Source: Vicinamibacteria bacterium (GTDB lineage: Bacteria > Acidobacteriota > Vicinamibacteria > Marinacidobacterales > Marinacidobacteraceae). From it: a DNA stretch of 64,000 nt. The number at the start of each line of letters is the position of its first letter. The stretch's first letter is position 1. Below the pieces are notes generated by a model that worked only from the letters and a program-made list of their open reading frames with translations, had not been told where the DNA came from and searched no databases. The stretch is taken from NCBI GenBank assembly GCA_963668695.2, contig CAXXLQ010000004.1, positions 3,008,001-3,072,000 on the forward strand, written 5' to 3'. Both the position numbers and the translations under genes were made by a program. This document shows positions 1-64,000 of the stretch, piece after piece.

Positions 1-163
1 CGGCGGATTCCGGAGGCGGCGTCGGAGCAGGGGCCGGGGCGGGAGCGGGAGCCGCGGGGCTGGAACTGTCGCCGCCGCAGCCGATCAGGGAGGCGGCGAA
101 GGCGGCCACCAAGAGGAGAGCAGTGAAGCGAGGGGGGGCGGTTCCAGGGGGAAGAGAGTGCAT
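1..163 (-). CDS. Lipoprotein, N-terminal part only (runs off the window start)
   Basis: Read by hand on the minus strand from ATG 163: MHSLPPGTAPPRFTALLLVAAFAASLIG-CGGDSSSPAAPAPAPAP; hydrophobic stretch, lipobox LIGC, Pro/Ala linker. Confidence 0.7.
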   Translation of the reverse strand, partial: MHSLPPGTAPPRFTALLLVAAFAASLIGCGGDSSSPAAPAPAPAPAPTPPPESA

Positions 164-246
164 GAGGGCGGAACGCTCCAAGGGGGATGGGCCGGGAGGC
201 CAGCGCAAGGGAAGACGCTCGGTGCGTCGATCGGCCGAGATTCTAT

Positions 247-269
247 ATATTGAAATCGGTTTTCAATAT
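247..269. promoter_or_regulatory. AT-rich palindromic operator, Fur-box-like
   Basis: ATATTGAAA-TCGGT-TTTCAATAT is a perfect 9-bp inverted repeat in an AT-rich patch about 85 bp upstream of the lipoprotein start. Confidence 0.55.
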
Positions 270-287
270 CAGACTAGAACAGCTTCC

Positions 288-2039
288 TCATGACAGTGCA
301 TCCGTCACCGCGACTGCGGTGCCCGTACGGACCGGATCCACTCCGGGCACGAAGGAAATTCCATCGCTCCCCTGCTTCCGGAGGATCCCGCTGGCCCGCC
401 CGAAGTGTCCGGTGAGGGCGGTCTCCTGTCGTACCAACACCTCGTGACCGCGCTTTTCCAGTCCGGCAGCTACCGCGTGGCAATTGAGAGTGCGGGCGTC
501 AAGGGTGATGGGCCCGGTATCGGCGTGAAAGCCGGGGCCACCGACGGCCTCTTGGATCGGCGCTTTGCGGTCCACCAGCCGGGCGACCCCGATCGCGACC
601 GCCGAAATGAGCCGTCGGCCGCCGGGCGAGCCCAGCACCGCCCACGGCGAGCCGTCGCGAAACAGGATTGCCGGCGCCGCCGCGTGGAGCGCCCGGCGTC
701 CGGGGGCCGGAGAGATCCTCCGGCCCGGGCGGGGATCGAACCACATCATCCCGTTGTTCAGGGGATACCCGAGCCCGGGCACCGCGAAGGCCGAGCCGAA
801 CCGCCCTCCGAGCGTTGCCGTGAGCGAGACCGCCATCCCGTCGGCATCCATGGCGTTCACGTGGGTCGTGCAGTCCGACGAGGGTCCCCCCGAGGGCGGA
901 GGAGTCGCAAATGCCCCACCGCCGGGAGGGATGGGTCTCGCGGGCGTTCCGATGCGCGGGCCGTCTGAAGACATGCCGTTCCGCCGCGCCCGGAGGTACT
1001 CCGGGCCGAGGACGCCGGGCAGCGGCACGGGTGCGCTCTCCGGATCTCCGAGATAGGCGAAGCGGTCGGCAAAGGCCAGCCGCAGCGACTCCGCCGCCAG
1101 ATGGAAGAACAGAATCTCTGGTTCGACGGAGCCGGTCGGAGGTTCCACGGGAGGGAAGGCGTCCAGATGGGAGAGGGCGGCGGCGAGGGTGGGGCCCCCG
1201 GAGTTCGCCGGCAGGGTGGCCACCTCGGAGTCCCGATAGCCGAACCGGAGGGGCGAGACTTCGCGGACCGGGATCTGCCCGAAGTCGGATTCCTGGAGAA
1301 TCCCGCCGGCCCCGCCCACCGCTTCGGCGAGCCGCCGCGCCACGGATCCCCGATAGAAGGGCTCGGGGCCTTCGACAGCAAGGAGCCGCAGCGACTCGGC
1401 GAGGTCGGGATTTCGCAGGCGATCATCCTCGCCGAAGGGCACGAACGGACTCCCGTCCTCGCGCGTATAGAGCGCGAACGCCGCCGGGCACCGTTTCAGC
1501 CGGCGGTAACCGGCCGCCGCGTGCACTGCGAACACCCAGTCGGGAACGAATCCTTCTTCGGCGAGGCGGATCGCCGGTTCGGCTACCGCCTCGAAGGAGA
1601 GCCTTCCGAAGCGGCGGTGCAATTCGAAGAGAACCGCGGGAGCCGTCGGGACCAGCACGCTGAGCGGCCCGGTCTCCGCCAGGTCCCCTCGCGTCGGGGG
1701 AAACCCGTAGAGCCCTCCGCCCACACCCGGCAACGGATCGAACATGTCCTCGCGGGTGTGGGCCGGACAACGCGCACTGCCGTCCAGCGCGACCGTCGAA
1801 GTGTTCGCCGGGTCGAAAACGACCGCGTAGGCGGTGCCGCCGAGGCCGTTCATCGCCGGCTCGACGACCCCGGCGGCGAGTCCGGCGGCCACCGCGGCAT
1901 CCGCGGCGTTCCCGCCCGCCGCGAGAATCTCGCCACCGGCACGGGCGGCGCCCGAGGTCATCGCGGTTACGGCGCCGCGGTTGCCGGCCACCCGCGAGCG
2001 CCCGGGCAGGGGGACCTGTTCGATCAGCGAGGTGGTCAT
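288..2039 (-). CDS. ggt: Gamma-glutamyltransferase family protein
   Basis: GGNAADAAVA, VVEP..NGLGG, nucleophile motif CTTHVNAMD, LNNGM, GSPGG. Confidence 0.9.
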   Translation of the reverse strand: MTTSLIEQVPLPGRSRVAGNRGAVTAMTSGAARAGGEILAAGGNAADAAVAAGLAAGVVEPAMNGLGGTAYAVVFDPANTSTVALDGSARCPAHTREDMFDPLPGVGGGLYGFPPTRGDLAETGPLSVLVPTAPAVLFELHRRFGRLSFEAVAEPAIRLAEEGFVPDWVFAVHAAAGYRRLKRCPAAFALYTREDGSPFVPFGEDDRLRNPDLAESLRLLAVEGPEPFYRGSVARRLAEAVGGAGGILQESDFGQIPVREVSPLRFGYRDSEVATLPANSGGPTLAAALSHLDAFPPVEPPTGSVEPEILFFHLAAESLRLAFADRFAYLGDPESAPVPLPGVLGPEYLRARRNGMSSDGPRIGTPARPIPPGGGAFATPPPSGGPSSDCTTHVNAMDADGMAVSLTATLGGRFGSAFAVPGLGYPLNNGMMWFDPRPGRRISPAPGRRALHAAAPAILFRDGSPWAVLGSPGGRRLISAVAIGVARLVDRKAPIQEAVGGPGFHADTGPITLDARTLNCHAVAAGLEKRGHEVLVRQETALTGHFGRASGILRKQGSDGISFVPGVDPVRTGTAVAVTDALS

Positions 2040-2045
2040 CCCGCT

Positions 2046-3074
2046 TCAGTCGGCGAGTAACGACGGGTCCGCGTTCCCGCCACAGAGGGGAGTGAGGATG
2101 TCGCGGCCCCGGAACCGATCGGGATGTTCGAGGAGCGCCGCGATCCCCGCGGCGCCGGCAGGCTCCACCACGAGTCCGAGGGTCCGATGGAGCAGGCGCA
2201 CCGCGTCACGAAGGGCTTCCTCGCTGACCTCGACGACCTCGTCAACCACCTGGCGCATGAGGGGAACCGCCTCCGGAACCGGAACGCGGACGGCGATTCC
2301 GTCCGCGATGGTCGCGGGTGCGACCTCCGCGGGGGACGGGTCCCCCGACAGGAAGGCATGCCGCATGACAGGCGCTTTGCGCGCCACCACGCCGACCACG
2401 ATCATTTCCGGAGCGGCGTGACGGATCCAGAGCCCCATCCCGCCAATGAGCGCCCCGTTTCCGATCGGAATCACGGCGGTGTCGGCCAAGACCCCCGCCT
2501 CCAGACACTCGAGCGCGATGGTGCCGGCTCCCTCGGTGATCTCCGGCTCCCGGCCGTCCTCCACGAACTCGGCGCCCTGGCTCCTGGCGAACTCGAGGGC
2601 TGCCTCCTTCGCGGCGTCGAAGTCCTCGCCGGTGAGACGGACGTCGGCGCCCAGGCTGCGCATTGCTGTGACCTTGTCGGGATTTGCGTGGAGGGAGGAG
2701 AACACCGTGAGCGGAATTCCCGACCGCCGCGCGGCCCACGCAAGCCCTTGTCCGAAGTTGCCCGCCGATCCGGTGACCCAACCAGGGCTGCCGGGGGGCA
2801 GGCCGCGCAGCCGGGCCGCGGCCTCCGGTCCCCGGCGGGCGCCGAACCAGCACGCGCCACGCGCCTTGAAGCTGCGGATCGGGTTGATGCATTCCACCTT
2901 GACGGTGACCCGGCAGCCGGTGGCCGCTCCCAGCGGGTCGGAGGCAAACATCGGGGTGTCCCGGAACTCGGGGGGGATGGCGGTCCGGGCGGCTTCGACC
3001 CCTTGCGGGGACGGTTCTGACGGCACGCCGGGGATGGTAAGCCGCGGGTCCGGGGTCTCGACCGTCGAATACAC
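2046..3074 (-). CDS. PLP-dependent threonine/serine dehydratase family enzyme
   Basis: SFKARG (PLP lysine), SAGNFGQG, PIGNGALIGG, TIADGIAV, VEPAGA, LCGGN. Confidence 0.88.
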   Translation of the reverse strand: MYSTVETPDPRLTIPGVPSEPSPQGVEAARTAIPPEFRDTPMFASDPLGAATGCRVTVKVECINPIRSFKARGACWFGARRGPEAAARLRGLPPGSPGWVTGSAGNFGQGLAWAARRSGIPLTVFSSLHANPDKVTAMRSLGADVRLTGEDFDAAKEAALEFARSQGAEFVEDGREPEITEGAGTIALECLEAGVLADTAVIPIGNGALIGGMGLWIRHAAPEMIVVGVVARKAPVMRHAFLSGDPSPAEVAPATIADGIAVRVPVPEAVPLMRQVVDEVVEVSEEALRDAVRLLHRTLGLVVEPAGAAGIAALLEHPDRFRGRDILTPLCGGNADPSLLAD

Positions 3075-3146
3075 TTCGGCTCCCGTTTCGATCGCAGTTG
3101 CCGCGCCGCCGGAACGCCTCGCGCGAGCAACGGGTGAGGAGTACCG

Positions 3147-4283
3147 ATGAAAGAAAAGGCACAGTGGACCGGCCGCAATATCAGCCGCCGGCAGTTCGTC
3201 CAGGTCGGCGCAGCCGGCGCGGCCGCACTCGGCGCGGCGGCGTCAGGAGCGCCCGCCGTCCAATCGTCAGGCCCGAAGCCAGTGGTGATTTCCTCCGGGA
3301 ACGGGAACCGCTACAAAAACGGCGGGGACGAGGTCGTCGTGGAACGCGCTTTCCGCATGATGACCGAGGGCAAGGACATCCTCGAGAGCCTGATTGCCGG
3401 AGTGAACATCGTCGAACTCGACCCCGAGGACGCGAGCGTCGGCTACGGCGGCCGCCCGAACGCGGACGGGGTGGTTCAACTGGACTCGTGCTGCATGCAC
3501 GGGCCAAACCGGCGTGCCGGCGGGGTTGCGGGGATCGAGGGAGTGCGGACTCCCGCCAACGTCGCCCACCAGGTCCTCCAGGTCACCGACCATCACCTGC
3601 TGGTCGGGAAGGGCGCCCAGGCCTTCGCCCGCAACATGGGCTTCGAGATCGAGGACGATTTGAACACGCCGCGCTCTCGGGAAATGTGGCTCGAGTGGAA
3701 GCGCCGCATCGATCCCGAGCACTATCTCGACCCCAAGACGCGCGCGGACGCCGCGCACGCCGCCGGGCTCGCCATGGTCCGCGACGGGCTGATGGACGAG
3801 GAGGACTACTACGGGACCATCAACTGTGACGGTCTGAACGCGAACGGCGACCTGGCCGGCGTAACGACCACGAGCGGCCTGGCCTGGAAAATCCCCGGGC
3901 GCGTCGGCGATTCACCAATCCTGGGGGCGGGTCTCTACGTGGACAACGCCGTGGGAGCGGCGGGATCGACCGGCCGCGGCGAGGCCAACCTCTACGGCCT
4001 CTGCTCGTTCCTCATCGTCGAAGAGATGCGGCGCGGCGCCCATCCCAAGGATGCCGCGATGACCGCACTTTCCCGCGTCAAGGACAACACGGTCGAAAAG
4101 CGGCTGCTCAACAGCCGGGGACTTCCGAAGTTCGGCCTGTCGTTCTACGTGGTGAACAAGGCCGGCGAATACGCCGGGGTCTCGATGTACTCCAGCGCCC
4201 GCTCGACCTACGCGGTCTGCACCGAGAACGGCCCCGAGTCGCTTCCCATGGAGCCCTTCCTCGAGGGGAACCCTTCGGAGTGA
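3147..4283 (+). CDS. N(4)-(beta-N-acetylglucosaminyl)-L-asparaginase (Ntn hydrolase), Tat-exported
   Basis: SRRQF Tat motif; SVGYGGRPN; GTIN nucleophile Thr; TTSGLAWKIPGRVGDSPILGAG; TGRGE. Confidence 0.9.
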   Translation: MKEKAQWTGRNISRRQFVQVGAAGAAALGAAASGAPAVQSSGPKPVVISSGNGNRYKNGGDEVVVERAFRMMTEGKDILESLIAGVNIVELDPEDASVGYGGRPNADGVVQLDSCCMHGPNRRAGGVAGIEGVRTPANVAHQVLQVTDHHLLVGKGAQAFARNMGFEIEDDLNTPRSREMWLEWKRRIDPEHYLDPKTRADAAHAAGLAMVRDGLMDEEDYYGTINCDGLNANGDLAGVTTTSGLAWKIPGRVGDSPILGAGLYVDNAVGAAGSTGRGEANLYGLCSFLIVEEMRRGAHPKDAAMTALSRVKDNTVEKRLLNSRGLPKFGLSFYVVNKAGEYAGVSMYSSARSTYAVCTENGPESLPMEPFLEGNPSE

Positions 4284-4657
4284 GGACCGCTCGGACGGTG
4301 CTGGCGAAGGGTGGCCGGGGCTGGCGGCGATCTGCCGTCCTGCCGGCGCTTGCCTTGGCATTGGGCCTTCCGGCCGTGGCCCGCGCCCAAGATCCCGCGA
4401 AAGGCGCCGAGGAGCAGCCCCGTCCACCGACCATCTTCGATTTCATCGACTACGAAGTGAGGGATCCCGAGAACCTGCATCCCCCGGCGCGGAAGTTTCA
4501 GGACAACTGGCGCCGCATCTGGGGCGCCCTCGGGATGCGCTACCACCTCTACCCGTCGCAGCAGACCGGGCCCGAGAACTGGCCGCCTCACCTCTACGCC
4601 GGTGGAATGAACTACAGCATCTGGCGAAACCCGGTGACCGGTTGGCCGGACTTCTGA
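4280..4657 (+). CDS. Small secreted hypothetical protein
   Basis: GTGA overlap with the upstream stop; signal peptide ending ARA-Q; W/P/Y-rich mature part. Confidence 0.65.
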   Translation: MRTARTVLAKGGRGWRRSAVLPALALALGLPAVARAQDPAKGAEEQPRPPTIFDFIDYEVRDPENLHPPARKFQDNWRRIWGALGMRYHLYPSQQTGPENWPPHLYAGGMNYSIWRNPVTGWPDF

Positions 4658-4699
4658 CCGTCCTTTCGAAGGGCTGAGACCTCGAACGGCCGCGGACGC

Positions 4700-6007
4700 G
4701 TGCGTATCCTGAGCTTCACCGCCGGGGCGGGAGAGATGCTCTGCGGGAGTTGTATCCGCGACAACGCGCTTGCCCGGGCGCTCGCGAGCCGGGGACACGA
4801 CGTCCGTCTCGTCCCGCTTTACCAGCGGAGCCGGAGTGACGAGGCGAGCGTCTCCGAAGCGCGGGTCCGGTTCGGAGGGATCTCGGTCTTCCTCCAGCAT
4901 GCCGCCCCGCTCTTCGGGGCCGTACCCGGACTCGACCGGATTCTGGATTCCGCGGCGCTGCTTGGCTTCGCGGAGCGATTTTCCTCGTCTACCGACCCGA
5001 CGAAGCTCGGACCGCTGACCGTAACTGCGCTTGAGGGAGCACGGGGACCGGCCCGGCGCGCGGTGGAAGCCCTTGCGGAGTCAGTGCGCGATGCCGGCCC
5101 CGATGTGGTGGTGCTCCCCAATTCGCTGCTTCTCGGTCTTGCAGCCCCACTTGCCTCGGCAACGGGCGCGCCGGTGGTGGTGACCTTCTCGGGAGAAGAT
5201 CTCTTCCTGTCGCAGTTGCCCCCCGCCGACCGTGAGCGGGCCCTCGGGCTCATGCGGGAGGCGGTGGACACCGCGGATCACTTCGTCGGGGTTACCGAGC
5301 ATCACGGGCGGGGGATGGCGAACACCCTGGGAATCCCCGAGGATCGGGTGTCCTTTGTTCGCCTGGGCGTGGATCCCGAAGGATTTCCGAAGGGTCCCAA
5401 GGCTCCGCCTGCAGTCGCAACGAAGGGGGCGCCGCAGGCGGTGACCATCGGCTTTTTCTCCCGGATCGCTCCGGAGAAAGGGTTGGATCGCCTGGCCCGC
5501 GCAGTGCTCCATTTGGCTGCGCAACCGGAGGCACCGCCTCTCCGGGTGCGGGCGGCCGGCTGGATGAGCCGCGCCGGGCAGGGCTATCTGGATGAGGTTC
5601 GGCGGCTGTTCGGCCCCGGCCGGGAGCGGGTTTCCTTCGAGTACCTCGGCGAATTGGACCGGGACGAGAAGATCGCGTTTCTGCGCGCGGCCGATCTGGT
5701 GGCGATACCTGCGGTCTTCCCCGAGCCGAAGGGACTTCCGGCGATTGAAGCGATGATGGCAGGCACTCCCGTGGTGGTTCCGCAGGAAGGGGCATACCCC
5801 GAACTGCTCGATCGAACCGAGGGAGGCGTTCTCGCCCGCTCCAGCGGGGCCGAGGACTTCGCCGCGGCGCTTTCGCAACTCGTGCTTCATCCGGAGCGGA
5901 GAGCCAGCGTCGGGGCGCGCGGCTTCGAGCGCGTCAGGGAGGAACACTCGGCCGACCGGATGGCCGAAGAGGCCGAGGCGGCGTTCGCGCGGGTGATCGC
6001 CGCCTGA
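4700..6007 (+). CDS. Glycosyltransferase family 4
   Basis: N-terminal AGAGEMLCGSCIRDN; SRIAPEKG; EPKGLPAIEAM (E-x7-E) GT-B motif. Confidence 0.88.
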   Translation: MRILSFTAGAGEMLCGSCIRDNALARALASRGHDVRLVPLYQRSRSDEASVSEARVRFGGISVFLQHAAPLFGAVPGLDRILDSAALLGFAERFSSSTDPTKLGPLTVTALEGARGPARRAVEALAESVRDAGPDVVVLPNSLLLGLAAPLASATGAPVVVTFSGEDLFLSQLPPADRERALGLMREAVDTADHFVGVTEHHGRGMANTLGIPEDRVSFVRLGVDPEGFPKGPKAPPAVATKGAPQAVTIGFFSRIAPEKGLDRLARAVLHLAAQPEAPPLRVRAAGWMSRAGQGYLDEVRRLFGPGRERVSFEYLGELDRDEKIAFLRAADLVAIPAVFPEPKGLPAIEAMMAGTPVVVPQEGAYPELLDRTEGGVLARSSGAEDFAAALSQLVLHPERRASVGARGFERVREEHSADRMAEEAEAAFARVIAA

Positions 6008-6029
6008 AACCAGTTCAAGAAGGGAAACA

Positions 6030-7127
6030 ATGGAAACCGATCTTCAAGACACCGAGGCCGCCGTCGCGGCGCGCCAGGACCTTGACCAGCATGTGCGAGA
6101 CATGGTGCGCTGGCATTTCTCGGAAGAGACGGGATGTCCGTTCTGGCTCGATTTCCGGAAACGGCTGGATTTCGACCCCATTGCGGCAGTTCAGGGCTTT
6201 GACGACCTGAGGAAGTTTCCCCCGTTCGAAGACGAATGGCTCCGGGGCGGGCCGGTGCGCCGCTGGATCCCCGCGCCCTACCAGGACCGGCCGCTCTACG
6301 TCTTCGAGACCGGCGGCACCACGGGAATCCCCAAGAGCCGCACGTCGGTGGACGACTTCCGCACCGACTACGAGCTGTTCAGCGCGGTGCTGGCCGACGA
6401 GCACTTCCCGCCGGGGTCCAACTGGCTGATGCTGGGACCCTCGGGGCCGCGCCGGCTACGGCTCGCGGTGGAGCATCTGGCCCAGTTCCGGGGCGGGATC
6501 GCGTTTTGCATAGATCTCGACCCGCGCTGGGTCATCAAGCTGATCCGGAAGGGTTGGACCGAACACCTGCTGGCGTATCAGGCGCACGTGATTGACCAGG
6601 CGCTGACCGTGCTGTCGGCCGGCCACGACATCCGCTGTCTCTTCACGACGCCGAAGCTGCTCGAAGCGCTCTGTTTGCGGCTCGAGGACGAGGGGAAGAC
6701 CCTCGCCGAGACGGGGATCCGGGGCATCTTCTCGGGGGGCACGGAGTTCACCCCGCAGTGGACCCGATTTGCGATGGAGGAGTTGCTGGACGGCGTGTTC
6801 CTGCAGCCCACCTACGGCAACACCCTGATGGGGCTCGCCCCGGCCCGCCCGCCGACTCCCGAGGACGGCTACAAGATCGCCTACTACCCGCCGATGCCCC
6901 GCGCCGTGCTGGAGGTCGTGGATTCCGACACCGGCGACGTCGTGGACTACGGCGAAACCGGGCGGGTGCGTCTCGCCACGCTCACGCGGGAGTTCTTCGT
7001 CCCCGGTTTCCTGGAGCGCGACGAGGGCGAACGCGAGCCGCCCTGGGGCCCCTACGCCTGGGACGGCGTCAGCGGCGTCCGCCCCTTCGGCAAGCTCCCC
7101 GGCGGCACCACGGTGGGGGTGTACTGA
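6030..7127 (+). CDS. EhpF/PaaK/LuxE-like atypical adenylating enzyme
   Basis: WHFSEETGCPFW, P-loop ETGGTTGIPK, SGGT, YGNT, GETGRV..T.L..EFF.P.FLERD; RBS GAAGGGA. Confidence 0.75.
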   Translation: METDLQDTEAAVAARQDLDQHVRDMVRWHFSEETGCPFWLDFRKRLDFDPIAAVQGFDDLRKFPPFEDEWLRGGPVRRWIPAPYQDRPLYVFETGGTTGIPKSRTSVDDFRTDYELFSAVLADEHFPPGSNWLMLGPSGPRRLRLAVEHLAQFRGGIAFCIDLDPRWVIKLIRKGWTEHLLAYQAHVIDQALTVLSAGHDIRCLFTTPKLLEALCLRLEDEGKTLAETGIRGIFSGGTEFTPQWTRFAMEELLDGVFLQPTYGNTLMGLAPARPPTPEDGYKIAYYPPMPRAVLEVVDSDTGDVVDYGETGRVRLATLTREFFVPGFLERDEGEREPPWGPYAWDGVSGVRPFGKLPGGTTVGVY

Positions 7128-7145
7128 CGTCCGATCCGGCGTTAA

Positions 7146-7360
7146 CAGCCTGTGGCGAAACCCATGCGGCCCAGTTCTCCCGGTGGGGGCTCGCCCGGCG
7201 ATGCATCCCGGCTGAATCACTCCGCTTCGCTTCGTTCCGCGTTGCGTTTCGGTCGAAATACACTCGGTATTCCTCCCTCACGCGCCTTGTCAGCCGGGCG
7301 CCTCGCCCCACCGGGAGAACTGGCCGGGCTCGGCGCTCACCTCGGTTCCACCACAGGCTG
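7146..7360 (+). mobile_element. MITE copy M1 (215 bp; 18-mer at sites A and C)
   Basis: TTAA|CAGCCTGTGGCGAAACC...GGTTCCACCACAGGCTG|TTAA; 18-mer at 7171-7188 and inverted at 7306-7323. Confidence 0.88.
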
Positions 7361-7379
7361 TTAAGGACAGGCGCCGGAT

Positions 7380-7406
7380 GCCCGGCGTACATCCACCGGG
7401 CGCTAC
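7380..7406 (-). repeat. GTAG-type REP-like hairpin
   Basis: Minus strand reads GTAGC-GCCCGG-TGGATGTACG-CCGGGC; only one copy seen. Confidence 0.35.
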
Positions 7407-7455
7407 GGGCTGCGATTTTGCCGGGAGGCGAAGACTTCCCGAGGAGGACAAGAAG

Positions 7456-10332
7456 ATGATCTGGCGAACCTGGATCCGGAACGGCGGGCGCGGATGTTTA
7501 ACAGCCGGTGGCAGAACCCAGGCGGCGTTCGACCGGCGATGCATCCCGCCTGAACCGCGCCGCTATGCGGCGCTCGGCGTTGCGCTTCGGTCGAAATACA
7601 CTCGGTATTCCTCCCTCACGCGCCTTGTCAGTCGCGCGCCTCACCGCTCTCGGCGCTCACCCGGGTTCCACCACAGGCTGTTAACAGCCTGTGGCAAAAC
7701 CCACGCGGCCCAGTTCTCCCGGTGGGGGCTCGACGGGCGATGCATCCCGGCTGAACCGCCCCGCTTCGCGGGGCTCTGCGTTGCGCTTCGGTCGAAATAC
7801 ACCCGGGCCAGTTCTCCCGGTGGGGGCTCCTCCCTCACGCGCCTTGTCAGCCGGGCGCCTCGCCCGTCTCGGCGCTCACGTGGGCTTCACCAAAGGCTGT
7901 TCACGGGGATCCTGGCGGCGGGCGTCGCGACCGCCGGGCCCAGCGCGGCGAGCGCCCAGTCCGAAACCGTCCTCATTCGCGCGCGGACGATCCACACCGT
8001 CACCAGCGGAACCCTTCACGAGGGCGAGATCCTGATCCGGAACGGGATCATCGAGGCGGTCGGCCCGTCCGTGGATGTTCCCGCCGACGCCCGCGTGTAC
8101 GAAGCCCAAGTGGTGATCCCGGGCCTGATCGACGCGCACGCGCACCTCGCCCTGGACCGTTCCGGCCGCTCGCGCATCCCCGGCCCGGTGACCGCCGAAT
8201 GGAAAGCCGTGGAGCACCTGGAGCTGTCGGATCCCATGATCCAGGTGGCGCTCTCCGGAGGCGTGACGTCGCTGGTCACGCGCCCGGGCAGCGGTGTCAT
8301 TTCCAGTGGGCAGTCGGTCGCGCTCAAGTTGAAGCGCATTCCAGGTCCGGAGATGATCCTCAAGCCCTATGTGGACCTGAAGATGGCCGTGCGCCCGCTG
8401 ATCAACCTGCGGCCAGGCGAGACGCCGCAGACGGTGATGGGGTGGTACGCCGCCGCCGACGAGTACTTCCGCCGCGCACAAGCCTATGTGCGAGAGCAGG
8501 AAGCCCGCGCAGCCGGAGCCGGAGCCGGACCGGCGCGTGACGAGCGCCTGGAGGCCTTCGCGGCCGTGATCCGGGGGGAGGTCATGGTCCACGCGCACGC
8601 GCACTATCCGAGCGAGGTGATGATGGTGCTGCGCCTGGCGCGCAAGTACGGCTTCTTCGACCGCTTGGCCCTCGCGCACGCGGAGGAGATCTTCCCGCTC
8701 ACCGAGCTGCTCGCCGGAACCAACATCGTCCCGGTCATCGGTCCGATGATGATCGTCCAGTATTTCAACGATCCAGAGCCCCTGAATCTGCTGAAGGAAC
8801 TCCTGGACGCAGGCGTGCACGCCAGCATCCAGACCGACATGTCGAACCAGCACTTCAAGGACTTCCGCGAGTACGGGGCGTTTCTGGCGCGCCACGGCCT
8901 CACTGACGAACAGGCGCTCGAGGTAATGACAATCAACGGAGCGCGCGCGATGATGCTCGACCACCGGGTGGGCAGCATCGAAGTCGGAAAGGACGCGGAC
9001 CTGGTGCTGCTCGACGGGCATTTCCTCGATCTGACCGCCGACCGGGTGGAGCGCGTGTTCGTGGACGGGCGGCTCGAGTACGAGCGCGACCGCGTGCTCC
9101 AGCCCGAACGACCCCGCGCCGTGGGGCCGTTTACCCCGGTGATCGGGGCGATCACTCCGGACGACGAGGCCTTCGCCATCACGGGCGCGCATGTGTTCAC
9201 CGTGAGCAGCGGCGCAATACACAACGCCACCCTGGTAGTCGAGGACGGCCGGTTCACCCGGGTGGAGGCGGACGCCGCTCCGCCCGCGGGGATGGCGGTC
9301 ATGGACGTAGGGGGCAGGGTGGTCATGCCGGGAACGGTGATCGCGCGCGCTTTTCCCAACGACTGGATCGGCGACCTCAAGTGGCAGGTGCAAAACGACG
9401 AGACCACCGCGCCGGTGGTGCCGGAGATGAACGCCCTGTACGCCGTGGACCCATGGTTTCCGTCGTACCGGGTGAACACGACGATCGGAGTGACCGCGAT
9501 CCACGTCACGCCCGGCACGCGCAATCTGGTGGGCGGCAACGGCGTCGTGGTGAAAACGCCTGGCCTCGACTTCGAGAAGATGGTGCGCCGCGAGCCCGCC
9601 AGCATGGTGTTCGCCCTCACCGCCTCGGCGCTCAGGGAGTGGACGGACGAGGCCGGGGCGCCGCTGACGGTCGAAAGCGCCTCGGCGATGGTCAGAAAGA
9701 CGCTGGACGCCGCACGCAGGTACGCGGAGGCGGAGGAGCCCCAGGAGTACGACGCGCGCCTCGAAGCGCTCCTGCCGCTACTCCGGCGAGAGGTGCCGGC
9801 GATGGTTCATGCGGATCGCGTGGCCGAGATCGAAGAGGCGCTGAGCCTCGCGGAGGACTACGGCCTGAGGCTCGTGATCACCGGCGGAGTGTCGGCGCAC
9901 CGACTGGCCGACCGGCTCGCGGCGGCCGGCGCGGGAGTCATTCTGGGCAACTCCGGGAGCTACGCGTCGGACATCCGCGGGGGTGGTGAGGGCTGGAGCG
10001 TGGAGGGGCCCGCCATCCTGAACCGGGCCGGCGTCAAGGTGGCGTTTTTCGGTCCGGGCGCCTCGCGGCGCGCTTCGCCCATCGGGCGGCTGGGCGGTGA
10101 GCCGATCCTCAACGCGGCGTGGGCCTTCCGCAACGGCGTCCCGGAGGTGGACGCGCTGAGGATGGCGACGCTGCATGCCGCCGAGCTGCTCGACTCGGGC
10201 GATCGGATCGGAAGCATCGAACCGGGCAAGGACGCGGATTTCGTCATTCTGGAAGGGCATCCGTTCGACTACCGGGTGGTGCCGGGGTGGGTGTTCGTGG
10301 ACGGGAGATTGGAGGTGGGCGGTCCTCAGTAA
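7456..10332 (+). CDS. Secreted tandem two-domain amidohydrolase with an in-frame 134-aa MITE-derived insertion
   Basis: RBS GAGGAGG before ATG 7456; PGLIDAHAH, GSIEVGKDADLV, second unit GSIEPGKDADFV; MITE DNA at 7502-7899 is read through. Confidence 0.85.
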   Translation: MIWRTWIRNGGRGCLTAGGRTQAAFDRRCIPPEPRRYAALGVALRSKYTRYSSLTRLVSRAPHRSRRSPGFHHRLLTACGKTHAAQFSRWGLDGRCIPAEPPRFAGLCVALRSKYTRASSPGGGSSLTRLVSRAPRPSRRSRGLHQRLFTGILAAGVATAGPSAASAQSETVLIRARTIHTVTSGTLHEGEILIRNGIIEAVGPSVDVPADARVYEAQVVIPGLIDAHAHLALDRSGRSRIPGPVTAEWKAVEHLELSDPMIQVALSGGVTSLVTRPGSGVISSGQSVALKLKRIPGPEMILKPYVDLKMAVRPLINLRPGETPQTVMGWYAAADEYFRRAQAYVREQEARAAGAGAGPARDERLEAFAAVIRGEVMVHAHAHYPSEVMMVLRLARKYGFFDRLALAHAEEIFPLTELLAGTNIVPVIGPMMIVQYFNDPEPLNLLKELLDAGVHASIQTDMSNQHFKDFREYGAFLARHGLTDEQALEVMTINGARAMMLDHRVGSIEVGKDADLVLLDGHFLDLTADRVERVFVDGRLEYERDRVLQPERPRAVGPFTPVIGAITPDDEAFAITGAHVFTVSSGAIHNATLVVEDGRFTRVEADAAPPAGMAVMDVGGRVVMPGTVIARAFPNDWIGDLKWQVQNDETTAPVVPEMNALYAVDPWFPSYRVNTTIGVTAIHVTPGTRNLVGGNGVVVKTPGLDFEKMVRREPASMVFALTASALREWTDEAGAPLTVESASAMVRKTLDAARRYAEAEEPQEYDARLEALLPLLRREVPAMVHADRVAEIEEALSLAEDYGLRLVITGGVSAHRLADRLAAAGAGVILGNSGSYASDIRGGGEGWSVEGPAILNRAGVKVAFFGPGASRRASPIGRLGGEPILNAAWAFRNGVPEVDALRMATLHAAELLDSGDRIGSIEPGKDADFVILEGHPFDYRVVPGWVFVDGRLEVGGPQ
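7502..7680 (+). mobile_element. MITE copy M2 (179 bp, no 18-mer)
   Basis: TTAA|CAGCCGGTGGCAGAACCC...GGGTTCCACCACAGGCTG|TTAA; defines the empty alleles of sites A, B and C. Confidence 0.88.
7685..7899 (+). mobile_element. MITE copy M3 (215 bp; sites A and B), tandem to M2
   Basis: Shares TTAA 7681-7684 with M2 and ends AAGGCTG|TTCA; 18-mers at 7710-7727 and 7808-7825. Confidence 0.88.
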
Positions 10333-10548
10333 CAGCCTGTGGTGGAACCCGGGTGAGCGCCGAGAACGGCCAGTTCTCCCGGTGGGGGCGAGACGCCCGG
10401 CTGACAAGGCGCGTGAGGGAGGAATACCCAGTGTATTTCGACCGAAACGCAATGCAGAGCGCCGCAAAGTGGCGCGGTTCAGGCGGGATGCATCGCCGCT
10501 CGAGCCCCCACCGGGAGAACTGGGCCGCCTGGGTTTCACCACAGGCTA
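10333..10548 (-). mobile_element. MITE copy M4 (216 bp; sites A and C)
   Basis: Begins directly after the TAA stop (GTAA|CAGCCTGTGGTGGAACCC); 18-mers at 10370-10387 and 10506-10523. Confidence 0.85.
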
Positions 10549-10594
10549 TTCCGCTCGCGAGCGGCGCCTGCCGCACCGCCGGACTTCGCTTCGG

Positions 10595-10932
10595 CGGCGT
10601 GTTCCTGCAACCCACCTACGGCAACACCCTGATGGGGCTTGCTCCGGCGCGCCCGCCGACTCCCGAGGACGGCTACAAGATCGCCTACTACCCCCCGCTG
10701 CCAAGCGCCGTGCTGGAAGTCGTGGATTCCGACACCGGCGAGGTGGTGGACCATGGCGAAACCGGGCGGGTCCGTCTCACCGCGCTCACGCGGGAGTTCT
10801 TCGTCCCCGGTTTCCTTGAGCGCGACGAGGGCGAACGCGAGCCGCCGTGGGGACCCTACGCCTGGGACGGCGTCAGCGGCGTCCGCCCCCTTCGGGCAAC
10901 TCCCCGGCGGCACCACGGTCGGGGTCTACTGA
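10595..10932 (+). pseudogene. Displaced 3' fragment of the EhpF-like gene (diverged copy of 6791-7127)
   Basis: GVFLQPTYGNTLMGLAP...GGTTVGVY*; no 5' part; +1 C frameshift near 10890; differences mostly at third codon positions. Confidence 0.88.
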
Positions 10933-10970
10933 CAGGGAAACCCCGACTTTTCCCAAGGCCGGCTGGGCAA

Positions 10971-11013
10971 GGGAACGCCGGCCTCCGATCGGCATCGCCC
11001 GCCAGAGGCGGGC
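10971..11013 (+). repeat. REP-like double hairpin R1
   Basis: GGGAAC-GCCGG-CCTCCG-ATCGGC-ATC-GCCCGCC-AGA-GGCGGGC; related to R2-R5. Confidence 0.6.
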
Positions 11014-11049
11014 TCGACGCAGAAGCCGCGAGGATGGATGGGACGGTGT

Positions 11050-11880
11050 TCAAATTACGGCGTCGTCCAGCTCGATGATGACCGGAGCGCATGGGGCCCA
11101 GTTTTGGCCCGGCAGCTCGTCAAGCGGCCCGCGGTATTTGAGGTCCACACAAGCGGACGTGACATGAGGAGCGACGCTCTTCGATCCGAGAATCAGATGG
11201 AGCCGGGTGTTGGGATCCGTCGGGGCACCCTTGTAGTGAATCGGCGTACCGGAGTTGAAGCCCGCTTCATCTTCGCTATGAAAGTCACGGTACAGGTCCA
11301 CAAAACCCCCGTCGCACAACGCCTGTAGCGCATCCCGTTCTTCTCTTGACCGGTAGAGCGTGTCAGGTTTGGGCTCGCCGTCCAGAACGACATTGAAATC
11401 CCCGCAGAGGAAGGTCGGCTTCGACCCGTCGTATTGATCGGCGACGTGCTTGGTCAGACCGTCCAACCACTTCACCTTGGACTTGATCGAACGGCGGATC
11501 TGATCTTTGTTCTTGCTGCCATATGGCGCCGCGGGCAGGTAGACGGAGGAGATCCGCAGTCTGCCGGTGTCCACCGTGAGCAATCTTCCATCCGCTTCCC
11601 GGCCAGGCCATCCTCTCTGCAGCACTTCCGGTTCTCGGGCTCCGGTCAGGAGGTCCTGTCGGATCAGGATCGCGACGCTGGCTAGTTCATAGTCGGGGAA
11701 AAGAGCCTCGATGTGGTAGCCGAGATCCGCAATTCTCTGTCTCGGGAACTCCTCCTGCCGTTTGCAGGAGATACGAATCTTCTGCAGTGCGACGATTTCA
11801 GGCTGCCGCTGCTGCAGCCAGTGGTGCAGATACCCGAGTCGTTTGTTCACGCCGTTCACGGACCAGGTTGCGATTTTCAT
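11050..11880 (-). CDS. Exodeoxyribonuclease III/EEP-family protein, divergent
   Basis: MKIATWSVNGV, PEIVALQ, SVYLP, LCGDFNV, FVDLYR; visibly lower GC than its neighbours. Confidence 0.8.
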   Translation of the reverse strand: MKIATWSVNGVNKRLGYLHHWLQQRQPEIVALQKIRISCKRQEEFPRQRIADLGYHIEALFPDYELASVAILIRQDLLTGAREPEVLQRGWPGREADGRLLTVDTGRLRISSVYLPAAPYGSKNKDQIRRSIKSKVKWLDGLTKHVADQYDGSKPTFLCGDFNVVLDGEPKPDTLYRSREERDALQALCDGGFVDLYRDFHSEDEAGFNSGTPIHYKGAPTDPNTRLHLILGSKSVAPHVTSACVDLKYRGPLDELPGQNWAPCAPVIIELDDAVI

Positions 11881-12038
11881 GGATGGATCCTCCCCTCGGA
11901 CTGTCCACCATATGGCTCCAACATGTCAGTTTTTGTCACGGTGCCGGCCGATCCGAGCTGGGGGCGATAACCGGGTCTGCTACAGCGGGACAGAGGTTCG
12001 GCGGACGTGCCGCGGGCAGGGCGGGGGTCTGCGCCGTT

Positions 12039-12085
12039 CCGCGGCGCCGCGCGCCGCGGGTGCCGGTCTGAAGACCGGCGCTCCC
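12039..12085 (-). repeat. REP-like double hairpin R2
   Basis: Minus strand GGGAGC-GCCGGTCT-TC-AGACCGGC-AC-CCGCGGCGC...GCGCCGCGG. Confidence 0.6.
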
Positions 12086-12132
12086 AAGCCGCCGGCGCCA
12101 TCAGCGCAAGTAGCGGTGTTCTGGACGCTCCG

Positions 12133-14160
12133 TCAGTTCGTGGTGGGATGCGTCCGGTACTTGTCGAACCAAGCCACGATGTTGGCGATCTTCGCCATCA
12201 ACTGGCTCGGGCGGCGGCTCATGTCGTGAGACGCGCCGGGCAGCCGGACCACGGCTGTGTCGATCCCGCGGAACTTGAGGGCGTGAAACAGTTGGTACGA
12301 CTCGGATAGCGGCGTCCGGAGATCCTCTTCTCCGGTGACGATCAGGGTCGGCGTCTTCACGTTGCCGGCCAGGGAGAGCGGCGAGAACTTCCAGTAGGGC
12401 TCCGGGTTCTCCCAGGGGAGGCCCTCGTAGCGGCTGAAGTAGTAGCCGTACCAGTTGTCGGCGGTGAGCGTCTTACTGATCCAGTTGACGACCGGTTTCT
12501 GGGCGGCGGCAGCGCGGAAGCGGTCCGTCTTCCCGACGATCCACGCGGTCATGATCCCGCCGGCGCTGCCGCCGGTCACGAAGAGGTTGTCCTCGTCGAC
12601 GTACCCGCGGGCAATCACCGCGTCCACTCCCGACATGAGGTCGTCATAGTCGTTGCCCGGGTAATTGCGGTACAGCAGGTCCCCGAACTCCTCGCCGTAG
12701 CTCGTGCTGCCACGGGGGTTTGCATATAGGACGACGTACCCGGCGGCGGCGAGCAACTGCATCTCCGCGGAGAAGCGGTCGCCGTAGTTGGAGATCGGCC
12801 CGCCGTGGATCTCGAGAATCAGCGGGTACCGGCGCCCCGGATCGAAGTCGGGCGGTTTGACGATCCAGCCCTGGACCGCGCGGCCGTCGAAGGATGAATC
12901 CCACCAGATCTCCTCGACTTCGCCGAGGTTCCTGCCGGCGAGCAGATCCTCGTTGAGCGAGGTTAGCTGCCGCACCGCGTCACCGGGCATGCCCACCGCG
13001 AGCTCGCCCGGCTGATCCGGGCGGCTCTGGTTGAACGCGAAGGCGCCGGTGTTCGCGACCGAGAACGACCCGCCGCCGTAGGGGCGGCCGTAGGAGGCGC
13101 CGCCAAGGTCCGCCCCCAGAACCGCGAGCTCGCCGTCCAGCGTCACGAAGGCGACCTTCGAGTTGCCCTCGTCGTCATACTGGAAGTAGAGGCGGTGCCC
13201 GTCCGCCGCCCACACCGGATTCGAGACACTCCGGTCCAGGCCGGTCGTGACGACGCGCTGGCCGCTCCCGTCCAGATTCATGACCTGGAGTCGGCTGACC
13301 TGGTAGGTCCGCACCCGGTCCTCGTAGCCCACGAACGCGATCTGCTGCCCGTCGGGAGAGACGGCGGGGCTCTGGTCCGGCCCGTTCCGGTCGGTCAGCG
13401 CGCGGATCTCCCCGCCGGCGACCGGCGCAATGTAGAGATCCGAGTTGCGGTAGTCGTGCACCCAGTCGGGGTTGCGGTTCGAGGAGAAGACGAGGTGCCG
13501 GCCGTCCGGCGTCCAGGCGGCGGGACTCGAGTGTTGAAAGTCGCCCGAAGTGACCTGCACCGGCGTACCGCCTTCGACCGGGAGAACGAAGAGGTGGCTG
13601 TAACCGAAGTCGAGATAGCCCACCCCGTCCTGGCGGTTCTTGAAGCGGTCCTCCATGATCGGAGGATCAGCCCAGTCGGCGCCGGGGGGCGGTTTCGGGG
13701 GTGGGGCGAGTTGGGGCGGGGGATAGGGCACCAGCATGTTGAACGCGAGGTGGCGGCCCTCGGGCGACCAGCGGATATTTCTCGGCGATTCAAGAAGCTG
13801 GGTGAGGGTGGCCGTCTCGCCGGTATCCATCCAGCGCAGGTGGATCTGGCCGTCCGCGGTGAAGGCGATGCGGGTCCCGTCCGGGGACCAACGAGGTGAC
13901 GAGCCGGCGCTTAGCCGGCGGTGGCCGGTGCCGTCGGCGTTCACGATCCACAGTTCGGGCCGCTGGCGGTCGCGCATGATGTCCATCGAGGTCCGGACAT
14001 AGATGACCTGGCTGCCGTCCGGGGAAATCTGCGGATCCGCCGCGAATTCGAGTTGGAAGACGTCCATGGGCTGGAACGACTCCTGGGCCCCGGAGGAAGC
14101 GGGGCCGATGACGAGGACCAGCGCGGCGGCAAGAAGGTTCGTTCGGTGGATTCCGGGCAT
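12133..14160 (-). CDS. S9 family peptidase (acylaminoacyl/dipeptidyl peptidase), paralog 1
   Basis: Signal peptide, TolB-like repeats (WSPDG), IHGGP, NPRGS, GGSAGG, DLRTP, catalytic His (ASHD). Confidence 0.92.
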   Translation of the reverse strand: MPGIHRTNLLAAALVLVIGPASSGAQESFQPMDVFQLEFAADPQISPDGSQVIYVRTSMDIMRDRQRPELWIVNADGTGHRRLSAGSSPRWSPDGTRIAFTADGQIHLRWMDTGETATLTQLLESPRNIRWSPEGRHLAFNMLVPYPPPQLAPPPKPPPGADWADPPIMEDRFKNRQDGVGYLDFGYSHLFVLPVEGGTPVQVTSGDFQHSSPAAWTPDGRHLVFSSNRNPDWVHDYRNSDLYIAPVAGGEIRALTDRNGPDQSPAVSPDGQQIAFVGYEDRVRTYQVSRLQVMNLDGSGQRVVTTGLDRSVSNPVWAADGHRLYFQYDDEGNSKVAFVTLDGELAVLGADLGGASYGRPYGGGSFSVANTGAFAFNQSRPDQPGELAVGMPGDAVRQLTSLNEDLLAGRNLGEVEEIWWDSSFDGRAVQGWIVKPPDFDPGRRYPLILEIHGGPISNYGDRFSAEMQLLAAAGYVVLYANPRGSTSYGEEFGDLLYRNYPGNDYDDLMSGVDAVIARGYVDEDNLFVTGGSAGGIMTAWIVGKTDRFRAAAAQKPVVNWISKTLTADNWYGYYFSRYEGLPWENPEPYWKFSPLSLAGNVKTPTLIVTGEEDLRTPLSESYQLFHALKFRGIDTAVVRLPGASHDMSRRPSQLMAKIANIVAWFDKYRTHPTTN

Positions 14161-14172
14161 GTTTCGACTCTC

Positions 14173-14211
14173 GGGTTCGGGTTCGGTTGGGTTTGGGTTT
14201 GGGTTTGGGGG
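14173..14211 (+). repeat. (GGGTTY)n hexamer microsatellite
   Basis: GGGTTCGGGTTCGGTTGGGTTTGGGTTTGGGTTTGGGGG in the spacer between the two S9 genes. Confidence 0.75.
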
Positions 14212-14244
14212 AGAAGCTCTGCAACTTACCAGAGGCTTGCGGGA

Positions 14245-16320
14245 TCAGTTGCCCGCCGAAGTCCGGTACTTCTCGAACCAGGCGACCTGGTTGGCGACCT
14301 TCGCGATCAACTGGCTCGGGCGCCGGCTCATGTCATGGAACGCCCCGGGCAGCCGGATCACCGCCGTGTCGATGCCGCGGAACTTGAGGGCGTGGAACAA
14401 CTGGTACGACTCCGACAGGGGTGTCCGCAGGTCCGCCGCCCCGGTGATGATCATGGTCGGCGTACTCACGTTCCCGACCAGGGAGAGCGGCGAGAACTTC
14501 CAGTAGGGCTCCGGATCCTCCCAGGGGAGGCCCTCGTAGCGGCTACCGAAGTAGTTGAACCAGTTGTCCGCGGTGAGCGTCTTGCTGATCCAGTTGATGA
14601 CCGGCTTTTCGGAGACGGCGGCGCGGAAGCGGTCGGTCTTCCCCACGATCCAGGCGGTCATGATCCCGCCAGCGCTACCGCCGGTCACGAAGAGGTTGGC
14701 CTCATCCACGTACCCGCGGGCGATCACCGCATCCACCCCGGACATGAGGTCGTCGTAGTCGTTGCCCGGGTAGTTGTGGTAGAGCAGATCCCCGAACTCC
14801 CCGCCGTAGCTCGTGCTGCCACGGGGGTTGGCGTACAGCACCACGTATCCGGCGGCGGCGAAGAGCTGCATCTCTGCCGAGAAGCGGTCGCCGTAGTGGG
14901 CGATCGGCCCGCCGTGGATTTCGAGGATGAACGGGTACCGGCGGGTCGGATCGAAGTCAGGCGGCTTCACGATCCAGCCCTGGACGGGGCGGCCATCGAA
15001 GGACGAATCCCACCAGATCTCCTCGACTTCGCCGAGGGTCCGCCGGCCGAGCAGGTCCTCGTTGAGCGAGGTGATCCGCCGCACCTCACCGCCGGGGGTC
15101 CCCACCGCGACCTCGCCCGGTTGATCCGGCCGTGTCTGGTTGAACGCGAAGCCGCCGCCGGCCGCAACCGAGAACGACCCGCTGCCGTAGGGAAGGCCGT
15201 AGGACGACCCCCCGACGCCCTGCCCGAGAACCGCGACCTCGCCGTCCAGGGTGGTGAAGGCGACCTTGGTGTTGCCCTCGTCGTCGTAACGGAAGTAGAT
15301 GCGGTGCCCGTCGGCGGCCCACACCGGATTCGAGACGCTTCGGTCCAGGCCGGTGGTGACGACCCGCCGGCCGCTCCCGTCCAGGTTCATCACCTCGAGA
15401 CGGCTGACCTGGTAGGTCCGCACCCGGTCGTCGTAACCCACGAATGCGATCCGCTCTCCGTCAGGAGACACCGCCGGGCTGTGGTCCGGCCCGTTCCGGC
15501 TGGTCAGCGCCCGGATCTCTCCGCCCGCGACCGGCGCGAGGTAGAGCTCCGAGTTGCGGTAGTCGTGCTCCCAGTCGGGGTTGCGGTTCGACGAGAAGAC
15601 GAGGTGAAGGCCGTCGGGGGTCCAGGCGGCGGGCCCGGAATGCTGGAAGTCGCCGGTGGTGACCTGAAACGGCGTGCCGCCTTCGACCGGGAGCACGAAG
15701 ATGTGGTCATAGCCGAAGTCGAGATAGCCGACTCCGTCCTGCTTGCTCTTGAAGCGGTCTTCCATGATCGGGGGATCGGCCCACTCCGCGCCCGGAGGCG
15801 GTTGCGGCGGGGCGACGAGCTGCGGAGGCGGGTAGGGCACCAGCATGTTGAAAGCGAGGTGGCGGCCGTCCGGCGACCAGCGGATGTTTCTTGGCGATTC
15901 CAGGAGCTGGGTGAGGGTGGCCGTTTCGCCGGTGTCCATCCAGCGCAAGTGGATCTGGCCCTCCGCTATGTAGGCGACCTGGGTCCCGTCCGGCGACCAG
16001 CGCGGGGCGGCGCCGGCGCTCAAGCGGCGATGACCGGACCCGTCAGCGTTCACGATCCACAGCTCGGTGCGCTGCTGGTCGCGCATGATGTCCATCGAGG
16101 TGCGGACGTAGACGACCTGGCTGCCACCCGGGGAAATCTGCGGATCCACCGCGAATTCGAGCTGGAAGACGTCCGTTGGCTCGAACCGCGCCGAATCGGC
16201 GTTTGCGGCCGTTTGGGCCTCGGCGTGGACCGGGAAGCTGCTGAGCGCCAACGCCGCGGTGAGCGCGAGGGCGCCCGCCGGGGCGAGGGGAATCAGATTC
16301 GTTCGAGTGATTCTGGACAT
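14245..16320 (-). CDS. S9 family peptidase, paralog 2 (tandem duplicate)
   Basis: Same motifs; long stretches identical to 12133-14160. Confidence 0.92.
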   Translation of the reverse strand: MSRITRTNLIPLAPAGALALTAALALSSFPVHAEAQTAANADSARFEPTDVFQLEFAVDPQISPGGSQVVYVRTSMDIMRDQQRTELWIVNADGSGHRRLSAGAAPRWSPDGTQVAYIAEGQIHLRWMDTGETATLTQLLESPRNIRWSPDGRHLAFNMLVPYPPPQLVAPPQPPPGAEWADPPIMEDRFKSKQDGVGYLDFGYDHIFVLPVEGGTPFQVTTGDFQHSGPAAWTPDGLHLVFSSNRNPDWEHDYRNSELYLAPVAGGEIRALTSRNGPDHSPAVSPDGERIAFVGYDDRVRTYQVSRLEVMNLDGSGRRVVTTGLDRSVSNPVWAADGHRIYFRYDDEGNTKVAFTTLDGEVAVLGQGVGGSSYGLPYGSGSFSVAAGGGFAFNQTRPDQPGEVAVGTPGGEVRRITSLNEDLLGRRTLGEVEEIWWDSSFDGRPVQGWIVKPPDFDPTRRYPFILEIHGGPIAHYGDRFSAEMQLFAAAGYVVLYANPRGSTSYGGEFGDLLYHNYPGNDYDDLMSGVDAVIARGYVDEANLFVTGGSAGGIMTAWIVGKTDRFRAAVSEKPVINWISKTLTADNWFNYFGSRYEGLPWEDPEPYWKFSPLSLVGNVSTPTMIITGAADLRTPLSESYQLFHALKFRGIDTAVIRLPGAFHDMSRRPSQLIAKVANQVAWFEKYRTSAGN

Positions 16321-16425
16321 TGTGCGACTCTTCGATTCAGGGTGAGGGGCAGGCTCTCCAAGTACGAAAGCCCGACCTACGCATCATGACGGAGTGGCGG
16401 CACTATGGCCATGCGCACCCGCTAG

Positions 16426-16657
16426 CAGCCTGTGGTGGAACCCGGGTGAGCGCCGAGGCCGCCAGTTCTCCCGGTGGGGGGAGGCGCCCGGCTGACAAGG
16501 CGCGTGAGGGAGGAGCCCCCACCGGGAGAACTGGCCCGGGTGTATTTCGACCGAAACGCAACGACGAGCGGCGCGAAGCGACGCGGTTCAGCCGGGATGG
16601 ATCGCCGGCCGAGCCCCCACCGGGAGAACTGGGCCGCGCGGGTTTCATTACAGGCTG
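16426..16657 (-). mobile_element. MITE copy M5 (232 bp; sites A, B and C)
   Basis: CTAG|CAGCCTGTGGTGGAACCC...TTACAGGCTG; 18-mers at 16462-16479, 16517-16534 and 16615-16632. Confidence 0.87.
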
Positions 16658-16661
16658 TTTG

Positions 16662-16801
16662 GGCGGGATGCATCGCCGGCCGTTTCCGGAGCGGGGCGCA
16701 AGCACCGCGTAGACCCCGGAGCGGAAAGGACGGGGGGCGGGACCACCCGACCCCCATCCCTTCTTGGCTCGGGAACGCCGCCGGGGTTTCACCACCGGCG
16801 G
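16662..16801 (-). mobile_element. Partial MITE copy M5b with a different insert of about 91 bp
   Basis: GGCGGGATGCATCGCCGG and AACGCCGCCGGGGTTTCACCACCGGCGG|CTAA match the MITE left arm and are separated by unrelated hairpin DNA at 16683-16773. Confidence 0.65.
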
Positions 16802-16817
16802 CTAAACTCCGTCGCCC

Positions 16818-18239
16818 GTGATCCGCGTTCCGGTCCTCCGCTGGGGAAAGCCCTACCGCAGTCTGGAGACGACGACCGTTTCCCACTTCCTCACCGGCGA
16901 GCCGGTTGCCGAGGTGGATCAGGTCACGCCGGGAATCGTGAAGCGCGACCTGAGGCGGGCCGGAATGGCGCGTGCGGCGCTCCGGGATTTCCCGATCCGG
17001 GATCTGCTGGCCCGCGTAAAGGAGGCCGCCCGCCTCTACATGGAGGCAGAACTGCCGCTCGGCGACGCCACCCAGAGCCCGCAGGAGTTCGTCCGCTCCC
17101 AGTCGGGGACCACTGGCCTCCCGGAATCCATGTGCCGCGCCAACATGGAAAAGAACCGCTTCGTGCTCGAGCGGATGGACCAGGTACTGGACGCCCTGAC
17201 CCGCGGCCTGGACCTCGACATCCTTTCGACCGGACACGGGATGGAGGAGCGGGGCGTCCCGGTGTCCTACCAGGCGCAGACGCCGGTGCTCGCCTGCGTC
17301 CTGCCGTCCAACTCGCCGGGCGTTCACACGCTCTGGCTTCCGGTGATTCCCCTGCAGATCGGTCTCGTGCTCAAGCCGGGTCCCGAAGAGCCCTGGACCC
17401 CGTACCGGATGGCCGAGGCCTTCTTCGCCGCCGGGATTCCCCGGGAAGCGATCGCCGTCTATCCCGGTGGCGCCGAGGTAGGGGCGGCGGTGGTCGAAGC
17501 GGCGCCGCGAACGCTGATCTTCGGCAGCCGGGCGACAGTGGAGCGCTACCGGAGCAATCCGTCGGTGCGCGTCCACGGCCCCGGGTTCTCGAAGATTCTG
17601 CTCGGTGACGACTTGGTGGATCGCTGGGAAGAGCATCTGGACGTGCTCTTCGAGAGCGTTTTCCTGAACAGCGGACGCAGTTGCATCTCCTGTTCCGGCA
17701 TTTGGGCGTCCCGGCATACCGAGGCGATCGCCGCGGCGCTCGCGGAGCGGCTCGCCTCGTTCCGGCCGCGTCCTCCCGACGATCCCGAGAGCGCACTCGC
17801 CGCCTTTACGGTTCCCGGAATGGCCGAAACGATTGACCGGGACATCGAACAGCGCCTGGCTGGCGGCGGGGCCAGCGATCTCACCGCCACGCTCCGCGAC
17901 GGCCCGCGGCTCGTGCAGGAGGGACGCGCTTCCTGGCTGCTTCCCACGGTCCTGCATTGCGAGAGCCCACAAGTGCCGGCCGCGAACGTGGAATACATGT
18001 TTCCGTTCGTCTCGGTGGTCCGCTGTCCGCAGGAAGAAATGATCGGACGGATCGGAGACACCCTGGTGGCCACCGCAATCACCGACGACGTGAGTTTTCG
18101 GACGGATCTGCTGGAGACGACCTCGATCGATCGCCTGAATTTCGGACCGATCCCGACAACCCGGCTCAATTGGCTCCAGCCGCACGAGGGCAACATCGTG
18201 GATGTGCTCTACCGGGCCCGGGCATTCCAGAGCGCCTGA
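16818..18239 (+). CDS. Aldehyde dehydrogenase superfamily protein (EhpG/LuxC-like acyl reductase type)
   Basis: LPSNSP, LKPG, IFGS, HGPGFSK in place of ELGG, NSGRSC (catalytic Cys), EYMFP. Confidence 0.82.
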   Translation: MIRVPVLRWGKPYRSLETTTVSHFLTGEPVAEVDQVTPGIVKRDLRRAGMARAALRDFPIRDLLARVKEAARLYMEAELPLGDATQSPQEFVRSQSGTTGLPESMCRANMEKNRFVLERMDQVLDALTRGLDLDILSTGHGMEERGVPVSYQAQTPVLACVLPSNSPGVHTLWLPVIPLQIGLVLKPGPEEPWTPYRMAEAFFAAGIPREAIAVYPGGAEVGAAVVEAAPRTLIFGSRATVERYRSNPSVRVHGPGFSKILLGDDLVDRWEEHLDVLFESVFLNSGRSCISCSGIWASRHTEAIAAALAERLASFRPRPPDDPESALAAFTVPGMAETIDRDIEQRLAGGGASDLTATLRDGPRLVQEGRASWLLPTVLHCESPQVPAANVEYMFPFVSVVRCPQEEMIGRIGDTLVATAITDDVSFRTDLLETTSIDRLNFGPIPTTRLNWLQPHEGNIVDVLYRARAFQSA

Positions 18240-18244
18240 GAGGC

Positions 18245-18949
18245 GTGGATACGAGCGAAGGACGCGCGGGGTCCGTGACCGGGGGCCTCCAGGTATCGGG
18301 GCTCGTCAAGGACTATCCGGCGCCTTCCGGGCTGCTGCGCGTGCTGGACGGAGTGGATCTGGAGCTGCGGCCCGGCGAAGCCGCCTCGGTGATGGGCGCC
18401 TCGGGCTGCGGCAAGAGCACCCTCCTCTTCGTGCTCGGCGCGATCGAGGCCCCCTCCGCCGGAGAAGTTCGGCTCGACGGAGTGGATCCCCACGAACTCG
18501 ACCCGGACGACCAGGCCGGCTTCCGGCGGGACCAGGTGGGTTTCGTGTTCCAGGATCACTGCCTCCTGCCGCAGTGCACGGCGCTCGAGAACGTGCTGGC
18601 GCCGACCCTTCCGGATCCGCGTCCGAACGACGCCGAGCGCGCCGCCGCCCTGCTCGACCGGGTGGGGCTGTCCGGCCGGCTGCGACACCTCCCGGCGGAG
18701 CTTTCCGGCGGCGAGAAACAGCGGGTGGCGATCGCCCGTGCCCTCGTGCGGGCGCCCCGTCTCCTGCTGTGCGACGAGCCGACCGGCAACCTGGACGGGG
18801 AATCTGCCGACGAGGTGGCGGCCCTGCTCCTGGAGGCGAGTGCGCTCGACGAGGGCCGGATCGTCGTCCTGGTCACTCACGACGCGGAGCTGGGAGGGCG
18901 TTTCCCGAAGCGTTTCCGGATGAGCCGGGGGCGCCTCACCGGCATTTAG
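18245..18949 (+). CDS. ABC transporter ATP-binding protein (LolD/MacB-like)
   Basis: [44 protein letters not shown]; start is GTG 18245 or 18275. Confidence 0.92.
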
Positions 18950-19365
18950 CAGCCGGTGAACAGAGTCACGCGGCCCAGTTCTCCCGGTGGGGGCTCGGCC
19001 GGCGACGCATTCCGGCTGAAACGCTTTGCTTCGCATCGCTCATCGTTGCGCTTCGGTCGAAATACACTCGGGCCAGTTCTCCCGGTGGGGGCTCCTCCCT
19101 CGCGCGCCTTGTGAGCCGGGCGCCTCACCGGCATCGGCGCTAGCAGCCCGTGGTGAAACCCAAGCGGCGTTCGAGCGGCGATCCATCCCGCCTGAACCGC
19201 GCCGCTTTGCGGCGCTCTGCGTTGCGTTTCGGTCGAAATACACTCGGGCCAGTTCTCCCGGTGGGGGCTCCTCCCTCACGCGCCTTGTCAGCCGGGCGCC
19301 TCGCCGCTCTCGGCGCTCACCCGGGTTCCACCACAGGCTGCTAACGTCACTCTGTCCACAGACTG
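18950..19365 (+). mobile_element. MITE copy M6 (second TIR subtype; sites A and B), interrupted by M7
   Basis: TTAG|CAGCCGGTGAACAGAGTCACG...CGTCACTCTGTCCACAGACTG|CTAA; 215 bp once M7 and 4 bp are removed; 18-mers at 18975-18992 and 19073-19090. Confidence 0.85.
19144..19340 (+). mobile_element. MITE copy M7 (197 bp; site B only), nested in M6
   Basis: CTAG|CAGCCCGTGGTGAAACCC...CCACAGGCTG|CTAA; 18-mer at 19249-19266. Confidence 0.87.
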
Positions 19366-19372
19366 CTAAGCG

Positions 19373-22300
19373 ATGACCACCGGCTTCGGGGCTGCCCACC
19401 TCACGCGGCGGGGACTTCGCTACTACCGCCGCGAGCACCTGCTGGTCGCCGCCGCCACCGCGGTGGCCGTGGCCGTGCTGGTCGGCGCGCTGGTGGTGGG
19501 CGATTCGGTGCGGGGCAGCCTGAGGGCGGCGTTCACCGAACGCCTCGGCGCCACCGACTACGCGATCCTCCCGACGCACGCCTTCGCGGACGACCCGGAC
19601 TCCGGATTGGCGGCCCGGCTGGCGGCACGAGATGAGTACCGCGCGCGGTTCGAGCCGGCCGTTCCGATCTACCGGCTCGCGGGCACCGTAGTCGCCCCGG
19701 ACGGCGGGACGGTCCCCGTGACCGTGCTTGGCGTGGACGGGCGTTTCTTCGCGTTCCACGGGCTTGAAGACGTCATCGACCCGGGAACGGCGCGCATCAG
19801 TAGTGGCGTCCGGCGGCTCGGGTTCGCTCCCGGAGACGCGCTCCTCATCCAGGTCGGCGGGTACGAGGACATCGCGGCGGCGTCGCTGTTCGGAGAAAAG
19901 GAGAGCACGGGGATCATGCTCCGGCGCGACGTCGCCGGCTGGCCGGCTCCGGCGCCGGGAGTGGCGTCTGGCGACTTCGCCCTCTTCCCCGGGCAGGGGG
20001 CCACCCGGGCGGTCTTCTTGCCGCTCGACGACCTGCGCCGGTTCGTCGAGCTGGAGGGCAGGGGTCGCAGGGACGACCAGGCCCCACTCCGGGCCAACGC
20101 CCTGCTCGTTCGGAACACCGCGCGGGACGCGGCGACTGCTGGCAACGCCGCGGCGCTCGAGGACGTACTCGCCGAGGTGAGCTCTCTCGATGACCGCGGG
20201 CTGAGGCTGAGCGACGGCGCGTCGGGAGGGAGCGTTCTGGAGAGCCGGAGTCTGGTGCTGGACGACCGCGTCGTCGAGGGAGCGCTGGCGGCGGCCGGCC
20301 AACGGGGCGCCGAGGCGGCGCCGGTACTGACCTATCTGGCCACGGGTATCCGGGCAGCCGGTCGCGAAACCCCCTATTCACTCGTCAGCGGGATACCGGC
20401 GCCGCTCCTCCCCGGCGGCGACGCGCGGGAAGACGAGGAAGACGTGCTCTATCCGGGGCCGTGGCTGGCCGAGGACCTTGCGCTCCACCCGGGCGACCCG
20501 CTCGAACTTTCATTCCTCGTCTGGGAGGAGGAAGGGCGCTTCCATTCGGAATCCGCATCGTTCGTGGCCGGAGCAACGGTCCCCGGCGACGGCCTCTTCC
20601 TGGATGTGACGCTTGCTCCCGAGTTTCCGGGAGTGAGCGATTCGACCCGGATGGGTGACTGGGATCCGCCCTTTCCGGTGGATTTGAGCCGGATTCGCGA
20701 GCGCGACGAGAAGTACTGGGAAGAGCACCGGACGCTCCCCAAGGCGTTCGTGCCGCTCGGCACCGCAAGGCGTCTCTGGACGATGCGCCAGGGGAGCGCC
20801 ACCTCGGTTCGATTCGGGGCCGACGTCGGTGGAGGCCCGGGAAGCGATTTGCACGAAGCACTGCTCGCCGCGTTGCCGCCCGAGGACTTCGGGCTCGTGC
20901 CGCTGCCGGTCCGCCAGCAGGGGCTCGAAGCGTCGCGGGGCGCGACGGATTTCGGCGTGTATTTCCTCTACTTTTCCTATTTCCTGTTGGTGTCGGCGTT
21001 CGTGCTGCTGGCGCTCCTGTACCGGTTGGGAGTGGAACGCCGGCTTCGGGAGATCGGCCTGCTGCTTGCGTGCGGTTGGTCCCCCCGCCGGGTTTCCCGC
21101 AGCCTGCTGTCCGAGGCCGCCGTCGTGGCGTCGGCCGGTGCGGTGGCCGGTGCGTTCGCCGGTCTTGCCTACGCCACTGGCATGATCGGCCTGCTCTCCG
21201 GAGTGTGGGAGGGCGCGGTGGCCGGGACACTCTCCACGAATACGGGAGACGGCAGTGCGGGCGCCGCGCTCGGGGTGTCGGTTCGGTGGTCCTCGATCCT
21301 CGCGGGCGCCTTTTCGGGGGTCGTGATGGCCATGGGAGCCGCCTGGTGGACACTGAGGAAGCTCGTCCGGTGTTCTCCGCGGGGACTCCTCGCCGGGAAT
21401 CCCACTGAGGACCTCGGGAGTTGGCCACTCGTCGCGCCGGCCGGTTCCCCCGGCGCGGGCTCTAGGCGCTTCGCGGTCGTTACCGGAGCCTCCGGCCTCC
21501 TGCTGCTCGGTTTGGCGGTCACCGGGACGATCCCGGAAGCGGCCGGTTTCTTCGGGGCGGGCGCGGCCCTCCTCGCGACGGCGTTCCTCGTCGCGTGGGC
21601 GCGTCTGAAGGGCCTTGCGGACCCGGCGCGCCGTGCCGCACCCACGTCCGGTTCCGGCCTCCGCGGGCTTGCGTTCCGTGCCACCACCTTCCGGCCGGGA
21701 CGCAGCCTGGCGGCGATGATCCTGATCGCCTTCGCCGCGTTCACCCTGGTGGCGGTCGAAGCGTTCCGAAAACAGCCCGATCCCGGGACCCTTCCGGCGG
21801 GGGCCGGGGGTTTCGTCTCCATTACCGAAACCGTCTTCGGTTCGCCCTGGGATCCGCGCGATCCCGAGGGCCACCAGGCGCTCAACCTGCTGCCGCCGGA
21901 TCTCTCCGGAGTCCGCATCCAGCCGCTCCGGCTCGCCGGCGACGAGGACGCGAGTTGCCTGAACCTCTATCGCCCCTCGCGGCCCCGGGTGATCGGCATC
22001 CCGCGCGCGCTCGCGGAAGAAAACCGCTTTCCGTTCGGCGCCCACCTCGGCGAGAGCCCCGAGGAAATCGAAAACCCGTGGCGCCTGCTCTGGCGAGACC
22101 GCGAGTCCGGAGAGGCGATTCCGGTCATCGGCGACCAGAACTCCATGACGTACGTGCTCAAGTGGCCGGTCGGGGAGGAACGCGCCTTTCCGATCGGGCC
22201 CGGGGGCGCCCTGGTCCGGCTCCGGCTCGTCGGCACGCTCTGGGACAGTCTCTTCCAGGGCGAGTTGCTGATGGCCGAGGAGGACCTGCTCGCGGCGCTA

Positions 22301-22861
22301 CCCGCTCCCGACGGCTATCGGCTTTTTCTCACCGAACCGGAGGAGATCCCCCGGGGCGAAGAAGCGCTTGCCGCCGCGGAAGCGTTCGCCGGCAATATGG
22401 TGACTGGCGCACTTGCCGATTACGGGGCGGTTTCGACGCCCACCCGGGCCCGCCTCGACGAGTTCCACCGGGTCGAGAACACCTATCTCTCCACCTTTCA
22501 GGCGCTCGGCGGCCTCGGGCTCCTGCTCGGCACCTTCGGCCTCGGAGCGGTGCTGCTCCGGAATGCGGACGAGCGCCGACAGGAGTGGGCCCTGCTGAGC
22601 GCCGCCGGTTACCGCCGCCGGGACTTCGCGAAGCTCGGTTTCTGGGAGAACGCCCTCCTGCTCACGGGCGGGCTCGCGGCCGGGAGCATCGCCGCCGTTA
22701 TCGCGATCCTTCCGGTGCTAGGGCAGCGGAGCGCCGGCGGGAGTCTCACCCTGCTGGCCTTGTTGCTGCTGGGCGTCCTGACCTTTGGTCTGGGGGCGGG
22801 AGCGCTCGCCGCTCGCACCGCCGCGAACCGCCCGATCCTGGAGTCGCTCCGCGCGGGCTGA
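19373..22861 (+). CDS. Large FtsX/MacB-type ABC transporter permease (duplicated)
   Basis: Two transmembrane clusters with ERRLREIGLLLACGW and ERRQEWALLSAAGY motifs and large periplasmic domains. Confidence 0.88.
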   Translation: MTTGFGAAHLTRRGLRYYRREHLLVAAATAVAVAVLVGALVVGDSVRGSLRAAFTERLGATDYAILPTHAFADDPDSGLAARLAARDEYRARFEPAVPIYRLAGTVVAPDGGTVPVTVLGVDGRFFAFHGLEDVIDPGTARISSGVRRLGFAPGDALLIQVGGYEDIAAASLFGEKESTGIMLRRDVAGWPAPAPGVASGDFALFPGQGATRAVFLPLDDLRRFVELEGRGRRDDQAPLRANALLVRNTARDAATAGNAAALEDVLAEVSSLDDRGLRLSDGASGGSVLESRSLVLDDRVVEGALAAAGQRGAEAAPVLTYLATGIRAAGRETPYSLVSGIPAPLLPGGDAREDEEDVLYPGPWLAEDLALHPGDPLELSFLVWEEEGRFHSESASFVAGATVPGDGLFLDVTLAPEFPGVSDSTRMGDWDPPFPVDLSRIRERDEKYWEEHRTLPKAFVPLGTARRLWTMRQGSATSVRFGADVGGGPGSDLHEALLAALPPEDFGLVPLPVRQQGLEASRGATDFGVYFLYFSYFLLVSAFVLLALLYRLGVERRLREIGLLLACGWSPRRVSRSLLSEAAVVASAGAVAGAFAGLAYATGMIGLLSGVWEGAVAGTLSTNTGDGSAGAALGVSVRWSSILAGAFSGVVMAMGAAWWTLRKLVRCSPRGLLAGNPTEDLGSWPLVAPAGSPGAGSRRFAVVTGASGLLLLGLAVTGTIPEAAGFFGAGAALLATAFLVAWARLKGLADPARRAAPTSGSGLRGLAFRATTFRPGRSLAAMILIAFAAFTLVAVEAFRKQPDPGTLPAGAGGFVSITETVFGSPWDPRDPEGHQALNLLPPDLSGVRIQPLRLAGDEDASCLNLYRPSRPRVIGIPRALAEENRFPFGAHLGESPEEIENPWRLLWRDRESGEAIPVIGDQNSMTYVLKWPVGEERAFPIGPGGALVRLRLVGTLWDSLFQGELLMAEEDLLAALPAPDGYRLFLTEPEEIPRGEEALAAAEAFAGNMVTGALADYGAVSTPTRARLDEFHRVENTYLSTFQALGGLGLLLGTFGLGAVLLRNADERRQEWALLSAAGYRRRDFAKLGFWENALLLTGGLAAGSIAAVIAILPVLGQRSAGGSLTLLALLLLGVLTFGLGAGALAARTAANRPILESLRAG

Positions 22862-22886
22862 TCACCACATCGGACCGCGACGCGCG

Positions 22887-22930
22887 GGGATCGCCGGCCT
22901 CTGGCCGGCATCGCCGCCCGGAGGGCGGCG
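22887..22930 (+). repeat. REP-like double hairpin R3
   Basis: GGGATC-GCCGGCC-TCT-GGCCGGC-AT-CGCCGCCC-GGA-GGGCGGCG. Confidence 0.62.
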
Positions 22931-22946
22931 GAGCCCGCTTCCCGGC

Positions 22947-23345
22947 TTACCGGCGCGCGTCGAAACGGTTCAGATGTCCAGGCCAATCGAGAATCCGGCG
23001 GTCCGCGGTCATGAGCTGATTACCCTCAAGCGCGGTTGCGACGATGATCCGGTCCGCGGGATCACCGTGCAGGTCGGACAGGAGTCCCGCTCGAATGGCG
23101 GCGCCACCGTCCATGGGAAGCTCAACGAGCCCAGATTCCAGGAGGCGAACACGCCATGCATACAGATCGAAGGGTAGGTTGAGGTGGCCCTTCTGGACGC
23201 GCATTGCCACCTCCCAAAAGGAAATGCTCGAAAGAGCCACTTCCCCCGGGGGCCAGCGCTTCTCGATGATTCGCCGGGCCTTCGGTCCGAGCCGCTGGTC
23301 GTCCATCAACAACCAGAGGATGACGTGGGTGTCGAGAAGGATCAA
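22947..23345 (-). CDS. vapC: Type II toxin, VapC/PIN domain
   Basis: TTG start overlapping the antitoxin stop; ILLDTHVILW, SSISFWE, HGDPADRIIVATA, LMTAD. Confidence 0.9.
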   Translation of the reverse strand: MILLDTHVILWLLMDDQRLGPKARRIIEKRWPPGEVALSSISFWEVAMRVQKGHLNLPFDLYAWRVRLLESGLVELPMDGGAAIRAGLLSDLHGDPADRIIVATALEGNQLMTADRRILDWPGHLNRFDARR

Positions 23346-23623
23346 AACAGATCGTCTTCGTCCTCGGCCGGCTCTTCGAACCATTCGGCGGGCATAGGGG
23401 AGACGATGTCGCCCAGAACACGAATCCGGTCTCGATCCTGACCGAACGGAGCCTTCAGTTCGCGCATGTACGGGGTGAGTCGAGAGACAGGACGCCCGTT
23501 CTTCGTGATGACGATTTCCTGGCCGGTTTCGGCCACCTCGTCCATGAGCTTCAGGCATCTGGCCTTGAACTCGGATGCCTTTATGGTTCGGGTTGCGGTC
23601 GTTTGCGGTTCATGCCGATCCAT
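23342..23623 (-). CDS. Type II antitoxin, Phd/YefM family
   Basis: IKASEFKARCLKLMDEV...EIVITKNGRPVSRL; acidic C-terminal tail. Confidence 0.9.
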   Translation of the reverse strand: MDRHEPQTTATRTIKASEFKARCLKLMDEVAETGQEIVITKNGRPVSRLTPYMRELKAPFGQDRDRIRVLGDIVSPMPAEWFEEPAEDEDDLF

Positions 23624-23639
23624 TGCAATGCTCCCGGAT

Positions 23640-23677
23640 TGTGACCACTATTCTACATGGTCATGACCATGGTCACA
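23640..23677 (-). promoter_or_regulatory. Toxin-antitoxin promoter/operator with overlapping palindromes
   Basis: CATGGTCATGACCATG (23656-23671), TGACCATGGTCA (23664-23675), outer TGTGACCA/TGGTCACA pair; minus-strand TAGAAT (-10-like) at 23650-23655. Confidence 0.65.
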
Positions 23678-23868
23678 TGGTACTCATTTCCAGCGTGGAT
23701 CGGTTGAGGCAAGCGAGCGCGTCCGGCCCGCAAGCCTGATCCCGCCTCCCGGAAACCCTTCCCGCCCCAACCTCGCCCGCATCCCCGGGTTCGAATCGGA
23801 CCTGGGGCGGCGCGTCTGAATCCACCAGCTTCCGTCGAGGATGGCGGCGCCCCGACGTCGTCCCGAGC

Positions 23869-25062
23869 TCAGCGCACGAAGATGCTCTTCGGGATGTATC
23901 CGGTGACGACCTGCGTGAGGTCCACGACCTCGCTGACGCGGAAGTCCACCGCGATGCTTGCGAGTGAGAGCGCCTTGGCGGGGGAGAGCCCCTTTTCTTC
24001 GCCCAGGAACTCCACGACCTCCCAGGTCGCCGCCCGGGTGGCCCGGTCCAGGTCGAGATCGATCCCCATGACCATGTAGAAATCATCGTCTTCCGCCCAG
24101 GGCGAAGACGGGGCGCGGCCCTTGTGGACGGCGAACCGGAAAACACCACTCAGCGACTGCTCGATCGCGGTGCCGCTCACCTCGCCGTCCCCCTGGGCCC
24201 CGTGCGGATCCCCGGCATAGAAGAGGGCTCCGGGATGAAACACCGGGAGATACAGGGTGGTCCCCGCCTTGAGATCCTTCACGTCGAGGTTGCCGCCGAA
24301 GGGTCCCGGCGGACGCGAGCCCTGAACCCCGGGAACGGTCACCCCCGGCTCTCCCACCACCGGATCCGGGGCCACCGCCAGGACGCCCATGAAGGGCGCC
24401 AGGGGGACGTGGATGTCGTCCGAGAGGAAGGCGACTTCGCGGCCGTCCACCCATCCGGTCCGGATCAGATGGCGGGTCCCGGGAGGGATCTCGAACGCGG
24501 GGTCGTCTGGGCGGGCGCCTGGATAGCTCTCGGAAAAGACCCCGCCTCGGGCGGAGGTGTTGTTGACCCCCCACGGCACCCGGGTCTCGACCGAGAGGAT
24601 CTCGATCTCGAGCATGTCTCCGGGTTCGGCACCCTCGACGTACACCGGCCCGGTGATGACGTGGCCGCTCCGGCCCTCGCGAGGGCGGCTACCGCGGGAG
24701 GCCCAGAAGTCAAGGACATCCTGGTGGATTTCCTCGCGGGGCACGCCGAGGGCGGTGAGCCAGGCCACCGGCTCCTCATCCTGAACCGCACCGTTGTGGG
24801 TGAGGGTGTCCATTCGCACGGTCTCCCCGGGCCGGACCCGGAGCACGGGTTCCTTGTCGATCGGGAACCAGCCCCAGCTCGTGTTCTCGGGCGACGACGG
24901 GACGAAATGATCGGCCTCTACCGCGGCGGGCGGACCACTCCCAACCGGGGTCGCATCCTCGCCGACCCTGTCCGTTTCGGCCTCGGGAGGGGCACATCCG
25001 GCGGCAATCACCGCCGCCAGGACCCAGCCGGGGCCCGCCCGGAGTTTTCCGTTCCTTTGCAT
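23869..25062 (-). CDS. Acetamidase/formamidase family lipoprotein
   Basis: Lipobox AAGC; HVITGPVYVEGAEPGD, GGNLD, GDPHGAQGDGEVSGTAIE. Confidence 0.9.
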   Translation of the reverse strand: MQRNGKLRAGPGWVLAAVIAAGCAPPEAETDRVGEDATPVGSGPPAAVEADHFVPSSPENTSWGWFPIDKEPVLRVRPGETVRMDTLTHNGAVQDEEPVAWLTALGVPREEIHQDVLDFWASRGSRPREGRSGHVITGPVYVEGAEPGDMLEIEILSVETRVPWGVNNTSARGGVFSESYPGARPDDPAFEIPPGTRHLIRTGWVDGREVAFLSDDIHVPLAPFMGVLAVAPDPVVGEPGVTVPGVQGSRPPGPFGGNLDVKDLKAGTTLYLPVFHPGALFYAGDPHGAQGDGEVSGTAIEQSLSGVFRFAVHKGRAPSSPWAEDDDFYMVMGIDLDLDRATRAATWEVVEFLGEEKGLSPAKALSLASIAVDFRVSEVVDLTQVVTGYIPKSIFVR

Positions 25063-25074
25063 CGGCGACGCTCC

Positions 25075-26748
25075 TCAGCGGCCCCGTTCGGCGGCGGCCG
25101 ACCCCGTGCGCATCCCCCGGTTCGGGCCGGTGAAGTCCGGCTGGACGTCCGAATCCGCGAGATCCCAGGCCATCTGGTAGACGAGCCGGACGATCCGTTC
25201 CATCTTCTCGTATTCGATCTTCTCCGGCCGGTCGTAGATCGTGTGGTAGTCGGGGTGGAGCCCGGTGTGGAAGAAGAGGGCGGGGACCCCGGTCTGCAGG
25301 AACGGCCACTGATCGCTGCGGCGGAGCAGGTTGGAAACGTTGTTGTCGTAGTCCATCTTGAGATCGAGTTCGGATTCCCGGTTCGCCGAGCGCACCATCT
25401 CGGTCATGGTGCGGCTGTAGCTGTGGCCGAGGATGTTCACGGCGTTCGCGTTCGACTCGGCGGTCTGCGGCTCGAGACCCCGGAAGCGCCGCCCGCCGCC
25501 ACGCCGGACCTCCTCGTTCCTCCCGATCATGTCCATGTTGAGCACCGCAACCGTCTGCTCGAGGGGATGGAGGGGGTTCAGCGTGTAGGCCCAGGCTCCG
25601 AGCAATCCCCGCTCCTCCGAGTTCCAGGCGGCGATCAGGATGGAACGCCGGGGCCGATGGCCGGCGGCGGCGGCGCGCCCGAGCGCCTCGGCGATCTCGA
25701 TCAGGCCCACCGTTCCGGAGCCGTCGTCGTCGGCGCCCGCCCAGATCAAGTTGCCGTCGGCGCCGTCGTGGTCATAGTGGGCCGAGATGACGACCCACTC
25801 GTCGGGGGCCTCCGCTCCGCGCAGGAGACCGACCACGTTGCGGTCCGGGACGGTGGTGCGCTCGACCGCGGTGGTGAGCCGGACGCGGGTGTCGAGGAGC
25901 AACGGTTCGCTCATGCCGCGCTCGGCCATCGCTCCCAGCGCGGCGAGCGTCTGGCCGCTTCCCGCGAGGAGTATTTCCGCCACCCGGGGGGAGATCACCG
26001 CAGCCGGGATTTCCACCGACTCGACCCAGTCGGCGAGCGTGATCCGGGGAACCCGGCGCGGTGGGTCCGGCCAAGTGCCCCGTGCGCCGGCCGCGAAGTC
26101 GAAGTCCTCGGGGTGTTGGTGGACATCGCGCACGAACAGGACTCCCGCCGCCCCGGCCTGAGCGGCGGCGACCGCCTTCCGGAAAGGACGGGAGACCTCC
26201 GAGGTGACGACCCCGTCGAAGAGGCTCGCCGGGTCCGCCTCCCCGGGCTCGTGGTCGAGGATGATGGCAACGCGACCGTCCATTCCGGCGCCTTCCCAGT
26301 CGTCCCACCCGAAGTCGGGCGCCCGGATCCCGAAGCCGGCGAAGGCCAAGGCGCCCTCCGCACTCGCAGCGGGCGAGAAGCGCTGCGGGTAGAAGCCCTC
26401 CCCGAGCTGCACCGCCTGGGTGACGTCTCCCAGGATTTCCAGCCGGTTCCCGCTGCCGAGCGCGCTGTGCGCGAGACGGTATTGCTGGAAGAAGGAACCG
26501 CCGGGAGGCTCGAGTCCGGCCCGCGCAAAGCGGCTCGCGACGAACTCGGCGGCCAGGTGGTTTTCCGGCGTCTCGCTGAGTCGCCCCTGCATGCCGTCGG
26601 AAGCGAGGAAGAACAGGTCGGCGCGTAGATCGGCGGCGGTGATCGATTCCACCTCGGGCGCCGGCGGACGCTCGGACTGGCTCCAGACGAGCGGAGCGAC
26701 GAGGATCTGGAGCGCGACCAGCGCGCTGCAACGGGGATGGTTTCGCAT
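25075..26748 (-). CDS. M28 family peptidase with PA domain
   Basis: SAHYDH, GADDDGSG, SEERGLLG, NMDMIGR, RSDQ, YHT..D. Confidence 0.9.
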   Translation of the reverse strand: MRNHPRCSALVALQILVAPLVWSQSERPPAPEVESITAADLRADLFFLASDGMQGRLSETPENHLAAEFVASRFARAGLEPPGGSFFQQYRLAHSALGSGNRLEILGDVTQAVQLGEGFYPQRFSPAASAEGALAFAGFGIRAPDFGWDDWEGAGMDGRVAIILDHEPGEADPASLFDGVVTSEVSRPFRKAVAAAQAGAAGVLFVRDVHQHPEDFDFAAGARGTWPDPPRRVPRITLADWVESVEIPAAVISPRVAEILLAGSGQTLAALGAMAERGMSEPLLLDTRVRLTTAVERTTVPDRNVVGLLRGAEAPDEWVVISAHYDHDGADGNLIWAGADDDGSGTVGLIEIAEALGRAAAAGHRPRRSILIAAWNSEERGLLGAWAYTLNPLHPLEQTVAVLNMDMIGRNEEVRRGGGRRFRGLEPQTAESNANAVNILGHSYSRTMTEMVRSANRESELDLKMDYDNNVSNLLRRSDQWPFLQTGVPALFFHTGLHPDYHTIYDRPEKIEYEKMERIVRLVYQMAWDLADSDVQPDFTGPNRGMRTGSAAAERGR

Positions 26749-26844
26749 CGTGATCCCTCCCGAAGGGCGGAGCGAGTCTATCCGGCGCCCCGGAGGCGGC
26801 GTCAGCGAGGGAAGCGCCGGCCGGGGCGGATAGGATTTCCCGCC

Positions 26845-29028
26845 ATGAGCCGCTTCCCGCTTTCCGTTCTCTTCTTAATTTCTGCCGTCGCACTTGCGGT
26901 GACCGCGTCAGCTCAGTCGGGCGACCCGGCCCGGGGATTCCTCGGTGGGCAATGGGACGAACAGCGGGAGCTGGAGGAACGTTTCCGGGCGGTTCCCGAT
27001 CCGGCCCGGCTCCGGGAGTACATGGAGTTCATGACCGAAGAGCCCCACATCGCCGGGCTCGGTCATGGCAGCAAGCGGGTAGCCGAGTACGCGCTCGAGA
27101 AGTTCCGGTCCTTCGGCCTCGACGCGGAGATCGAAATCACCGAGGCGCTCATGCCGCTGCCGATTGATCGGCACGTCGAGGTCATCGGGCCCGAGCCCTA
27201 CACGCTGCGGCTGTCCGAGCCCGGGGTCCCCGATGACAAGGACTCCTCCGACGAGGGGCGGCTTCTGACTTACAACGCCTACGCCGCCGACGGAGACGTC
27301 ACCGGGGAAGTGGTCTATGTGAATTACGGAATCCCGGAGGACTACGAAAAGCTCGCGGAACTCGGGATCTCGGTCGAAGGGAAGATCGCGCTCGCCCGCT
27401 ACGGCCGGAGCTGGCGCGGCATCAAGGCGAAGCTCGCGCAGGACAACGGGGCGATCGGGGCGCTGATCTACTCCGATCCCGAGGAAGACGGCTACTACCA
27501 GGGACTCACCTATCCAGAAGGCCCCTACCGACCCAAGTGGGGGGTGCAGCGCGGCTCCATCATGGACATGCCGGTGCACCCGGGCGATCCGCTGACCCCG
27601 GGCTGGGGAGCGACGGAGGACCGCGAGAAGTTGACTCAGGAGACCGCCCGGACTCTGGTGCGGATTCCGGTTCTCCCAATCTCCTGGGGGGACGCCCTCC
27701 CCATCCTGGAACAGCTCCGCGGCACCGCGGCACCGAATGACGACTGGAAGGGCGCGCTCCCGATTCCGTATCACATCGGTCCGGGTCCCACGACACTCCG
27801 GATGCGCACCGCCTACGACTGGCAGGTGCGTCCCATCTACAACGTGATCGCGCGGATCGAAGGTTCGACGTATCCCGACGAGTGGATCATTCACGGCAAC
27901 CACCACGACGGCTGGTCCGTCGGAGCCACCGATCCGATCAGCGGCGCGGTCCAGCTCATGGAGACCGCCCGCGGCTTCGGCGAACTCCTGAAGGCCGGAA
28001 TCCGCCCCCGCCGCACCGTCGTTTTCGCACTCTGGGACGCCGAGGAGTGGGGTCTGCTCGGATCCACCGAATGGGCCGAGACGCACCGGGACGAACTCCG
28101 AGAAAAGGGCGTCGTGTACATCAACTCCGACAGCACCGGGAAGGGCTGGCTCGGCATGGCGGGAAGCCACACCCTGCAGCGCTTCCTGAACGAGGTGGCG
28201 CGCGACATCGAGGACCCTGAGCGGGGCATGAGCGTGTTCGAGGCCGCGCGAGCCCGCCAGCTCGAGACCGCCGCGAATCCCGAACTGCGGCAGGAGATCG
28301 AGCAAAGCGATGACCTCCGGTTGGCCGCCCTCGGATCGGGCTCCGACTACACGGTGTTCATCGATCACCTGACCATGGCGTCCCTGAACCTCGGCTTCGG
28401 CGGCGACAGCCCGGGAGGCGTGTACCACTCGAACTACGACTCGTTCCACTGGTACCTGAACTTCTCGGACGGTGATTTCGTGTTCGGGCGGGCCCTCTCC
28501 CAGTTGATCGGGACCGCGATCCTGCGGCTCGCGAACGCAGCGATCCTCCCGTTCGGATTCACCGACCTCGCGGACGCGATGCGGACCTACGTGAAGGAGA
28601 TCCGCGAGACGCACGCCGCGATGGAGTCACCGGAAGAGATTGATTTCGAGGCCCTGGAGAGCGCACTCGAGGCTCTCGAAGAGGCGGGGCAGGGGTACGA
28701 GGAGGCGCTCGCCGGCCTCAGCGATGCTTCGGCAGAAGCGGTGCTGGGCAACGCCCGCGTTTCCGAACTCAACCAGCTCCTCTACACCTCCGAACGCCGC
28801 CTCGGCTCCGACGAGGGGCTGCCCAACCGGGAGTGGTTTCGCCATCAGGTCTATGCGCCCGGCTTCTATACCGGCTACGGGGTGAAGACGATCCCTGGCG
28901 TCCGCGAAGGCATCGAGGAGGAGGAGTGGGAAGCCGCCCGCTTCTACGTGCGGGTGGTGGGCGAGGCCCTTTCTTCTCTCACGGAACAGGTCCGCCAAGC
29001 GGAACGGATCGTCGCGGATCTCCGCTGA
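26845..29028 (+). CDS. M28B glutamate carboxypeptidase II-like peptidase
   Basis: VYVNYG, QRGS, PGDPLTPG, GNHHDGW, WDAEEWGLLGSTEW, LGSGSDY, YHSNYD, transferrin-receptor-like C-terminus; ATG 26845 precedes a signal peptide. Confidence 0.9.
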   Translation: MSRFPLSVLFLISAVALAVTASAQSGDPARGFLGGQWDEQRELEERFRAVPDPARLREYMEFMTEEPHIAGLGHGSKRVAEYALEKFRSFGLDAEIEITEALMPLPIDRHVEVIGPEPYTLRLSEPGVPDDKDSSDEGRLLTYNAYAADGDVTGEVVYVNYGIPEDYEKLAELGISVEGKIALARYGRSWRGIKAKLAQDNGAIGALIYSDPEEDGYYQGLTYPEGPYRPKWGVQRGSIMDMPVHPGDPLTPGWGATEDREKLTQETARTLVRIPVLPISWGDALPILEQLRGTAAPNDDWKGALPIPYHIGPGPTTLRMRTAYDWQVRPIYNVIARIEGSTYPDEWIIHGNHHDGWSVGATDPISGAVQLMETARGFGELLKAGIRPRRTVVFALWDAEEWGLLGSTEWAETHRDELREKGVVYINSDSTGKGWLGMAGSHTLQRFLNEVARDIEDPERGMSVFEAARARQLETAANPELRQEIEQSDDLRLAALGSGSDYTVFIDHLTMASLNLGFGGDSPGGVYHSNYDSFHWYLNFSDGDFVFGRALSQLIGTAILRLANAAILPFGFTDLADAMRTYVKEIRETHAAMESPEEIDFEALESALEALEEAGQGYEEALAGLSDASAEAVLGNARVSELNQLLYTSERRLGSDEGLPNREWFRHQVYAPGFYTGYGVKTIPGVREGIEEEEWEAARFYVRVVGEALSSLTEQVRQAERIVADLR

Positions 29029-29117
29029 AGCCGGATCGCTGCTCGGGACCCGTTTGGGCCGCCCGATGGTCCTGGGCGGCCCGAGGTGACGCCGTCTTCG
29101 GCTGATCCCCGCGTCGA

Positions 29118-30026
29118 ATGCGCAAGTTCCTGGCGTTCGCCGCCGTCTATCTGATCTGGGGATCCACCTATCTCGCGATCAGCGTCGGGGTCCGGGATGT
29201 GCCGCCCTTCCTGATGGCCGGAGTCCGCTTCCTGACCGCTGGAGCGATTCTTTTTCTCTTCGCGAGGCGCGGAGAAGCGCCCCTCACGCGACGGGAATGG
29301 GCGGAAGCAGGGCTCGCCGGGCTCCTCTTCTTCACCTCGGCCCACGGCCTCGGGCACTGGGCCCAGGTTCGCATTCCGTCGGGCGTCGCCGCGGTGCTGG
29401 TGGCGACGGTGGTCTTCTGGATCACTGGCCTGGACGCCGCGTTCGTAACCCGCCGCCTACCCAAGGCGATTCCCGTGCTCTGCATTCTGGCCGGTTTTGG
29501 CGGGGTGGTGGTGCTGGTTGCACCCTGGCGTTCGGAGGCAGGGCTCGATCCGGCGGGAGTCATTGCGATGCTGGCGGCCCCAATCGCCTGGGCGACGGCG
29601 AGTCTCTGGTCGCGTCGGGCCACGATGCCCCGCTGCCTCCCGCTCTCGGCGGGTGCGCAGATGCTCGTTGGGGGGGCCGCCCTGCTTTTGGTGGGGACCG
29701 CCGCCGGGAACTGGCAGGCGCTCTCGCTATCGGAGGTCGGCCTGCCCGCTCTCGGTGCCTTGCTCTACCTCGTCGTGTTCGGCTCCATCGTGGCGTTTGT
29801 CGCTTACACCTGGCTCCTTTCCCACGTTGAACCCGCGCTGGCCACCACCTACGCCTTCGTCAACCCGCTGATCGCCGTCCTGCTGGGATGGCTGATTCTG
29901 AGCGAGGAACTTTCGCCCCGGATGTGGCTCGCGCTCGCCTTGATCGTGATGCCCGTGGCGCTCTTGCAGTGGAACGAGGCGCGGCTCCGGGCGGCCATCG
30001 CGGTCGGCCTTCGGGGCCCGGCCTAA
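29118..30026 (+). CDS. EamA/DMT family transporter
   Basis: VYLIWGSTYLAI, about 10 transmembrane helices, TYAFVNPLIAVLLG. Confidence 0.9.
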   Translation: MRKFLAFAAVYLIWGSTYLAISVGVRDVPPFLMAGVRFLTAGAILFLFARRGEAPLTRREWAEAGLAGLLFFTSAHGLGHWAQVRIPSGVAAVLVATVVFWITGLDAAFVTRRLPKAIPVLCILAGFGGVVVLVAPWRSEAGLDPAGVIAMLAAPIAWATASLWSRRATMPRCLPLSAGAQMLVGGAALLLVGTAAGNWQALSLSEVGLPALGALLYLVVFGSIVAFVAYTWLLSHVEPALATTYAFVNPLIAVLLGWLILSEELSPRMWLALALIVMPVALLQWNEARLRAAIAVGLRGPA

Positions 30027-30113
30027 CCACCACCTCGGGGACTGCTGCACACGGCGGACGCCGCCCGGCGCCCGCGTCGGCCCGGCTTCCGCTAGCGCCG
30101 GATGCGCGCTGGA

Positions 30114-31211
30114 TCAGAAGAGAAACTTGTGGTCGAAGTCCGGGATGCGGCCCGCCTCGATGAGGACAATCCAATCCCGAAGATCGTCCTCACCGCGCTC
30201 CCAAAGATCCAGGCACAGCTCCAGGTAGCGCAGCACCGTCTCGGTCTCTCCACGCTCCAGCAGGGCCTTGGCGAGCGCCATGTCCGGCCCTCCGTACCTC
30301 CGTGGTGGAGCCCCCTGCGTTCGCGCTGCCGCAAGGAGCCGGGCGCCGGCCTCTTCCTGGTTGCCTTCAGCCAAGGCGATGCGACCCAAGACGAGGTTCG
30401 CATAGTGAATGTAGGTCCCCTTGTTTCGATCGCCCGCAAACGCAGCGAGCATGGCCTCTGCATAGCCGCTGGCTTTCTCTAACGCGCCCGCGGCAAAGGC
30501 GGCTACTGCGAGATCCGGCATCAGGTCTGCGCAGCCCTCCGCATCTGACAGTTCATAGGCGCGCTCGAAGTCGGCGAGCGCCAGGGCAGCGGTCGCGGCG
30601 TCGGTGTCTTCATAGGGATTGTGGGCCTCGCGCCAGCGATTGCGCCCCAGTTGCCGGGCCCAATACGGATTCGAAGGTTCGAGCGCCTCGGCGCGTCCGA
30701 GGAATTCAACCGCCAGATTCTTGTCGCTCAAACTCAGGAAGCGCGACGCATGCCTTAGCAGCACGACGTTCTCGGATTCGTCATCGATCAGTCGCAGCCA
30801 CGCCTGTTTCGCCGCCGCGTAACCCTCGGGGTCAAAGAAGGGCACGATGCGCGCTGCGGCGCTTTCGAAGAGTTCCGACTCGGGAGCGTTCCGGATGAAC
30901 CAGAGAAGGTGCCGCGAGTGCTCTTCCGAGGCTGATCGCTGCTGCGCACGGTAGTAGCCAAGGAGCTGGGAGCGGGCGACCAGGTTCTGAGGGTTCTCAG
31001 TGAGTTGCTGTTCAAGCGCGGCGGCCTGCATCGCCGTGAGTTCCGCGCCCTTGATCGCTTCCTCGCGGAGGTCCTGAGCCGACGCCGGCGTCGCGATCAG
31101 CGCCAAGATCACCAGTGCGCAGGCAACGCGCCGCCATCCGAGTGACCGGGTGAGCCTCCCCACGAAGAAATGCCGGGATAGCCGCTGTCTCGTGAGCATG
31201 GGGGTAAACAT
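30114..31211 (-). CDS. Secreted TPR-like helical protein, paralog B
   Basis: TGATG coupling to the upstream paralog; signal peptide ASA-Q; HYANLVLGRIALAEG, GPDMALAKALLERGE. Confidence 0.75.
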   Translation of the reverse strand: MFTPMLTRQRLSRHFFVGRLTRSLGWRRVACALVILALIATPASAQDLREEAIKGAELTAMQAAALEQQLTENPQNLVARSQLLGYYRAQQRSASEEHSRHLLWFIRNAPESELFESAAARIVPFFDPEGYAAAKQAWLRLIDDESENVVLLRHASRFLSLSDKNLAVEFLGRAEALEPSNPYWARQLGRNRWREAHNPYEDTDAATAALALADFERAYELSDAEGCADLMPDLAVAAFAAGALEKASGYAEAMLAAFAGDRNKGTYIHYANLVLGRIALAEGNQEEAGARLLAAARTQGAPPRRYGGPDMALAKALLERGETETVLRYLELCLDLWERGEDDLRDWIVLIEAGRIPDFDHKFLF

Positions 31212-32251
31212 CAGAAGTGGAGGTTGAAGCTGAAGTCGGGTGTCCGTCCGGCCTCGATGAGAACGATCCACTCTTTCAGTCGGCCGCGGTCCATTTCCCA
31301 GAAGTTTCCGCACAACTCCAGATACCGCACCACCGCCCGAGTTTCTCCGTGCTCGAGCAGCTTCTTGGCGAGCGCCATATCCGGCCCGAAGGAATTCAAC
31401 TGGGACGACCCGGGAGTCTGGCCCGCTGCAATCAGGCGGGCGCGGGCCTCTTCCAAATCACCGTCTGCAAGAGCGAGCCGGCCCAGAATCAGGTTGCCGT
31501 AGTGAATTCGGTTTCCCCCATTCCAGTCGTCGGGGATCGCTTTGAGCATGGCCTCGGCGTAGCCGCGGGCCTTCTCCATTCCGCCGGCGACGAAGGCGGT
31601 CTTCCCTAGATCGTCCAGCAAGCTGCCGCGCTCCAACGCGCTCGCGAGTTCGTAGGCGCGCTCGAAGTCGGCAAGGGCGAGGGCGGCGCCGTCACGGTCC
31701 GATCCCTCAAACGGGTTGTGGGCTTCCAGCCAACGCAAATGCCCACGCTCTTGCGCCCAATGCGGGTTCGACGGATCGAGCTCCCCGCCCCGTGCCAGCA
31801 GTTGGCTGGAAAGCGCGGTATCCGTAAGAGCGAAGAAGTTGGCGGCGTGTTTCAGGAACACCGCATTCCTCGGCTCGTTCTCCAATTGCCTGAGCCAGGC
31901 CTCCTTCGCCTCCGCGTAACCCTCGGGGTCGAACATCGCCATGATTTCTGTTTCCGGCCACTCCAGCACTTCCGATTCGGGAGCGTTCCGGATGAACCAG
32001 AGGACGTGTTGGGTTTGCCGGGTGCGATCGCTGCGGCGCTCCCCGAAGTAGTAGCCCAGCAGCCGCGCACGGGCGTTCAGATCCTGAGGGTTCGCCGTGA
32101 GGTGCTGTTCGAGCGCGGCAGCCTGCTCTGACGTCAGCTCGCGACCTGCGAGCAGTTCGTCGAACAAATCCTCTTCGGAGGCAATACCCGGTGATCCGAA
32201 CAGGATGGGCGCTGTCAGGGCGCCGACCAGGAAAATCCAGCGAAGCGACAT
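31211..32251 (-). CDS. Secreted TPR-like helical protein, paralog A
   Basis: MSLRWIFLVG signal peptide; colinear similarity to 30114-31211 (LWFIRNAPESE, LADFERAYEL, YLELC, WIVLIEAGR). Confidence 0.75.
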   Translation of the reverse strand: MSLRWIFLVGALTAPILFGSPGIASEEDLFDELLAGRELTSEQAAALEQHLTANPQDLNARARLLGYYFGERRSDRTRQTQHVLWFIRNAPESEVLEWPETEIMAMFDPEGYAEAKEAWLRQLENEPRNAVFLKHAANFFALTDTALSSQLLARGGELDPSNPHWAQERGHLRWLEAHNPFEGSDRDGAALALADFERAYELASALERGSLLDDLGKTAFVAGGMEKARGYAEAMLKAIPDDWNGGNRIHYGNLILGRLALADGDLEEARARLIAAGQTPGSSQLNSFGPDMALAKKLLEHGETRAVVRYLELCGNFWEMDRGRLKEWIVLIEAGRTPDFSFNLHF

Positions 32252-32446
32252 GGCAGGCCTCCGGGAAGAGCGAAAGGTACCGAAACGCAAGCAAACCACA
32301 GGCCATGGGGAGCAGGTGGCGCTTTGTCGTCCGGAGGCCGGTGTGTGGTCCGCGGAGAGGGAACCGCGACCTGCGCGGCGCGTAACGTTGACGGTGGGCT
32401 CCGCTTGCGCGAACGTATGGCCTGAATCTCGCAACGACGACTCTCG

Positions 32447-34906
32447 ATGATGACGAAACGCCGGATGGCGGCGTGGATGATGCTGGCGGCCCTCACCGCC
32501 ACCGCAGCGTCGGCCGCATCGCAGCAAGAACCCCGGATGCGGGAGGTCGCCGGACGCGTCACTGATGGCGTGACCGGCGCGCCGGTGGGCGGCGCGACTG
32601 TGACGGCCGGCGATTCGACTGTTTTGACCGCTCCGGATGGGAGTTTCCGGCTACCGGCCGATGATGGTGCGCGGGTGCTCCAGGTGCTGGCGGACGGCTA
32701 TTTCGAAGCCACGGTGCTCGCGAGTGAAACCGGGGAAACCGTCATCGAACTCCTGCCCCGGACCTTCGAAGAAGAGTCCGTCGAGGTAACGGCCGAGGCC
32801 CCCGTGCTGGACCGCCCGGCGGCGACCCGGGTAGCCCCCAAGGAAGTCCTCGAGACTGCCGGCACGGTGGACAACATCTTCCGGGCGCTCGCGACCCTTC
32901 CCGGGGTAGCGCCCACCTCGGACTTCGGAAGCTTCCTTTCGGTGCGCGGCGGGACTCCCGACCAGAACCTGACCCTCATGGACGGGGTGGAGATCCACAA
33001 CCCCTACCGGCTCTTTGGACTGGTCAGCGCTTTCAACCCGGAAACGATCACCGATTTCTCGCTGGTGGCCGGCGGGTTCGGGGCCAAGTACGGCGACCGG
33101 CTCTCTTCGCTGCTGGTGGTTCGCAACCGCCCCGGGCGCCGCGATTTCCAGGGCACCTCTTCGCTGAGCGTCACGGATGGAAACCTCGTTTTCGAAGGAC
33201 CGCTTCCGGGTGGTGGCTCCTGGCTCGCAACGGCCCGCCGGACCTACTACGACGTGGTGGTCGGCCGCGTCCTGGATCAGGATTTTCCCTCGTTCGCAGA
33301 CTTTCAGATCAAGGCGGACTGGGAGTTCGGTCCGGGGCATCGCCTGTCGTTCCTGGGCATCCGCAGCGGGGAGGACACTGATTTCTCCTTTGAAGCCGAG
33401 GACGGGGAAGACGAAGGACGCGTGGACTTCCTGGGCGATGTCGCGAACGAGCTGGGGGCCGTGCGCCTGGACGCACTCCTCTCGGAGCGAGTGACGGCGA
33501 CGACGGTCTTGTCGTGGTACCGGAACACGGAGTTGCTGGACTTCGAGGCCGACATCTACACCGAGAACCGGGTCGTGAACGTTGAAGATTCCGAACGGCA
33601 GGACCTGCTCACCACGATCGGCTTCGACCGGGAGCGGGCGGTCCGCGACCTGGCCCTCCGCCAGGAGCTCGGTGTCCAGTTCGGGGACCGCCACTTCGTC
33701 GAGACCGGATTCGAACTCCACGGGATCGACTCCTCGCTGTACCAGAATGTCCGGGGCCCCAGGAACGAGTCGGAGGCGAATCCCAGCAGTATCCAGGGTG
33801 GTTCCGCGCTCCCCGATCTTCTGGAATCGAACCTTTCCGGGTCACGCGGAGGCGCCTGGATCCAGGACGCCTTCCGGCCCTCGGAACGCTTCACGGTGGA
33901 GCCGGGGCTCCGGCTCGAGTGGAGCACGCTGAACGGCCGGGCGACGCTCTCTCCGCGTTTCGCGGCGGCGTGGGATTTCGGAAGCGGTATCCAGGCCCGC
34001 GCGGCCGGGGGCGCGTACACCCAGAGCCCGGGCTGGGAGAAGCTGACCTCCTCGGACTACTTCCTGGACCTCAACGCGATCGGAGACCTCGCTCACGAAC
34101 GCGCGCACCACGCGGTGGTGGGCCTCGAAAAAACCTTCCCGAACGGGACCCGGCTCCGCGTGGAGGGCTACTGGAAGCGCTTCGAGGACCTGCTCGTCGG
34201 CCGGCTTGAGACCGACGCCGAACGGCTCGCCCGACTCGCCGCATATGACTTTCCCAAGGAACTGGCGCCGAGCGTGCCGACCGCCGCCCGGATCACCATC
34301 AACCCGGTGAACGGGGGCGGGGGCATCGCCCGCGGAATCGACGTCTATCTGGAGAGACTTGACCCCGCAGCCCGGGTGGCCGGGTGGATTTCCTACGCGT
34401 ACGGGAAGTCGGAGCGGGAAACGTACGGCCTGCGCTATCCCTTCGAGTACGACCGGCCCCACGCGCTGAATCTCGTGGGGAGACTCGGTATCACCGATCG
34501 CCTGAGTCTGGCCGCCACCGCCCGGGCGGCGAGCGGGTTTCCCTATACCCCGGCGGTCGGGGTCCGGGTGGCGGCCATCCGCGACGAACGCGATCGGCTC
34601 GTGCCGGAGACCGACGACCAGGGGAACCTCGCCTACGCGGTGGATCTCGGGGGGCTCGAGAACCTGCACCGCGCCCGGCTTCCGCTCTACGCGCGGCTCG
34701 ATCTGCGCCTCACCTACCGCCACGGTGGCCCTGGGGGCCGCTGGTCGGCCTACGCCGAGGCCATCAACGTCCTGAATCGGGACAACGGGGTGGACATCGA
34801 CCAGCGGGTGATGGCGAACCCCGGCGCGGAGCTTCCGACGGTCGAAGAGATCCCCGCCTTCGGGTTTCCGTTCGTCCCGACCATCGGGTTCCGCGTGCGG
34901 TTCTGA
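32447..34906 (+). CDS. TonB-dependent receptor
   Basis: Carboxypeptidase-regulatory-like N-domain, plug motif VRGGTPDQN..LMDG, GGFGAKYGDRLSS, C-terminal Phe. Confidence 0.9.
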   Translation: MMTKRRMAAWMMLAALTATAASAASQQEPRMREVAGRVTDGVTGAPVGGATVTAGDSTVLTAPDGSFRLPADDGARVLQVLADGYFEATVLASETGETVIELLPRTFEEESVEVTAEAPVLDRPAATRVAPKEVLETAGTVDNIFRALATLPGVAPTSDFGSFLSVRGGTPDQNLTLMDGVEIHNPYRLFGLVSAFNPETITDFSLVAGGFGAKYGDRLSSLLVVRNRPGRRDFQGTSSLSVTDGNLVFEGPLPGGGSWLATARRTYYDVVVGRVLDQDFPSFADFQIKADWEFGPGHRLSFLGIRSGEDTDFSFEAEDGEDEGRVDFLGDVANELGAVRLDALLSERVTATTVLSWYRNTELLDFEADIYTENRVVNVEDSERQDLLTTIGFDRERAVRDLALRQELGVQFGDRHFVETGFELHGIDSSLYQNVRGPRNESEANPSSIQGGSALPDLLESNLSGSRGGAWIQDAFRPSERFTVEPGLRLEWSTLNGRATLSPRFAAAWDFGSGIQARAAGGAYTQSPGWEKLTSSDYFLDLNAIGDLAHERAHHAVVGLEKTFPNGTRLRVEGYWKRFEDLLVGRLETDAERLARLAAYDFPKELAPSVPTAARITINPVNGGGGIARGIDVYLERLDPAARVAGWISYAYGKSERETYGLRYPFEYDRPHALNLVGRLGITDRLSLAATARAASGFPYTPAVGVRVAAIRDERDRLVPETDDQGNLAYAVDLGGLENLHRARLPLYARLDLRLTYRHGGPGGRWSAYAEAINVLNRDNGVDIDQRVMANPGAELPTVEEIPAFGFPFVPTIGFRVRF

Positions 34907-34915
34907 CGGGCGGTT

Positions 34916-34993
34916 TCAGGGCCGCGGCCCGCCCGTGCCGAACCCGGTCACGCCGATCCGGCGGGGGACGTAGTGATCGGGATCCACCGTCCG
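34916..34993 (-). pseudogene. Displaced 78-bp copy of the 3' end of the amidohydrolase at 36494-36571
   Basis: Encodes RTVDPDHYVPRRIGVTGFGTGGPRP* against RTVDPDHYIPRRIGVTGFGTGGPRP*. Confidence 0.85.
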
Positions 34994-35025
34994 ACGGCAG
35001 AACCTGCGGCCGTGACCCTCCCGGA

Positions 35026-36120
35026 TCAGTAGCCCACGAAGTCGAGGGCCGGTGATCCGAATCCCGCAATCAGCAGCAGACTGACGGCTCCCACCACTGC
35101 GGCGGCGAAGAGCCCGAAGAGAAACGGACGGAGGCCGATGCGGCGCAGGCCGGCGAAGCTCGACTGCAGCCCCACCCCCGCCATGGCCATGAGCAAACAG
35201 GTTTCGGCTGCATGGCGGAAGAACACAACCGTCTGCCCCCAAACGTCCGGATCGAGAAAACCGAATGGCTGATCCCCGTGATCGCCGAGCGTGCGGAGGG
35301 CGGAGCACGCCGCGAACGCGATCACGAACCAGGGAATCATGCGCAGCCAGGCGCGGGCGCCCGGAGATCCGACCGACCGCGTTTCGCCGAAGAGAATGCC
35401 GGCCAGCGGGATCAACGCCAGCATCGCAAGGTTCCTCACCAGTTTGGTGACGGTGGCGACATCGAGCGCCACCGGAGCGCCGTACTGGGCCTGGTACATC
35501 ACGCCAGCCCCCGCAACCTGGGCGGTTTCGTGGATGGACACCCCGAGGAAAAGTCCGGCAAGTTCCGGCCGGCCGGCAAAGACCGCGTTCGCGAGGATCG
35601 GGTATCCGAACATCGCGGCGATCCCGAACACAGTGATGCAGGAAACGGCGTAGCCGACCTCGGCCTGTTTGGCTCGAATCAACGGCGCGGTAGCGACGAT
35701 CGCGGTGGCCCCACAGATACTCGTCCCGGCTGCGATCAACCCGGCCAGGGTCCGCGAGAGCCCGAGGCGCGGTCCCAGGAGCCGGACCACGCCGACGCCA
35801 GCGACGATTGCCATCACGACGAAGGGCAGGGCCGCCAGGGTGAATCTGCCGGCAGCGAGGAGGCTCAGGCGAAAGCCGAGCAGCACGATGCCGAGGCGCA
35901 GGATCGTGGTCGAACAGAATCGCAGTCCCGGCGTTGTGGTCCGCGCCCAATCGGACACATTGGAGACGACCATGCCGAGGACGATGGCCAGCACGATCGG
36001 GCTGATCGGACTGCCCGAGAGTCCGAGCAGCGACTCCGCGATCCATCGCGCGGAAAACGTGGCGGCTGCCGAGACCAGCGCCGCCAGAGCCAGTCCGGTC
36101 CAGAAGGGGGGCGATCGCAT
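35026..36120 (-). CDS. YeiH/putative sulfate exporter family membrane protein
   Basis: LRLGIVLLG, GTSICGATAI, SIHETAQV, ATVTKLVRN, PWFV, AMAGVGL. Confidence 0.88.
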   Translation of the reverse strand: MRSPPFWTGLALAALVSAAATFSARWIAESLLGLSGSPISPIVLAIVLGMVVSNVSDWARTTTPGLRFCSTTILRLGIVLLGFRLSLLAAGRFTLAALPFVVMAIVAGVGVVRLLGPRLGLSRTLAGLIAAGTSICGATAIVATAPLIRAKQAEVGYAVSCITVFGIAAMFGYPILANAVFAGRPELAGLFLGVSIHETAQVAGAGVMYQAQYGAPVALDVATVTKLVRNLAMLALIPLAGILFGETRSVGSPGARAWLRMIPWFVIAFAACSALRTLGDHGDQPFGFLDPDVWGQTVVFFRHAAETCLLMAMAGVGLQSSFAGLRRIGLRPFLFGLFAAAVVGAVSLLLIAGFGSPALDFVGY

Positions 36121-36259
36121 CGTCTGCTTTGTCCGTTCCCACTCTCGGTGGCGGTTTAGCCTACCCGCACCGTCCCGCCGCCGCATCCGAGGGTGAAGCC
36201 GGGGACGGTGGCGAAACTGGCGCAGTTCCCCTTTCCGCGACGCCGCGGGCGCTGCCTAG

Positions 36260-36493
36260 CAGCCTGTGGATAAAGTGACGTGAGCGCCGAGGCCCCCACC
36301 GGGAGAACTGGCCGGTGAGGCGCCCGGCTGACAAGGCGCGTGAGGGAGGAGCCCCCACCGGGAGAACTGGCCCGGGTGTATTCCGACTGAAACGCAACGC
36401 AGAGCGCCGCAAAGCGGCGCGGTTCAGGCGGGATGCATCGCCGGTCGAGCCCCCACCGGGAGAACTGGGCCGCGTGACTCTGTCCACAGGCTG
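36260..36493 (-). mobile_element. MITE copy M8 (234 bp; second TIR subtype; sites A, B and a flipped C)
   Basis: CTAG|CAGCCTGTGGATAAAGTGACG...CGTGACTCTGTCCACAGGCTG|CTAG; 18-mers at 36294-36311, 36353-36370 and 36451-36468. Confidence 0.88.
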
Positions 36494-37836
36494 CTAGGGC
36501 CGCGGACCGCCGGTCCCGAAGCCGGTCACACCGATTCGGCGGGGGATGTAGTGGTCGGGGTCCACCGTCCGGTGATAGACGATGCGGCCGTTGCTCATGA
36601 CGAACATGGGCTCGTGGGTCGCGTAGATGTCCTCCAGCGGGTTGCCGTCCACCGACACCAGATCAGCCTCCAGACCGACCTCGATCGCCCCGGTGCGGTC
36701 TCGGATCCCATAGACCTCGGCAGAGCGGATCGTCGCGGACTGGAGCGCCTGCAGCGGTGTCATGCCCATCTCCACGAAGTGGGTCATCTCCCGGTAGATC
36801 CGGACGTTGGTGCGAGGGCCGTATTGGGTGTCGGTCGCGGTGATGATGGTGACTCCGAGTTCGAGCGCCCGCCGGAAACCCTTTTCCAGGTAGTGGAGCA
36901 GGTGGGTGCCGCGCTGAAGCTCGCCGAGGATTCGTAGTCGTCGTGGGGCAGGAGGAAGCCCACCACCGAGGTGTAGGTCGGCACCCATGCGGTCCCCATC
37001 TCCAGCATCAACTGCAGTCCCTCCTCGTCCACGTAGGAACCGTGCTCGATGGTCGCGCAACCGGCGATGATGGCGTTGCGCACGACTTCCTTGCCGTGGG
37101 AATGGCAGGCCACCTTCACCCCGAGCGCGTCCGCCTCTTCCACAATGGCGGTGAGTTCCTCGACGCTGTAGACCATCATCTTGGGATCGGGCCCGTTCGG
37201 GCCCGAGGTAGTGCCTCCGGAACGGGTCTTGATCCAGCGGGCGCCCCGATCCACGTCCACCCGGACCACCTCGCGGACCGCCTCGGGGCCCTTCACCTGT
37301 TTGTGGAGGTACTTGTAGAGCCGCGGATCGGCGAGTGCCGACTCGCCGAGACTCGGCAGCACGTAGACGCCGGCGGCGAAGATCTCGGGACCGGCGATAT
37401 ATCCCTTCTCGACCATGTCATTCATCCGGACGTCGAGATAGCTGCCTACCGCGGCGCTCTTCATGGTGGTGACGCCCGACTCCAGGGCCCGGTAGAGACC
37501 ATCCAGCGTGCGTCCGTGCCAGTGGGCGTCGAAGAGGCCGGGCATCAGATGCCGGCCTCCCAGGTCCAGCACGTGGGCCCCCTCGGGAGGAGGATCGGTG
37601 CTGACGGACTCGATGAGGCCGTCGCGGACCACCACCACGGCGTCCTCCAGGACGGTGCCGTCCACGACGTTCACCACGTGGGTGTTGACGAGCGCGACGT
37701 GGGGTTGCGGCAGGACGGCGTCCTCGCCGGGGAGGTAGGGGACCGTCGGTTGCGCGAAGGCGCTACCAGCGGCAAGGACTGCGGATGCGGCCAGGGCCGC
37801 GTGGGAAAACCGTGTTGTGGAAAACCGTGTTGTCAT
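36494..37836 (-). pseudogene. Secreted amidohydrolase (Xaa-Pro dipeptidase-like), frameshifted near 36915-36935
   Basis: N-part has PGLFDAHWH, VACHSHG, IEHG; C-part in another frame has TDT, GAIEVGLEADLV.VDGNPLED. One added base restores the frame; may be a sequencing error. Confidence 0.8.
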
Positions 37837-37898
37837 GGGGAAGTTCCTCCGGAACCCGATGGTATGTTCAGGACGCCACGCGGGCGAAGGAGAAGACC

Positions 37899-39182
37899 AT
37901 GCATCGAAGGGCCTTCCTGGGAGTTGCGGGCGGTGCCTTGACGGCGCTGCACGCGGATGCTGAGGAGCGCATCGGCAGGGCAGTCGCGCGGCTTGGCGCC
38001 CAAAACGCGGCCGAGGCGGCCCAGGACGAGGATTTCTGGTTCCGGGTACGCGACGCGTTCACCATCGACCGCAACCACATCAACTTCAACTCAGGCAGCG
38101 TGAGCCCGGCGCCGGCGTCCGTCCAACGCGCGATGAAGCAGTACTGGGACATCACGAACATGGGTCCCTCGCTCTACGTGGACGAGCTGCTCGGGCCCCG
38201 CGTCGAGGTGGCGCGGCGCCGGCTGGCAGAGACCTTCGGCTGCGGGACCGACGAGTTGGCGTTCACGCGCAACGCCAGCGAGGCGATGGAGATCGTCCAG
38301 TTCGGGCTACCGCTGAACGCGGGCGACGAGGTGCTCACCACCACCCAGGACTACCCGCGCATGCTCATGACCTTCCGGCAGCGCGAGCGTCGCGACGGGA
38401 TCGTCCTCCGAACGGTGCCGTATCCGACGCCGCCGGAGGATCTCTCCGAATTGACCGGGATCCTGGAGCGGGCGATCACTCCCAGGACGAAGCTCCTCCT
38501 GATTTGCCACACCACCTTCACCACCGGGCAGATCTTCCCGGTGGGGGAGATCTGCCGGATGGCGCGCCGGCATGGCATCGAGACGCTGGTGGACGGCGCC
38601 CACGGTTTCGCGCACTTCCCCTTCACACGGGACGAACTCGACTGCGACTACTACGGGACGAGCCTCCACAAATGGCTCTTCGCGCCCGTCGGTACCGGGT
38701 TCCTCTACGTGCGCAAAGAGAAGATCCCGAAGGTCTGGCCACTCATGAGCGCGCCGGCGAGTCAGGAGGACGACATCCGCAAGTTCGAACAGATCGGGAC
38801 GAACCCGATCGCCGTCCGTGGCCCGATCACCGAGGCAGTGACCTTCCACGAGGGGATCGGGGCCGAGCGGAAGGCGGAGCGGCTCGTGTACCTGCGGCGG
38901 CGCTGGGCCGAGCGGGTCAAGGAGCTGCGCGGCGTCCGGGTGCTAAACCCGCCGGACATCAAGCAAGCCTGCGGGATCGGCGCGATGCGCATCGAGGGGG
39001 TGGACTCGGGCGTGTTGACCGACTTTCTGGAGAGGAAGTACCGGATCCACGTGCGGCCGCGCTTCGTGCAGGGCGAATTCGACTGCATCCGAATCTCGCC
39101 GAGTGTCTTCTCCACCCTTGAGGAGGTGGACCTCTTCGCTTCCGCAATCGAAGACGCGGCGCGAAACGGCGTGTCGGCGTGA
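37899..39182 (+). CDS. Class V PLP aminotransferase (isopenicillin N epimerase/cysteine desulfurase-like), Tat-exported
   Basis: MHRRAFL; NSGSVSP, TRNASE, VDGAH, SLHKWLFAPVGTG; RBS AAGGAG. Confidence 0.88.
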   Translation: MHRRAFLGVAGGALTALHADAEERIGRAVARLGAQNAAEAAQDEDFWFRVRDAFTIDRNHINFNSGSVSPAPASVQRAMKQYWDITNMGPSLYVDELLGPRVEVARRRLAETFGCGTDELAFTRNASEAMEIVQFGLPLNAGDEVLTTTQDYPRMLMTFRQRERRDGIVLRTVPYPTPPEDLSELTGILERAITPRTKLLLICHTTFTTGQIFPVGEICRMARRHGIETLVDGAHGFAHFPFTRDELDCDYYGTSLHKWLFAPVGTGFLYVRKEKIPKVWPLMSAPASQEDDIRKFEQIGTNPIAVRGPITEAVTFHEGIGAERKAERLVYLRRRWAERVKELRGVRVLNPPDIKQACGIGAMRIEGVDSGVLTDFLERKYRIHVRPRFVQGEFDCIRISPSVFSTLEEVDLFASAIEDAARNGVSA

Positions 39183-40396
39183 GTTCCGGGGACGGCGTGC
39201 GCCGCCGGGAATTCCTGCAGGGGGCCATCGCAGCGCTCCCGGCAGCCGCCGCCTGCGGGGGCGGCTCCGGGGGAGAGCCGCCACCCGAGGCCCAGCCCCC
39301 CACCGGGTCCGGCCCGCCCTCCGGAGTCGCGCTCTGGGGCCAGGACCTCGGCCTCGGGGAGGCTTATCGCGGTGACGGGAGCCAGACCGAGGTCGAGCTC
39401 TATGTCACGAAGTGCGCAGACCACGGGGTTTCTCGCGTCTTTGCGCCCGGAGCCTCCGCCGAACTCGTCGAGGCGGGCGCCACGGTGGGGGTCGAGGTCC
39501 ACCCCTACAAGGGGGTCGCTTCGCACGGCGGCATCCGGATGTATCCCGCGTGGTCGTCCAACTTCATGGTGCCCCGCTTCGGGACCGAGGAGGGACGGGA
39601 GATCCTGAACGCCCATCGGCCGATCTGGAGCCACCCGCAGCGGATCGAGAGCCTGAGCGATTTCCTTCGCGAGAATCCCGAGCATCGCCACCGGAATCGG
39701 CAACTGACTGACGAGTTGAAGCCCTACGAGCGGGTGTTCCTCAGCCCGGGACTGCCCGGAGGCCGGGCCGAGGAAGCCCGAGCCTTCTCGGATCTTCTCT
39801 CCCGCAGCGGCGGGCGCGGCATCCAGGCGGAGTTCGTCTCCATCAACGAGGATGAGAACGGGGTCACCACCGACGGCTACGAGGACTCGATCGCCGGCGC
39901 CTTCCGGGAGGCCACCGGCCGCGATCCGTTCGAGCTACCGAACGGCGATCCCCAGTGGGTGCAGTTCCGTGCCGACCGCTGGACCGACATGGTGCGCGCG
40001 ATCCGGGATGCGGTCAAGGCGGTCCGTGCGGATGCCGTCTTCACCATCACCGTCATCAACCGCGACGCGGACGGCTACGTCCCGCGGATCCAGGACTGGC
40101 CGGCCTGGGTGGAGCAGGGGCTTTGCGACGAGATGCACCTCTGGTTCCGGTCCACCACCGACCTCCCGACCATCGAACGGCACTGCCGCCACTTCGTGGA
40201 CACGGTGGCCGGCCGCATGCCGGCGGTGGCCGAGTTCTCGTGCTACCACCCAGGAAGCATCCAGGATGCGGCAACCATGATGGAGGCGGCCCGCATCGCG
40301 CGCGGCGCCGGGATGGATGGGCTGGGGATCTACCGCAGCCACGCGGTGGAGCAACTCGAGTTCTGGCCGTTACTGGAACAGATGACGCAGCTCTGA
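39179..40396 (+). CDS. Tat-exported lipoprotein, possible GHL10/DUF187-like TIM-barrel glycoside hydrolase
   Basis: RRREFL plus AAAC; FREATGRDP, WVQFRAD, QDWPAWVEQG resemble that family. Confidence 0.55.
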   Translation: MSSGDGVRRREFLQGAIAALPAAAACGGGSGGEPPPEAQPPTGSGPPSGVALWGQDLGLGEAYRGDGSQTEVELYVTKCADHGVSRVFAPGASAELVEAGATVGVEVHPYKGVASHGGIRMYPAWSSNFMVPRFGTEEGREILNAHRPIWSHPQRIESLSDFLRENPEHRHRNRQLTDELKPYERVFLSPGLPGGRAEEARAFSDLLSRSGGRGIQAEFVSINEDENGVTTDGYEDSIAGAFREATGRDPFELPNGDPQWVQFRADRWTDMVRAIRDAVKAVRADAVFTITVINRDADGYVPRIQDWPAWVEQGLCDEMHLWFRSTTDLPTIERHCRHFVDTVAGRMPAVAEFSCYHPGSIQDAATMMEAARIARGAGMDGLGIYRSHAVEQLEFWPLLEQMTQL

Positions 40397-40420
40397 GGGG
40401 CCAGGGTCACGCGGCCCGGG

Positions 40421-41272
40421 TTACTCCGGATCGTTCATCCGCACGAGGATCAGCGTAGCGAACGGCCTTTCCCGGATGCCCGAGGGCAGTTCGCGGATGG
40501 GACCGATCGGCGCGTGCGGGGTCACGTCGGCGTCCGAGGCCGTGAAGGTCGCCCCGCTGTCGGTTCCGGCGTCGTAGCCAACGAGTTCCAACTCGATCCG
40601 CTCCCGCCAGCAGCCTTCGTCTTCCATCAGGGGCACCCCGTTCACCCCGACGAACCAGTCCGGGCTGGGGGCGATCATCGAGACCAGAGTCACCAGCGGC
40701 CGCTCGGCGTCGGCGTCGAAGGCGAACGAGACCGATCCGGGCGACCGAAACGACGACTCGGCGCTGTTCAGGCAGAGGCCGCTGCGCCCGCGGTCGGCTT
40801 CCGCCTGGATCTCCCGGCAAAGTGTGGACACGCTCCCGGTCTCCGCCATGCTCTCGATGCCCGGCGTTGCGATCCCGCCGGGGTTCCAGAACGAGACCTC
40901 CGGCAGGTGGGTGGCCCCGACCACGCGGGAGAAATGCGCCCCGGACGGGAAGGGCGGGCGGTTGCCGTGCGACGCCGCGCCCCAAACCGCCCGGAAGGTC
41001 ACCCCGTACTGCGCCGATGCCGGACATTCGGGCGCCGGGGTAGGCATCGGTTCCGGGGTGGGCATCGGCTGCGGGGCGGGGGCGGGGGTCTCCACCGGCG
41101 CGGGGGCTGACGGGGGTGCGGGCGGGACGGCCGGCGCCTCGGCGCCACAAGCGAGCACCAGGAGCACGGGGGCTGCCCGGAGTGGGCCGCAGGCGACTCG
41201 GAAGGACGGCGCAAACATTCGCCAGGAAGCTACCGCGACCTCCGGCCGGCGCCCCGCGGTGATTGCGGTCAA
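40421..41272 (-). CDS. Spondin_N domain lipoprotein
   Basis: YGVTF..W...HFS..VGATH, MAETG, VSMIAPSPDWFVGV, YDAGTDSG; lipobox VLAC; start 41272 or 41218. Confidence 0.85.
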   Translation of the reverse strand: MTAITAGRRPEVAVASWRMFAPSFRVACGPLRAAPVLLVLACGAEAPAVPPAPPSAPAPVETPAPAPQPMPTPEPMPTPAPECPASAQYGVTFRAVWGAASHGNRPPFPSGAHFSRVVGATHLPEVSFWNPGGIATPGIESMAETGSVSTLCREIQAEADRGRSGLCLNSAESSFRSPGSVSFAFDADAERPLVTLVSMIAPSPDWFVGVNGVPLMEDEGCWRERIELELVGYDAGTDSGATFTASDADVTPHAPIGPIRELPSGIRERPFATLILVRMNDPE

Positions 41273-42417
41273 TCGGACGCTGGCCCGAGGACGAAGAGCG
41301 TCCCGTCCTGGGTGCCGAAGACGATACGCCCGCCGGCTATGGCGGGCGAGCCCATGATGGCCGCACCGGCGTGGAATTCGAAGACCTTCTCCCCGGTCTC
41401 GAGATCCAGCACGTAGAGGCGGCCGTCGGCGTTGCCGACGTACACCCGGTTTCCTGCCACCGCCGGGGAGGCGTCGAAACGGGCGCGGGCGCGGAAGGTC
41501 CAGCGGGCTTCGCCGGTCTCCCGATCAAGTGCATGGACCAGCTTGTCCCGGCCGGCGACGATCACGATGTCGCCCGCGACCGCCGCCGAGGCGTAGAAGG
41601 GGAAGTGGCGTTCAGGGTGTTCGTAGCGCCAACGCAGTGCTCCGGCCCCAACATCTACCGCCAGCACCTCGTTGTTGAAGGTGCCGTAGTAGAGCGTGTC
41701 GTCGAGGATTGCCGGGGACGCGGCGGTGTAGGCGCCCGAGTCGAAGCGCAGCATCTCGGTTCCGTCCGTGATCCGGACCCCGCGCAGCACGGCGTCGCAT
41801 CCCGTGACCCAGGCAAGCCCGTTCGCCCTGCCCGGGGTGGCGTGCACCGGCCCCTCGGTCTGCAACTTCCAACGGAGTTTGCCGGTGGTCCGGTCCACGG
41901 CATAGAAGTGTTCGTCATAGCTGCCGATCAGCACCAGATCGTCCGCCACGACGGGGGAGGACTTGATCTCGGCGCCGGTCGGGAAGCGCCACCGAACCTC
42001 GCCGGATTCCACGTCCACCGCGTGCAGGACCCCGAGCAGGTCTCCGACGAACACGGCGCCGCCCGCAACCGCCGGCGAGGATTCCCCGAAGCGATCCTCC
42101 TCGAACTCTCCCGCTGCGGCTTCGGTGGCGCCGGGGCGATAGCGCCAAGCCTCGGCGCCGTCTTCGAGATTCAGCTTTACCAGCACTCCCGGGAGGGAGG
42201 TGGCGTAGACGAAGCCACCCACTACGGCCGGCGAGGATTCCACCGAGAAGCCGAGCGGCACGCTCCATTTCAACTCGAGCTCGTCAGGAAGAAGGGAAGC
42301 CGCGATTCCAGTGAGCGCCGCGTCCCGCCGGAACTGGGGCCAGTCGGAGCTGTCCTGGGCAATTGCGCCGGGTGCGAGCGCAAGCAGGAGGGCGGATCGG
42401 AGAGCGACGCGACGCAT
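41269..42417 (-). CDS. BamB/PQQ-type beta-propeller protein 1
   Basis: WPQFRRD, repeated ESSPAV / D..TG..RW units; TGATG-coupled to the ADH. Confidence 0.88.
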   Translation of the reverse strand: MRRVALRSALLLALAPGAIAQDSSDWPQFRRDAALTGIAASLLPDELELKWSVPLGFSVESSPAVVGGFVYATSLPGVLVKLNLEDGAEAWRYRPGATEAAAGEFEEDRFGESSPAVAGGAVFVGDLLGVLHAVDVESGEVRWRFPTGAEIKSSPVVADDLVLIGSYDEHFYAVDRTTGKLRWKLQTEGPVHATPGRANGLAWVTGCDAVLRGVRITDGTEMLRFDSGAYTAASPAILDDTLYYGTFNNEVLAVDVGAGALRWRYEHPERHFPFYASAAVAGDIVIVAGRDKLVHALDRETGEARWTFRARARFDASPAVAGNRVYVGNADGRLYVLDLETGEKVFEFHAGAAIMGSPAIAGGRIVFGTQDGTLFVLGPASD

Positions 42418-43565
42418 CAGACGCAGGAACGATAAACGGCCAGCGCGCCGGCGGCATCGAAGGGGCGCGGGTTGAAACGGCCGGTCCATTCGCGGGACGC
42501 TTCCTCGGCGAGGGCGGGAAGGTCGTCCGGCCGCACGCGCGCTTGGTCGAGGTTCTCGGGCAAGTCGGCCAGGACGACCCACTCTTCAAGATGCTTGGCG
42601 AGTGTTTCCGCCGCATTGCCGCCGGGAGGGATCTCCGCTGCCTCCAACAGTTCCCGATAGGCGGCGTCCGCCGCGGGCGCGTTCCACCGGACGACCCGCG
42701 GCAGGGTGATGGCCAGGGCCCGGCCGTGCGCCACCTCGAAGCGCCGGGTCAGCGGGTTCGCGCAGGCGTGGGCGGCGCCGAGCATGGACCGCTCGATCGC
42801 GGCGCCGGCGAGGAAGGCCCCGAGCTGCATGTCTTCCCATTCGGCGGCGTCCGCCTCGCCCGCGACGGCACACGGAAAAGCGCGGCTCAGGAGCGCGAAA
42901 GCTCGGTGACTCAGGACGAGTGATTCTTCGGTATGCCCGGAGGTCACCGCCGTTTCCACTGCGTGCGCCACGGCATCGAACCCGGCGGCGGCGATCACCT
43001 CCGGCGGCGCCGAGGGCAGAAGCCGCGGATCCAGGATCACGGCCCGGAACATCGCGGTAGGAGCCCCACAGGCGAGTTTCTGATGGTCCCGGTCCCGGGA
43101 GATGAGGGCATAGGACTGGGCCTCGCTTCCGGTTCCGGCGGTCGTCGGAACGCCCAACAGCGGAGGCAAGGGACGGGGGCACTTGCCGTAGCCTCGATAG
43201 TCCTCCATGCGGCCGCCGCCAGCCAGGAGGAAGCCGGCTCCTTTCGCGACATCCAGCGAACTGCCACCCCCGACCCCGGCGAGAGAGTCGGCGTCCATCC
43301 GGCGGGCGGCTTCGGCGGCCCGGACCACGTCGGATTCGGTGGGGTTTTCGCCGAAGTCGGAGAAGGACTCCGCGTGGACGTCTGCGGCCCTGAGCCTCGC
43401 CACCGCCCGGCCGGTGATCCCCGCGTCCACGATTCCCGGGTCGGAGGTAACGAGAGTCCGGCGGAAACCCAGCTGCGCAGCGACCTCCCCGAGTGACGCG
43501 AGCGCCCCCGCTCCGGAATGAACGAGCGGGGAGGGGCCGCTCGGGAGCCGCCAGGATTGGGGCAT
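42417..43565 (-). CDS. Iron-containing alcohol dehydrogenase
   Basis: GGGSSLDVAK, PTTAGTGSEA, DAVAHAVE, GAAHA, HG. Confidence 0.9.
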   Translation of the reverse strand: MPQSWRLPSGPSPLVHSGAGALASLGEVAAQLGFRRTLVTSDPGIVDAGITGRAVARLRAADVHAESFSDFGENPTESDVVRAAEAARRMDADSLAGVGGGSSLDVAKGAGFLLAGGGRMEDYRGYGKCPRPLPPLLGVPTTAGTGSEAQSYALISRDRDHQKLACGAPTAMFRAVILDPRLLPSAPPEVIAAAGFDAVAHAVETAVTSGHTEESLVLSHRAFALLSRAFPCAVAGEADAAEWEDMQLGAFLAGAAIERSMLGAAHACANPLTRRFEVAHGRALAITLPRVVRWNAPAADAAYRELLEAAEIPPGGNAAETLAKHLEEWVVLADLPENLDQARVRPDDLPALAEEASREWTGRFNPRPFDAAGALAVYRSCV

Positions 43566-43594
43566 GGACGTGCTCCGTCCGAACGCCGGTCGGG

Positions 43595-45052
43595 TCAGCG
43601 TCCTTCGGTGGTCGTGTCCTGGTCCTCGATGGCGAAGAGCTGGTTGCGGCTCGCGATGTAGAGGACGCCGTTTGCGGGGACGGCAGTCGAATAGACGGAA
43701 CTCCCCATGTTCATCTCGGCGATCACTTCCTCGGCCGGCCCTGGCCGGAGCACCACGACATCGCCGTCCTCGTCGCCGAGGTACAGCTTGCCGTCCGCGA
43801 TGAGCGGGGAGGCCCAGACCGCCGCGAAGGTGTCGTGGACCCAAAGAGGCTCTCCGGTATCGACGTCCAGGGCGTGGAGGAAGCCGGAAAAATCGGGCAG
43901 GTAGAGGATGCCGTCCTTCACCGCACCCGTGGCGATGGTGCGCCGGATGGTGTCGTAGTGCCAGAGGCGGCCCGTCTCGGTGATGTCGCCGCGCTTGGTG
44001 GCGTCAATCGCGTAGAGGTGGCCGACTCCCTCGCCGTGTTCCGGATCTTGCCCGTTGGCGATGAAGAGGCGATCGTTCAGGATCACCGGGGTGGAGATCA
44101 CGTTGTTCCGGGTCCGCGGCCAGACGGCGTCATCCGGGTTGGTGTTGAACCACCAGAGGGTCTCCCCGGTGTCCGCCACGTAGCCCCGGACCCAGCCGTC
44201 CCCTTCGCCCATGATGACCTGGGTGATTCCGCCAACCTCCGCGACGCCCGCGGAAGACCACTGGCCGTGAAGGATGTTCTCCCCGACGTGGTTCTGCTCC
44301 CAGACGAGTTCCCCGGTCTCCTTGTCCACCGCGATGATCGCGGGCGATAGCGGCGACGGGATGTTGGCGTGGGTTTCGTCGTGGCCGTTCGAGGCGTTGA
44401 CGAAGAGCAGGTTCCCGTACGCAACCGGGCTGGCGTTCGACATGTTGTGGGGAAAGGAGCCGATCTCCTCCATCATGTCCAGTTTCCAGATAACGTCCCC
44501 GTCGGTCGGGGACTGGAGCGCTTCGTCGGTTACCGGGCCGTCGTTGCCGTTCGCCATCCCGTGAACGTCGAGCGCCAGCAGTTCGCCCCGGTTCGTGACG
44601 TAGTAAAGACGGTCGCCTTCCACCAGCGGAGAGGAGCAGACCCCCTGGTAGGGCCAGTCGTTGACCCGGCCGGAGACGAGCTTGTCAGAGACCATCTGCC
44701 ACAAGAACTCGCCCGTGGCGGCATCGAACGCGATCAGGACGCCCTTGTCTCCGATGATTTCCTTGTCGTAGAGGGCCTCGTTGTTCGTGCCGACGAATAC
44801 CCTTCCTCCGGCAACGACGGGGTTGCCGTAGGTCTGCGACCCGAGGGGGGCCACCCAGCGGACGTTGGTTCCACTGTCCACGTCCCATTCGGCCGGAAGC
44901 CGGGCCGTGGTGTCGGAAACCATGTTCCGGTCGGGCGTGCCTCCCCACATCGGCCAGTCCTGGGCCGTTGCGCTGCCGGCGGCGCTCAGAAGGAGCGCGG
45001 ACAGGGGCAGCGCCGCTGTTGCCGCGCGGCGCTGTGAGTTCGGTCGGAACAT
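43595..45052 (-). CDS. BamB/PQQ-type beta-propeller protein 2
   Basis: Signal peptide; DWPMWGGTPDRN, LGSQTYGNPVVAGG; propeller repeats. Confidence 0.88.
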   Translation of the reverse strand: MFRPNSQRRAATAALPLSALLLSAAGSATAQDWPMWGGTPDRNMVSDTTARLPAEWDVDSGTNVRWVAPLGSQTYGNPVVAGGRVFVGTNNEALYDKEIIGDKGVLIAFDAATGEFLWQMVSDKLVSGRVNDWPYQGVCSSPLVEGDRLYYVTNRGELLALDVHGMANGNDGPVTDEALQSPTDGDVIWKLDMMEEIGSFPHNMSNASPVAYGNLLFVNASNGHDETHANIPSPLSPAIIAVDKETGELVWEQNHVGENILHGQWSSAGVAEVGGITQVIMGEGDGWVRGYVADTGETLWWFNTNPDDAVWPRTRNNVISTPVILNDRLFIANGQDPEHGEGVGHLYAIDATKRGDITETGRLWHYDTIRRTIATGAVKDGILYLPDFSGFLHALDVDTGEPLWVHDTFAAVWASPLIADGKLYLGDEDGDVVVLRPGPAEEVIAEMNMGSSVYSTAVPANGVLYIASRNQLFAIEDQDTTTEGR

Positions 45053-45067
45053 GCGGTGTTCTCCCAG

Positions 45068-47269
45068 TTACTCGCCGGGGTCCACGACGATGTTGTCGAA
45101 GAAAACCTCGGCGGACACCGCGTCGGCGAAGATCCCCGGAGTGCCTTCGCGGTGCGGCAATTCTTCGCGCCACTCGAGCGTCCAGTCGGCGGGCTCGCCA
45201 TCGCCGCGGGGCCACACCTTTCCGCGGGCCACGACTCCGCCTTCGTCCTCCACAACCTGGAACTTCATCGAGTACCAGGTGTCCGGCTCCCACGCGAAGG
45301 GCATCTGCGTCGTTCGACCCGGAGTCGCCTGCCAGGACTGGATTTCAAGCCGCTGATGCGACCCCATGAGCACGAACTGGTACCGCTGGGCGACGAGGCC
45401 CGCGTTTCCCATCTGGCGGCGGCGCGTTTTCGCCAGGACGTCCGCCGACACCGTGTATCCCGAGAGCGTCGGGGGACCCATGTAGACGCGGGCGCGGCGC
45501 AGGAAGGGGTTGTCCGCCCGCTTGACGAGCACCCGCTGCCCATCCTCCAGCGTGCGGGTTTCGTACTTGCCGGCGGAGTTCACCCACACCGCGGGCACCC
45601 GCGAATCCTCGGCGTCGAAATCCCAATTCCAGGGCAGGGGAGGAACCACCCGGAACCGCGCGGATCCACTGATTTCGCCGACACTCGCGGTCACGCTTCC
45701 GGCGCCCGCCGCAGCATCCGCCATCACCTGCAGCGTGTTTCCTTCGACGCCGCCTGCGAAACCCGTCACCGACCAGGTCAGATCGCCGGGAGCGTCCACC
45801 GGATTGCCGAGCGCATCGAACACCCGCGCGGTCAGGGCGATCTCGTCGCCGGGGGCCAGGATCTCCTCCGTCGGTGAGAGCACCAGACGGGCAGGCGCTC
45901 CTCCGGGGCTTTCCGGCGGCGACGGGGCCTCTGCATCCGGCGCCGGCCGCCGTTCGCCGATCGCGTAGAGCGCGCCGCTTGAGACCACGTACACCACACC
46001 GTCACTGACCGCTGCCGAAGCGATGATCTCGTCCGCGATCTCTTCGGAACCGAGCACGTCTTCGTCGAGCACTTCCACGCCTTCGCGCGACGGACGCAGG
46101 ATGAAGAACCGTCCGTTGCCCGTTCCCACGTAGAGCTTGCCGTCCGCGAGCACCGGAGAGGCGCGCTGGATGGTGCCCAGGTTGTGGGTCCAGAGGCGCG
46201 CGCCGTCCGCCGTCGAGAAGGCCGCCAGGTTGGCGCTGTTGTCGATCTGGTAGAGGAGATCTCCGTCCCCGACGCCCGAGGAATACCCTCCCAGGAATCC
46301 GGGCACCTGCCAGAGCGGCGCTTCTTTACCAATTTCCCCCGCTGAAGTAGCGTCGAGAGCGGCGACCAGACCCATCATCGAAGAGTTCAGGTTCTCCTCG
46401 CCGTGGCTCACCACGGCCACGTCTCCAAAGAGCAGAGCGCCGGTGTTCACTCCCCGCTTGCTCATCGGAAAGTTCCAGACCGAGGCGCCGGTCGCCGGCT
46501 GGATCGCATGAAAGGCGCCATCACCCCCGCCGACCAGCAGCAGCCGCTGGCCGTCAATGGTTCGTACGGAAGCCGGCGAGTAGGTCGTGTCGAAGGGACG
46601 GCCGCCGGGCGCCGAGAACCAGACCATCTTCCCGGTCCGCTTGTCGAAAGCGAAGAACCGCTGACTCCCGCGGGCGTGTTCCCCCCACGAAGAGGTCAGG
46701 CCGCTGAGGATCACCAGGTCGTCCAGGATCAATGGCGATGCGGTCCGGCCGCCGTGGGTAGTGACCAGGCCGAGCTCCTCGGGGAGCGAACGCTCCCAGC
46801 GGAGATGCCCGTCGGCGGCGTCGAAGGCGCTCAGGCTGCCGCCCAGGGTGAAAAAATACACCGTTCCGGTTTCGGCGTCCGCCGCCGGAGACGCCCAACC
46901 GACGCGGCGGGGCGGGGCGTCGGAGTGGTAGATGTTCCGCCGCTGCTCCCAGAGCAGATCTCCGGTGCCGGCGTCGAGGGCCACCAGGCGTTCCTGCCGG
47001 GTCTCCCGATCGCCAACGCCGTGCTGCAGGAACAGGCGGTCACCGAGGATGACCGGGGTCGAACGACCGCCGTACGGAGCCTTGAAGAGCAGGTTTTCGC
47101 CGTCGGGGGACCAGGACTCGGGAAGTCCGGTTTCCGAAGAACGCCCGTCACGGTCAGGTCCGCGGATTTCCGGCCAATCGGAAGCGAAGAGGGAGGCGGC
47201 AAAAAAGAAAGCCACTACCCCCGCGGCGGCCGCTGCCGGAACGCCGCGGCGAGTGGTTCCGAGATCCAT
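45068..47269 (-). CDS. BamB/PQQ-type beta-propeller protein 3 with extra Ig-like and lectin-like C-terminal regions
   Basis: DWPEIRGP..DG.S.E..LP..W; about 260-aa beta-rich C-terminal extension ending FFDNIVV; start ATG 47269. Confidence 0.82.
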   Translation of the reverse strand: MDLGTTRRGVPAAAAAGVVAFFFAASLFASDWPEIRGPDRDGRSSETGLPESWSPDGENLLFKAPYGGRSTPVILGDRLFLQHGVGDRETRQERLVALDAGTGDLLWEQRRNIYHSDAPPRRVGWASPAADAETGTVYFFTLGGSLSAFDAADGHLRWERSLPEELGLVTTHGGRTASPLILDDLVILSGLTSSWGEHARGSQRFFAFDKRTGKMVWFSAPGGRPFDTTYSPASVRTIDGQRLLLVGGGDGAFHAIQPATGASVWNFPMSKRGVNTGALLFGDVAVVSHGEENLNSSMMGLVAALDATSAGEIGKEAPLWQVPGFLGGYSSGVGDGDLLYQIDNSANLAAFSTADGARLWTHNLGTIQRASPVLADGKLYVGTGNGRFFILRPSREGVEVLDEDVLGSEEIADEIIASAAVSDGVVYVVSSGALYAIGERRPAPDAEAPSPPESPGGAPARLVLSPTEEILAPGDEIALTARVFDALGNPVDAPGDLTWSVTGFAGGVEGNTLQVMADAAAGAGSVTASVGEISGSARFRVVPPLPWNWDFDAEDSRVPAVWVNSAGKYETRTLEDGQRVLVKRADNPFLRRARVYMGPPTLSGYTVSADVLAKTRRRQMGNAGLVAQRYQFVLMGSHQRLEIQSWQATPGRTTQMPFAWEPDTWYSMKFQVVEDEGGVVARGKVWPRGDGEPADWTLEWREELPHREGTPGIFADAVSAEVFFDNIVVDPGE

Positions 47270-47341
47270 GGCGGGACGGGAGTCTAACGGGGGCCGGAGC
47301 GGCGCGAAAACGCCGTAACGGGGCCGGGGCGCCGGCCCGCT

Positions 47342-48811
47342 ATGCAACCCAAAGCGCCAGCGGACACAATACGGCGCACCGTGCGCAACGTTTTTCATTT
47401 GACTGTCCGGGGAACCTTGTTGATCACCGGAATCCTCGTCGCCGGCTCACCCGGGCTCGCCCTCGGCGGCCAGGGATCCGGGGTCGCCCCGTCCCCCCCG
47501 AAGAATCCGGGCGCGCCCACGCTGTGGTCCGCCAACTGGCCGGGCTGGCGGGGGCCGACCGCGGATGGAGTCTCGGGCGAAACGGGATTGCCGATTCGCT
47601 TCAACCCGGACGAGAACGGGCTCTGGAAGACGGCAACGCCCGGGGAGGGACACTCCTCTCCGGTCGTCTGGGACCAGCTCCTCTTCGTTTCCGCAGCCGT
47701 TGCCGGAGAGGCGATTCCCGGGCACGCGCCGCCGGTCCACATCCGGGACGGAGAGGTCTACCTGCACCCCGGAAGCGCGGACGGAGAGCTCCACCACACC
47801 CTGCTGGCGCTCGCCTACGACGCGCGGACGGGACGGGAGGTCTGGCGGCGGACGGTCCACGACGGACCGGTCTACGACAACAAGTACAAGAGCAACACCT
47901 ACGCTTCGTTGACGGCGGTGGCCGACGGGGAGCGCGTCTATTTCTTCTTCGGCTCGGAAGGCCTGTTCGCCTTCACCATGGACGGGGATCCGGTCTGGCA
48001 GACCGATGTAGGCGACTTCGGCGTCTGGGGGCTCGGGCAGGGCATTTCCCCGGTGCTTCACGGCGAGTTCCTGATTCTCGTCTGCGACAACGACGGGGGG
48101 GAGGGATCGAAGATGTTCGGGGTGGATCGCCGCACCGGGGAAGTCGCGTGGGTTACCGAGCGCCAGGTGCGGAAGAGCTGGGCCACGCCGGCACTGGTTC
48201 CGATCGGCGGAAAGACCCAGATGGTGGTACCGAGCTATGACCGGCTGGCGGCCTACGATCCGTTGACCGGCGCCGAAATCTGGAGCTTGGCGGGGCTCGA
48301 CTCCAACATGGTGCACACCCCCGTGCACATGCCGGTAGAAGACGGACGGCTCGTGTTCATTTCCACGGGGTATCCCAAGAAGGAGATGCACGCGCTGCGG
48401 CTCACCGCCGGGGCGCCACCGACCACCGAATGGATCTATCCAAAGGGCACCGGTTACCTCCCGTCGGCGCTCCTCTACGAGGGGGTGCTGGTATTCCTTT
48501 CGGACGGCGGGGTCGTCACCGGCGTCGATCCCCTCAGCGGGGACTTGCTCTTTCAGGGTCGGCCGTCGAACCCGGGCCGCTACCACGCCTCGCCGATCGG
48601 CTACGACGGAAACATCCTCATCAGCAGCATCGAGGGAGATCTGACGGTCCTGCGAGCCGGGCGGGAGTTCGAGATCGTGGCCGAAAGCTCGCTTCCCGAG
48701 GCACTCTGGGCGTCGCCGGCAATCGCCGGAGGGACACTCTTCCTCCGCGGGGCGGACCATCTCTACGCCTTCCGTTCTCCCGCGTCCGGAGAGACGACGC
48801 CGGCTCGCTGA
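47342..48811 (+). CDS. BamB/PQQ-type beta-propeller protein 4
   Basis: NWPGWRGP, GHSSPVVW, SWATP, ASPAIAGG.LFLRG; start may be 47381 or later. Confidence 0.87.
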   Translation: MQPKAPADTIRRTVRNVFHLTVRGTLLITGILVAGSPGLALGGQGSGVAPSPPKNPGAPTLWSANWPGWRGPTADGVSGETGLPIRFNPDENGLWKTATPGEGHSSPVVWDQLLFVSAAVAGEAIPGHAPPVHIRDGEVYLHPGSADGELHHTLLALAYDARTGREVWRRTVHDGPVYDNKYKSNTYASLTAVADGERVYFFFGSEGLFAFTMDGDPVWQTDVGDFGVWGLGQGISPVLHGEFLILVCDNDGGEGSKMFGVDRRTGEVAWVTERQVRKSWATPALVPIGGKTQMVVPSYDRLAAYDPLTGAEIWSLAGLDSNMVHTPVHMPVEDGRLVFISTGYPKKEMHALRLTAGAPPTTEWIYPKGTGYLPSALLYEGVLVFLSDGGVVTGVDPLSGDLLFQGRPSNPGRYHASPIGYDGNILISSIEGDLTVLRAGREFEIVAESSLPEALWASPAIAGGTLFLRGADHLYAFRSPASGETTPAR

Positions 48812-48813
48812 CG

Positions 48814-50178
48814 TTGCGTTTCCCTCGCGCCCAGTGGGCGCTCGCTCGCGCCGCCGCCGCTGTCCTCCTGGTGGCGGCGGTGGGATCAGCCCAGGAACCC
48901 GGCGCCGCGAGTTGGCCCCAGTGGCGCGGCCCGGGCGGCCGAGCGCACGCGGAGTCCGCGGCACCGCTCCGGTGGGGAGCAGACGAGAACCTTCTCTGGA
49001 AAGCGCCCATTCAGGGCCGCGGCCATTCATCGCCCATCGTCGTGGGCGATCTGATTTTCCTCACCAGCGCCATTTCGAGCGAGAGCGTGCCGGAAGCCAA
49101 GGCCGTAATCCATTTCATGGGGAGCGAAGAGTTCCTGCACCCTGACAGCCTCGGCGCGGACCAGCGTCTGGATGTGTTGCTGCTGGCCTTCGACCGTCAC
49201 AGCGGCGCGCTTCACTGGCGGCGGCAGGTTCGGACCGGGGCTCTCCCCTACGACAACCGCCACCGGATCGGCTCCTACGCCAACCCGACGCCGGTCAGCG
49301 ACGGCGAACGCGTCATCGCCTGGTTCGGGACCCAGGGGCTTCACGCCTTCAGCCTCGGCGGCGACCCCCTCTGGTCCCAGGACTTCGGCGGCGTCGGAAC
49401 CATGGGGATGGGAGTGGCGACTTCTCCCGTGCTCGTCGCCGCGCCCGGTCTCGTGGTAGTCCAAAACGACGTTGAAGGGGGCGAGGGCTCCTTCATCGCC
49501 GCCCTGGACATCCCGACGGGAGCCATTCGCTGGCGGGTAGAGCGGACCCAGCCCGCGGGCTGGGCAACGCCGATTCTGGTCAGCACTGCTGACGGCGCTT
49601 CGCTGATCGTCGCGATGGGAGCCGGCGAGATCGTCGCCTACCACGCGGAAACCGGGGAAGAGCGGTGGCGGGTGGAGGGACTCCGGAGCAATGCGGCGCC
49701 GAGCCCGGTGGCGTCCGGCGACGGTCTCGTGTTCGCCGTGACGGGCTACCCGCGAAAGAACATCCTGGCGCTCGGCGTGGAAGACGGTTCCGTCCATTGG
49801 CGCTATCGCAAGGGACAGGGCTACGTTCCCTCGCCGATCTTTCATCGGGGCGCGCTCTACCTGGTCAGCGACGGAGGCATCCTGACCGCACTCGACGGCC
49901 GGAGCGGCGAAGTCGTCTACGAGGGAGGCCGGATGCCGCTGCCGTCGCGATTCTTCTCCTCCCCGGTGGTGGCGGGGGAGCGCATCTACCTGACCAGCGA
50001 GGACGGAGACACCCATGTGATCCGGTCCGGACCCCGCTTCGAAGTTCTGGCCACCAACAGCGTGGACGAGCCGGTGATGGCCTCGCCGGCGATCGTGGAG
50101 GGCATCCTCTATCTGAGGGGCGCGGAGCACCTCTACGCGATCGCCGATCCGGCGGCCTCGGCCAGTAACGAGCCCTGA
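48814..50178 (+). CDS. BamB/PQQ-type beta-propeller protein 5
   Basis: TTG start 2 bp after the upstream stop; SWPQWRGP, GHSSPIV, GWATP, YVPSP; paralog of protein 4. Confidence 0.85.
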   Translation: MRFPRAQWALARAAAAVLLVAAVGSAQEPGAASWPQWRGPGGRAHAESAAPLRWGADENLLWKAPIQGRGHSSPIVVGDLIFLTSAISSESVPEAKAVIHFMGSEEFLHPDSLGADQRLDVLLLAFDRHSGALHWRRQVRTGALPYDNRHRIGSYANPTPVSDGERVIAWFGTQGLHAFSLGGDPLWSQDFGGVGTMGMGVATSPVLVAAPGLVVVQNDVEGGEGSFIAALDIPTGAIRWRVERTQPAGWATPILVSTADGASLIVAMGAGEIVAYHAETGEERWRVEGLRSNAAPSPVASGDGLVFAVTGYPRKNILALGVEDGSVHWRYRKGQGYVPSPIFHRGALYLVSDGGILTALDGRSGEVVYEGGRMPLPSRFFSSPVVAGERIYLTSEDGDTHVIRSGPRFEVLATNSVDEPVMASPAIVEGILYLRGAEHLYAIADPAASASNEP

Positions 50179-50286
50179 CTCGCCCACCGCTTCGTGACGG
50201 GAACTCTGCTCCGAATGTCCTCGTATCAGCACCAACAACCGTGGCGGCCGCGTGACAGCGACGAGCACATCCGAGGGGACGCACTG

Positions 50287-52209
<1,923 letters not shown>

Positions 52210-52271
52210 CCCGGCCCGGCCACCGCACCCGCGGACGGGAAAGGCCCACCTTCCGGATGGCGCCTCGGCAA

Positions 52272-52320
52272 GGGACCGCCGACCTCTCCAGGTCGGCATC
52301 GCTGCGCGGCAGCGCAGCGA
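52272..52320 (+). repeat. REP-like double hairpin R4
   Basis: GGGACC-GCCGACCT-CTCC-AGGTCGGC-A-TCGCTGCGC-GGCA-GCGCAGCGA. Confidence 0.62.
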
Positions 52321-52375
52321 AACACTCAACACGATTCTTTCCGGTGGCGCTCAGGGGCCTTACAGTTCGAACGCA

Positions 52376-53818
52376 ATGAAGCTCGCAGCCCTTCTCCTCG
52401 CGACCGCCTGCCTGAGTGCGGCAGCCGCCGCCACGGCATCCGAATGGGACAGGTTTCGGGGCCCGAACGGCACCGGGATCGGCCCGGACGGCAAACTTCC
52501 GGTGGTCTTCGGGCCGGAACATGGACCCGTCTTCAGGGTGCCGCTCCCCGCCGGGCACTCCTCACCCATCCTGGCGGCTGGCCGGGTGCACGTGACCGCT
52601 TACTCCGAGACCGAGTTCTTCACCATCGCGCTCGACGCCAGCACCGGCGATGAACTCTGGCGGGCAGCCGCGAAGCGCGAGCGCGTCACCGAAGTGGATT
52701 CCCGGAACAACGCGGCATCGCCCAGCGTCGCCGCTACCGAAGACGGGGTGTACGCGTTCTTCCCGGATCTCGGCCTGATCGGCTACGACGGGAAGGGCAG
52801 GGAAGTGTGGCGGCAACCGCTCGGGCCCTTCGACAACTTCTACGGGATGGGGGCCTCACCGATTCTTGCGGGAGACACGGTCATCCTGGTGCTGGACCAG
52901 AACCTCAACTCGGAAATCATCGCGTTGGATCGGAAGGACGGAACGATCCTCTGGCGCACCCCGCGGCCGGAAGCTACGAGCGGCCACTCCACCCCGGTTC
53001 TGCGGGAGACTGGGGATGGGCTCGAAATCCTGGCCCCGGGCAGCTTCCTGCTCACCGCCTACGGCGTCGAGGACGGGAGCGCCCGGTGGTGGGTTCAAGG
53101 ACTGCCCTGGGAAATGAAATCCACGCCCCTGCTCGAGGGAGGTCTGGTTTACGTGAACGGCTACGGGGCGCCGGTGAACCAGCCCGGGAACCAGATCACG
53201 CCGCCGTCCTTCGCCGAGGCCCTCGAAGCGTCCGACGGGAACGGCGACGGTGTGATCGCGCGCGACGAGGCCGAGGGGCACTCCGATTTCTGGTTCGGGG
53301 TGATTGATTTGAGCAGCGACGGGTTGCTGGAAGCCCACGAATGGGCCTACTACGAAGCGGTGCTCTCGTCTCAGAACGGCATCCTGGCGATTCGTCCCGG
53401 CGCGCCGGGGGAAGCCGGCGACCTCACGGCGCAAAACACGGTCTGGAGCTACCGCCGGCGCGTTCCGCAGCTTCCTTCGCCGCTCCTGTACAGCGGTGTC
53501 CTCTACATGGTCAACGACGGAGGCATCGTCACCGCGCTCGATCCGAACACCGGCGAGATGCTGTCGCAGGGCCGGCTCAAGGGGGCCGTGGATGCCTACT
53601 ACGCCTCCCCGGTGGCCGCGGACGGCAAGATTTACTTCGTGAGCGAACTGGGGCTCGCGGCCGTCGTACGGCCACTCGACCCCGGCGAGGAATCGCCGGA
53701 ACTCGACGTCGTCCAGGTGAATCCGCTCGGGGAATCCGTGTACGCCACTCCGGCGATCGCCCCTTCGCGCCTCTACATCCGGACGGTCGAGGCCCTCTAC
53801 GCCTTCGGGCCGGAGTAA
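52376..53818 (+). CDS. BamB/PQQ-type beta-propeller protein 6 with EF-hand-like insertion
   Basis: EWDRFRGPNG; inserted DGNGDGVIARDE and DLSSDGLLEAHE loops. Confidence 0.85.
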   Translation: MKLAALLLATACLSAAAAATASEWDRFRGPNGTGIGPDGKLPVVFGPEHGPVFRVPLPAGHSSPILAAGRVHVTAYSETEFFTIALDASTGDELWRAAAKRERVTEVDSRNNAASPSVAATEDGVYAFFPDLGLIGYDGKGREVWRQPLGPFDNFYGMGASPILAGDTVILVLDQNLNSEIIALDRKDGTILWRTPRPEATSGHSTPVLRETGDGLEILAPGSFLLTAYGVEDGSARWWVQGLPWEMKSTPLLEGGLVYVNGYGAPVNQPGNQITPPSFAEALEASDGNGDGVIARDEAEGHSDFWFGVIDLSSDGLLEAHEWAYYEAVLSSQNGILAIRPGAPGEAGDLTAQNTVWSYRRRVPQLPSPLLYSGVLYMVNDGGIVTALDPNTGEMLSQGRLKGAVDAYYASPVAADGKIYFVSELGLAAVVRPLDPGEESPELDVVQVNPLGESVYATPAIAPSRLYIRTVEALYAFGPE

Positions 53819-53833
53819 TCGAACATCGCACTC

Positions 53834-53878
53834 CCCGGGTTGGCGGCCGGGCGATGCCGGCCGGAGACCGGCGGACCT
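53834..53878 (-). repeat. REP-like hairpin R5
   Basis: Minus strand AGGTCC-GCCGGTC-TCC-GGCCGGC-ATCGCCCGG. Confidence 0.5.
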
Positions 53879-53882
53879 TTCC

Positions 53883-54653
53883 TCATTTCGTGGCGGTGTA
53901 GGCGATCACCGGCGGATTGTTGAGGAAGTCGTCCCAGAAGGGATTCCCCCGTTCGCTCGGGTCGAGAGAGACGCCGAGCCAGCGGAAATCGCGGAATCCC
54001 GCCGCTGCGAACGCTTCGGAATAGGTCTCCGGCCTCAGGAAGTAGTTTTCGAACCCGAATTGCCGGCCGTCGTGGTTCGTGAACCGGTAGTGGATGGGAG
54101 CCCCCTCGCGAAGGACGGGAGGTCCCGTCTTCTCGATGCCGTACTTCTGCAGGGAAACGGTGCCCCGCGGGGGCTTCAGCACGTTGTCGTTGAAGCCGAC
54201 GAGCCGCCCCCCGGGCCGGAGTGCCCCGTGACAGACGCCCAGGAAGCGACGGAGTTTCTCCGCGCTGCCGGCGTAGTGCAGCAGATACATCGCCACCACT
54301 AGGTCCACGAGTCCGTCCTGGCGATGGTCCGCCGCGTCGGAACAGAGGTAGCGGCATCCCAGCGGGTTGTCCCGTTCCTGCTGCTCGGCCAGCCGGATCA
54401 TCTCCGCCGAGATGTCCACTCCGGTGATCTCCCGAGCGCCGGCGATCTTCAGGAGACGCGTGTAGAAGCCCTCGCCGCAGGCGAGGTCCAGCACGGTCTG
54501 GCCGCAAACGTCTCCCAGCGCCTCGAACAGGGTGTAACGCTCGATGGTTTTCCGGAAGGGGAGCTGCTTCGAATCCTGGTAGGCGGCGGCGATCGCGTCG
54601 TACTGGGCCAAGGTCGAACGAGCATAGTCGGCCGCGGGCGGGATAATGGCCAT
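53883..54653 (-). CDS. Class I SAM-dependent methyltransferase
   Basis: VLDLACGEG, GVDISAEMI, YLLHYA, LRPGG. Confidence 0.9.
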   Translation of the reverse strand: MAIIPPAADYARSTLAQYDAIAAAYQDSKQLPFRKTIERYTLFEALGDVCGQTVLDLACGEGFYTRLLKIAGAREITGVDISAEMIRLAEQQERDNPLGCRYLCSDAADHRQDGLVDLVVAMYLLHYAGSAEKLRRFLGVCHGALRPGGRLVGFNDNVLKPPRGTVSLQKYGIEKTGPPVLREGAPIHYRFTNHDGRQFGFENYFLRPETYSEAFAAAGFRDFRWLGVSLDPSERGNPFWDDFLNNPPVIAYTATK

Positions 54654-54731
54654 GGAACAACCAATGGACTGTCGCTACTGCGGTGAACTGTTCGGTTCTT
54701 GCAGCGGCAGGATTCAAGCGGAGGATCCGGC

Positions 54732-55454
54732 GTGAAATCTCTCTCAGTCCTCTTGGCGGCGTCGATGCTGCTTCTCGCACCCTCGGCGAACGCCCAGGAA
54801 GACCAGGGAGAGGCCCTCCGCAGCGCCGCCCGGGAGGGCGACCTGGGACGGATCGAAGAGTTGCTCGCCGGCGGCGCACCGGTTGATGCCCCGAACCGCT
54901 ACGGAGCGACTGCGCTCTTCTTCGCCGCCGACCGGGGGCACCTGGATGTCGTCAGGCGCCTCGCCGACGCCGGGGCCGTTCTTGACCTCTCCGACCGGTT
55001 CTACCAGATGACCGCGCTCAGCCGGGCAGCCGGTTCCGGACATCGCGAGGTGGTGCTCTTTCTCCTGGGAAGGGGCGCGGCGGGTGCGGGCACGGTCCTC
55101 CTCCAGGCGGCGCGCGGAGGTGACGAGGAGTTGCTACGCGCGGTCCTCGACAACGGGAACTTCGACGAGGATGCGTTGTCCGCCGCCCGGGAAGCCGCCG
55201 CCTCGGACGATGTGTTGGCGCTGCTCCGGGGGCGGACCGCACGCGCGGTCGCCGCACCGGAGCTGACCGAGGAGGCCCGGCGGCGACTCGCCGGCAGCTA
55301 CTGGAACGAAACCATCGAGCAGGGGGTCCTGGTCACCGCCGAGGATGGAATGCTTCGGGCGCAGCACTTCGAGCGGGATGCTGATTCCGGGAATGACCGC
55401 TTCGCCGCGCCGGCGGTGGTGCTCACCCCACGCGGGGGCCTCGCTCGTTCGTGA
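54732..55454 (+). CDS. Secreted ankyrin-repeat region, probably the N-terminal half of a frameshifted ankyrin-propeller fusion
   Basis: GTG start after GGAGG; signal peptide ANA-Q; GATALFFAADRGHLDVVRRL, TALSRAAGSGHREVVLFLL. Confidence 0.8.
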   Translation: MKSLSVLLAASMLLLAPSANAQEDQGEALRSAAREGDLGRIEELLAGGAPVDAPNRYGATALFFAADRGHLDVVRRLADAGAVLDLSDRFYQMTALSRAAGSGHREVVLFLLGRGAAGAGTVLLQAARGGDEELLRAVLDNGNFDEDALSAAREAAASDDVLALLRGRTARAVAAPELTEEARRRLAGSYWNETIEQGVLVTAEDGMLRAQHFERDADSGNDRFAAPAVVLTPRGGLARS

Positions 55455-56923
55455 CCGACGAGGGGGAGGATCGCTACGGGTTTGCGGGCCGCGGCGGGAT
55501 GGTCGAGAGCCTGAGCGTGGAACGGGGAGGCGAGACCGTCGCCTACCCGCCGGAGGGGGAGACGGAGGGCCGTGCTGCGGCGAGGGAGGCCGCGGAAGCC
55601 CCGGTCGAAGCGGACTTGGCCCCCGGGGATCTGGCGCCGATACGGACACGCCCGTGGCCGCAGTTCCGAGGCCCCGGCGGCTCCGGGATCGCGGATGAGC
55701 AGGGGGTGCCGCTCCGTTGGAACGCCTCTGAGGACACCGGGATCGCTTGGGAGGCGCCCCTGCCGGGGCTCGGCGTCTCGAGTCCGATCGTCTGGGGCGA
55801 CCGCGTGTTCGTGGTGGTGGCGGCGAGCCTCACGGAGGACTCGGAGTTCCGTATCGGCCTCTACGGCGACGTCGCTCCGGTTCAGAACGACAGCGAACAC
55901 CGCTGGGAACTCCGGGCGTACGACGTCTCGACCGGTGAGCCAGTCTGGACCAGGGAACTCCGCCGGGGCGTGCCCAAGACGCGTCGCCACACGAAGTCGA
56001 GCCAGGCGAACGCGACCCCGGTAACCGACGGCGAACGAATCGTCACCCTGGTCGGCAGCATGGGCGTGCTCATGTGTCACGACCTCGAAGGGAACCTGCT
56101 CTGGGAACGGGAGGTGGGCGTCCTGAACAGCGGCTGGTTCTACGACCCCGACTATCAGTGGGGGCACGCCTCCTCGCCCGTGATCCACGACGGTGCGGTG
56201 ATTGTGCTTGCCGATGTTCACGGCGAAGCTTTCCTCGGCGCCTTTGAGCTCGACACGGGCGAGCCCCGATGGCGGGCGTCCCGGAACGAGGTCTCCACCT
56301 TCTCGACCCCACTCGTTCACGAGATTCCCGGCGGTACCGAAGTCGTCGTGAACGGCACGGTGATCCGCGGTTACGACGCGGCGACCGGCGCCGAGCGCTG
56401 GCGACTCGGACCCAACTCGGAGATCCCTATCGGAGTTCCGCTGCTTGGCGACGGGCTGTTGTTCGTCCAGGCCGGTTATCCGCCCATTCGGCCCATCTAC
56501 GCGATCCGTCCCGGGTCGGAGGGAGATCTGAGCCTCGCGCCGGGCGAGGACTCGAGCGAGGCGATCGCCTGGAGCAAGAACCGGGGCGGGGTGTACATCC
56601 CCTCACCGCTCTTCTACCGCGGCGTCCTCTACCTGAACGCCAACAACGGCCGTCTCTCCGCCTACGACGGAGAGACCGGAGAGCGCCTTTACCGCGCCCG
56701 GATCGGAGGGGTAGGAGGTTCGTACGCGGCTTCGCCGATCGCGGCGGACGGCCGGCTCTACTTCACTTCGGAAGAAGGCGAAACCTTCGTGGTGCGCGCC
56801 GGGCGTGACTACGAACTCCTCGCGCGGAATAGCGTGGACCGGATCGTGATGGCCTCTCCGGCGGCGAGTGGCGGCGTGCTGGTGATTCGGGCGATCGACC
56901 GGCTCTACGGGATCGTCCGGTAG
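55451..56923 (+). CDS. BamB/PQQ-type beta-propeller protein 7 (no signal peptide)
   Basis: WPQFRGP, SSPIVWGD, ANATPVTDG, WGHASSP, YIPSP. Confidence 0.85.
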   Translation: MTDEGEDRYGFAGRGGMVESLSVERGGETVAYPPEGETEGRAAAREAAEAPVEADLAPGDLAPIRTRPWPQFRGPGGSGIADEQGVPLRWNASEDTGIAWEAPLPGLGVSSPIVWGDRVFVVVAASLTEDSEFRIGLYGDVAPVQNDSEHRWELRAYDVSTGEPVWTRELRRGVPKTRRHTKSSQANATPVTDGERIVTLVGSMGVLMCHDLEGNLLWEREVGVLNSGWFYDPDYQWGHASSPVIHDGAVIVLADVHGEAFLGAFELDTGEPRWRASRNEVSTFSTPLVHEIPGGTEVVVNGTVIRGYDAATGAERWRLGPNSEIPIGVPLLGDGLLFVQAGYPPIRPIYAIRPGSEGDLSLAPGEDSSEAIAWSKNRGGVYIPSPLFYRGVLYLNANNGRLSAYDGETGERLYRARIGGVGGSYAASPIAADGRLYFTSEEGETFVVRAGRDYELLARNSVDRIVMASPAASGGVLVIRAIDRLYGIVR

Positions 56924-56990
56924 CGGCCTGCGGATGCGGCGCGCCGCTTCTTCGCCTTCTACAATGTTCGGGACCCTCGGAGGTACCGCC

Positions 56991-58355
56991 GTGCGCCGCC
57001 CGTCTTCTCACTTTTTCCCTGTCCTGCTGACTGTCGGGCTGTTGCCGGCCGGGATTGTTCACGGCGAGGACTGGCCGCACTGGCGTGGTCCGACGCATGA
57101 CGGAGTCAGCGATGAAGTTGGACTCCCGGTCGAGTGGGACACCGAAAAGAGTGTCGTGTGGAAGACCGAGCTGCCCGCCTGGAGCGGGGCGACCCCGATC
57201 ATTTCCGGGGACACCATCTTTCTGAACGTCTCCATCCCCGCCGACGCCGCCGGCGTTCCGGCGAATCCCTCCGAGGGTTACGGCCGGCGGCGCGGCGGAG
57301 GGGCCGTCTCGGGCCGCGGAAACGTCGCCTACTCGGGGCATATCGAGCTTTGGGCGCTCGATCGGAACGACGGTTCGGTCCGCTGGATCCGTCACCTGAG
57401 CGACCGGGACACGCGCGGGCGGAAGCAGAACATGTCCTCGCCCTCTCCGGTCACCGACGGGGAGCACGTCTTCGTCCTCACCGGCACCGGGATCCTCAAG
57501 GCCTTCGACTTCGACGGAACGGAACTCTGGTCCCGCAACATCCCGGCGGACTACGGCGACTTCGGCCTCAACTGGGGCTACGCGAGCAGCCCGCTCCTGT
57601 TCGAGGACGGCATCTACGTGCAGGTTCTCCACGGAATGAAGACCGACGATCCGTCCTACGTTCTTCGGATTGACCACGCTTCGGGCGAAACCGTCTGGCG
57701 GATGGAGCGGCCCACGGAGGCGATCCGGGAATCTCCCGATTCCTATACGACTCCCTTCGTGCACGAGATAGGGGGGCGTTTCGAGCTCGTGATCACCGGC
57801 GGCGACGTCGTGACCGGTCACGATCTCGACACCGGCCGGGAGCGGTGGCGCTCCCGTGGGCTGAACCCGGAGAACAACGGCGCCTACCGCATCATTGCCT
57901 CTCCGGTCGTGAAGGACGGGATCATCTACGCGCCGACCCGGGTGAAACCGCTGCTCGCGCTCCGCGCCGGCGGGGAAGGGGACATCACCGATTCGCACCG
58001 CATCTGGTCGTTCGACCGGGGCCCCGATGTTCCGAGCCCGGTGACCGACGGCAAGCGCTTCTACGTGGTCACCGACAACGGAGTGATGTACGCGCTCGAT
58101 GCCAAGACCGGGGAGATTCTCCTCGGCCCGACGCGGCTGCCGTCCGGAACCTACAGCGCTTCACCCGTGCTGGCCGAGGGCCGGATCTACATCATCAACG
58201 AGGACGGGGTGGCCTCGGTAGTGCGGCTCGGTGACGACGACCTCGAGATTCTGGCGACGAACGACATGGGCGCCTATACGCTCAGTTCGATGGCGATGTC
58301 GAACGGACAGATCTTTCTGAGGACGGCGGAAGCGCTCTACTGCATCGGGCGATAG
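56991..58355 (+). CDS. BamB/PQQ-type beta-propeller protein 8
   Basis: GGAGG RBS before GTG 56991; [28 protein letters not shown]. Confidence 0.87.
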
Positions 58356-58407
58356 GGCGGCGGAGCGAGGCCGGTATCCATCAGGACAGCGGGTCGATCT
58401 CGAGCTC

Positions 58408-58809
58408 CTGACCACGAACGACAGGGACCCCAACGCACTGATTCGATTCGCGTTCGCCGGCGCCCTGCTGCTCACGTCGTGTAGCGGCGACGGCGGCGAC
58501 GGTAGCCCGACCGCGCCGGCGCTCCCACTCCGTGCGCAACGACTGACCGGCATTTCGGTGGTCGCCCCGCAGACTTCGATCCGGGTGGGCCAGTCGGTCG
58601 GTCCACTGGTGGTCCGGGGCACTTACGACGACGGTCCCTCGGCAACGGTCGATGCGACCTGGGCGTCCACGGATCTCGCGGTATTGACGGTGGACGAGAA
58701 CGGCGTGGTGACCGGCGTCGGCATTGGAGTGGCCAAGGTGACTGCCACCTTCGGACCGTGGACAGCGGAAGTGCTCTTCGAAGTGACCCCGGCGAGCGCC
58801 CGGACCTGA
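58408..58809 (+). CDS. Small lipoprotein with a bacterial Ig-like (Big_2) domain; start uncertain
   Basis: In-frame upstream extension of the 58558 ORF gives FAFAGALLLTS-CSGDGGDGSPTAP; WASTDLAVLTVDENGVVTGV..G.A.VTA. Only CTG/ATT starts are available. Confidence 0.6.
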   Translation: MTTNDRDPNALIRFAFAGALLLTSCSGDGGDGSPTAPALPLRAQRLTGISVVAPQTSIRVGQSVGPLVVRGTYDDGPSATVDATWASTDLAVLTVDENGVVTGVGIGVAKVTATFGPWTAEVLFEVTPASART

Positions 58810-58865
58810 CTGATCCGGCGGACGACTTCGGGGCGTCGCCGCCGAAGTGGCGGCGCTCGCGCCCT

Positions 58866-60788
58866 TCAGGGCGCGAGCGCCGAGCGTCGGCTCCGGGAAA
58901 GAAGGAGAAGACCAGCTGACGCTCCCAGACCCAACACGTTCGGCATGGCCAGCAATTGTTCGGGCGCGGGGGGCCAGAGAAGCAGCAGTGCAGACCCGAG
59001 CGCCATCGCCCGGAGCCCGGCTGGCAGGGGACCGAACAGCCAGCCGACGATCCCGGCGGACAACAGCAAGACCACCGCACCTCCGAGCAGGAACGCCACC
59101 ACAGCCCCGGGAATTCCCCGTCCGCCGTCCAGAATCAGGAGCAGTTCGGGACGGAAGACGAAGAAATAGGGCAGGGCAAAACCAGCCAGCGCGAATCGGA
59201 AAGCGGTAAGCGCCACGGGCATGATCGGAGTGTTCGCAATGCTGGCGGTGGTGTAGGCGGCGAGCGCGACCGGCGGCGTCACCATGGACATCATCCCGAA
59301 GTAGAAGATGAAGAAGTGGACCGACAGGGGAGGGACGCCGAGTTGGCCGATCACCGGGCCGATCAGGATGGCCATCAGGAGGTAGCAGACGGCGGAAGGC
59401 AACCCCATACCCAGGACCACCGAGCCCACCATGATGAGGAGGAGCGCCGGGAGCAGTCCTTCGCCAGCGACGGACAGAACAAGAGCCGGAAAACGCGTGC
59501 CGAGGCCCGTGAGGGTGACCATCCCGAGAATGATCCCGACTGCCCCCGCGGCCGCTACGAGCGGCGCCGCACCTTCCGCGATGCGGCCGAGGGACGCCCA
59601 GAGTTTCGAGAAATCGGGCCGCGTGCTCGGGTGGAACAGCGACGCGAACACGACGATCAACAGGGCCACGCTGACCGCGCGGAACACGGTTCGGCCCGCG
59701 ATGAGGGCCGCTACGAGCGAAACGAGCCCGACCCCGAACACGATGCCCGCCTGGAAGGGGACCGCGCCGCCCCCCTCGTCCGCGACGCTCTCGCGGGGAG
59801 TGGTCACGAGATGCCGCCGGGCGTGCAGGTGGACCATGGAGAGGAGCGCCACGTAGTAGAGGAGCGCCGGAAGGATCGCGGCTTGCACCACCTGGAGGTA
59901 GCTGACCGGTGGGTCGACCAGCTCGAGCATCATGTAGGCTGCGGCTCCCATGACCGGGGGAACGAGCGCCGCTCCCGAACTCGCCGCCGCGGTGATGCCG
60001 GCCGCGGTCCGGGCGGTGAACCCGGTGCTTCGCATCAGGGGAATGGTCACCGTGCCGGTGGTGGCGGCGTCGGCGACGGCGCTTCCGGAGAGCGACCCCA
60101 TCATCGCGCTAGCGATCACCGAGACCTTTGCGGCTCCCCCGACGGTGCCCAGGAAGAGGCGCCGCGCCGAGGTCGTGATGAAGCGAATGGCTCCCGTCTC
60201 CTGCAAGACCGCGCCGAAGACCACGAACAGGAAGACGTAGGAGAACATGACCTTCATCGCGATTCCGAAGACTCCCTGGCTCTGCAAGAAGCCCTGGGAA
60301 GCAATTCGCGCGAGGGAGTAGCCCCGGTGAGGAAAGAGGAACTCGGGGAGATGAGGGCCCACGACGGCGTACGCCAGGAACAGTCCGGCAAGGATGGGCA
60401 GGGCGGGCCCGATCACTCGCGCCGTGGCGGCGAGCACGCCGACGAGGCCGAGAAGGCCCAGCGCGCTATCGAGCCCGGTTTCGCCGCCGGCGCGGTCGCC
60501 AAGCGTCGTAGGACCGAAACCGCTCCAGTAAAGAACGAAGGCGCAACTCGCCGCCGCCGCGGCGAGGCCGAACAGGTCGGTGCTCCGGCGCCACCAACCG
60601 TCGCCCGGTTTCATCCGGATCAGAAAGCAAAGCGGCAGCCCGAAGAGGGCGAAAGCCGCGAGTTGGGCTTGGGGCGAGAGCCCGGGGCGGTTGACCTCGA
60701 CCAGCACGAAACCGGTCAGCAAGAGGGTGAGGACGCGAATGGCGACCTCGCGCGCGCCGAAGCCCGCCCGCGGTTTCGGCTCAGTCAC
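58866..60788 (-). CDS. TRAP transporter fused permease (4TM/12TM)
   Basis: GGAAKVSV, SGSAVA..TTG..TIPLM, PPVMGAAAY, LGMGLP, TPPVALAAY. Confidence 0.92.
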   Translation of the reverse strand: MTEPKPRAGFGAREVAIRVLTLLLTGFVLVEVNRPGLSPQAQLAAFALFGLPLCFLIRMKPGDGWWRRSTDLFGLAAAAASCAFVLYWSGFGPTTLGDRAGGETGLDSALGLLGLVGVLAATARVIGPALPILAGLFLAYAVVGPHLPEFLFPHRGYSLARIASQGFLQSQGVFGIAMKVMFSYVFLFVVFGAVLQETGAIRFITTSARRLFLGTVGGAAKVSVIASAMMGSLSGSAVADAATTGTVTIPLMRSTGFTARTAAGITAAASSGAALVPPVMGAAAYMMLELVDPPVSYLQVVQAAILPALLYYVALLSMVHLHARRHLVTTPRESVADEGGGAVPFQAGIVFGVGLVSLVAALIAGRTVFRAVSVALLIVVFASLFHPSTRPDFSKLWASLGRIAEGAAPLVAAAGAVGIILGMVTLTGLGTRFPALVLSVAGEGLLPALLLIMVGSVVLGMGLPSAVCYLLMAILIGPVIGQLGVPPLSVHFFIFYFGMMSMVTPPVALAAYTTASIANTPIMPVALTAFRFALAGFALPYFFVFRPELLLILDGGRGIPGAVVAFLLGGAVVLLLSAGIVGWLFGPLPAGLRAMALGSALLLLWPPAPEQLLAMPNVLGLGASAGLLLLSRSRRSALAP

Positions 60789-60810
60789 CGCGGGGAACCA
60801 GGACGGCAGT

Positions 60811-60878
60811 CAGGACTTGGCAGGACTTGGCAGGACTTGGCAGGCAGGACTTGGCAGGCAGGACTTGGCAGGACTTGG
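60811..60878 (+). repeat. Intergenic tandem repeat, six CAGGACTTGG units with two CAGG spacers
   Basis: Units start at 60811, 60821, 60831, 60845, 60859 and 60869. Confidence 0.9.
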
Positions 60879-60888
60879 GACGCGCTTT

Positions 60889-61881
60889 TCAGCGGTCCGA
60901 GTCCGGTTCCGGCCAGATCCCGGCTTCTCGATAGAACCGCACCGCGCCCGGATGGAAGGGGACGCCGGTATCGCGGGAAACGTTGTTTTCGTTGATGGCC
61001 CGTCCGGCGGGGTGTTTTTCGACCACCGATTCGCGCCGTTCCCACAGCGTCCGCGTCACCTGGTAGATGGTTTCTTCATCGGCATCCGCCCGGGTAATGA
61101 CGTGCATGGAGCCAACGTCGAGGCCCAGATAGTCCTCGTCCTGCCCCCGGTAGGTCCCGGCCGGAATCACCGCCTCCCGGTAGAACGGATACTGCTCGGA
61201 AAGCTGGCTGCGGATCTCCGGATCCAGCGGGACGAGCAGCGATTCCATCCCCGCGGTCGCCTGCACGATCGATGCGGTGGGAATCGCACCTCCCAGGAAA
61301 GCCGCCACCGCGGAGTCGTCGCTCAGCATGTCCACGGCGCCCGCCTGGGTGTTGTAGAGCGGGATGAAGTCCTCGTAGGTAACGCCGTGCGCCTCCACGA
61401 TCGGCCGGATGAAGTGCTCGAAGCCGGCGCCGGCCACCCCGACCACGACCCTGTTTCCCGCGAGATCCTGAATGCGGTTGATCTCGTGCCGGCGCGGCGA
61501 AACGAAGGTTGCCACGTTGGGCGCCAGGGTCATGACCGCCTGAACCGGATAGGCCCGGCCCCAGCCGTCCTCGCCGCGTGCCGCGAAGTAGGTGACGGCC
61601 GCGTTCGAGATCGCGATATCCAGTTCCCCCGAAGCCAGCCGGCGGATGTTCTCACCCGAACCCTTGGTCGCTTCCGCGGTGACGCGGAGACCGGACTCTC
61701 CGAGGACCTCGGCGAGCGCCCCGCCCACGACAAAGAACGCACCGCCCGGCGGTGCGGTGCCCAGACTCAGGAATCGCGGTGGGGGGTCGCCACCGTTCCC
61801 GCACCCATGCAGAACCAGCAGCAGGAGAAAACACGGGACCGGGGCGCGGAGACTGCCCGCGCCGAGGTAGCGGGAACGCAC
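60889..61881 (-). CDS. TAXI family TRAP solute-binding lipoprotein
   Basis: Lipobox LHGC; GTAPPGGAFF, ATKGSGENI, IPAGTY, PFHPGAVRFY; GTG 61881. Confidence 0.9.
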   Translation of the reverse strand: MRSRYLGAGSLRAPVPCFLLLLVLHGCGNGGDPPPRFLSLGTAPPGGAFFVVGGALAEVLGESGLRVTAEATKGSGENIRRLASGELDIAISNAAVTYFAARGEDGWGRAYPVQAVMTLAPNVATFVSPRRHEINRIQDLAGNRVVVGVAGAGFEHFIRPIVEAHGVTYEDFIPLYNTQAGAVDMLSDDSAVAAFLGGAIPTASIVQATAGMESLLVPLDPEIRSQLSEQYPFYREAVIPAGTYRGQDEDYLGLDVGSMHVITRADADEETIYQVTRTLWERRESVVEKHPAGRAINENNVSRDTGVPFHPGAVRFYREAGIWPEPDSDR

Positions 61882-61891
61882 TGGGTATCGA

Positions 61892-62494
61892 CTATCGCGA
61901 CAGGGCAGCCAGAGGGCCGGACAGTGCCTCCGCCAGGTCATCCAGAGTGTCGAACCCTCCGGGCGCGCCGCCGGATTCCGAAAGGGCGAACCCCGGGAGG
62001 ATCCGTTCCATGCCGTCGTCATCGGTCCTGAGGTGCCTTTTCCCGGCCTCCCCGGCTGTCACCCGGGAAAGCCGCCCGCTCTCTCCACTCAGGAAGACAA
62101 GCGCGCGTTCGCCCATCATGAACTGGGCGGAATGAGTCGCGATCATTCGCGTGTCACCGACCGTTCCGCCAGGAATGCGGAAGCGGACCAGGTTCCGGGC
62201 CGCGCCCTTGAAATTGCGCTCCGTGCGGAGGGTCACGGTGGTGAAGATCTCGCGGCGGTCAGCTGTCCAGGCCGACCGCATGTCCAGCACTTCTCCGGCA
62301 ACGATGGTGTCCGAGCGGTCGACCAGTTCAGAGAGCGCCGGCCATGCATACGGATTCCGGAAGGGCTCCGGCTCAGGCGTCCGGCCGCGCTGCGCCGGGG
62401 CGGGAAGCGCCGAGAACAGAACCCCTGCGGAAACGAGGACTGCGAAGGCGGCGGTACGTCCGGCCCACGCTTGGTGCTTGTGAATACCGCGCAT
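61892..62494 (-). CDS. Secreted hypothetical protein
   Basis: Signal peptide APA-Q; LSELV..SD.IV.GEV, PGGTVGD, F..GE..LVFL. Confidence 0.65.
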   Translation of the reverse strand: MRGIHKHQAWAGRTAAFAVLVSAGVLFSALPAPAQRGRTPEPEPFRNPYAWPALSELVDRSDTIVAGEVLDMRSAWTADRREIFTTVTLRTERNFKGAARNLVRFRIPGGTVGDTRMIATHSAQFMMGERALVFLSGESGRLSRVTAGEAGKRHLRTDDDGMERILPGFALSESGGAPGGFDTLDDLAEALSGPLAALSR

Positions 62495-62621
62495 GCCTCT
62501 AGCATACCCACACGGTTCCGGCGCGCGCCAGCAGAGATGCCGGCGATTGGGATTCGGACTTCCGGTGGGCCGCCCCCACGGAGCGGAAAGGTGTCAAGAT
62601 TTCGGTGGCCGACCGTTCGTC

Positions 62622-63752
62622 ATGCAGTCCGAAGTCCTCGTCACCCGCGCAGCTCTTGACAGTAGCCGCCCCGCGCGCAGGCCGGCAGCCGCCTCGATGG
62701 TGATCGCGCTGGCGCTGGCCGGAGTACTCATCCCCGGTGGAGACGCACTCGGTTACCGGTTTTTCTGGCGGACTGCGGACGATCCCGCCGTCCCGGTCGC
62801 GGCCGAAGGATTGCGCTGGGACCCGGCAATCTGGGGTCCGGGGAGAACACTCCGGTGGGTCATCGCCGATTCGCCGGGATGGACGGAGTCCTGGGAGGAC
62901 CGAGGGGAAACCCAGGACCCCCCGTTCACGAGCCGGGAGGAGGTGGTCCCCTTCGTTCGCAAGGCGTTTGACGCCTGGTCTTCGCTCGCGAGCACCGACA
63001 TCGAATGGTCGGTTGCCGGGCTGGGGGGGGAACACCACGCGGAACGCGATCACGTCAACGCCGTCCGCATGCACCCGCTGGGCCTTCGCGCGTCCTATGT
63101 CGACATCTGGGAGGTGAACGGCGAGATCGTGGAGTGCGACGTGTCTCTGACTCCGGCGCACACCGAGGATCCGGACGGAACCGGACTCGAGGTGCTCATC
63201 CACGAGTTGGGGCACTGCATCGGCCTCGCGCATTCCGCGATGTTCCCGACCTGGGACACCTGGCCCTACCGGTACGGCTTCCAGCCGGCGCTCTGGGACA
63301 CGGATCCGGTCATGTCCTACGGATACCTGCCGGAGCCGGGATTGACCGCGGACGATGTTGCGGGGGCTTCATTGCTGCGGCCTTCCCGCGGCTGGCTGGA
63401 GCGGGTGGGAAGCATCACCGGTCGCGTGACCATGGCCGACCGAGCCGCCCGCTACGTTCCGGTTTTCGCGATGCAGATTTTGGGCGAAGAGCTCGTCGCC
63501 TCCGCGGGAGCGTTCACGAACGGCGAGGGGTCCTTCGCGATTGAAGGGTTGCCGCCCGGCGACTACCTGCTGGCGGCCGGCACGATGGGTGACATCAGCG
63601 GAAATACCTCGCTCGTGGACCGGGGCGCCACCCTCGGTTCGACCGATCAGTACTTGCTGGATCCGGTGCGGGTGGCCGCCGGAGCGGAAACCAGAGTTCC
63701 AGCGATCCGGCTGCGCGACGGGCGGGAGGCATCCCCTTGGAGAAGCGAATGA
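62622..63752 (+). CDS. Matrixin-like (metzincin) metalloprotease with a C-terminal beta-sandwich
   Basis: HELGHCIGLAH zinc motif, Met-turn PVMSY, GSITGRV...G.F.IEGLPPGDY. Confidence 0.85.
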   Translation: MQSEVLVTRAALDSSRPARRPAAASMVIALALAGVLIPGGDALGYRFFWRTADDPAVPVAAEGLRWDPAIWGPGRTLRWVIADSPGWTESWEDRGETQDPPFTSREEVVPFVRKAFDAWSSLASTDIEWSVAGLGGEHHAERDHVNAVRMHPLGLRASYVDIWEVNGEIVECDVSLTPAHTEDPDGTGLEVLIHELGHCIGLAHSAMFPTWDTWPYRYGFQPALWDTDPVMSYGYLPEPGLTADDVAGASLLRPSRGWLERVGSITGRVTMADRAARYVPVFAMQILGEELVASAGAFTNGEGSFAIEGLPPGDYLLAAGTMGDISGNTSLVDRGATLGSTDQYLLDPVRVAAGAETRVPAIRLRDGREASPWRSE

Positions 63753-64000
63753 CCCGGCGGGTGTTACTCGCGACCGCCGCGGCGGCCGCGCCCGGATTGT
63801 TCGCGTGCGGTGGGGACGACAGCTCCCGTCCCACTGCGCCACCAGCGCCCGCTCCGCCCCCGCCTCCCGCATTCGCCGTTTCTTTCGCGGAGAACGATCT
63901 CGAGGTCCGTGAAGGAGAGACCCTCGCCGTCAAGGTGCTCTACGAGGTCCGGGAACTCACCGCTCCGGTGCAGGTGCGGCTCAGCGCCGCTCACGACAGC
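63749..64000 (+). CDS. Lipoprotein, N-terminal part only (runs off the window end)
   Basis: ATGA overlap with the upstream stop; MTRRVLLATAAAAAPGLFA-CGGDDSSRPTAPPAPAPPP. Confidence 0.7.
   Translation, partial: MTRRVLLATAAAAAPGLFACGGDDSSRPTAPPAPAPPPPPAFAVSFAENDLEVREGETLAVKVLYEVRELTAPVQVRLSAAHDS

Follow-up and report, generated by a model that had tools for sequence, protein, structure and literature searches.

How an invariant word of 18 nucleotides (nt) comes to stand at several positions, and in both orientations, within copies of a single MITE is the question raised by the window analysed here, a 64,000-nt stretch of genome from a Vicinamibacteria bacterium. The initial annotation had listed 15 occurrences of this word, hereafter the unit ([u] in motifs). 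All 15 starts and strands were recovered with zero mismatches, and a scan of the window at up to two mismatches yielded no copies beyond these, with a chance expectation of 0.01. From their arrangement it had been proposed that a fixed sequence is repeatedly written into chosen places. The occupancy that underlies this proposal is borne out by the present analysis, and a different account of how most of it arose is favoured.

MITE copies and units of the window

The unit-bearing element is represented in the window by copies M1 to M8, whose bounds are given without the duplicated target. M1 (7146–7360, plus strand; 215 nt, or 179+36) is flanked by TTAA at 7142–7145 and 7361–7364, has the TIR ends CAGCCTGTGG.../...CCACAGGCTG and occupies a site that is empty in relatives; its units lie at site A (backbone position 28; 7171–7188, plus) and site D (backbone position 146; 7306–7323, minus). 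M2 (7502–7680, plus; 179 nt) holds zero units and falls within the 5' part of an ORF starting at 7456. The TTAA at 7681–7684 is common to M2 and M3 (7685–7899, plus; 215 nt), the latter being filled at site A (7710–7727, plus) and site B (backbone position 108; 7808–7825, plus). At the TAA stop of the ORF 7378–10332 lies M4 (10333–10548, minus; 216 nt), which is missing from the corresponding place in the related genomes G001, G004 and G008; in this reversed element site D is filled at 10370–10387 (plus) and site A at 10506–10523 (minus). M5 (16426–16657, minus; 232 nt), whose locus in G004 is an empty CTAA site, is likewise reversed and carries units at a D-like site (16462–16479, plus), site B (16517–16534, minus) and site A (16615–16632, minus).

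M6 (18950–19365, plus) is interrupted by M7 and so is split into 18950–19139 and 19345–19365, with units at site A (18975–18992, plus) and site B (19073–19090, plus). Its ortholog in G004 is unbroken and has one more unit, at backbone site 139; G001 is without M6. Nested in M6 at CTAG/CTAA, M7 (19144–19340, plus; 197 nt, or 179+18) is filled at site B only (19249–19266, plus). Finally, M8 (36260–36493, minus; 234 nt) has units at site B (36353–36370, minus), site A (36451–36468, minus) and a rare site at backbone position 149 (36294–36311, minus), where the unit is co-oriented with those at A and B, a form seen 3 times genome-wide. At this locus G004 and G008 hold a copy with another TIR subtype and other unit sites. 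Occupancy of M1 to M8 is thus as initially described, with the correction that what was called site C is a pair of sites, one at backbone position 139 and the other 7 nt further on at 146.

The host element

The host MITE measures 179 nt, or 185 nt when the TAA/TTA ends are counted, and has TIRs of about 20 nt (TAACAGCCkGTGGTGrAACC), a TTAA/CTAG target and TTAA, CTAG or CTAA flanking both ends. In the 4.1-Mb genome G000, a TIR search returned 1090 TIR-like matches, including 358 inward-facing adjacent pairs, and about 600 MITE copies are present, oriented without replication-strand bias. Empty target sites (TTAA/CTAA) were found in G001, G004 and G008, and of 59 syntenic comparisons 34 showed an empty site in the relative. 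The MITE is an ordinary TIR element that is still mobile between sister species. As regards an autonomous partner IS, in the G000 assembly, which is 91.7% complete, no TIR pair encloses a transposase, MITE ends are carried by none of the seven DDE_Tnp_1 loci and none of the four DDE_3 loci, and the PF13359 profile gave no match.

Abundance and conservation of the unit

Far from being a local rarity of the window, the unit is the most frequent 18-mer of G000, with 1288 exact copies grouped in 601 clusters, a further 278 copies with one mismatch and 65 with two; the runner-up 18-mer has 444 copies. Short-read contigs from four runs (three DNA-type, one RNA) end at the repeats. The best 18-nt window of the backbone is exact in 75% of 175 copies, compared with 88% for the unit and a median of 19%. 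The backbones, initially said to differ at many positions, are thus not uniformly diverged; between sites B and C the backbone core comes close to the unit in conservation. The unit is asymmetric and non-palindromic. Folded as DNA, alone and with flanks, it reaches −1.7 to −3.7 kcal/mol, and z-scores of −0.30 to +0.94 against shuffles reveal no hairpin in either form.

Within the genus the exact word is present in each of 15 genomes; it extends to four of six other genera of the same family and is found in none of 16 genomes of two sister families. Single-copy matches outside repeat contexts in Georgenia, Pseudarthrobacter and an Acidimicrobiaceae MAG are most likely due to chance; a match in a 'Gammaproteobacteria' MAG comes with a REP-like context. 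Rfam gave no family at gathering score in the window, with chance-level matches only on 7100–7950, and nothing on four other loci, and among viral contigs there was a single, unrelated chance match. A literature search of limited extent returned no paper containing the 18-mer, its complement or the name 'Marinacidobacterium'.

Length classes, sites and alleles

The relation of copy length to 179+18n, noted for the copies of the window, holds genome-wide. Counting 3 nt of TAA/TTA per end, the 358 adjacent TIR pairs follow 185+18n with n from 0 to 5, in step with the unit count and in clusters of 185, 203/204, 221/222, 239/240, 257/258 and 275/276 nt. Units occupy five main sites in fixed orientation (backbone 28+, 62−, 108+, 139− and 146−), and by comparison with empty paralogs and orthologs each adds 18 nt, or 19 nt in the case of one site.

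Each site is strictly two-allelic, either filled or empty, the adjacent 1–3 nt being allele-specific and intermediates being absent. The flank change reported at site B, GG-TAT-TCC when empty and GG-G[18]GC-TCC when filled, proved to be two-state across the genome. Occupancy is coupled to the adjacent 1–3 nt with r2 of 0.88–0.97, compared with at most 0.21 for other backbone SNPs. At site 139 a single unit nearly always takes the form GGAC[u], the double one being GGGC[u][u]; a [u]GT flank is confined to one site, and about 85 of 156 copies of a T6>C variant of the unit are found at one position. Among common contexts the core between B and C was not seen flipped, and no site-specific inversion or cassette exchange between units was observed.

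Turnover of occupancy

Simple vertical descent had been excluded in the initial annotation, and this conclusion is upheld. MITE pairs with zero backbone differences may hold 0 and 4 units, occupancy differs in 36% of pairs having 0–2 backbone differences, and tight backbone clusters mix patterns (e.g. ABCC seven times, none three times, B, AC and BC). All four aligned pairs of orthologous MITEs from sister species differ in occupancy; in one of these (e49), with backbones about 98% identical, one member has no unit and the other X+B+C. Since identical or nearly identical backbones, orthologs included, differ by as much as 0 versus 3–4 units, the turnover of occupancy must be fast.

The proposal that each locus is freshly written was not sustained, as filled alleles carry flank markers of their own (GGAC[u] at site 139, G[u]GC in place of TAT at site B, and T6>C) that recur at unrelated loci and reappear at orthologous loci flipped since speciation. 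It follows that most flips were copied from pre-existing alleles, and the recurring markers indicate gene conversion among the approximately 600 copies as opposed to new writing each time. Gene conversion had been among the candidates initially put forward and fits the shuffling of occupancy. One observation runs counter to conversion: near-identical copies show no excess of SNP differences in the 12 nt around sites A, B and C where occupancy differs (A, 0.120 versus 0.136; B, 0.123 versus 0.122; C, 0.160 versus 0.153), although ordinary tracts from diverged donors would produce one. Its lack would be accounted for on the assumption that donors belong to the same subfamily.

Other contexts and proposed founding insertions

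The impression from the window that the unit is confined to MITE copies is correct for most of G000, where 1309 of 1631 units have a MITE core or TIR no more than 170 nt away; the bulk of the remainder resides in a REP-like hairpin family not related to the MITE. Only 17 of 1630 units have non-repeated flanks and none is nested in another unit, and on these grounds no ongoing fresh insertion is evident in this genome. Sorting of 2195 units by context gave 173 classes, 43 of which have at least three members. When each of these 43 is counted once, position −2 is G in 32 and −1 is G or C in 42, while +1 is G in 40 and +2 is C in 32. These conserved flanks, G-S-[18]-G-C, extend the unit to about 22 nt. 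Insertion follows CGG, GGC or GCG, with 0–3 nt, often a T, being replaced.

Sites also differ between genera. In G019, 20 of 24 sampled units are at a site unused in G000; in G018, nesting in another unit, at its CCGG^TG, is seen for 10 of the 26 units sampled, and others lie inside the MITE core. Site E is shared by G019 and G018, and the core-internal site is specific to G018. Unit and MITE are separable, and their abundances vary independently: 55 MITE cores are accompanied by 1 unit in G020, 95 by 15 in G010 and 22 by 259 in G018, and G023 has 17 units and no core. The many contexts and the nested copies fit the micro-element suggested initially, in so far as it concerns the founding events.

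Search for a mover or template

Candidate movers were sought chiefly in G000. PF01797 (RAYT/Y1_Tnp) had 0 matches there, the positive control matching 6 of 14 known genomes, and PF00078 (reverse transcriptase) had likewise 0 matches, which speaks against the RT-templated insertion initially considered and against DGRs, retrons and group II introns. The notion of an IS excision scar found no backing either, as no IS with unit-bearing ends was found in G000. The one IS110 copy of this genome is inserted in a REP-like hairpin, not in a unit, and IS110 does not follow unit abundance in 25 genomes, G033 included. Vsr, tested because several targets read CCGG^T, was not found in the unit-rich genomes G000, G001 and G004. 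No single-copy locus with a unit was suited as a template; two matches with 2 mismatches in unique context (C4:61069 and 3834977) were rejected as RNA templates, lying within or at the end of an ORF that belongs to a duplicated gene. The search thus identified neither an enzyme nor a template nor a binding protein for the unit.

Several classes of repeat were also discounted. A DNA uptake sequence of the DUS/USS type is at odds with the tie to mobile repeats seen in 1309 of 1631 units. A CRISPR array would have unique spacers, whereas the units are spaced by 0 nt (head-to-tail) or by recurring backbone pieces of 7, 31 and 80 nt. Membership of the REP or REPIN-RAYT families was rejected as the unit is without a hairpin and G000 without a RAYT gene, and that of the NIME/dRS3 families as the unit is asymmetric and the modules on either side of it all belong to a single MITE.

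Origin of the pattern

Taken together, we consider it probable, if by no means assured, that the unit forms the core of a dispersed repeat module of very small size, spread by conversion reshuffling and rare founding insertions. The 18-nt module (about 22 nt with flanks) would reside inside other non-coding repeats of one group of uncultured Acidobacteriota (Vicinamibacteria-type MAGs), and its history may be divided into three layers. The first can be read directly from the copies, a TIR MITE hosting the unit at a few fixed positions and orientations. In the second, to which the allele-specific flank markers point, combinatorial occupancy would arise mainly by templated copying among the approximately 600 MITEs. 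Gene conversion, preferring near-identical copies and often spanning several sites together, would reshuffle filled and empty alleles that arose once, faster than point mutations accumulate, and MITE transposition may contribute to the spread. In the third layer, each filled allele would go back to a rare event in which the module entered a short G/C-rich target, directly 3' of CGG, GGC or GCG and with the replacement of 0–3 nt, often a T. Such foundings would have occurred dozens of times in the history of the family; they would have involved different repeats and sites particular to a genus, and other units in the case of one genus. As the word is identical across genera, it is argued to be kept by selection, most likely as the recognition site of a putative mover protein or of a host DNA-binding protein.

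A bolder reading, which we regard as doubtful, is that the 18–22-nt block is the smallest known mobile element, with a sequence-specific enzyme of its own that would cut after CGG or GGC and be common to a sponge-associated family of Acidobacteriota. This enzyme would paste the block into repeats, and in one genus within the block's own copies; the MITE pattern would then, just as doubtfully, be a footprint amplified by conversion.

Alternatively, the founding events might in principle all be template switches during replication and not enzymatic steps. An origin of this kind, through microhomology-mediated switches in replication or repair or through quasi-palindrome correction, with conversion and MITE amplification thereafter, is judged improbable. 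It draws on the structure of the MITE, which is a long and imperfect palindrome with co-variation between its left and right ends (r2 of up to 0.75); units on opposite arms, being inverted, pair without a mismatch, targets share CGG/GGC with the left flank of the unit, 0–3 nt are lost at the junction, and partial and stuttered units are observed. Switching would, however, be expected to copy variable lengths, whereas across 43 contexts the copied block keeps identical boundaries of 18 nt. Sites A and D, moreover, are not mirror positions of the MITE hairpin, and the identity of the word across genera is left unexplained.

Equally, insertion might be dispensed with if an ancestral composite MITE had held the units, with precise loss and recombination following and the word being a conserved protein-binding site. 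In keeping with this quite improbable scenario are the small number of discrete alleles per site and the conserved backbone core, which shows that parts of the MITE are constrained anyway; at four of the five main sites, too, the unit is oriented with the nearer TIR, and its 3' half, as read from the sequence, resembles the TIR core CCGGTGG. Loss alone cannot account for the unit in the unrelated hairpin family, for its presence in G023 without any core, for G020 with its 55 cores and single unit, or for the sites particular to G019 and G018; nested units cannot be ancestral, and G[u]GC cannot revert to TAT by loss without a template.

The decidedly improbable last of these accounts invokes an active dedicated writer (integrase-like, RNA-templated or oligonucleotide-inserting) as the cause of most occupancy differences, perhaps also removing units. 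The clean steps of 18 nt, the contrast of 0 with 3–4 units on identical backbones, the want of co-converted SNPs flanking sites A, B and C, nesting at one precise internal position in G018 and the flank rule G-S-[u]-G-C across 43 contexts would all suit such an activity. Against it, independent loci repeat allele-specific markers that lie beyond the block supposedly written (GGAC[u] versus GGGC[u][u], and [u]GT, the last at one site only), and the occurrence of the T6>C variant is position-dependent. In addition, neither RVT_1 nor Y1_Tnp was found in the 91.7% complete genome, the distribution of IS110 and of Vsr does not match unit abundance, and a unit-bearing single-copy template locus was not found, the only unit of G020 sitting inside a MITE. 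That the 18-mer stems from an adapter or primer, as the initial annotation allowed, or from faulty assembly is a negligible prospect, since the same word in the same contexts recurs in many independently assembled records from different assemblers and platforms. The word is also present in 21 of the 41 related genomes, and it turns up in metagenome stretches numbering at least 120 and in contigs of sequencing runs from several studies.

Relation to known repeats

The small dispersed repeats (SDRs) of cyanobacteria, reportedly the subject of Elhai et al. in 2008 (Genome Res 18:1484), appear to be the closest known kind, a comparison made by description and not with SDR sequences. SDRs are partly palindromic and are nested in other repeats, MITE-like contexts among them. 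Excerpts of the literature describe them as 'some 20 bp long' and possibly mobile (PMC2884548), and put the 21-nt SDR5 after HIP1's third nucleotide and before its fourth (PMC4390886, PMC13756078). To the extent of these excerpts, both systems consist of a dispersed, high-copy word of about 20 nt inserted precisely at a short, specific target, and for neither is a mobilising enzyme known. The unit differs in belonging to Acidobacteriota, without HIP1, in being shorter (18 nt) and non-palindromic, and in a spread that would be mostly attributable to conversion among host MITEs.

REPs are targets of IS110-type elements. They are described, in the excerpted text, as short hyper-abundant intergenic words forming mosaics with other motifs in alternating orientation (PMC2817692), a GTAG or CGTC head being one of their features (PMC3733652). 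The unit resembles REP, BIME and REPIN-RAYT systems, so far as those excerpts portray them, in being equally short and hyper-abundant and in forming mosaics of alternating orientation, and an IS110-family copy is present in the accompanying REP-like hairpin of G000. By the same excerpts it departs from them in having neither a hairpin nor a GTAG or CGTC head, in the lack of a Y1_Tnp/RAYT gene in G000, and in mosaics that are built on a TIR MITE.

The neisserial dRS3, as presented in excerpts of PMC1797815, is a 20-bp word in hundreds of copies, interleaved with repeat modules of about 50–150 bp in arrays that vary between strains at syntenic places; its role as a recombinase site is a hypothesis of the authors of that paper. 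On this description the unit is likewise high in copy number, interleaved with repeat pieces and variable at syntenic loci; unlike dRS3, with its 6-bp terminal inverted repeats and variable centre, it is invariant and asymmetric. It also stands within a defined MITE and does not flank varied RS modules, and inversion or cassette exchange between units was not seen. Pneumococcal BOX, ERIC and Correia elements fall into length classes through the presence or absence of an internal module. The host MITE shares such classes, created by an optional internal module, and is set apart by having one 18-mer at five or more sites, in both orientations, which occurs in another repeat family as well.

Implications

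We know of no mechanism for mobile DNA shorter than about 50 nt, and to our knowledge the cyanobacterial SDRs are the only described case, unexplained since 2008. The unit system provides a second, independent and much cleaner example beside them, offering an invariant word, an exact ladder of 18-nt steps and hundreds of paired filled and empty sites, together with flipped orthologs in sister species, nested copies in a related genus and MITE-bearing relatives almost without units. With both unit-rich and unit-poor relatives that bear the MITE, the question of mechanism becomes tractable. The system also shows the speed at which gene conversion reshuffles small repeats, which bears on the use of such repeats as strain markers and on the assembly of symbiont genomes.

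The 18-nt unit and its carriers

The initial annotation had recorded 15 copies of the 18-mer CCAGTTCTCCCGGTGGGG (the unit, written [u] below) in the window; all 15 are exact, lie at the recorded starts and strands, and are distributed over eight copies of one repeat, the MITE copies M1–M8. No further copy was found in the window with up to two mismatches allowed (chance expectation 0.01). The whole genome, G000 (4.10 Mb in four contigs, G+C 66.5–68.2%, the window being C4:3008001-3072000), holds the unit 1288 times exactly, 278 times with one mismatch, including 156 cases of the single variant T6>C (v), and 65 times with two mismatches; the unit ranks first among its 18-mers by frequency, followed by a runner-up of 444 copies. 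The adjoining bases are also conserved, with G at −2 in 92% of cases, C or G at −1, G at +1 in 87% and C at +2 in 87%. All 1631 units with at most two mismatches group into 601 clusters, the largest with 15 units, in which 18 nt head-to-tail is one preferred spacing (n=151), and a spacing of 25 nt reflects site C beside site D of the MITE.

A MITE core or terminal inverted repeat (TIR) lies within 170 nt of 1309 of the 1631 units, and only 17 of 1630 have flanks that are unrepeated elsewhere. The unit had been seen solely inside MITE copies, a restriction that holds for the window and not for the genome, where a second, unrelated carrier is a family of REP-like hairpins such as GCCGGTCTGAAGACCGGC, in which CGGTCT alternates with (C/T)GG[u]GCCT. 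The only IS110-family element of G000 (C4:482100-483880, locus L113) is located within a hairpin of this second family, a position resembling that of IS110/IS1111 elements in proteobacterial REPs.

The host MITE

In G000, 358 elements are bounded by inward-facing pairs of a ~20-nt TIR. Their length classes (185, 203/204, 221/222, 239/240, 257/258 and 275/276 nt) follow the number of units, from 0 to 5, and coincide with the 179+18n rule noted for the window once the TAA/TTA ends are removed. Empty target sites in relatives mark the host as a TIR MITE of ordinary type, recently active and with a YTAR-type target: the related genome G001 has ggTTAAca where G004 and G000 have TTAA-element-TTAA, and lacks M6 and M7, the M5 position in G004 is an empty CTAA, and the 66 G000 elements examined at C4:2.65-3.40 Mb yielded 59 comparisons at syntenic loci of G004 or G008, 34 of them with an empty site in the relative. 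MITE orientation shows no replication-strand bias, and no autonomous partner sharing the MITE ends was found in G000. An IS630-family element with the TIR TGTGGTGTCCCGCAAAT (C4:~667000-668200, L115) sits in the CTAG junction of two MITE copies and a second copy (L114) likewise adjoins CTAG; the ends of both are unlike those of the MITE.

Several features of individual copies were also observed. The relatives have an ORF whose ATG corresponds to window position 7456, with a TTAA target ~14 codons downstream; in G000 (ORF 7456-10332, plus strand) M2 and M3 (7502-7899) are inserted there, adding 402 nt including one target duplication, and the frame stays open through both as far as 10332; the lengths of the MITE with its duplication (183 nt) and of the unit (18 nt) are each divisible by three. 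M4 sits exactly on the TAA stop (10330-10332) of ORF 7378..10332, a stop that the relatives share without the element. M7 is nested in M6 at CTAG/CTAA (19140-19344), and the G004 ortholog of M6 is unbroken. Two pairs of direct repeats in the window, one of 86+47 nt (97% and 89% identical; 7000-7128 and 10804-10933) and one of 300 nt (85% identical; 12152-12451 and 14261-14560), look like portions of paralogous genes, or their 3′ ends, and not MITEs. Genome-wide, a left-end MITE module (TIR, unit and ~30 nt, with a period of 71 nt) and right-hand modules are tandemly multiplied in arrays of up to 1.2 kb and up to 15 units, for example at C4:1273600-1274490. The core TCCTCCCTCACGCGCCTTGTCAGCC (backbone 110-135, between sites B and C, e.g. 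window 7271-7296; reverse strand ...TGACAAGGCGCGTGAGGGAGGA) is exact in 75% of copies, against a backbone median of 19%, and may have a function of its own.

Unit sites and their turnover

Orienting 311 elements and taking out their units placed the insertions on a common backbone. Site A (position 28, plus strand, 108 copies) reads GGCGTTC when empty and GGC[u]GCTC when filled; site X (62, minus, 28 copies) GCGGCGC or GCG[u]GGGC; site B (108, plus, ~124 copies) GGTATTC or GGG[u]GCTC, in keeping with the flank change already noted; across the genome a filled B always has G[u]GC in place of TAT. Site C (139, minus, ~180 copies) is often doubled, with the states GGCGCCC, GGC[u]GTCC and GGC[u][u]GCCC, and site D (146, minus, ~86 copies) alternates between CGG(T/G/C)GA and CGG[u]GCGA (+19 nt). 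Rare sites lie at 44 (plus), 72 (minus) and 149 (plus). The filled and empty states are discrete at every site, without intermediates.

Occupancy is in near-perfect linkage with the adjacent 1–3 nt (r2 0.88–0.97) and shows r2 of at most 0.21 with every other backbone polymorphism; neighbouring backbone SNPs reach r2 0.4–0.9, and the two ends of the MITE co-vary. Among pairs of copies, occupancy mismatch rises from 36% at 0–2 backbone differences to 54% at 3–5 and 75% at 6–8, with a plateau at ~82%. Mixed patterns occur inside tight backbone clusters, and a pair with no difference over 181 nt has no unit in one copy and A+B+C+C in the other. Occupancy differs in all four aligned orthologous pairs between sister species; in one of these orthologous MITE pairs (e49), G000 has no unit and G004 has X+B+C, with allele-specific flank changes at each differing site and ~98% identity over the remaining backbone. 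The G004 ortholog of M6 carries a C unit absent from M6 itself. M8 and its counterparts in G004 and G008 are unlike in their unit sites as well as in both TIR subtypes. That simple vertical descent cannot explain the pattern, as had been argued from the window, is thus borne out by near-identical copies and orthologs alike. Internal deletions in the G008 orthologs of M6 and M8 end at units, so the unit also serves as a short repeat for deletion.

Probable gene conversion among copies

The base context before the site-C unit is GGAC almost always when the unit is single and GGGC when it is doubled, and v is concentrated at the inner position of the doubled site (~85 of 156 copies). Because such flank markers fall outside any plausible written block and recur at loci flipped after speciation, a flip most likely copies an existing allele by templated transfer between copies, i.e. 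gene conversion. Repeated targeted writing had been proposed; its non-vertical component stands, whereas the flank markers indicate that most flips are copied alleles and not fresh writing. Differences of several units (0 versus 3, 0 versus 4) would fit single conversion tracts over most of the element. One observation speaks against ordinary conversion: near-identical copies that differ in occupancy at A, B or C show no excess of SNP differences around the site, such an excess being seen at X only. This would fit conversion solely if the donor mostly comes from within the subfamily of the recipient, which we assume and which is plausible because recombination needs near-identity.

Proposed founding insertions

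Conversion cannot explain how the same word reached many unrelated contexts. Comparison of 2195 units (1566 from G000 and 629 from loci of other genomes and metagenomes) yielded 173 context classes, of which 43 comprise three or more units. With each of these 43 counted once, G occupies −2 in 32, G or C −1 in 42, G +1 in 40 and C +2 in 32. In two genomes of other genera the placement is distinct: 20 of 24 sampled units of G019 occupy a site unused in G000, cggcgatgc[u]gccccggctgaac, and some units of G018 lie within the conserved MITE core. A further 10 of 26 sampled G018 units are nested, reading CCAGTTCTCCCGG-[u]-GC-GGG, and look exactly as though, in another unit, the TG of CCGG^TG had given way to the block. 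A scan over every prefix length between 5 and 17 turned up nested forms only at 13 (five cases) and 11 (one case), and none in G000.

MITE and unit abundances vary independently across genomes, with 55 cores and 1 unit in G020, 95 and 15 in G010, 0 and 17 in G023, and 22 and 259 in G018. Within the genus, the exact word is present in 15 of 15 genomes; it also occurs in four of six other genera of the family and was found in none of 16 genomes of two sister families. Where a record names its organism, it is a MAG under the label Acidobacteria, Vicinamibacteria or Candidatus Marinacidobacterium, and some of the runs containing the window are labelled sponge metagenome.

Relation to known systems

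An artefact is dismissed by the same contexts in independent assemblies and many metagenomes. IS110 and Vsr are rejected as partners of the unit, as neither tracks it across genomes. The unit has no fold and no Rfam match, G000 yielded no reverse transcriptase gene, and neither the 18-mer nor the genus name was found in the searched literature. BIME/REP mosaics and neisserial NIME/dRS3 arrays (PMC1797815) are likewise mosaics built around a short word; membership of either was rejected, as the word is no palindrome and has no terminal inverted repeats, and no Y1/RAYT gene was found in G000. Judged by description, the closest known kind is the small dispersed repeats (SDRs) of heterocystous cyanobacteria: these are ~20-nt words that ‘might be mobile’, among them the 21-nt SDR5, which has no known function and whose insertion point falls exactly between bases three and four of HIP1 (PMC2884548, PMC4390886, PMC13756078, PMC3116915).

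The ultimate cause would be the precise entry of an 18–22-nt block into dozens of contexts, the block staying identical across genera. As to the proximate cause, the combinatorial pattern most likely arises from gene conversion among MITE copies together with MITE transposition, and we lean towards this layered explanation, in which both processes act on founding insertions of the unit.

Follow-up and report, generated by a model that had tools for sequence, protein, structure and literature searches.

The 18-nt unit CCAGTTCTCCCGGTGGGG is real and old, a discrete repeat module that belongs to a single family of the Vicinamibacteria (Acidobacteriota). Its present arrangement probably, though with little to spare, reflects two processes: insertion of the unit at its origin, then short-patch exchange of alleles among the copies of the MITE family in which most units lie.

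Identity and distribution of the unit

The window, i.e., the whole 64,000-nt stretch of DNA that was analysed, contains 15 exact matches to the unit, at the very starts at which the initial annotation had placed 15 mismatch-free 18-mers; allowing one or two mismatches added none, and 0 of 100 shuffled windows reached 15 matches (mean 0.01). Read directly from the sequence, the unit begins with CCAG and ends with GGGG. Searching the whole genome and its relatives, as had been proposed, gave 1,288 exact units and 1,631 copies at up to two changes in the genome holding the window (G000; assembly 91.7% complete, with 9.3% contamination). Exact units are present in 15 of 15 congeners and also in genera g2, g4, g5 and g6 of the same family, and a 14-nt core is conserved across genera; G018 holds 220 exact units and G019 holds 36. 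Unit counts are high in G000, G001, G004, G008 and G018 and low in G010, G014 and G020. The unit is absent from all 16 genomes of two other families. It is also found in independently deposited named MAGs and in contigs of four public runs, which the run listing assigns to four different studies and which are all short-read contigs, breaking at MITEs. This occurrence in independent genomes and public-run contigs rules out that the 18-mer is a library adapter, which had been named as a possible refutation.

The unit does not fold into a hairpin, alone or with its flanks (−1.1 to −4.4 kcal/mol, z −0.09 to +0.46), and is not palindromic. It is rejected as a known RNA family, Rfam models having no match, at E up to 1, in window positions 7000–20000 or at three loci of the longer element X (see below). 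In the papers searched, the 18-mer, its complement and its 14-nt core were not found in the text, and a literature search on Marinacidobacterium or Vicinamibacteria with MITE or repeats returned nothing relevant among the papers listed. Forward and reverse units are balanced in all 40 bins of contig C4, which is a weak test of replication strand bias, since the majority of units are carried by MITEs that themselves face either way. Reverse-orientation units are also present in locus L130 of G018. A longer element bounded by two units was looked for and rejected, unit-to-unit spacing showing no peak between 320 and 6,000 nt.

The host MITE family and its copies in the window

About 86% of the units (1,397 of 1,631) lie within one 185-bp MITE family with terminal inverted repeats (TIRs), of which 495 full or near-full copies of 179–277 bp were collected. 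The family has the small size, the lack of an ORF and the many copies of a MITE, and its TIRs pair in the fold. Both target-site duplication and empty orthologous sites are observed: 23 loci carry a MITE in a relative that is absent in G000, and at L114:5824 CTAA flanks the MITE on both sides, versus a single CTAA at the empty orthologous site. The MITE is IS5-like by its target; in the search for an autonomous parent IS with the same TIRs, two of the seven DDE_Tnp_1 loci of G000 were examined, and both lack the MITE TIR.

Backbone variation amounts to about 50 biallelic columns, the remaining columns being 95–100% identical. Units occupy five or six fixed, orientation-specific positions, i.e., A at 29 (+), D at 63 (−), B at 109 (+), E at 140 (−) and C at 146/147 (−), with constant orientation at each site, and tandem arrays at an exact 18-nt period reach five units. 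The MITE sites and arrays of the unit are different in other genera. Genome-wide, copy lengths form a ladder of 187/205/223/241/259/277, in coordinates that take in 3+3 flank bases plus the bases of the target-site duplication. In the window every unit (15 of 15) does lie within a MITE copy, whereas genome-wide 234 of the 1,631 (14%) lie outside the family. Likewise, the contrast first drawn between an invariant unit and diverged backbones was overstated, since the top backbone 18-mers are matched without a change in 66% of the 495 copies, compared with 79% for the unit (1,288 of 1,631).

Eight copies in the window, M1 to M8, were aligned with M2 as the empty reference; their coordinates run from TIR to TIR.

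7146..7360, + strand: MITE M1, 215 bp, TTAA-flanked, units at A and C
7171..7188, + strand: unit, site A of M1
7306..7323, − strand: unit, site C of M1, inverted
7502..7680, + strand: MITE M2, 179 bp, no unit, empty reference
7685..7899, + strand: MITE M3, 215 bp; its G004 orthologue lacks the site-B unit and has TAT instead
7710..7727, + strand: unit, site A of M3
7808..7825, + strand: unit, site B of M3, missing in the orthologous G004 copy
10333..10548, − strand: MITE M4, 216 bp
10370..10387, + strand: unit, site C of M4
10506..10523, − strand: unit, site A of M4
16425..16657, − strand: MITE M5, 233 bp; its A and C units pair mutually in the single-strand fold
16462..16479, + strand: unit, site C of M5
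16517..16534, − strand: unit, site B of M5
16615..16632, − strand: unit, site A of M5
18950..19143, + strand: MITE M6, right end truncated by M7, inserted at CTAG
18975..18992, + strand: unit, site A of M6
19073..19090, + strand: unit, site B of M6
19144..19340, + strand: MITE M7, 197 bp, inserted into the right end of M6
19249..19266, + strand: unit, site B of M7
36260..36493, − strand: MITE M8, 234 bp
36294..36311, − strand: unit, rare co-oriented site C′ of M8 (7 such units among 495 full copies)
36353..36370, − strand: unit, site B of M8
36451..36468, − strand: unit, site A of M8

The alignment reproduces the occupancy reported in the initial annotation: none in M2, B in M7, A+C in M1 and M4, A+B in M3 and M6, A+B+C in M5, and A+B in M8 together with a co-oriented unit a few nucleotides from site C. 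It also shows the inverted unit at site C in M1, M4 and M5 and the flank change at site B, which reads CGG-TAT-TCC when empty and CGG-G[18]GC-TCC when filled. The 179+18n ladder of copy lengths holds as well, with intact window copies of 179, 197, 215, 215, 216, 233 and 234 bp.

The unit as an insert

The unit is a genuine discrete insert that has been inserted many times. In a unique RND transporter gene, it is inserted in frame in G000 and its sister genome G001 only, being absent from four other aligned congeners, while nine more have the 18-nt-shorter length. Two solo units are present in relatives and missing from G000. Units often sit inside REP-like hairpins, and units are also nested inside units at CCCGG^T, with the T replaced by GC; this T-to-GC replacement is shared by the nested units, sites C and the REP-like hairpin.

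Distinct insertion contexts form 136 clusters with the signature (C)GG/GGC^unit^GC. Of 131 distinct contexts, 80 have GC as their right flank, whereas the GC dinucleotide has a frequency of 0.107 in the genome, and the left flank in 131 contexts is mostly CGG (45) or GGC (31), followed by GCG (13) and GGG (10). The unit has neither TIR nor target-site duplication. Bases adjacent to it differ from site to site and recur in independent events, such as an extra G at B or GG at D, and the junction bases at site E are GT for single units versus GC for double units.

Shuffling of units and backbone variants

Simple vertical descent cannot give this pattern, a statement of the initial annotation that is upheld at genome scale: 30 of the 32 occupancy patterns over five sites are realised in the 495 copies, and when two markers are separated by more than 10 nt, all four gametes are present in about 100% of cases. 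In a linkage test that takes in 50 biallelic SNP columns and the five unit sites, mean r2 is 0.33 at up to 3 nt, 0.09 at 6–10 nt and about 0.04 beyond 20 nt. Unit sites are linked to adjacent columns only (r2 0.96–0.99). At distances above about 10 nt, unit sites and backbone columns come close to linkage equilibrium; the short repeats were aligned to one reference, which may inflate the apparent shuffling. The combinatorial occupancy had been read as a sign of repeated targeted writing. It is no evidence of such writing, because shuffling is equally extensive in the ordinary SNP columns of these MITEs.

The tight linkage to neighbouring bases is visible in the allele counts. At site A, 198 copies are filled with GC and 3 filled with GT, while 271 are empty with GT and 2 empty with GC; at site B, TAT (270) is found versus GGC (204); and at site E, single units go with A at column 139 in 61 of 66 cases and double units with G in 100 of 100. 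Quasi-palindrome templating, with A written from C and B from E, was considered and rejected, as co-occurrence is barely above chance: r2 between the units at B and E is 0.03, and the unit at A is not among the eight markers best correlated with that at C, the weakest of these eight having an r2 of 0.02.

Differences between orthologous copies

Comparison with relatives covered about 1 Mb of DNA. Among 23 orthologous MITE pairs, 28 of the 37 internal gaps of at least 10 nt are 18, 19, 36 or 54 nt long and equal to units. Between sister species, the indels exchange site-specific alleles, each made of the unit plus one to three neighbouring bases: GT versus unit+GC at A, TAT versus G+unit+GC at B, and a single E with its own linked base. 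Since these in-situ changes swap site-specific alleles rather than the bare 18-mer, they favour templated exchange between MITE paralogues, and it is in this form that gene conversion, the fourth candidate put forward initially, is retained here. Two classes of clean 18- or 36-nt indels without flank change, m8 at A and the doubles at E, fit true insertion or excision equally well.

Orthologous copies are discordant at 24.7% of polymorphic columns versus 2.3% of conserved columns. Discordant SNP columns do not cluster in 11 orthologous pairs (39 adjacent joins versus 37.8 expected; 839 of 2,000 permutations reach the observed value), so that ordinary conversion tracts are not seen; the exchanged patches must be below the marker spacing, or else the toggling of SNPs reflects recurrent mutation. 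Discordance is only mildly raised in columns no farther than 15 nt from a changed unit site (23/59 versus 60/242), and at L076 and L078 polymorphic columns 5–6 nt from the changed unit keep their own allele.

Origin and spread of the unit

On the two-process reading, the unit would have been inserted whole, both its ends being defined, on the 3′ side of (C)GG or GGC, usually bringing GC behind it and replacing 0–3 target bases, without target duplication or inverted repeats. Such insertion would have been repeated many times: at at least six MITE positions, in REP-like hairpins, in its own copies and once, in frame, in the RND gene. Spread, of which the pattern is directly visible, may then have followed another route. 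Once one site is filled, the approximately 500 MITE copies would act as a recombining population, in which filled and empty alleles (the unit with its 1–3 glued bases) are traded between paralogues by templated, very short-patch conversion, the MITE itself transposing in parallel. Exchange and transposition together could yield all combinations and the 18-nt ladder without repeated de novo writing.

A bolder and more tentative proposal concerns the nature of the unit. At 18–20 nt it could be the shortest known mobile DNA, a self-inserting micro-element with defined ends, written 3′ of (C)GG/GGC by a putative enzyme and replacing 0–3 target bases without target duplication, inverted repeats or hairpins. 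Its landing sites would include MITEs, REP-like hairpins, other copies of the unit and, in frame, genes, and the mosaic element of approximately 200 bp that shares its ends would be its larger cargo form. We think it doubtful that all of this holds. If true, it would lower the size limit of mobile DNA and point to a new enzyme.

It is unlikely, in our estimation, that every gain was an enzyme-driven de novo insertion of an 18–20-nt micro-transposon and every loss an excision, with no conversion at all and flank changes that are deterministic for each target. Several observations agree with this explanation, namely unit linkage that spans only the 1–3 adjacent bases while columns 5–6 nt away keep their own allele (L076, L078), the clean 18- and 36-nt events, the absence of visible conversion tracts, the insertion in the unique RND gene, nested self-insertion under the same T-to-GC rule as at sites C and the REP-like hairpin, and the flank signature across 131 contexts. 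However, site-specific adjacent bases that recur independently are not predicted by a single template or enzyme rule, SNP columns unrelated to the unit are shuffled equally, the unit lacks a hairpin (z about 0), TIR and target-site duplication, and Y1 transposase, reverse transcriptase and TnpB were not found in G000.

A longer element sharing the ends of the unit

The initial annotation had suggested a search for a longer element with the 18-mer in its ends, and this search succeeded. Element X is a TIR-less mosaic element of about 150–380 bp, found within the window's genus, that starts with CCAGTT and ends with TTCTCCCGGTGGGG. Fused at their shared TT, its left and right ends give exactly the unit, and X occupies the same positions with the same flanks as the unit, e.g., MITE site A at C4:2157838. 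The unit could therefore be a remnant of X, either an internal-deletion derivative keeping both ends or an excision footprint, a descent that we hold to be less probable still than de novo insertion at every gain. Besides the fused ends and the shared positions, the variable size of X copies (148 to 378 bp) would suit it, as would the fact that unit-poor genomes have at least as many X ends as units: G010 has 6 units, 13 right ends and 54 left ends. The distribution of the two speaks against it, as the right junction of X occurs in 12 of 15 genomes of the genus and in 0 of 12 genomes of six other genera, yet G018 and G019 have their 220 and 36 exact units, and all 17 right-end 14-mers without a preceding CCAG that were examined in these two genomes prove to be units with point changes, located at MITE or hairpin sites, and do not bound a longer element. 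The reverse, a genus-specific element inserted into the unit at its TT, accounts no less well for the wider distribution of the unit. Furthermore, no orthologous pair with X in one genome and the unit in the other was found, G001 and G004 being without the entire repeat cluster at both loci tried and X copies in relatives' loci having no usable G000 orthologue, and no X member of transposase size was seen. In G008, paired X ends lie 245–508 bp apart, with one pair at 1,057 bp. Left ends without a right end were rejected as longer elements, being degenerate mosaic copies. The fold of X has a z of −0.27, and its right end carries an outward-facing SD+ATG.

Candidate enzymes

A search for genes of IS110, IS200/IS605, RAYT or reverse transcriptase type had been proposed, and in G000 it yielded no enzyme for the insertion step. 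The reverse transcriptase profile PF00078 had 0 matches and 0 candidates in this 91.7% complete assembly, and retroelement- or RNA-templated insertion was rejected on this count. Y1_Tnp (PF01797) had no profile match in G000, no TnpB zinc ribbon was found there, the sole TnpB match being sub-threshold at 21.7 bits, and the single IS110 has ends unrelated to the unit and sits in a REP-like hairpin.

Nonetheless, 13 of 15 congeners have one or two copies of a Y1_Tnp gene in which the HUH and Tyr motifs are present, and in G001 this gene has a REP-like hairpin about 60 nt upstream. This raises the possibility, which we judge improbable, that selection keeps the unit invariant as a REP-type or protein-binding site and that the genus's RAYT-like Y1 transposase mobilises it. 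Units are frequently found within such hairpins and the 14-nt core is kept across genera, which would accord with such a role. However, the gene was not found in G000 (with the G001 protein as query), G004, G018 or G019, among them the genomes with the highest unit counts, no unit lies within 1.5 kb of the G001 gene, and 86% of units are in one MITE family. The unit also lacks the palindrome (z −0.09 to 0.46) and the GTAG/CGTC end, which PMC3733652 gives as the conserved end of REPs. Assignment to REP/REPIN-RAYT was rejected on the missing palindrome and end and on the Y1 gene not found in G000.

Finally, an artefact (adapter, polishing error or mis-assembly) has practically no probability: G000 is incomplete and contaminated to the extent given above and its contig C1 repeats parts of C4, but the 18-mer is common to many independently deposited genomes and to contigs of four public runs from four studies, its sites are fixed with a fixed orientation at each, and the RND insert is in frame and common to two species.

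Comparison with known repeats and mobile elements

REP/BIME and BOX sequences are old puzzles, the movement and uniformity of their modules being largely unexplained. The present case combines a clean 18-nt module (about 1,600 copies, exact ends) with alleles that have or lack it at orthologous loci in close relatives whose genomes are closed, and further offers an in-frame landing in a conserved gene, self-nesting and about 500 MITE copies near linkage equilibrium at the 10-nt scale. It raises two testable questions: does insertion of DNA only 18–20 nt long exist, and do dispersed bacterial repeats trade sequence in very short patches?

DNA uptake sequences (DUS/USS) are exact words of 10–30 nt that reach more than 1,000 copies, occur in both orientations and are kept throughout a bacterial family. 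The unit resembles them in all these respects, but it was rejected as such a sequence because 86% of its copies (1,397 of 1,631) are at fixed sites in one MITE family and because its copies differ from empty alleles by insertion, whereas an uptake sequence would be a point-mutated word spread over genes and spacers.

Excision footprints made up of both transposon ends, P-element footprints for instance, vary between events. The unit similarly joins a few left-end bases to 12–14 right-end bases of X; in contrast to footprints, 79% of its 1,631 copies are identical, and it occurs in genera where X was not found.

IS200/IS605 elements and their miniature derivatives need a Y1 transposase and subterminal hairpins of tens of nucleotides; replacement of target bases is, to our knowledge, not described for this family. 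The lack of inverted repeats and of target duplication is shared with them, as is orientation-specific insertion beside a short conserved flank, here (C)GG/GGC. The unit differs in that target bases are replaced and in lacking both requirements, and an IS200/IS605-like element was rejected, since the search of G000 found no Y1 HUH transposase, the unit has no hairpin and the fold of X does not stand out (z −0.27).

BIME modules vary in number and alternate in orientation, are combined with other conserved motifs and are targets of IS110-type insertion. BIMEs and REP mosaics of enterobacteria and pseudomonads are presented as short, high-copy extragenic modules in PMC2817692 and PMC3116915. The present repeats behave as mosaic modular repeats of the BIME/BOX kind, with modules recurring in different numbers, orders and orientations; even within X, left and right modules differ in number (54 left versus 13 right ends in G010). 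The likeness to BIMEs extends to the high copy number of a short module and to the IS110 in a REP-like hairpin. By contrast with BIME modules, the unit is not palindromic, has no GTAG/CGTC tag, sits within a TIR-bearing MITE without forming the element itself and does not correlate in its occurrence with the Y1 (RAYT-like) gene.

BOX elements of Streptococcus pneumoniae have the structure boxA-boxBn-boxC. The ‘BrickBuilt’ MITE of Porphyromonas gingivalis, according to PMC4596501, has an internal minisatellite. As in these small mobile elements, a varying number of internal short modules produces a length ladder here, with tandem runs of up to 5 units. Their module, however, varies at one place and in one orientation, whereas the 18-mer has at least six separate places and two orientations within the element and is found beyond it too, in a gene and nested in its own copies.

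Abundance and distribution of the 18-bp unit

The 18-bp unit CCAGTTCTCCCGGTGGGG was found by sequence search to occur 15 times exactly in the window, as the initial annotation had counted and at the same starts, with no extra match at one or two mismatches. None of 100 shuffled windows reached 15 matches, and the window finding is real, beyond what chance would give. The host assembly (G000; 4.10 Mb in four contigs, C1 to C4, 67.5% G+C, 91.7% complete with 9.3% contamination) holds 1,288 exact units and 1,631 copies at up to two substitutions, 156 of the latter being the T6-to-C variant; 1,397 of the 1,631 (86%) lie within a single MITE family and 234 elsewhere. As contig C1 repeats parts of C4, a few copies are counted twice in these genome-wide totals (43 units are on C1, 13 on C3). 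C1 (144.5 kb) matches parts of C4 at 99.9% or full identity over several stretches, among them the RND gene described below and copies of the longer element X with 3-kb flanks; this overlap may represent a strain variant or a duplicated assembly.

The exact unit is present in all 15 genomes of the genus and, in other genera of the family, in g2 (1/1 genome), g4 (2/2), g5 (1/1) and g6 (1/2); it is absent from g3 (0/2) and g7 (0/1), and from all 16 genomes examined from two further families of the order. Contiguous assemblies have the highest counts (564 in G001, 631 in G004, 525 in G008, 220 in G018), and some closed genomes are unit-poor (6 in G010, 45 in G014). Named records with the unit are MAGs labelled Acidobacteria, Vicinamibacteria or Candidatus Marinacidobacterium; the few single matches in other named records look like chance. 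An adapter origin is ruled out, as many independent assemblies and contigs of four public runs, from four studies, hold the unit. Contigs of one run (X8; related strain or species), which carry many substitutions relative to the window, have a 24-nt insertion, CCTGAGAGGCCCCTTGAGAGGCCC, in a gene region at window position 18234.

The MITE host and its unit sites

Alignment of the eight window copies of the MITE (M1 to M8) bears out the unit occupancy initially described.

Unit occupancy of the window MITE copies
M1 and M4: sites A and C
M2: no unit
M3 and M6: sites A and B
M5: sites A, B and C
M7: site B
M8: sites A and B, and a co-oriented unit beside site C

The complete copies measure 179, 197, 215, 215, 216, 233 and 234 bp; the right end of M6 is interrupted by the inserted M7, so that M6 is truncated. 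A search of the window with nhmmer gave no further copy of the family, and an HMM trained on the eight copies has 1,145 matches in G000, 495 of them near full length. The host element is a typical MITE: it has inverted ends of about 25 nt and a 4-bp target duplication of YTAR type, seen at empty sites (CTAA at L114:5824), and at 23 loci it is present in a relative and missing from G000. Full copies form an 18-nt length ladder, and 117 of the 495 near-full copies are without any unit. Unit positions are fixed, each with a single orientation.

Unit sites of the MITE family (positions in the empty copy M2, window 7498-7682)
Site A: position 29, + orientation, 203 copies
Site D: position 63, - orientation, 76 copies
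Site B: position 109, + orientation, 213 copies
Site E: position 140, - orientation, 166 copies, often doubled
Site C: position 146/147, - orientation, 157 copies
Site C' (rare): position 148/149, + orientation, 7 units

At one locus (L018:2306-2492 versus G000 C4:3600524-3600786), the two genomes share the outer ends of the MITE and have its inner part in opposite orientations, which points to an inversion in situ across the terminal inverted repeats or to a new insertion at that site.

Filled and empty sites differ by more than the 18-mer. Site A reads GC-GT-TC when empty and GC-[unit]GC-TC when filled (198 filled with GC, 3 filled with GT, 271 empty with GT, 2 empty with GC), and site B reads G-TAT-TC or G-G[unit]GC-TC (270 TAT versus 204 GGC). 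The corresponding alleles are GG-T/C/G-GA and GG[unit]GC-GA at site C, and CG-GCGC and CG[unit]GGGC at site D. At site E the unit is cleanly inserted between GC and GCCC, with a linked A at column 139 in 61 of 66 single units and a G in 100 of 100 doubles. Most backbone variation falls in the 50 columns whose minor allele reaches 10% or more, where the two commonest letters make up a median of 97% of copies; 124 of the 185 columns are at least 95% identical. Many of these roughly 50 biallelic columns are transversions, for example C/G. The unit had been called invariant within diverged backbones. It is indeed exact in 79% of copies, but the best backbone 18-mers are exact in 66%, a smaller contrast than claimed, and its invariance is less unusual than it seemed.

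Probable shuffling of unit alleles among MITE copies

Over sites A, D, B, E and C, 30 of the 32 possible presence/absence patterns are found among the 495 copies. When the 50 SNP columns and the five unit sites are taken together, linkage between markers decays within about 10 nt, with a mean r2 of 0.33 up to 3 nt, 0.18 at 3-6 nt, 0.09 at 6-10 nt and 0.03-0.07 beyond, and all four gametes are seen in 98-100% of marker pairs more than 6 nt apart. The unit sites are tightly linked solely to their own one to three allele columns (r2 0.96-0.99 for A and B) and essentially unlinked to polymorphic columns 5 nt off. Unit states thus behave like the other polymorphisms of the family. The initial annotation had taken the combinatorial occupancy as a sign of repeated, targeted writing of a fixed word, a conclusion that does not follow, since the SNP columns of the same MITEs show a like decay of linkage.

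G000 was compared with about 1 Mb from three congeners (79-98% identity in syntenic blocks) and with loci of public unit-bearing records. Gap counts and site switches are given here as differences between orthologues that may be gains or losses: 23 orthologous MITE pairs (at least 85% identity) contain 37 internal gaps of at least 10 nt, 28 of which coincide with units (18 nt in 23 cases, 19 nt in one, 36 nt in three and 54 nt in one), such unit-size gaps being found in 13 of the 23 pairs. Events at site A mostly exchange unit plus GC for GT with 14 nt on each side unchanged (L076, and L078 twice), with the exception of m8 (G001 versus G000), a clean 18-nt difference in which GT is kept. All listed events at site B exchange TAT and G-unit-GC, and E doubles give clean 36-nt differences. 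Whole alleles, including site-specific neighbouring bases, are therefore swapped in situ, which points to a template rather than to bare addition of a fixed word. This template would be provided by other copies of the MITE family.

In 11 single-MITE pairs, 131 of 530 polymorphic columns (24.7%, versus 44.7% expected for two random copies) and 31 of 1,362 conserved columns (2.3%) are discordant between orthologues. Discordant columns are unclustered (39 adjacent joins versus 37.8 expected, with 839 of 2,000 permutations reaching the observed value), and discordance is mildly raised within 15 nt of a changed unit site (23/59 versus 60/242). The lack of conversion tracts would imply either very short exchange patches or another cause for the toggling of SNPs. 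Short patches could arise, for instance, if each mismatch and loop in a heteroduplex of two copies were repaired separately. Dispersed MITE copies seem to swap sequence in very short patches. A shuffling of alleles already present among about 500 paralogous copies, rather than repeated targeted writing, best accounts for the combinatorial pattern.

The unit as an insert outside paralogous templates

Other occurrences of the unit are beyond the reach of paralogous templating: an insert in an RND gene, solo units, nesting, tandem arrays and many different contexts. An RND-type transporter ORF of 1,066 codons, present twice in G000 (C1:38080-41277 and C4:393139-396336), contains the unit in frame as six codons, read as PHRENW, in a cytoplasmic-side segment. 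The insert is common to G000 and G001; exactly those bases are missing in G004, G006, G008 and G013, and the ORF has the 18-nt-shorter length in nine more congeners, a count that leaves out G009 (795 versus 801 nt). Here the unit is followed by GC, where genomes without the insert have CG or CA. Solo units of relatives at L126:10052 and L089:1296 are missing from G000, each with a net +18 nt and altered neighbouring bases. The unit is also nested within itself at CCCGG^T, the T being replaced by GC or C; nesting occurs once or twice over in G018 (L131, L134, L206), and the nested motif has three matches in G000, both strands counted. Exact 18-nt tandem arrays reach five units.

Altogether, the unit lies in 136 context clusters, 88 of them single, which include a REP-like hairpin family (GCCGGTCTGAAGACCGGC). 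Over 131 non-tandem contexts, the right flank is GC in 80, GT in 14, CC in 12 and GG in 11 (genome GC dinucleotide frequency, 0.107), and the left flank ends in CGG in 45, GGC in 31, GCG in 13 and GGG in 10. The same flank rule holds in other genera, where units occupy different positions within this MITE and are also found in 44-nt hairpin-unit arrays. Of note, a 1,021-codon open frame of G000 (C4:1820041-1823103) with the ELLQNAEDA (Hsp90/sacsin-like ATPase) motif reads in frame through a repeat module that includes the unit.

The unit is thus a discrete module that has been inserted repeatedly, so that the initial proposal was half right: the repeatedly inserted module stands, and repeated writing as the source of the MITE combinatorics does not. 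Primary insertion has a (C)GG/GGC^ target and defined ends, places GC after the unit and replaces 0-3 target bases, and its mechanism is the interesting point of the case.

A longer element sharing the ends of the unit

A half-unit search showed that TTCTCCCGGTGGGG is also the right end of a longer repeat, X. G000 has 30 such right ends, 15 of them paired with a left end starting CCAGTTGCTGTGAAAATGCAG to form elements of 148-378 bp. The paired elements of G000 have no ORF and no inverted ends; the fold of X is not significant (z -0.27), and X has no Rfam match. X is found at unit positions with unit flanks, as at C4:2157838, where it lies in MITE site A between ...ACGCGGC and GCTCGGCCGG..., and its two ends, fused at their shared TT, give the unit exactly. 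The suggestion that a longer element might contain the unit in its ends has thus found a candidate.

The X right junction occurs in 12 of the 15 genomes of the genus (13 junctions versus 6 units in G010) and in none of 12 genomes of six other genera, though G018 and G019 have 220 and 36 units; in these two, all 17 examined 14-mers without a preceding CCAG are point variants of the unit at usual sites. G010 has 54 left-end modules versus 13 right ends, and no pair of X ends in G008 encloses a transposase-sized segment (distances of 245-508 bp, one of 1,057 bp). X looks like another mosaic of modules; an equally possible reading is that X is an insertion into the unit specific to this genus. At G010 C1:648996-650058, three X-type elements follow one another in tandem (period 383 bp). 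The right end of X, which reads for example ...AGGAGGACCCGATCATGAGGGTTTCTCCCGGTGGGG (L145 395-425), contains a Shine-Dalgarno-like AGGAGG with an outward-facing putative ATG 7 nt on; the unit would supply GGGAGAA before an ATG on the opposite strand.

Candidate enzymes

G000 has no match to Y1_Tnp or RVT_1, and none above threshold to the TnpB zinc ribbon. Its one IS110-family element (C4:482091-483897, L127; 428-aa open frame) has ends that bear no relation to the unit. A G004 copy, 98.7% identical, lies at a different locus, the place matching window position ~30,100, and both insertions are within REP-like hairpin repeats (GTGCCGG...CCGGCGTTCCC). Seven DDE_Tnp_1 loci are present in G000, and MITE ends are absent at both of the two inspected. 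A RAYT-like Y1 gene with HUH and Tyr motifs is found in 13 of 15 congeners, at one or two copies per genome, and also in G016 and G023; it was not found in G000 (including with the G001 protein as query), G004, G015, G018 or G019. In G001, a REP-like hairpin lies about 60 nt upstream of this gene (L186 976-1815), and no unit occurs within 1.5 kb of it. Unit number is not related to whether a genome has the Y1 gene.

Comparison with known systems

The unit is not a REP, having no palindrome, no tag and no linked RAYT, and identities as a DUS, as an Rfam RNA or as an element of IS200/IS605 kind were likewise rejected. No paper in the collection searched contains the unit. Within the limited literature consulted, we are aware of no account of a non-palindromic 18-nt word that fills several sites of a MITE, in both orientations, and is also found in genes and within itself. 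In its working, the system is nearest to mosaic short repeats, namely BIME/REP, BOX and the minisatellite-bearing MITE of P. gingivalis.
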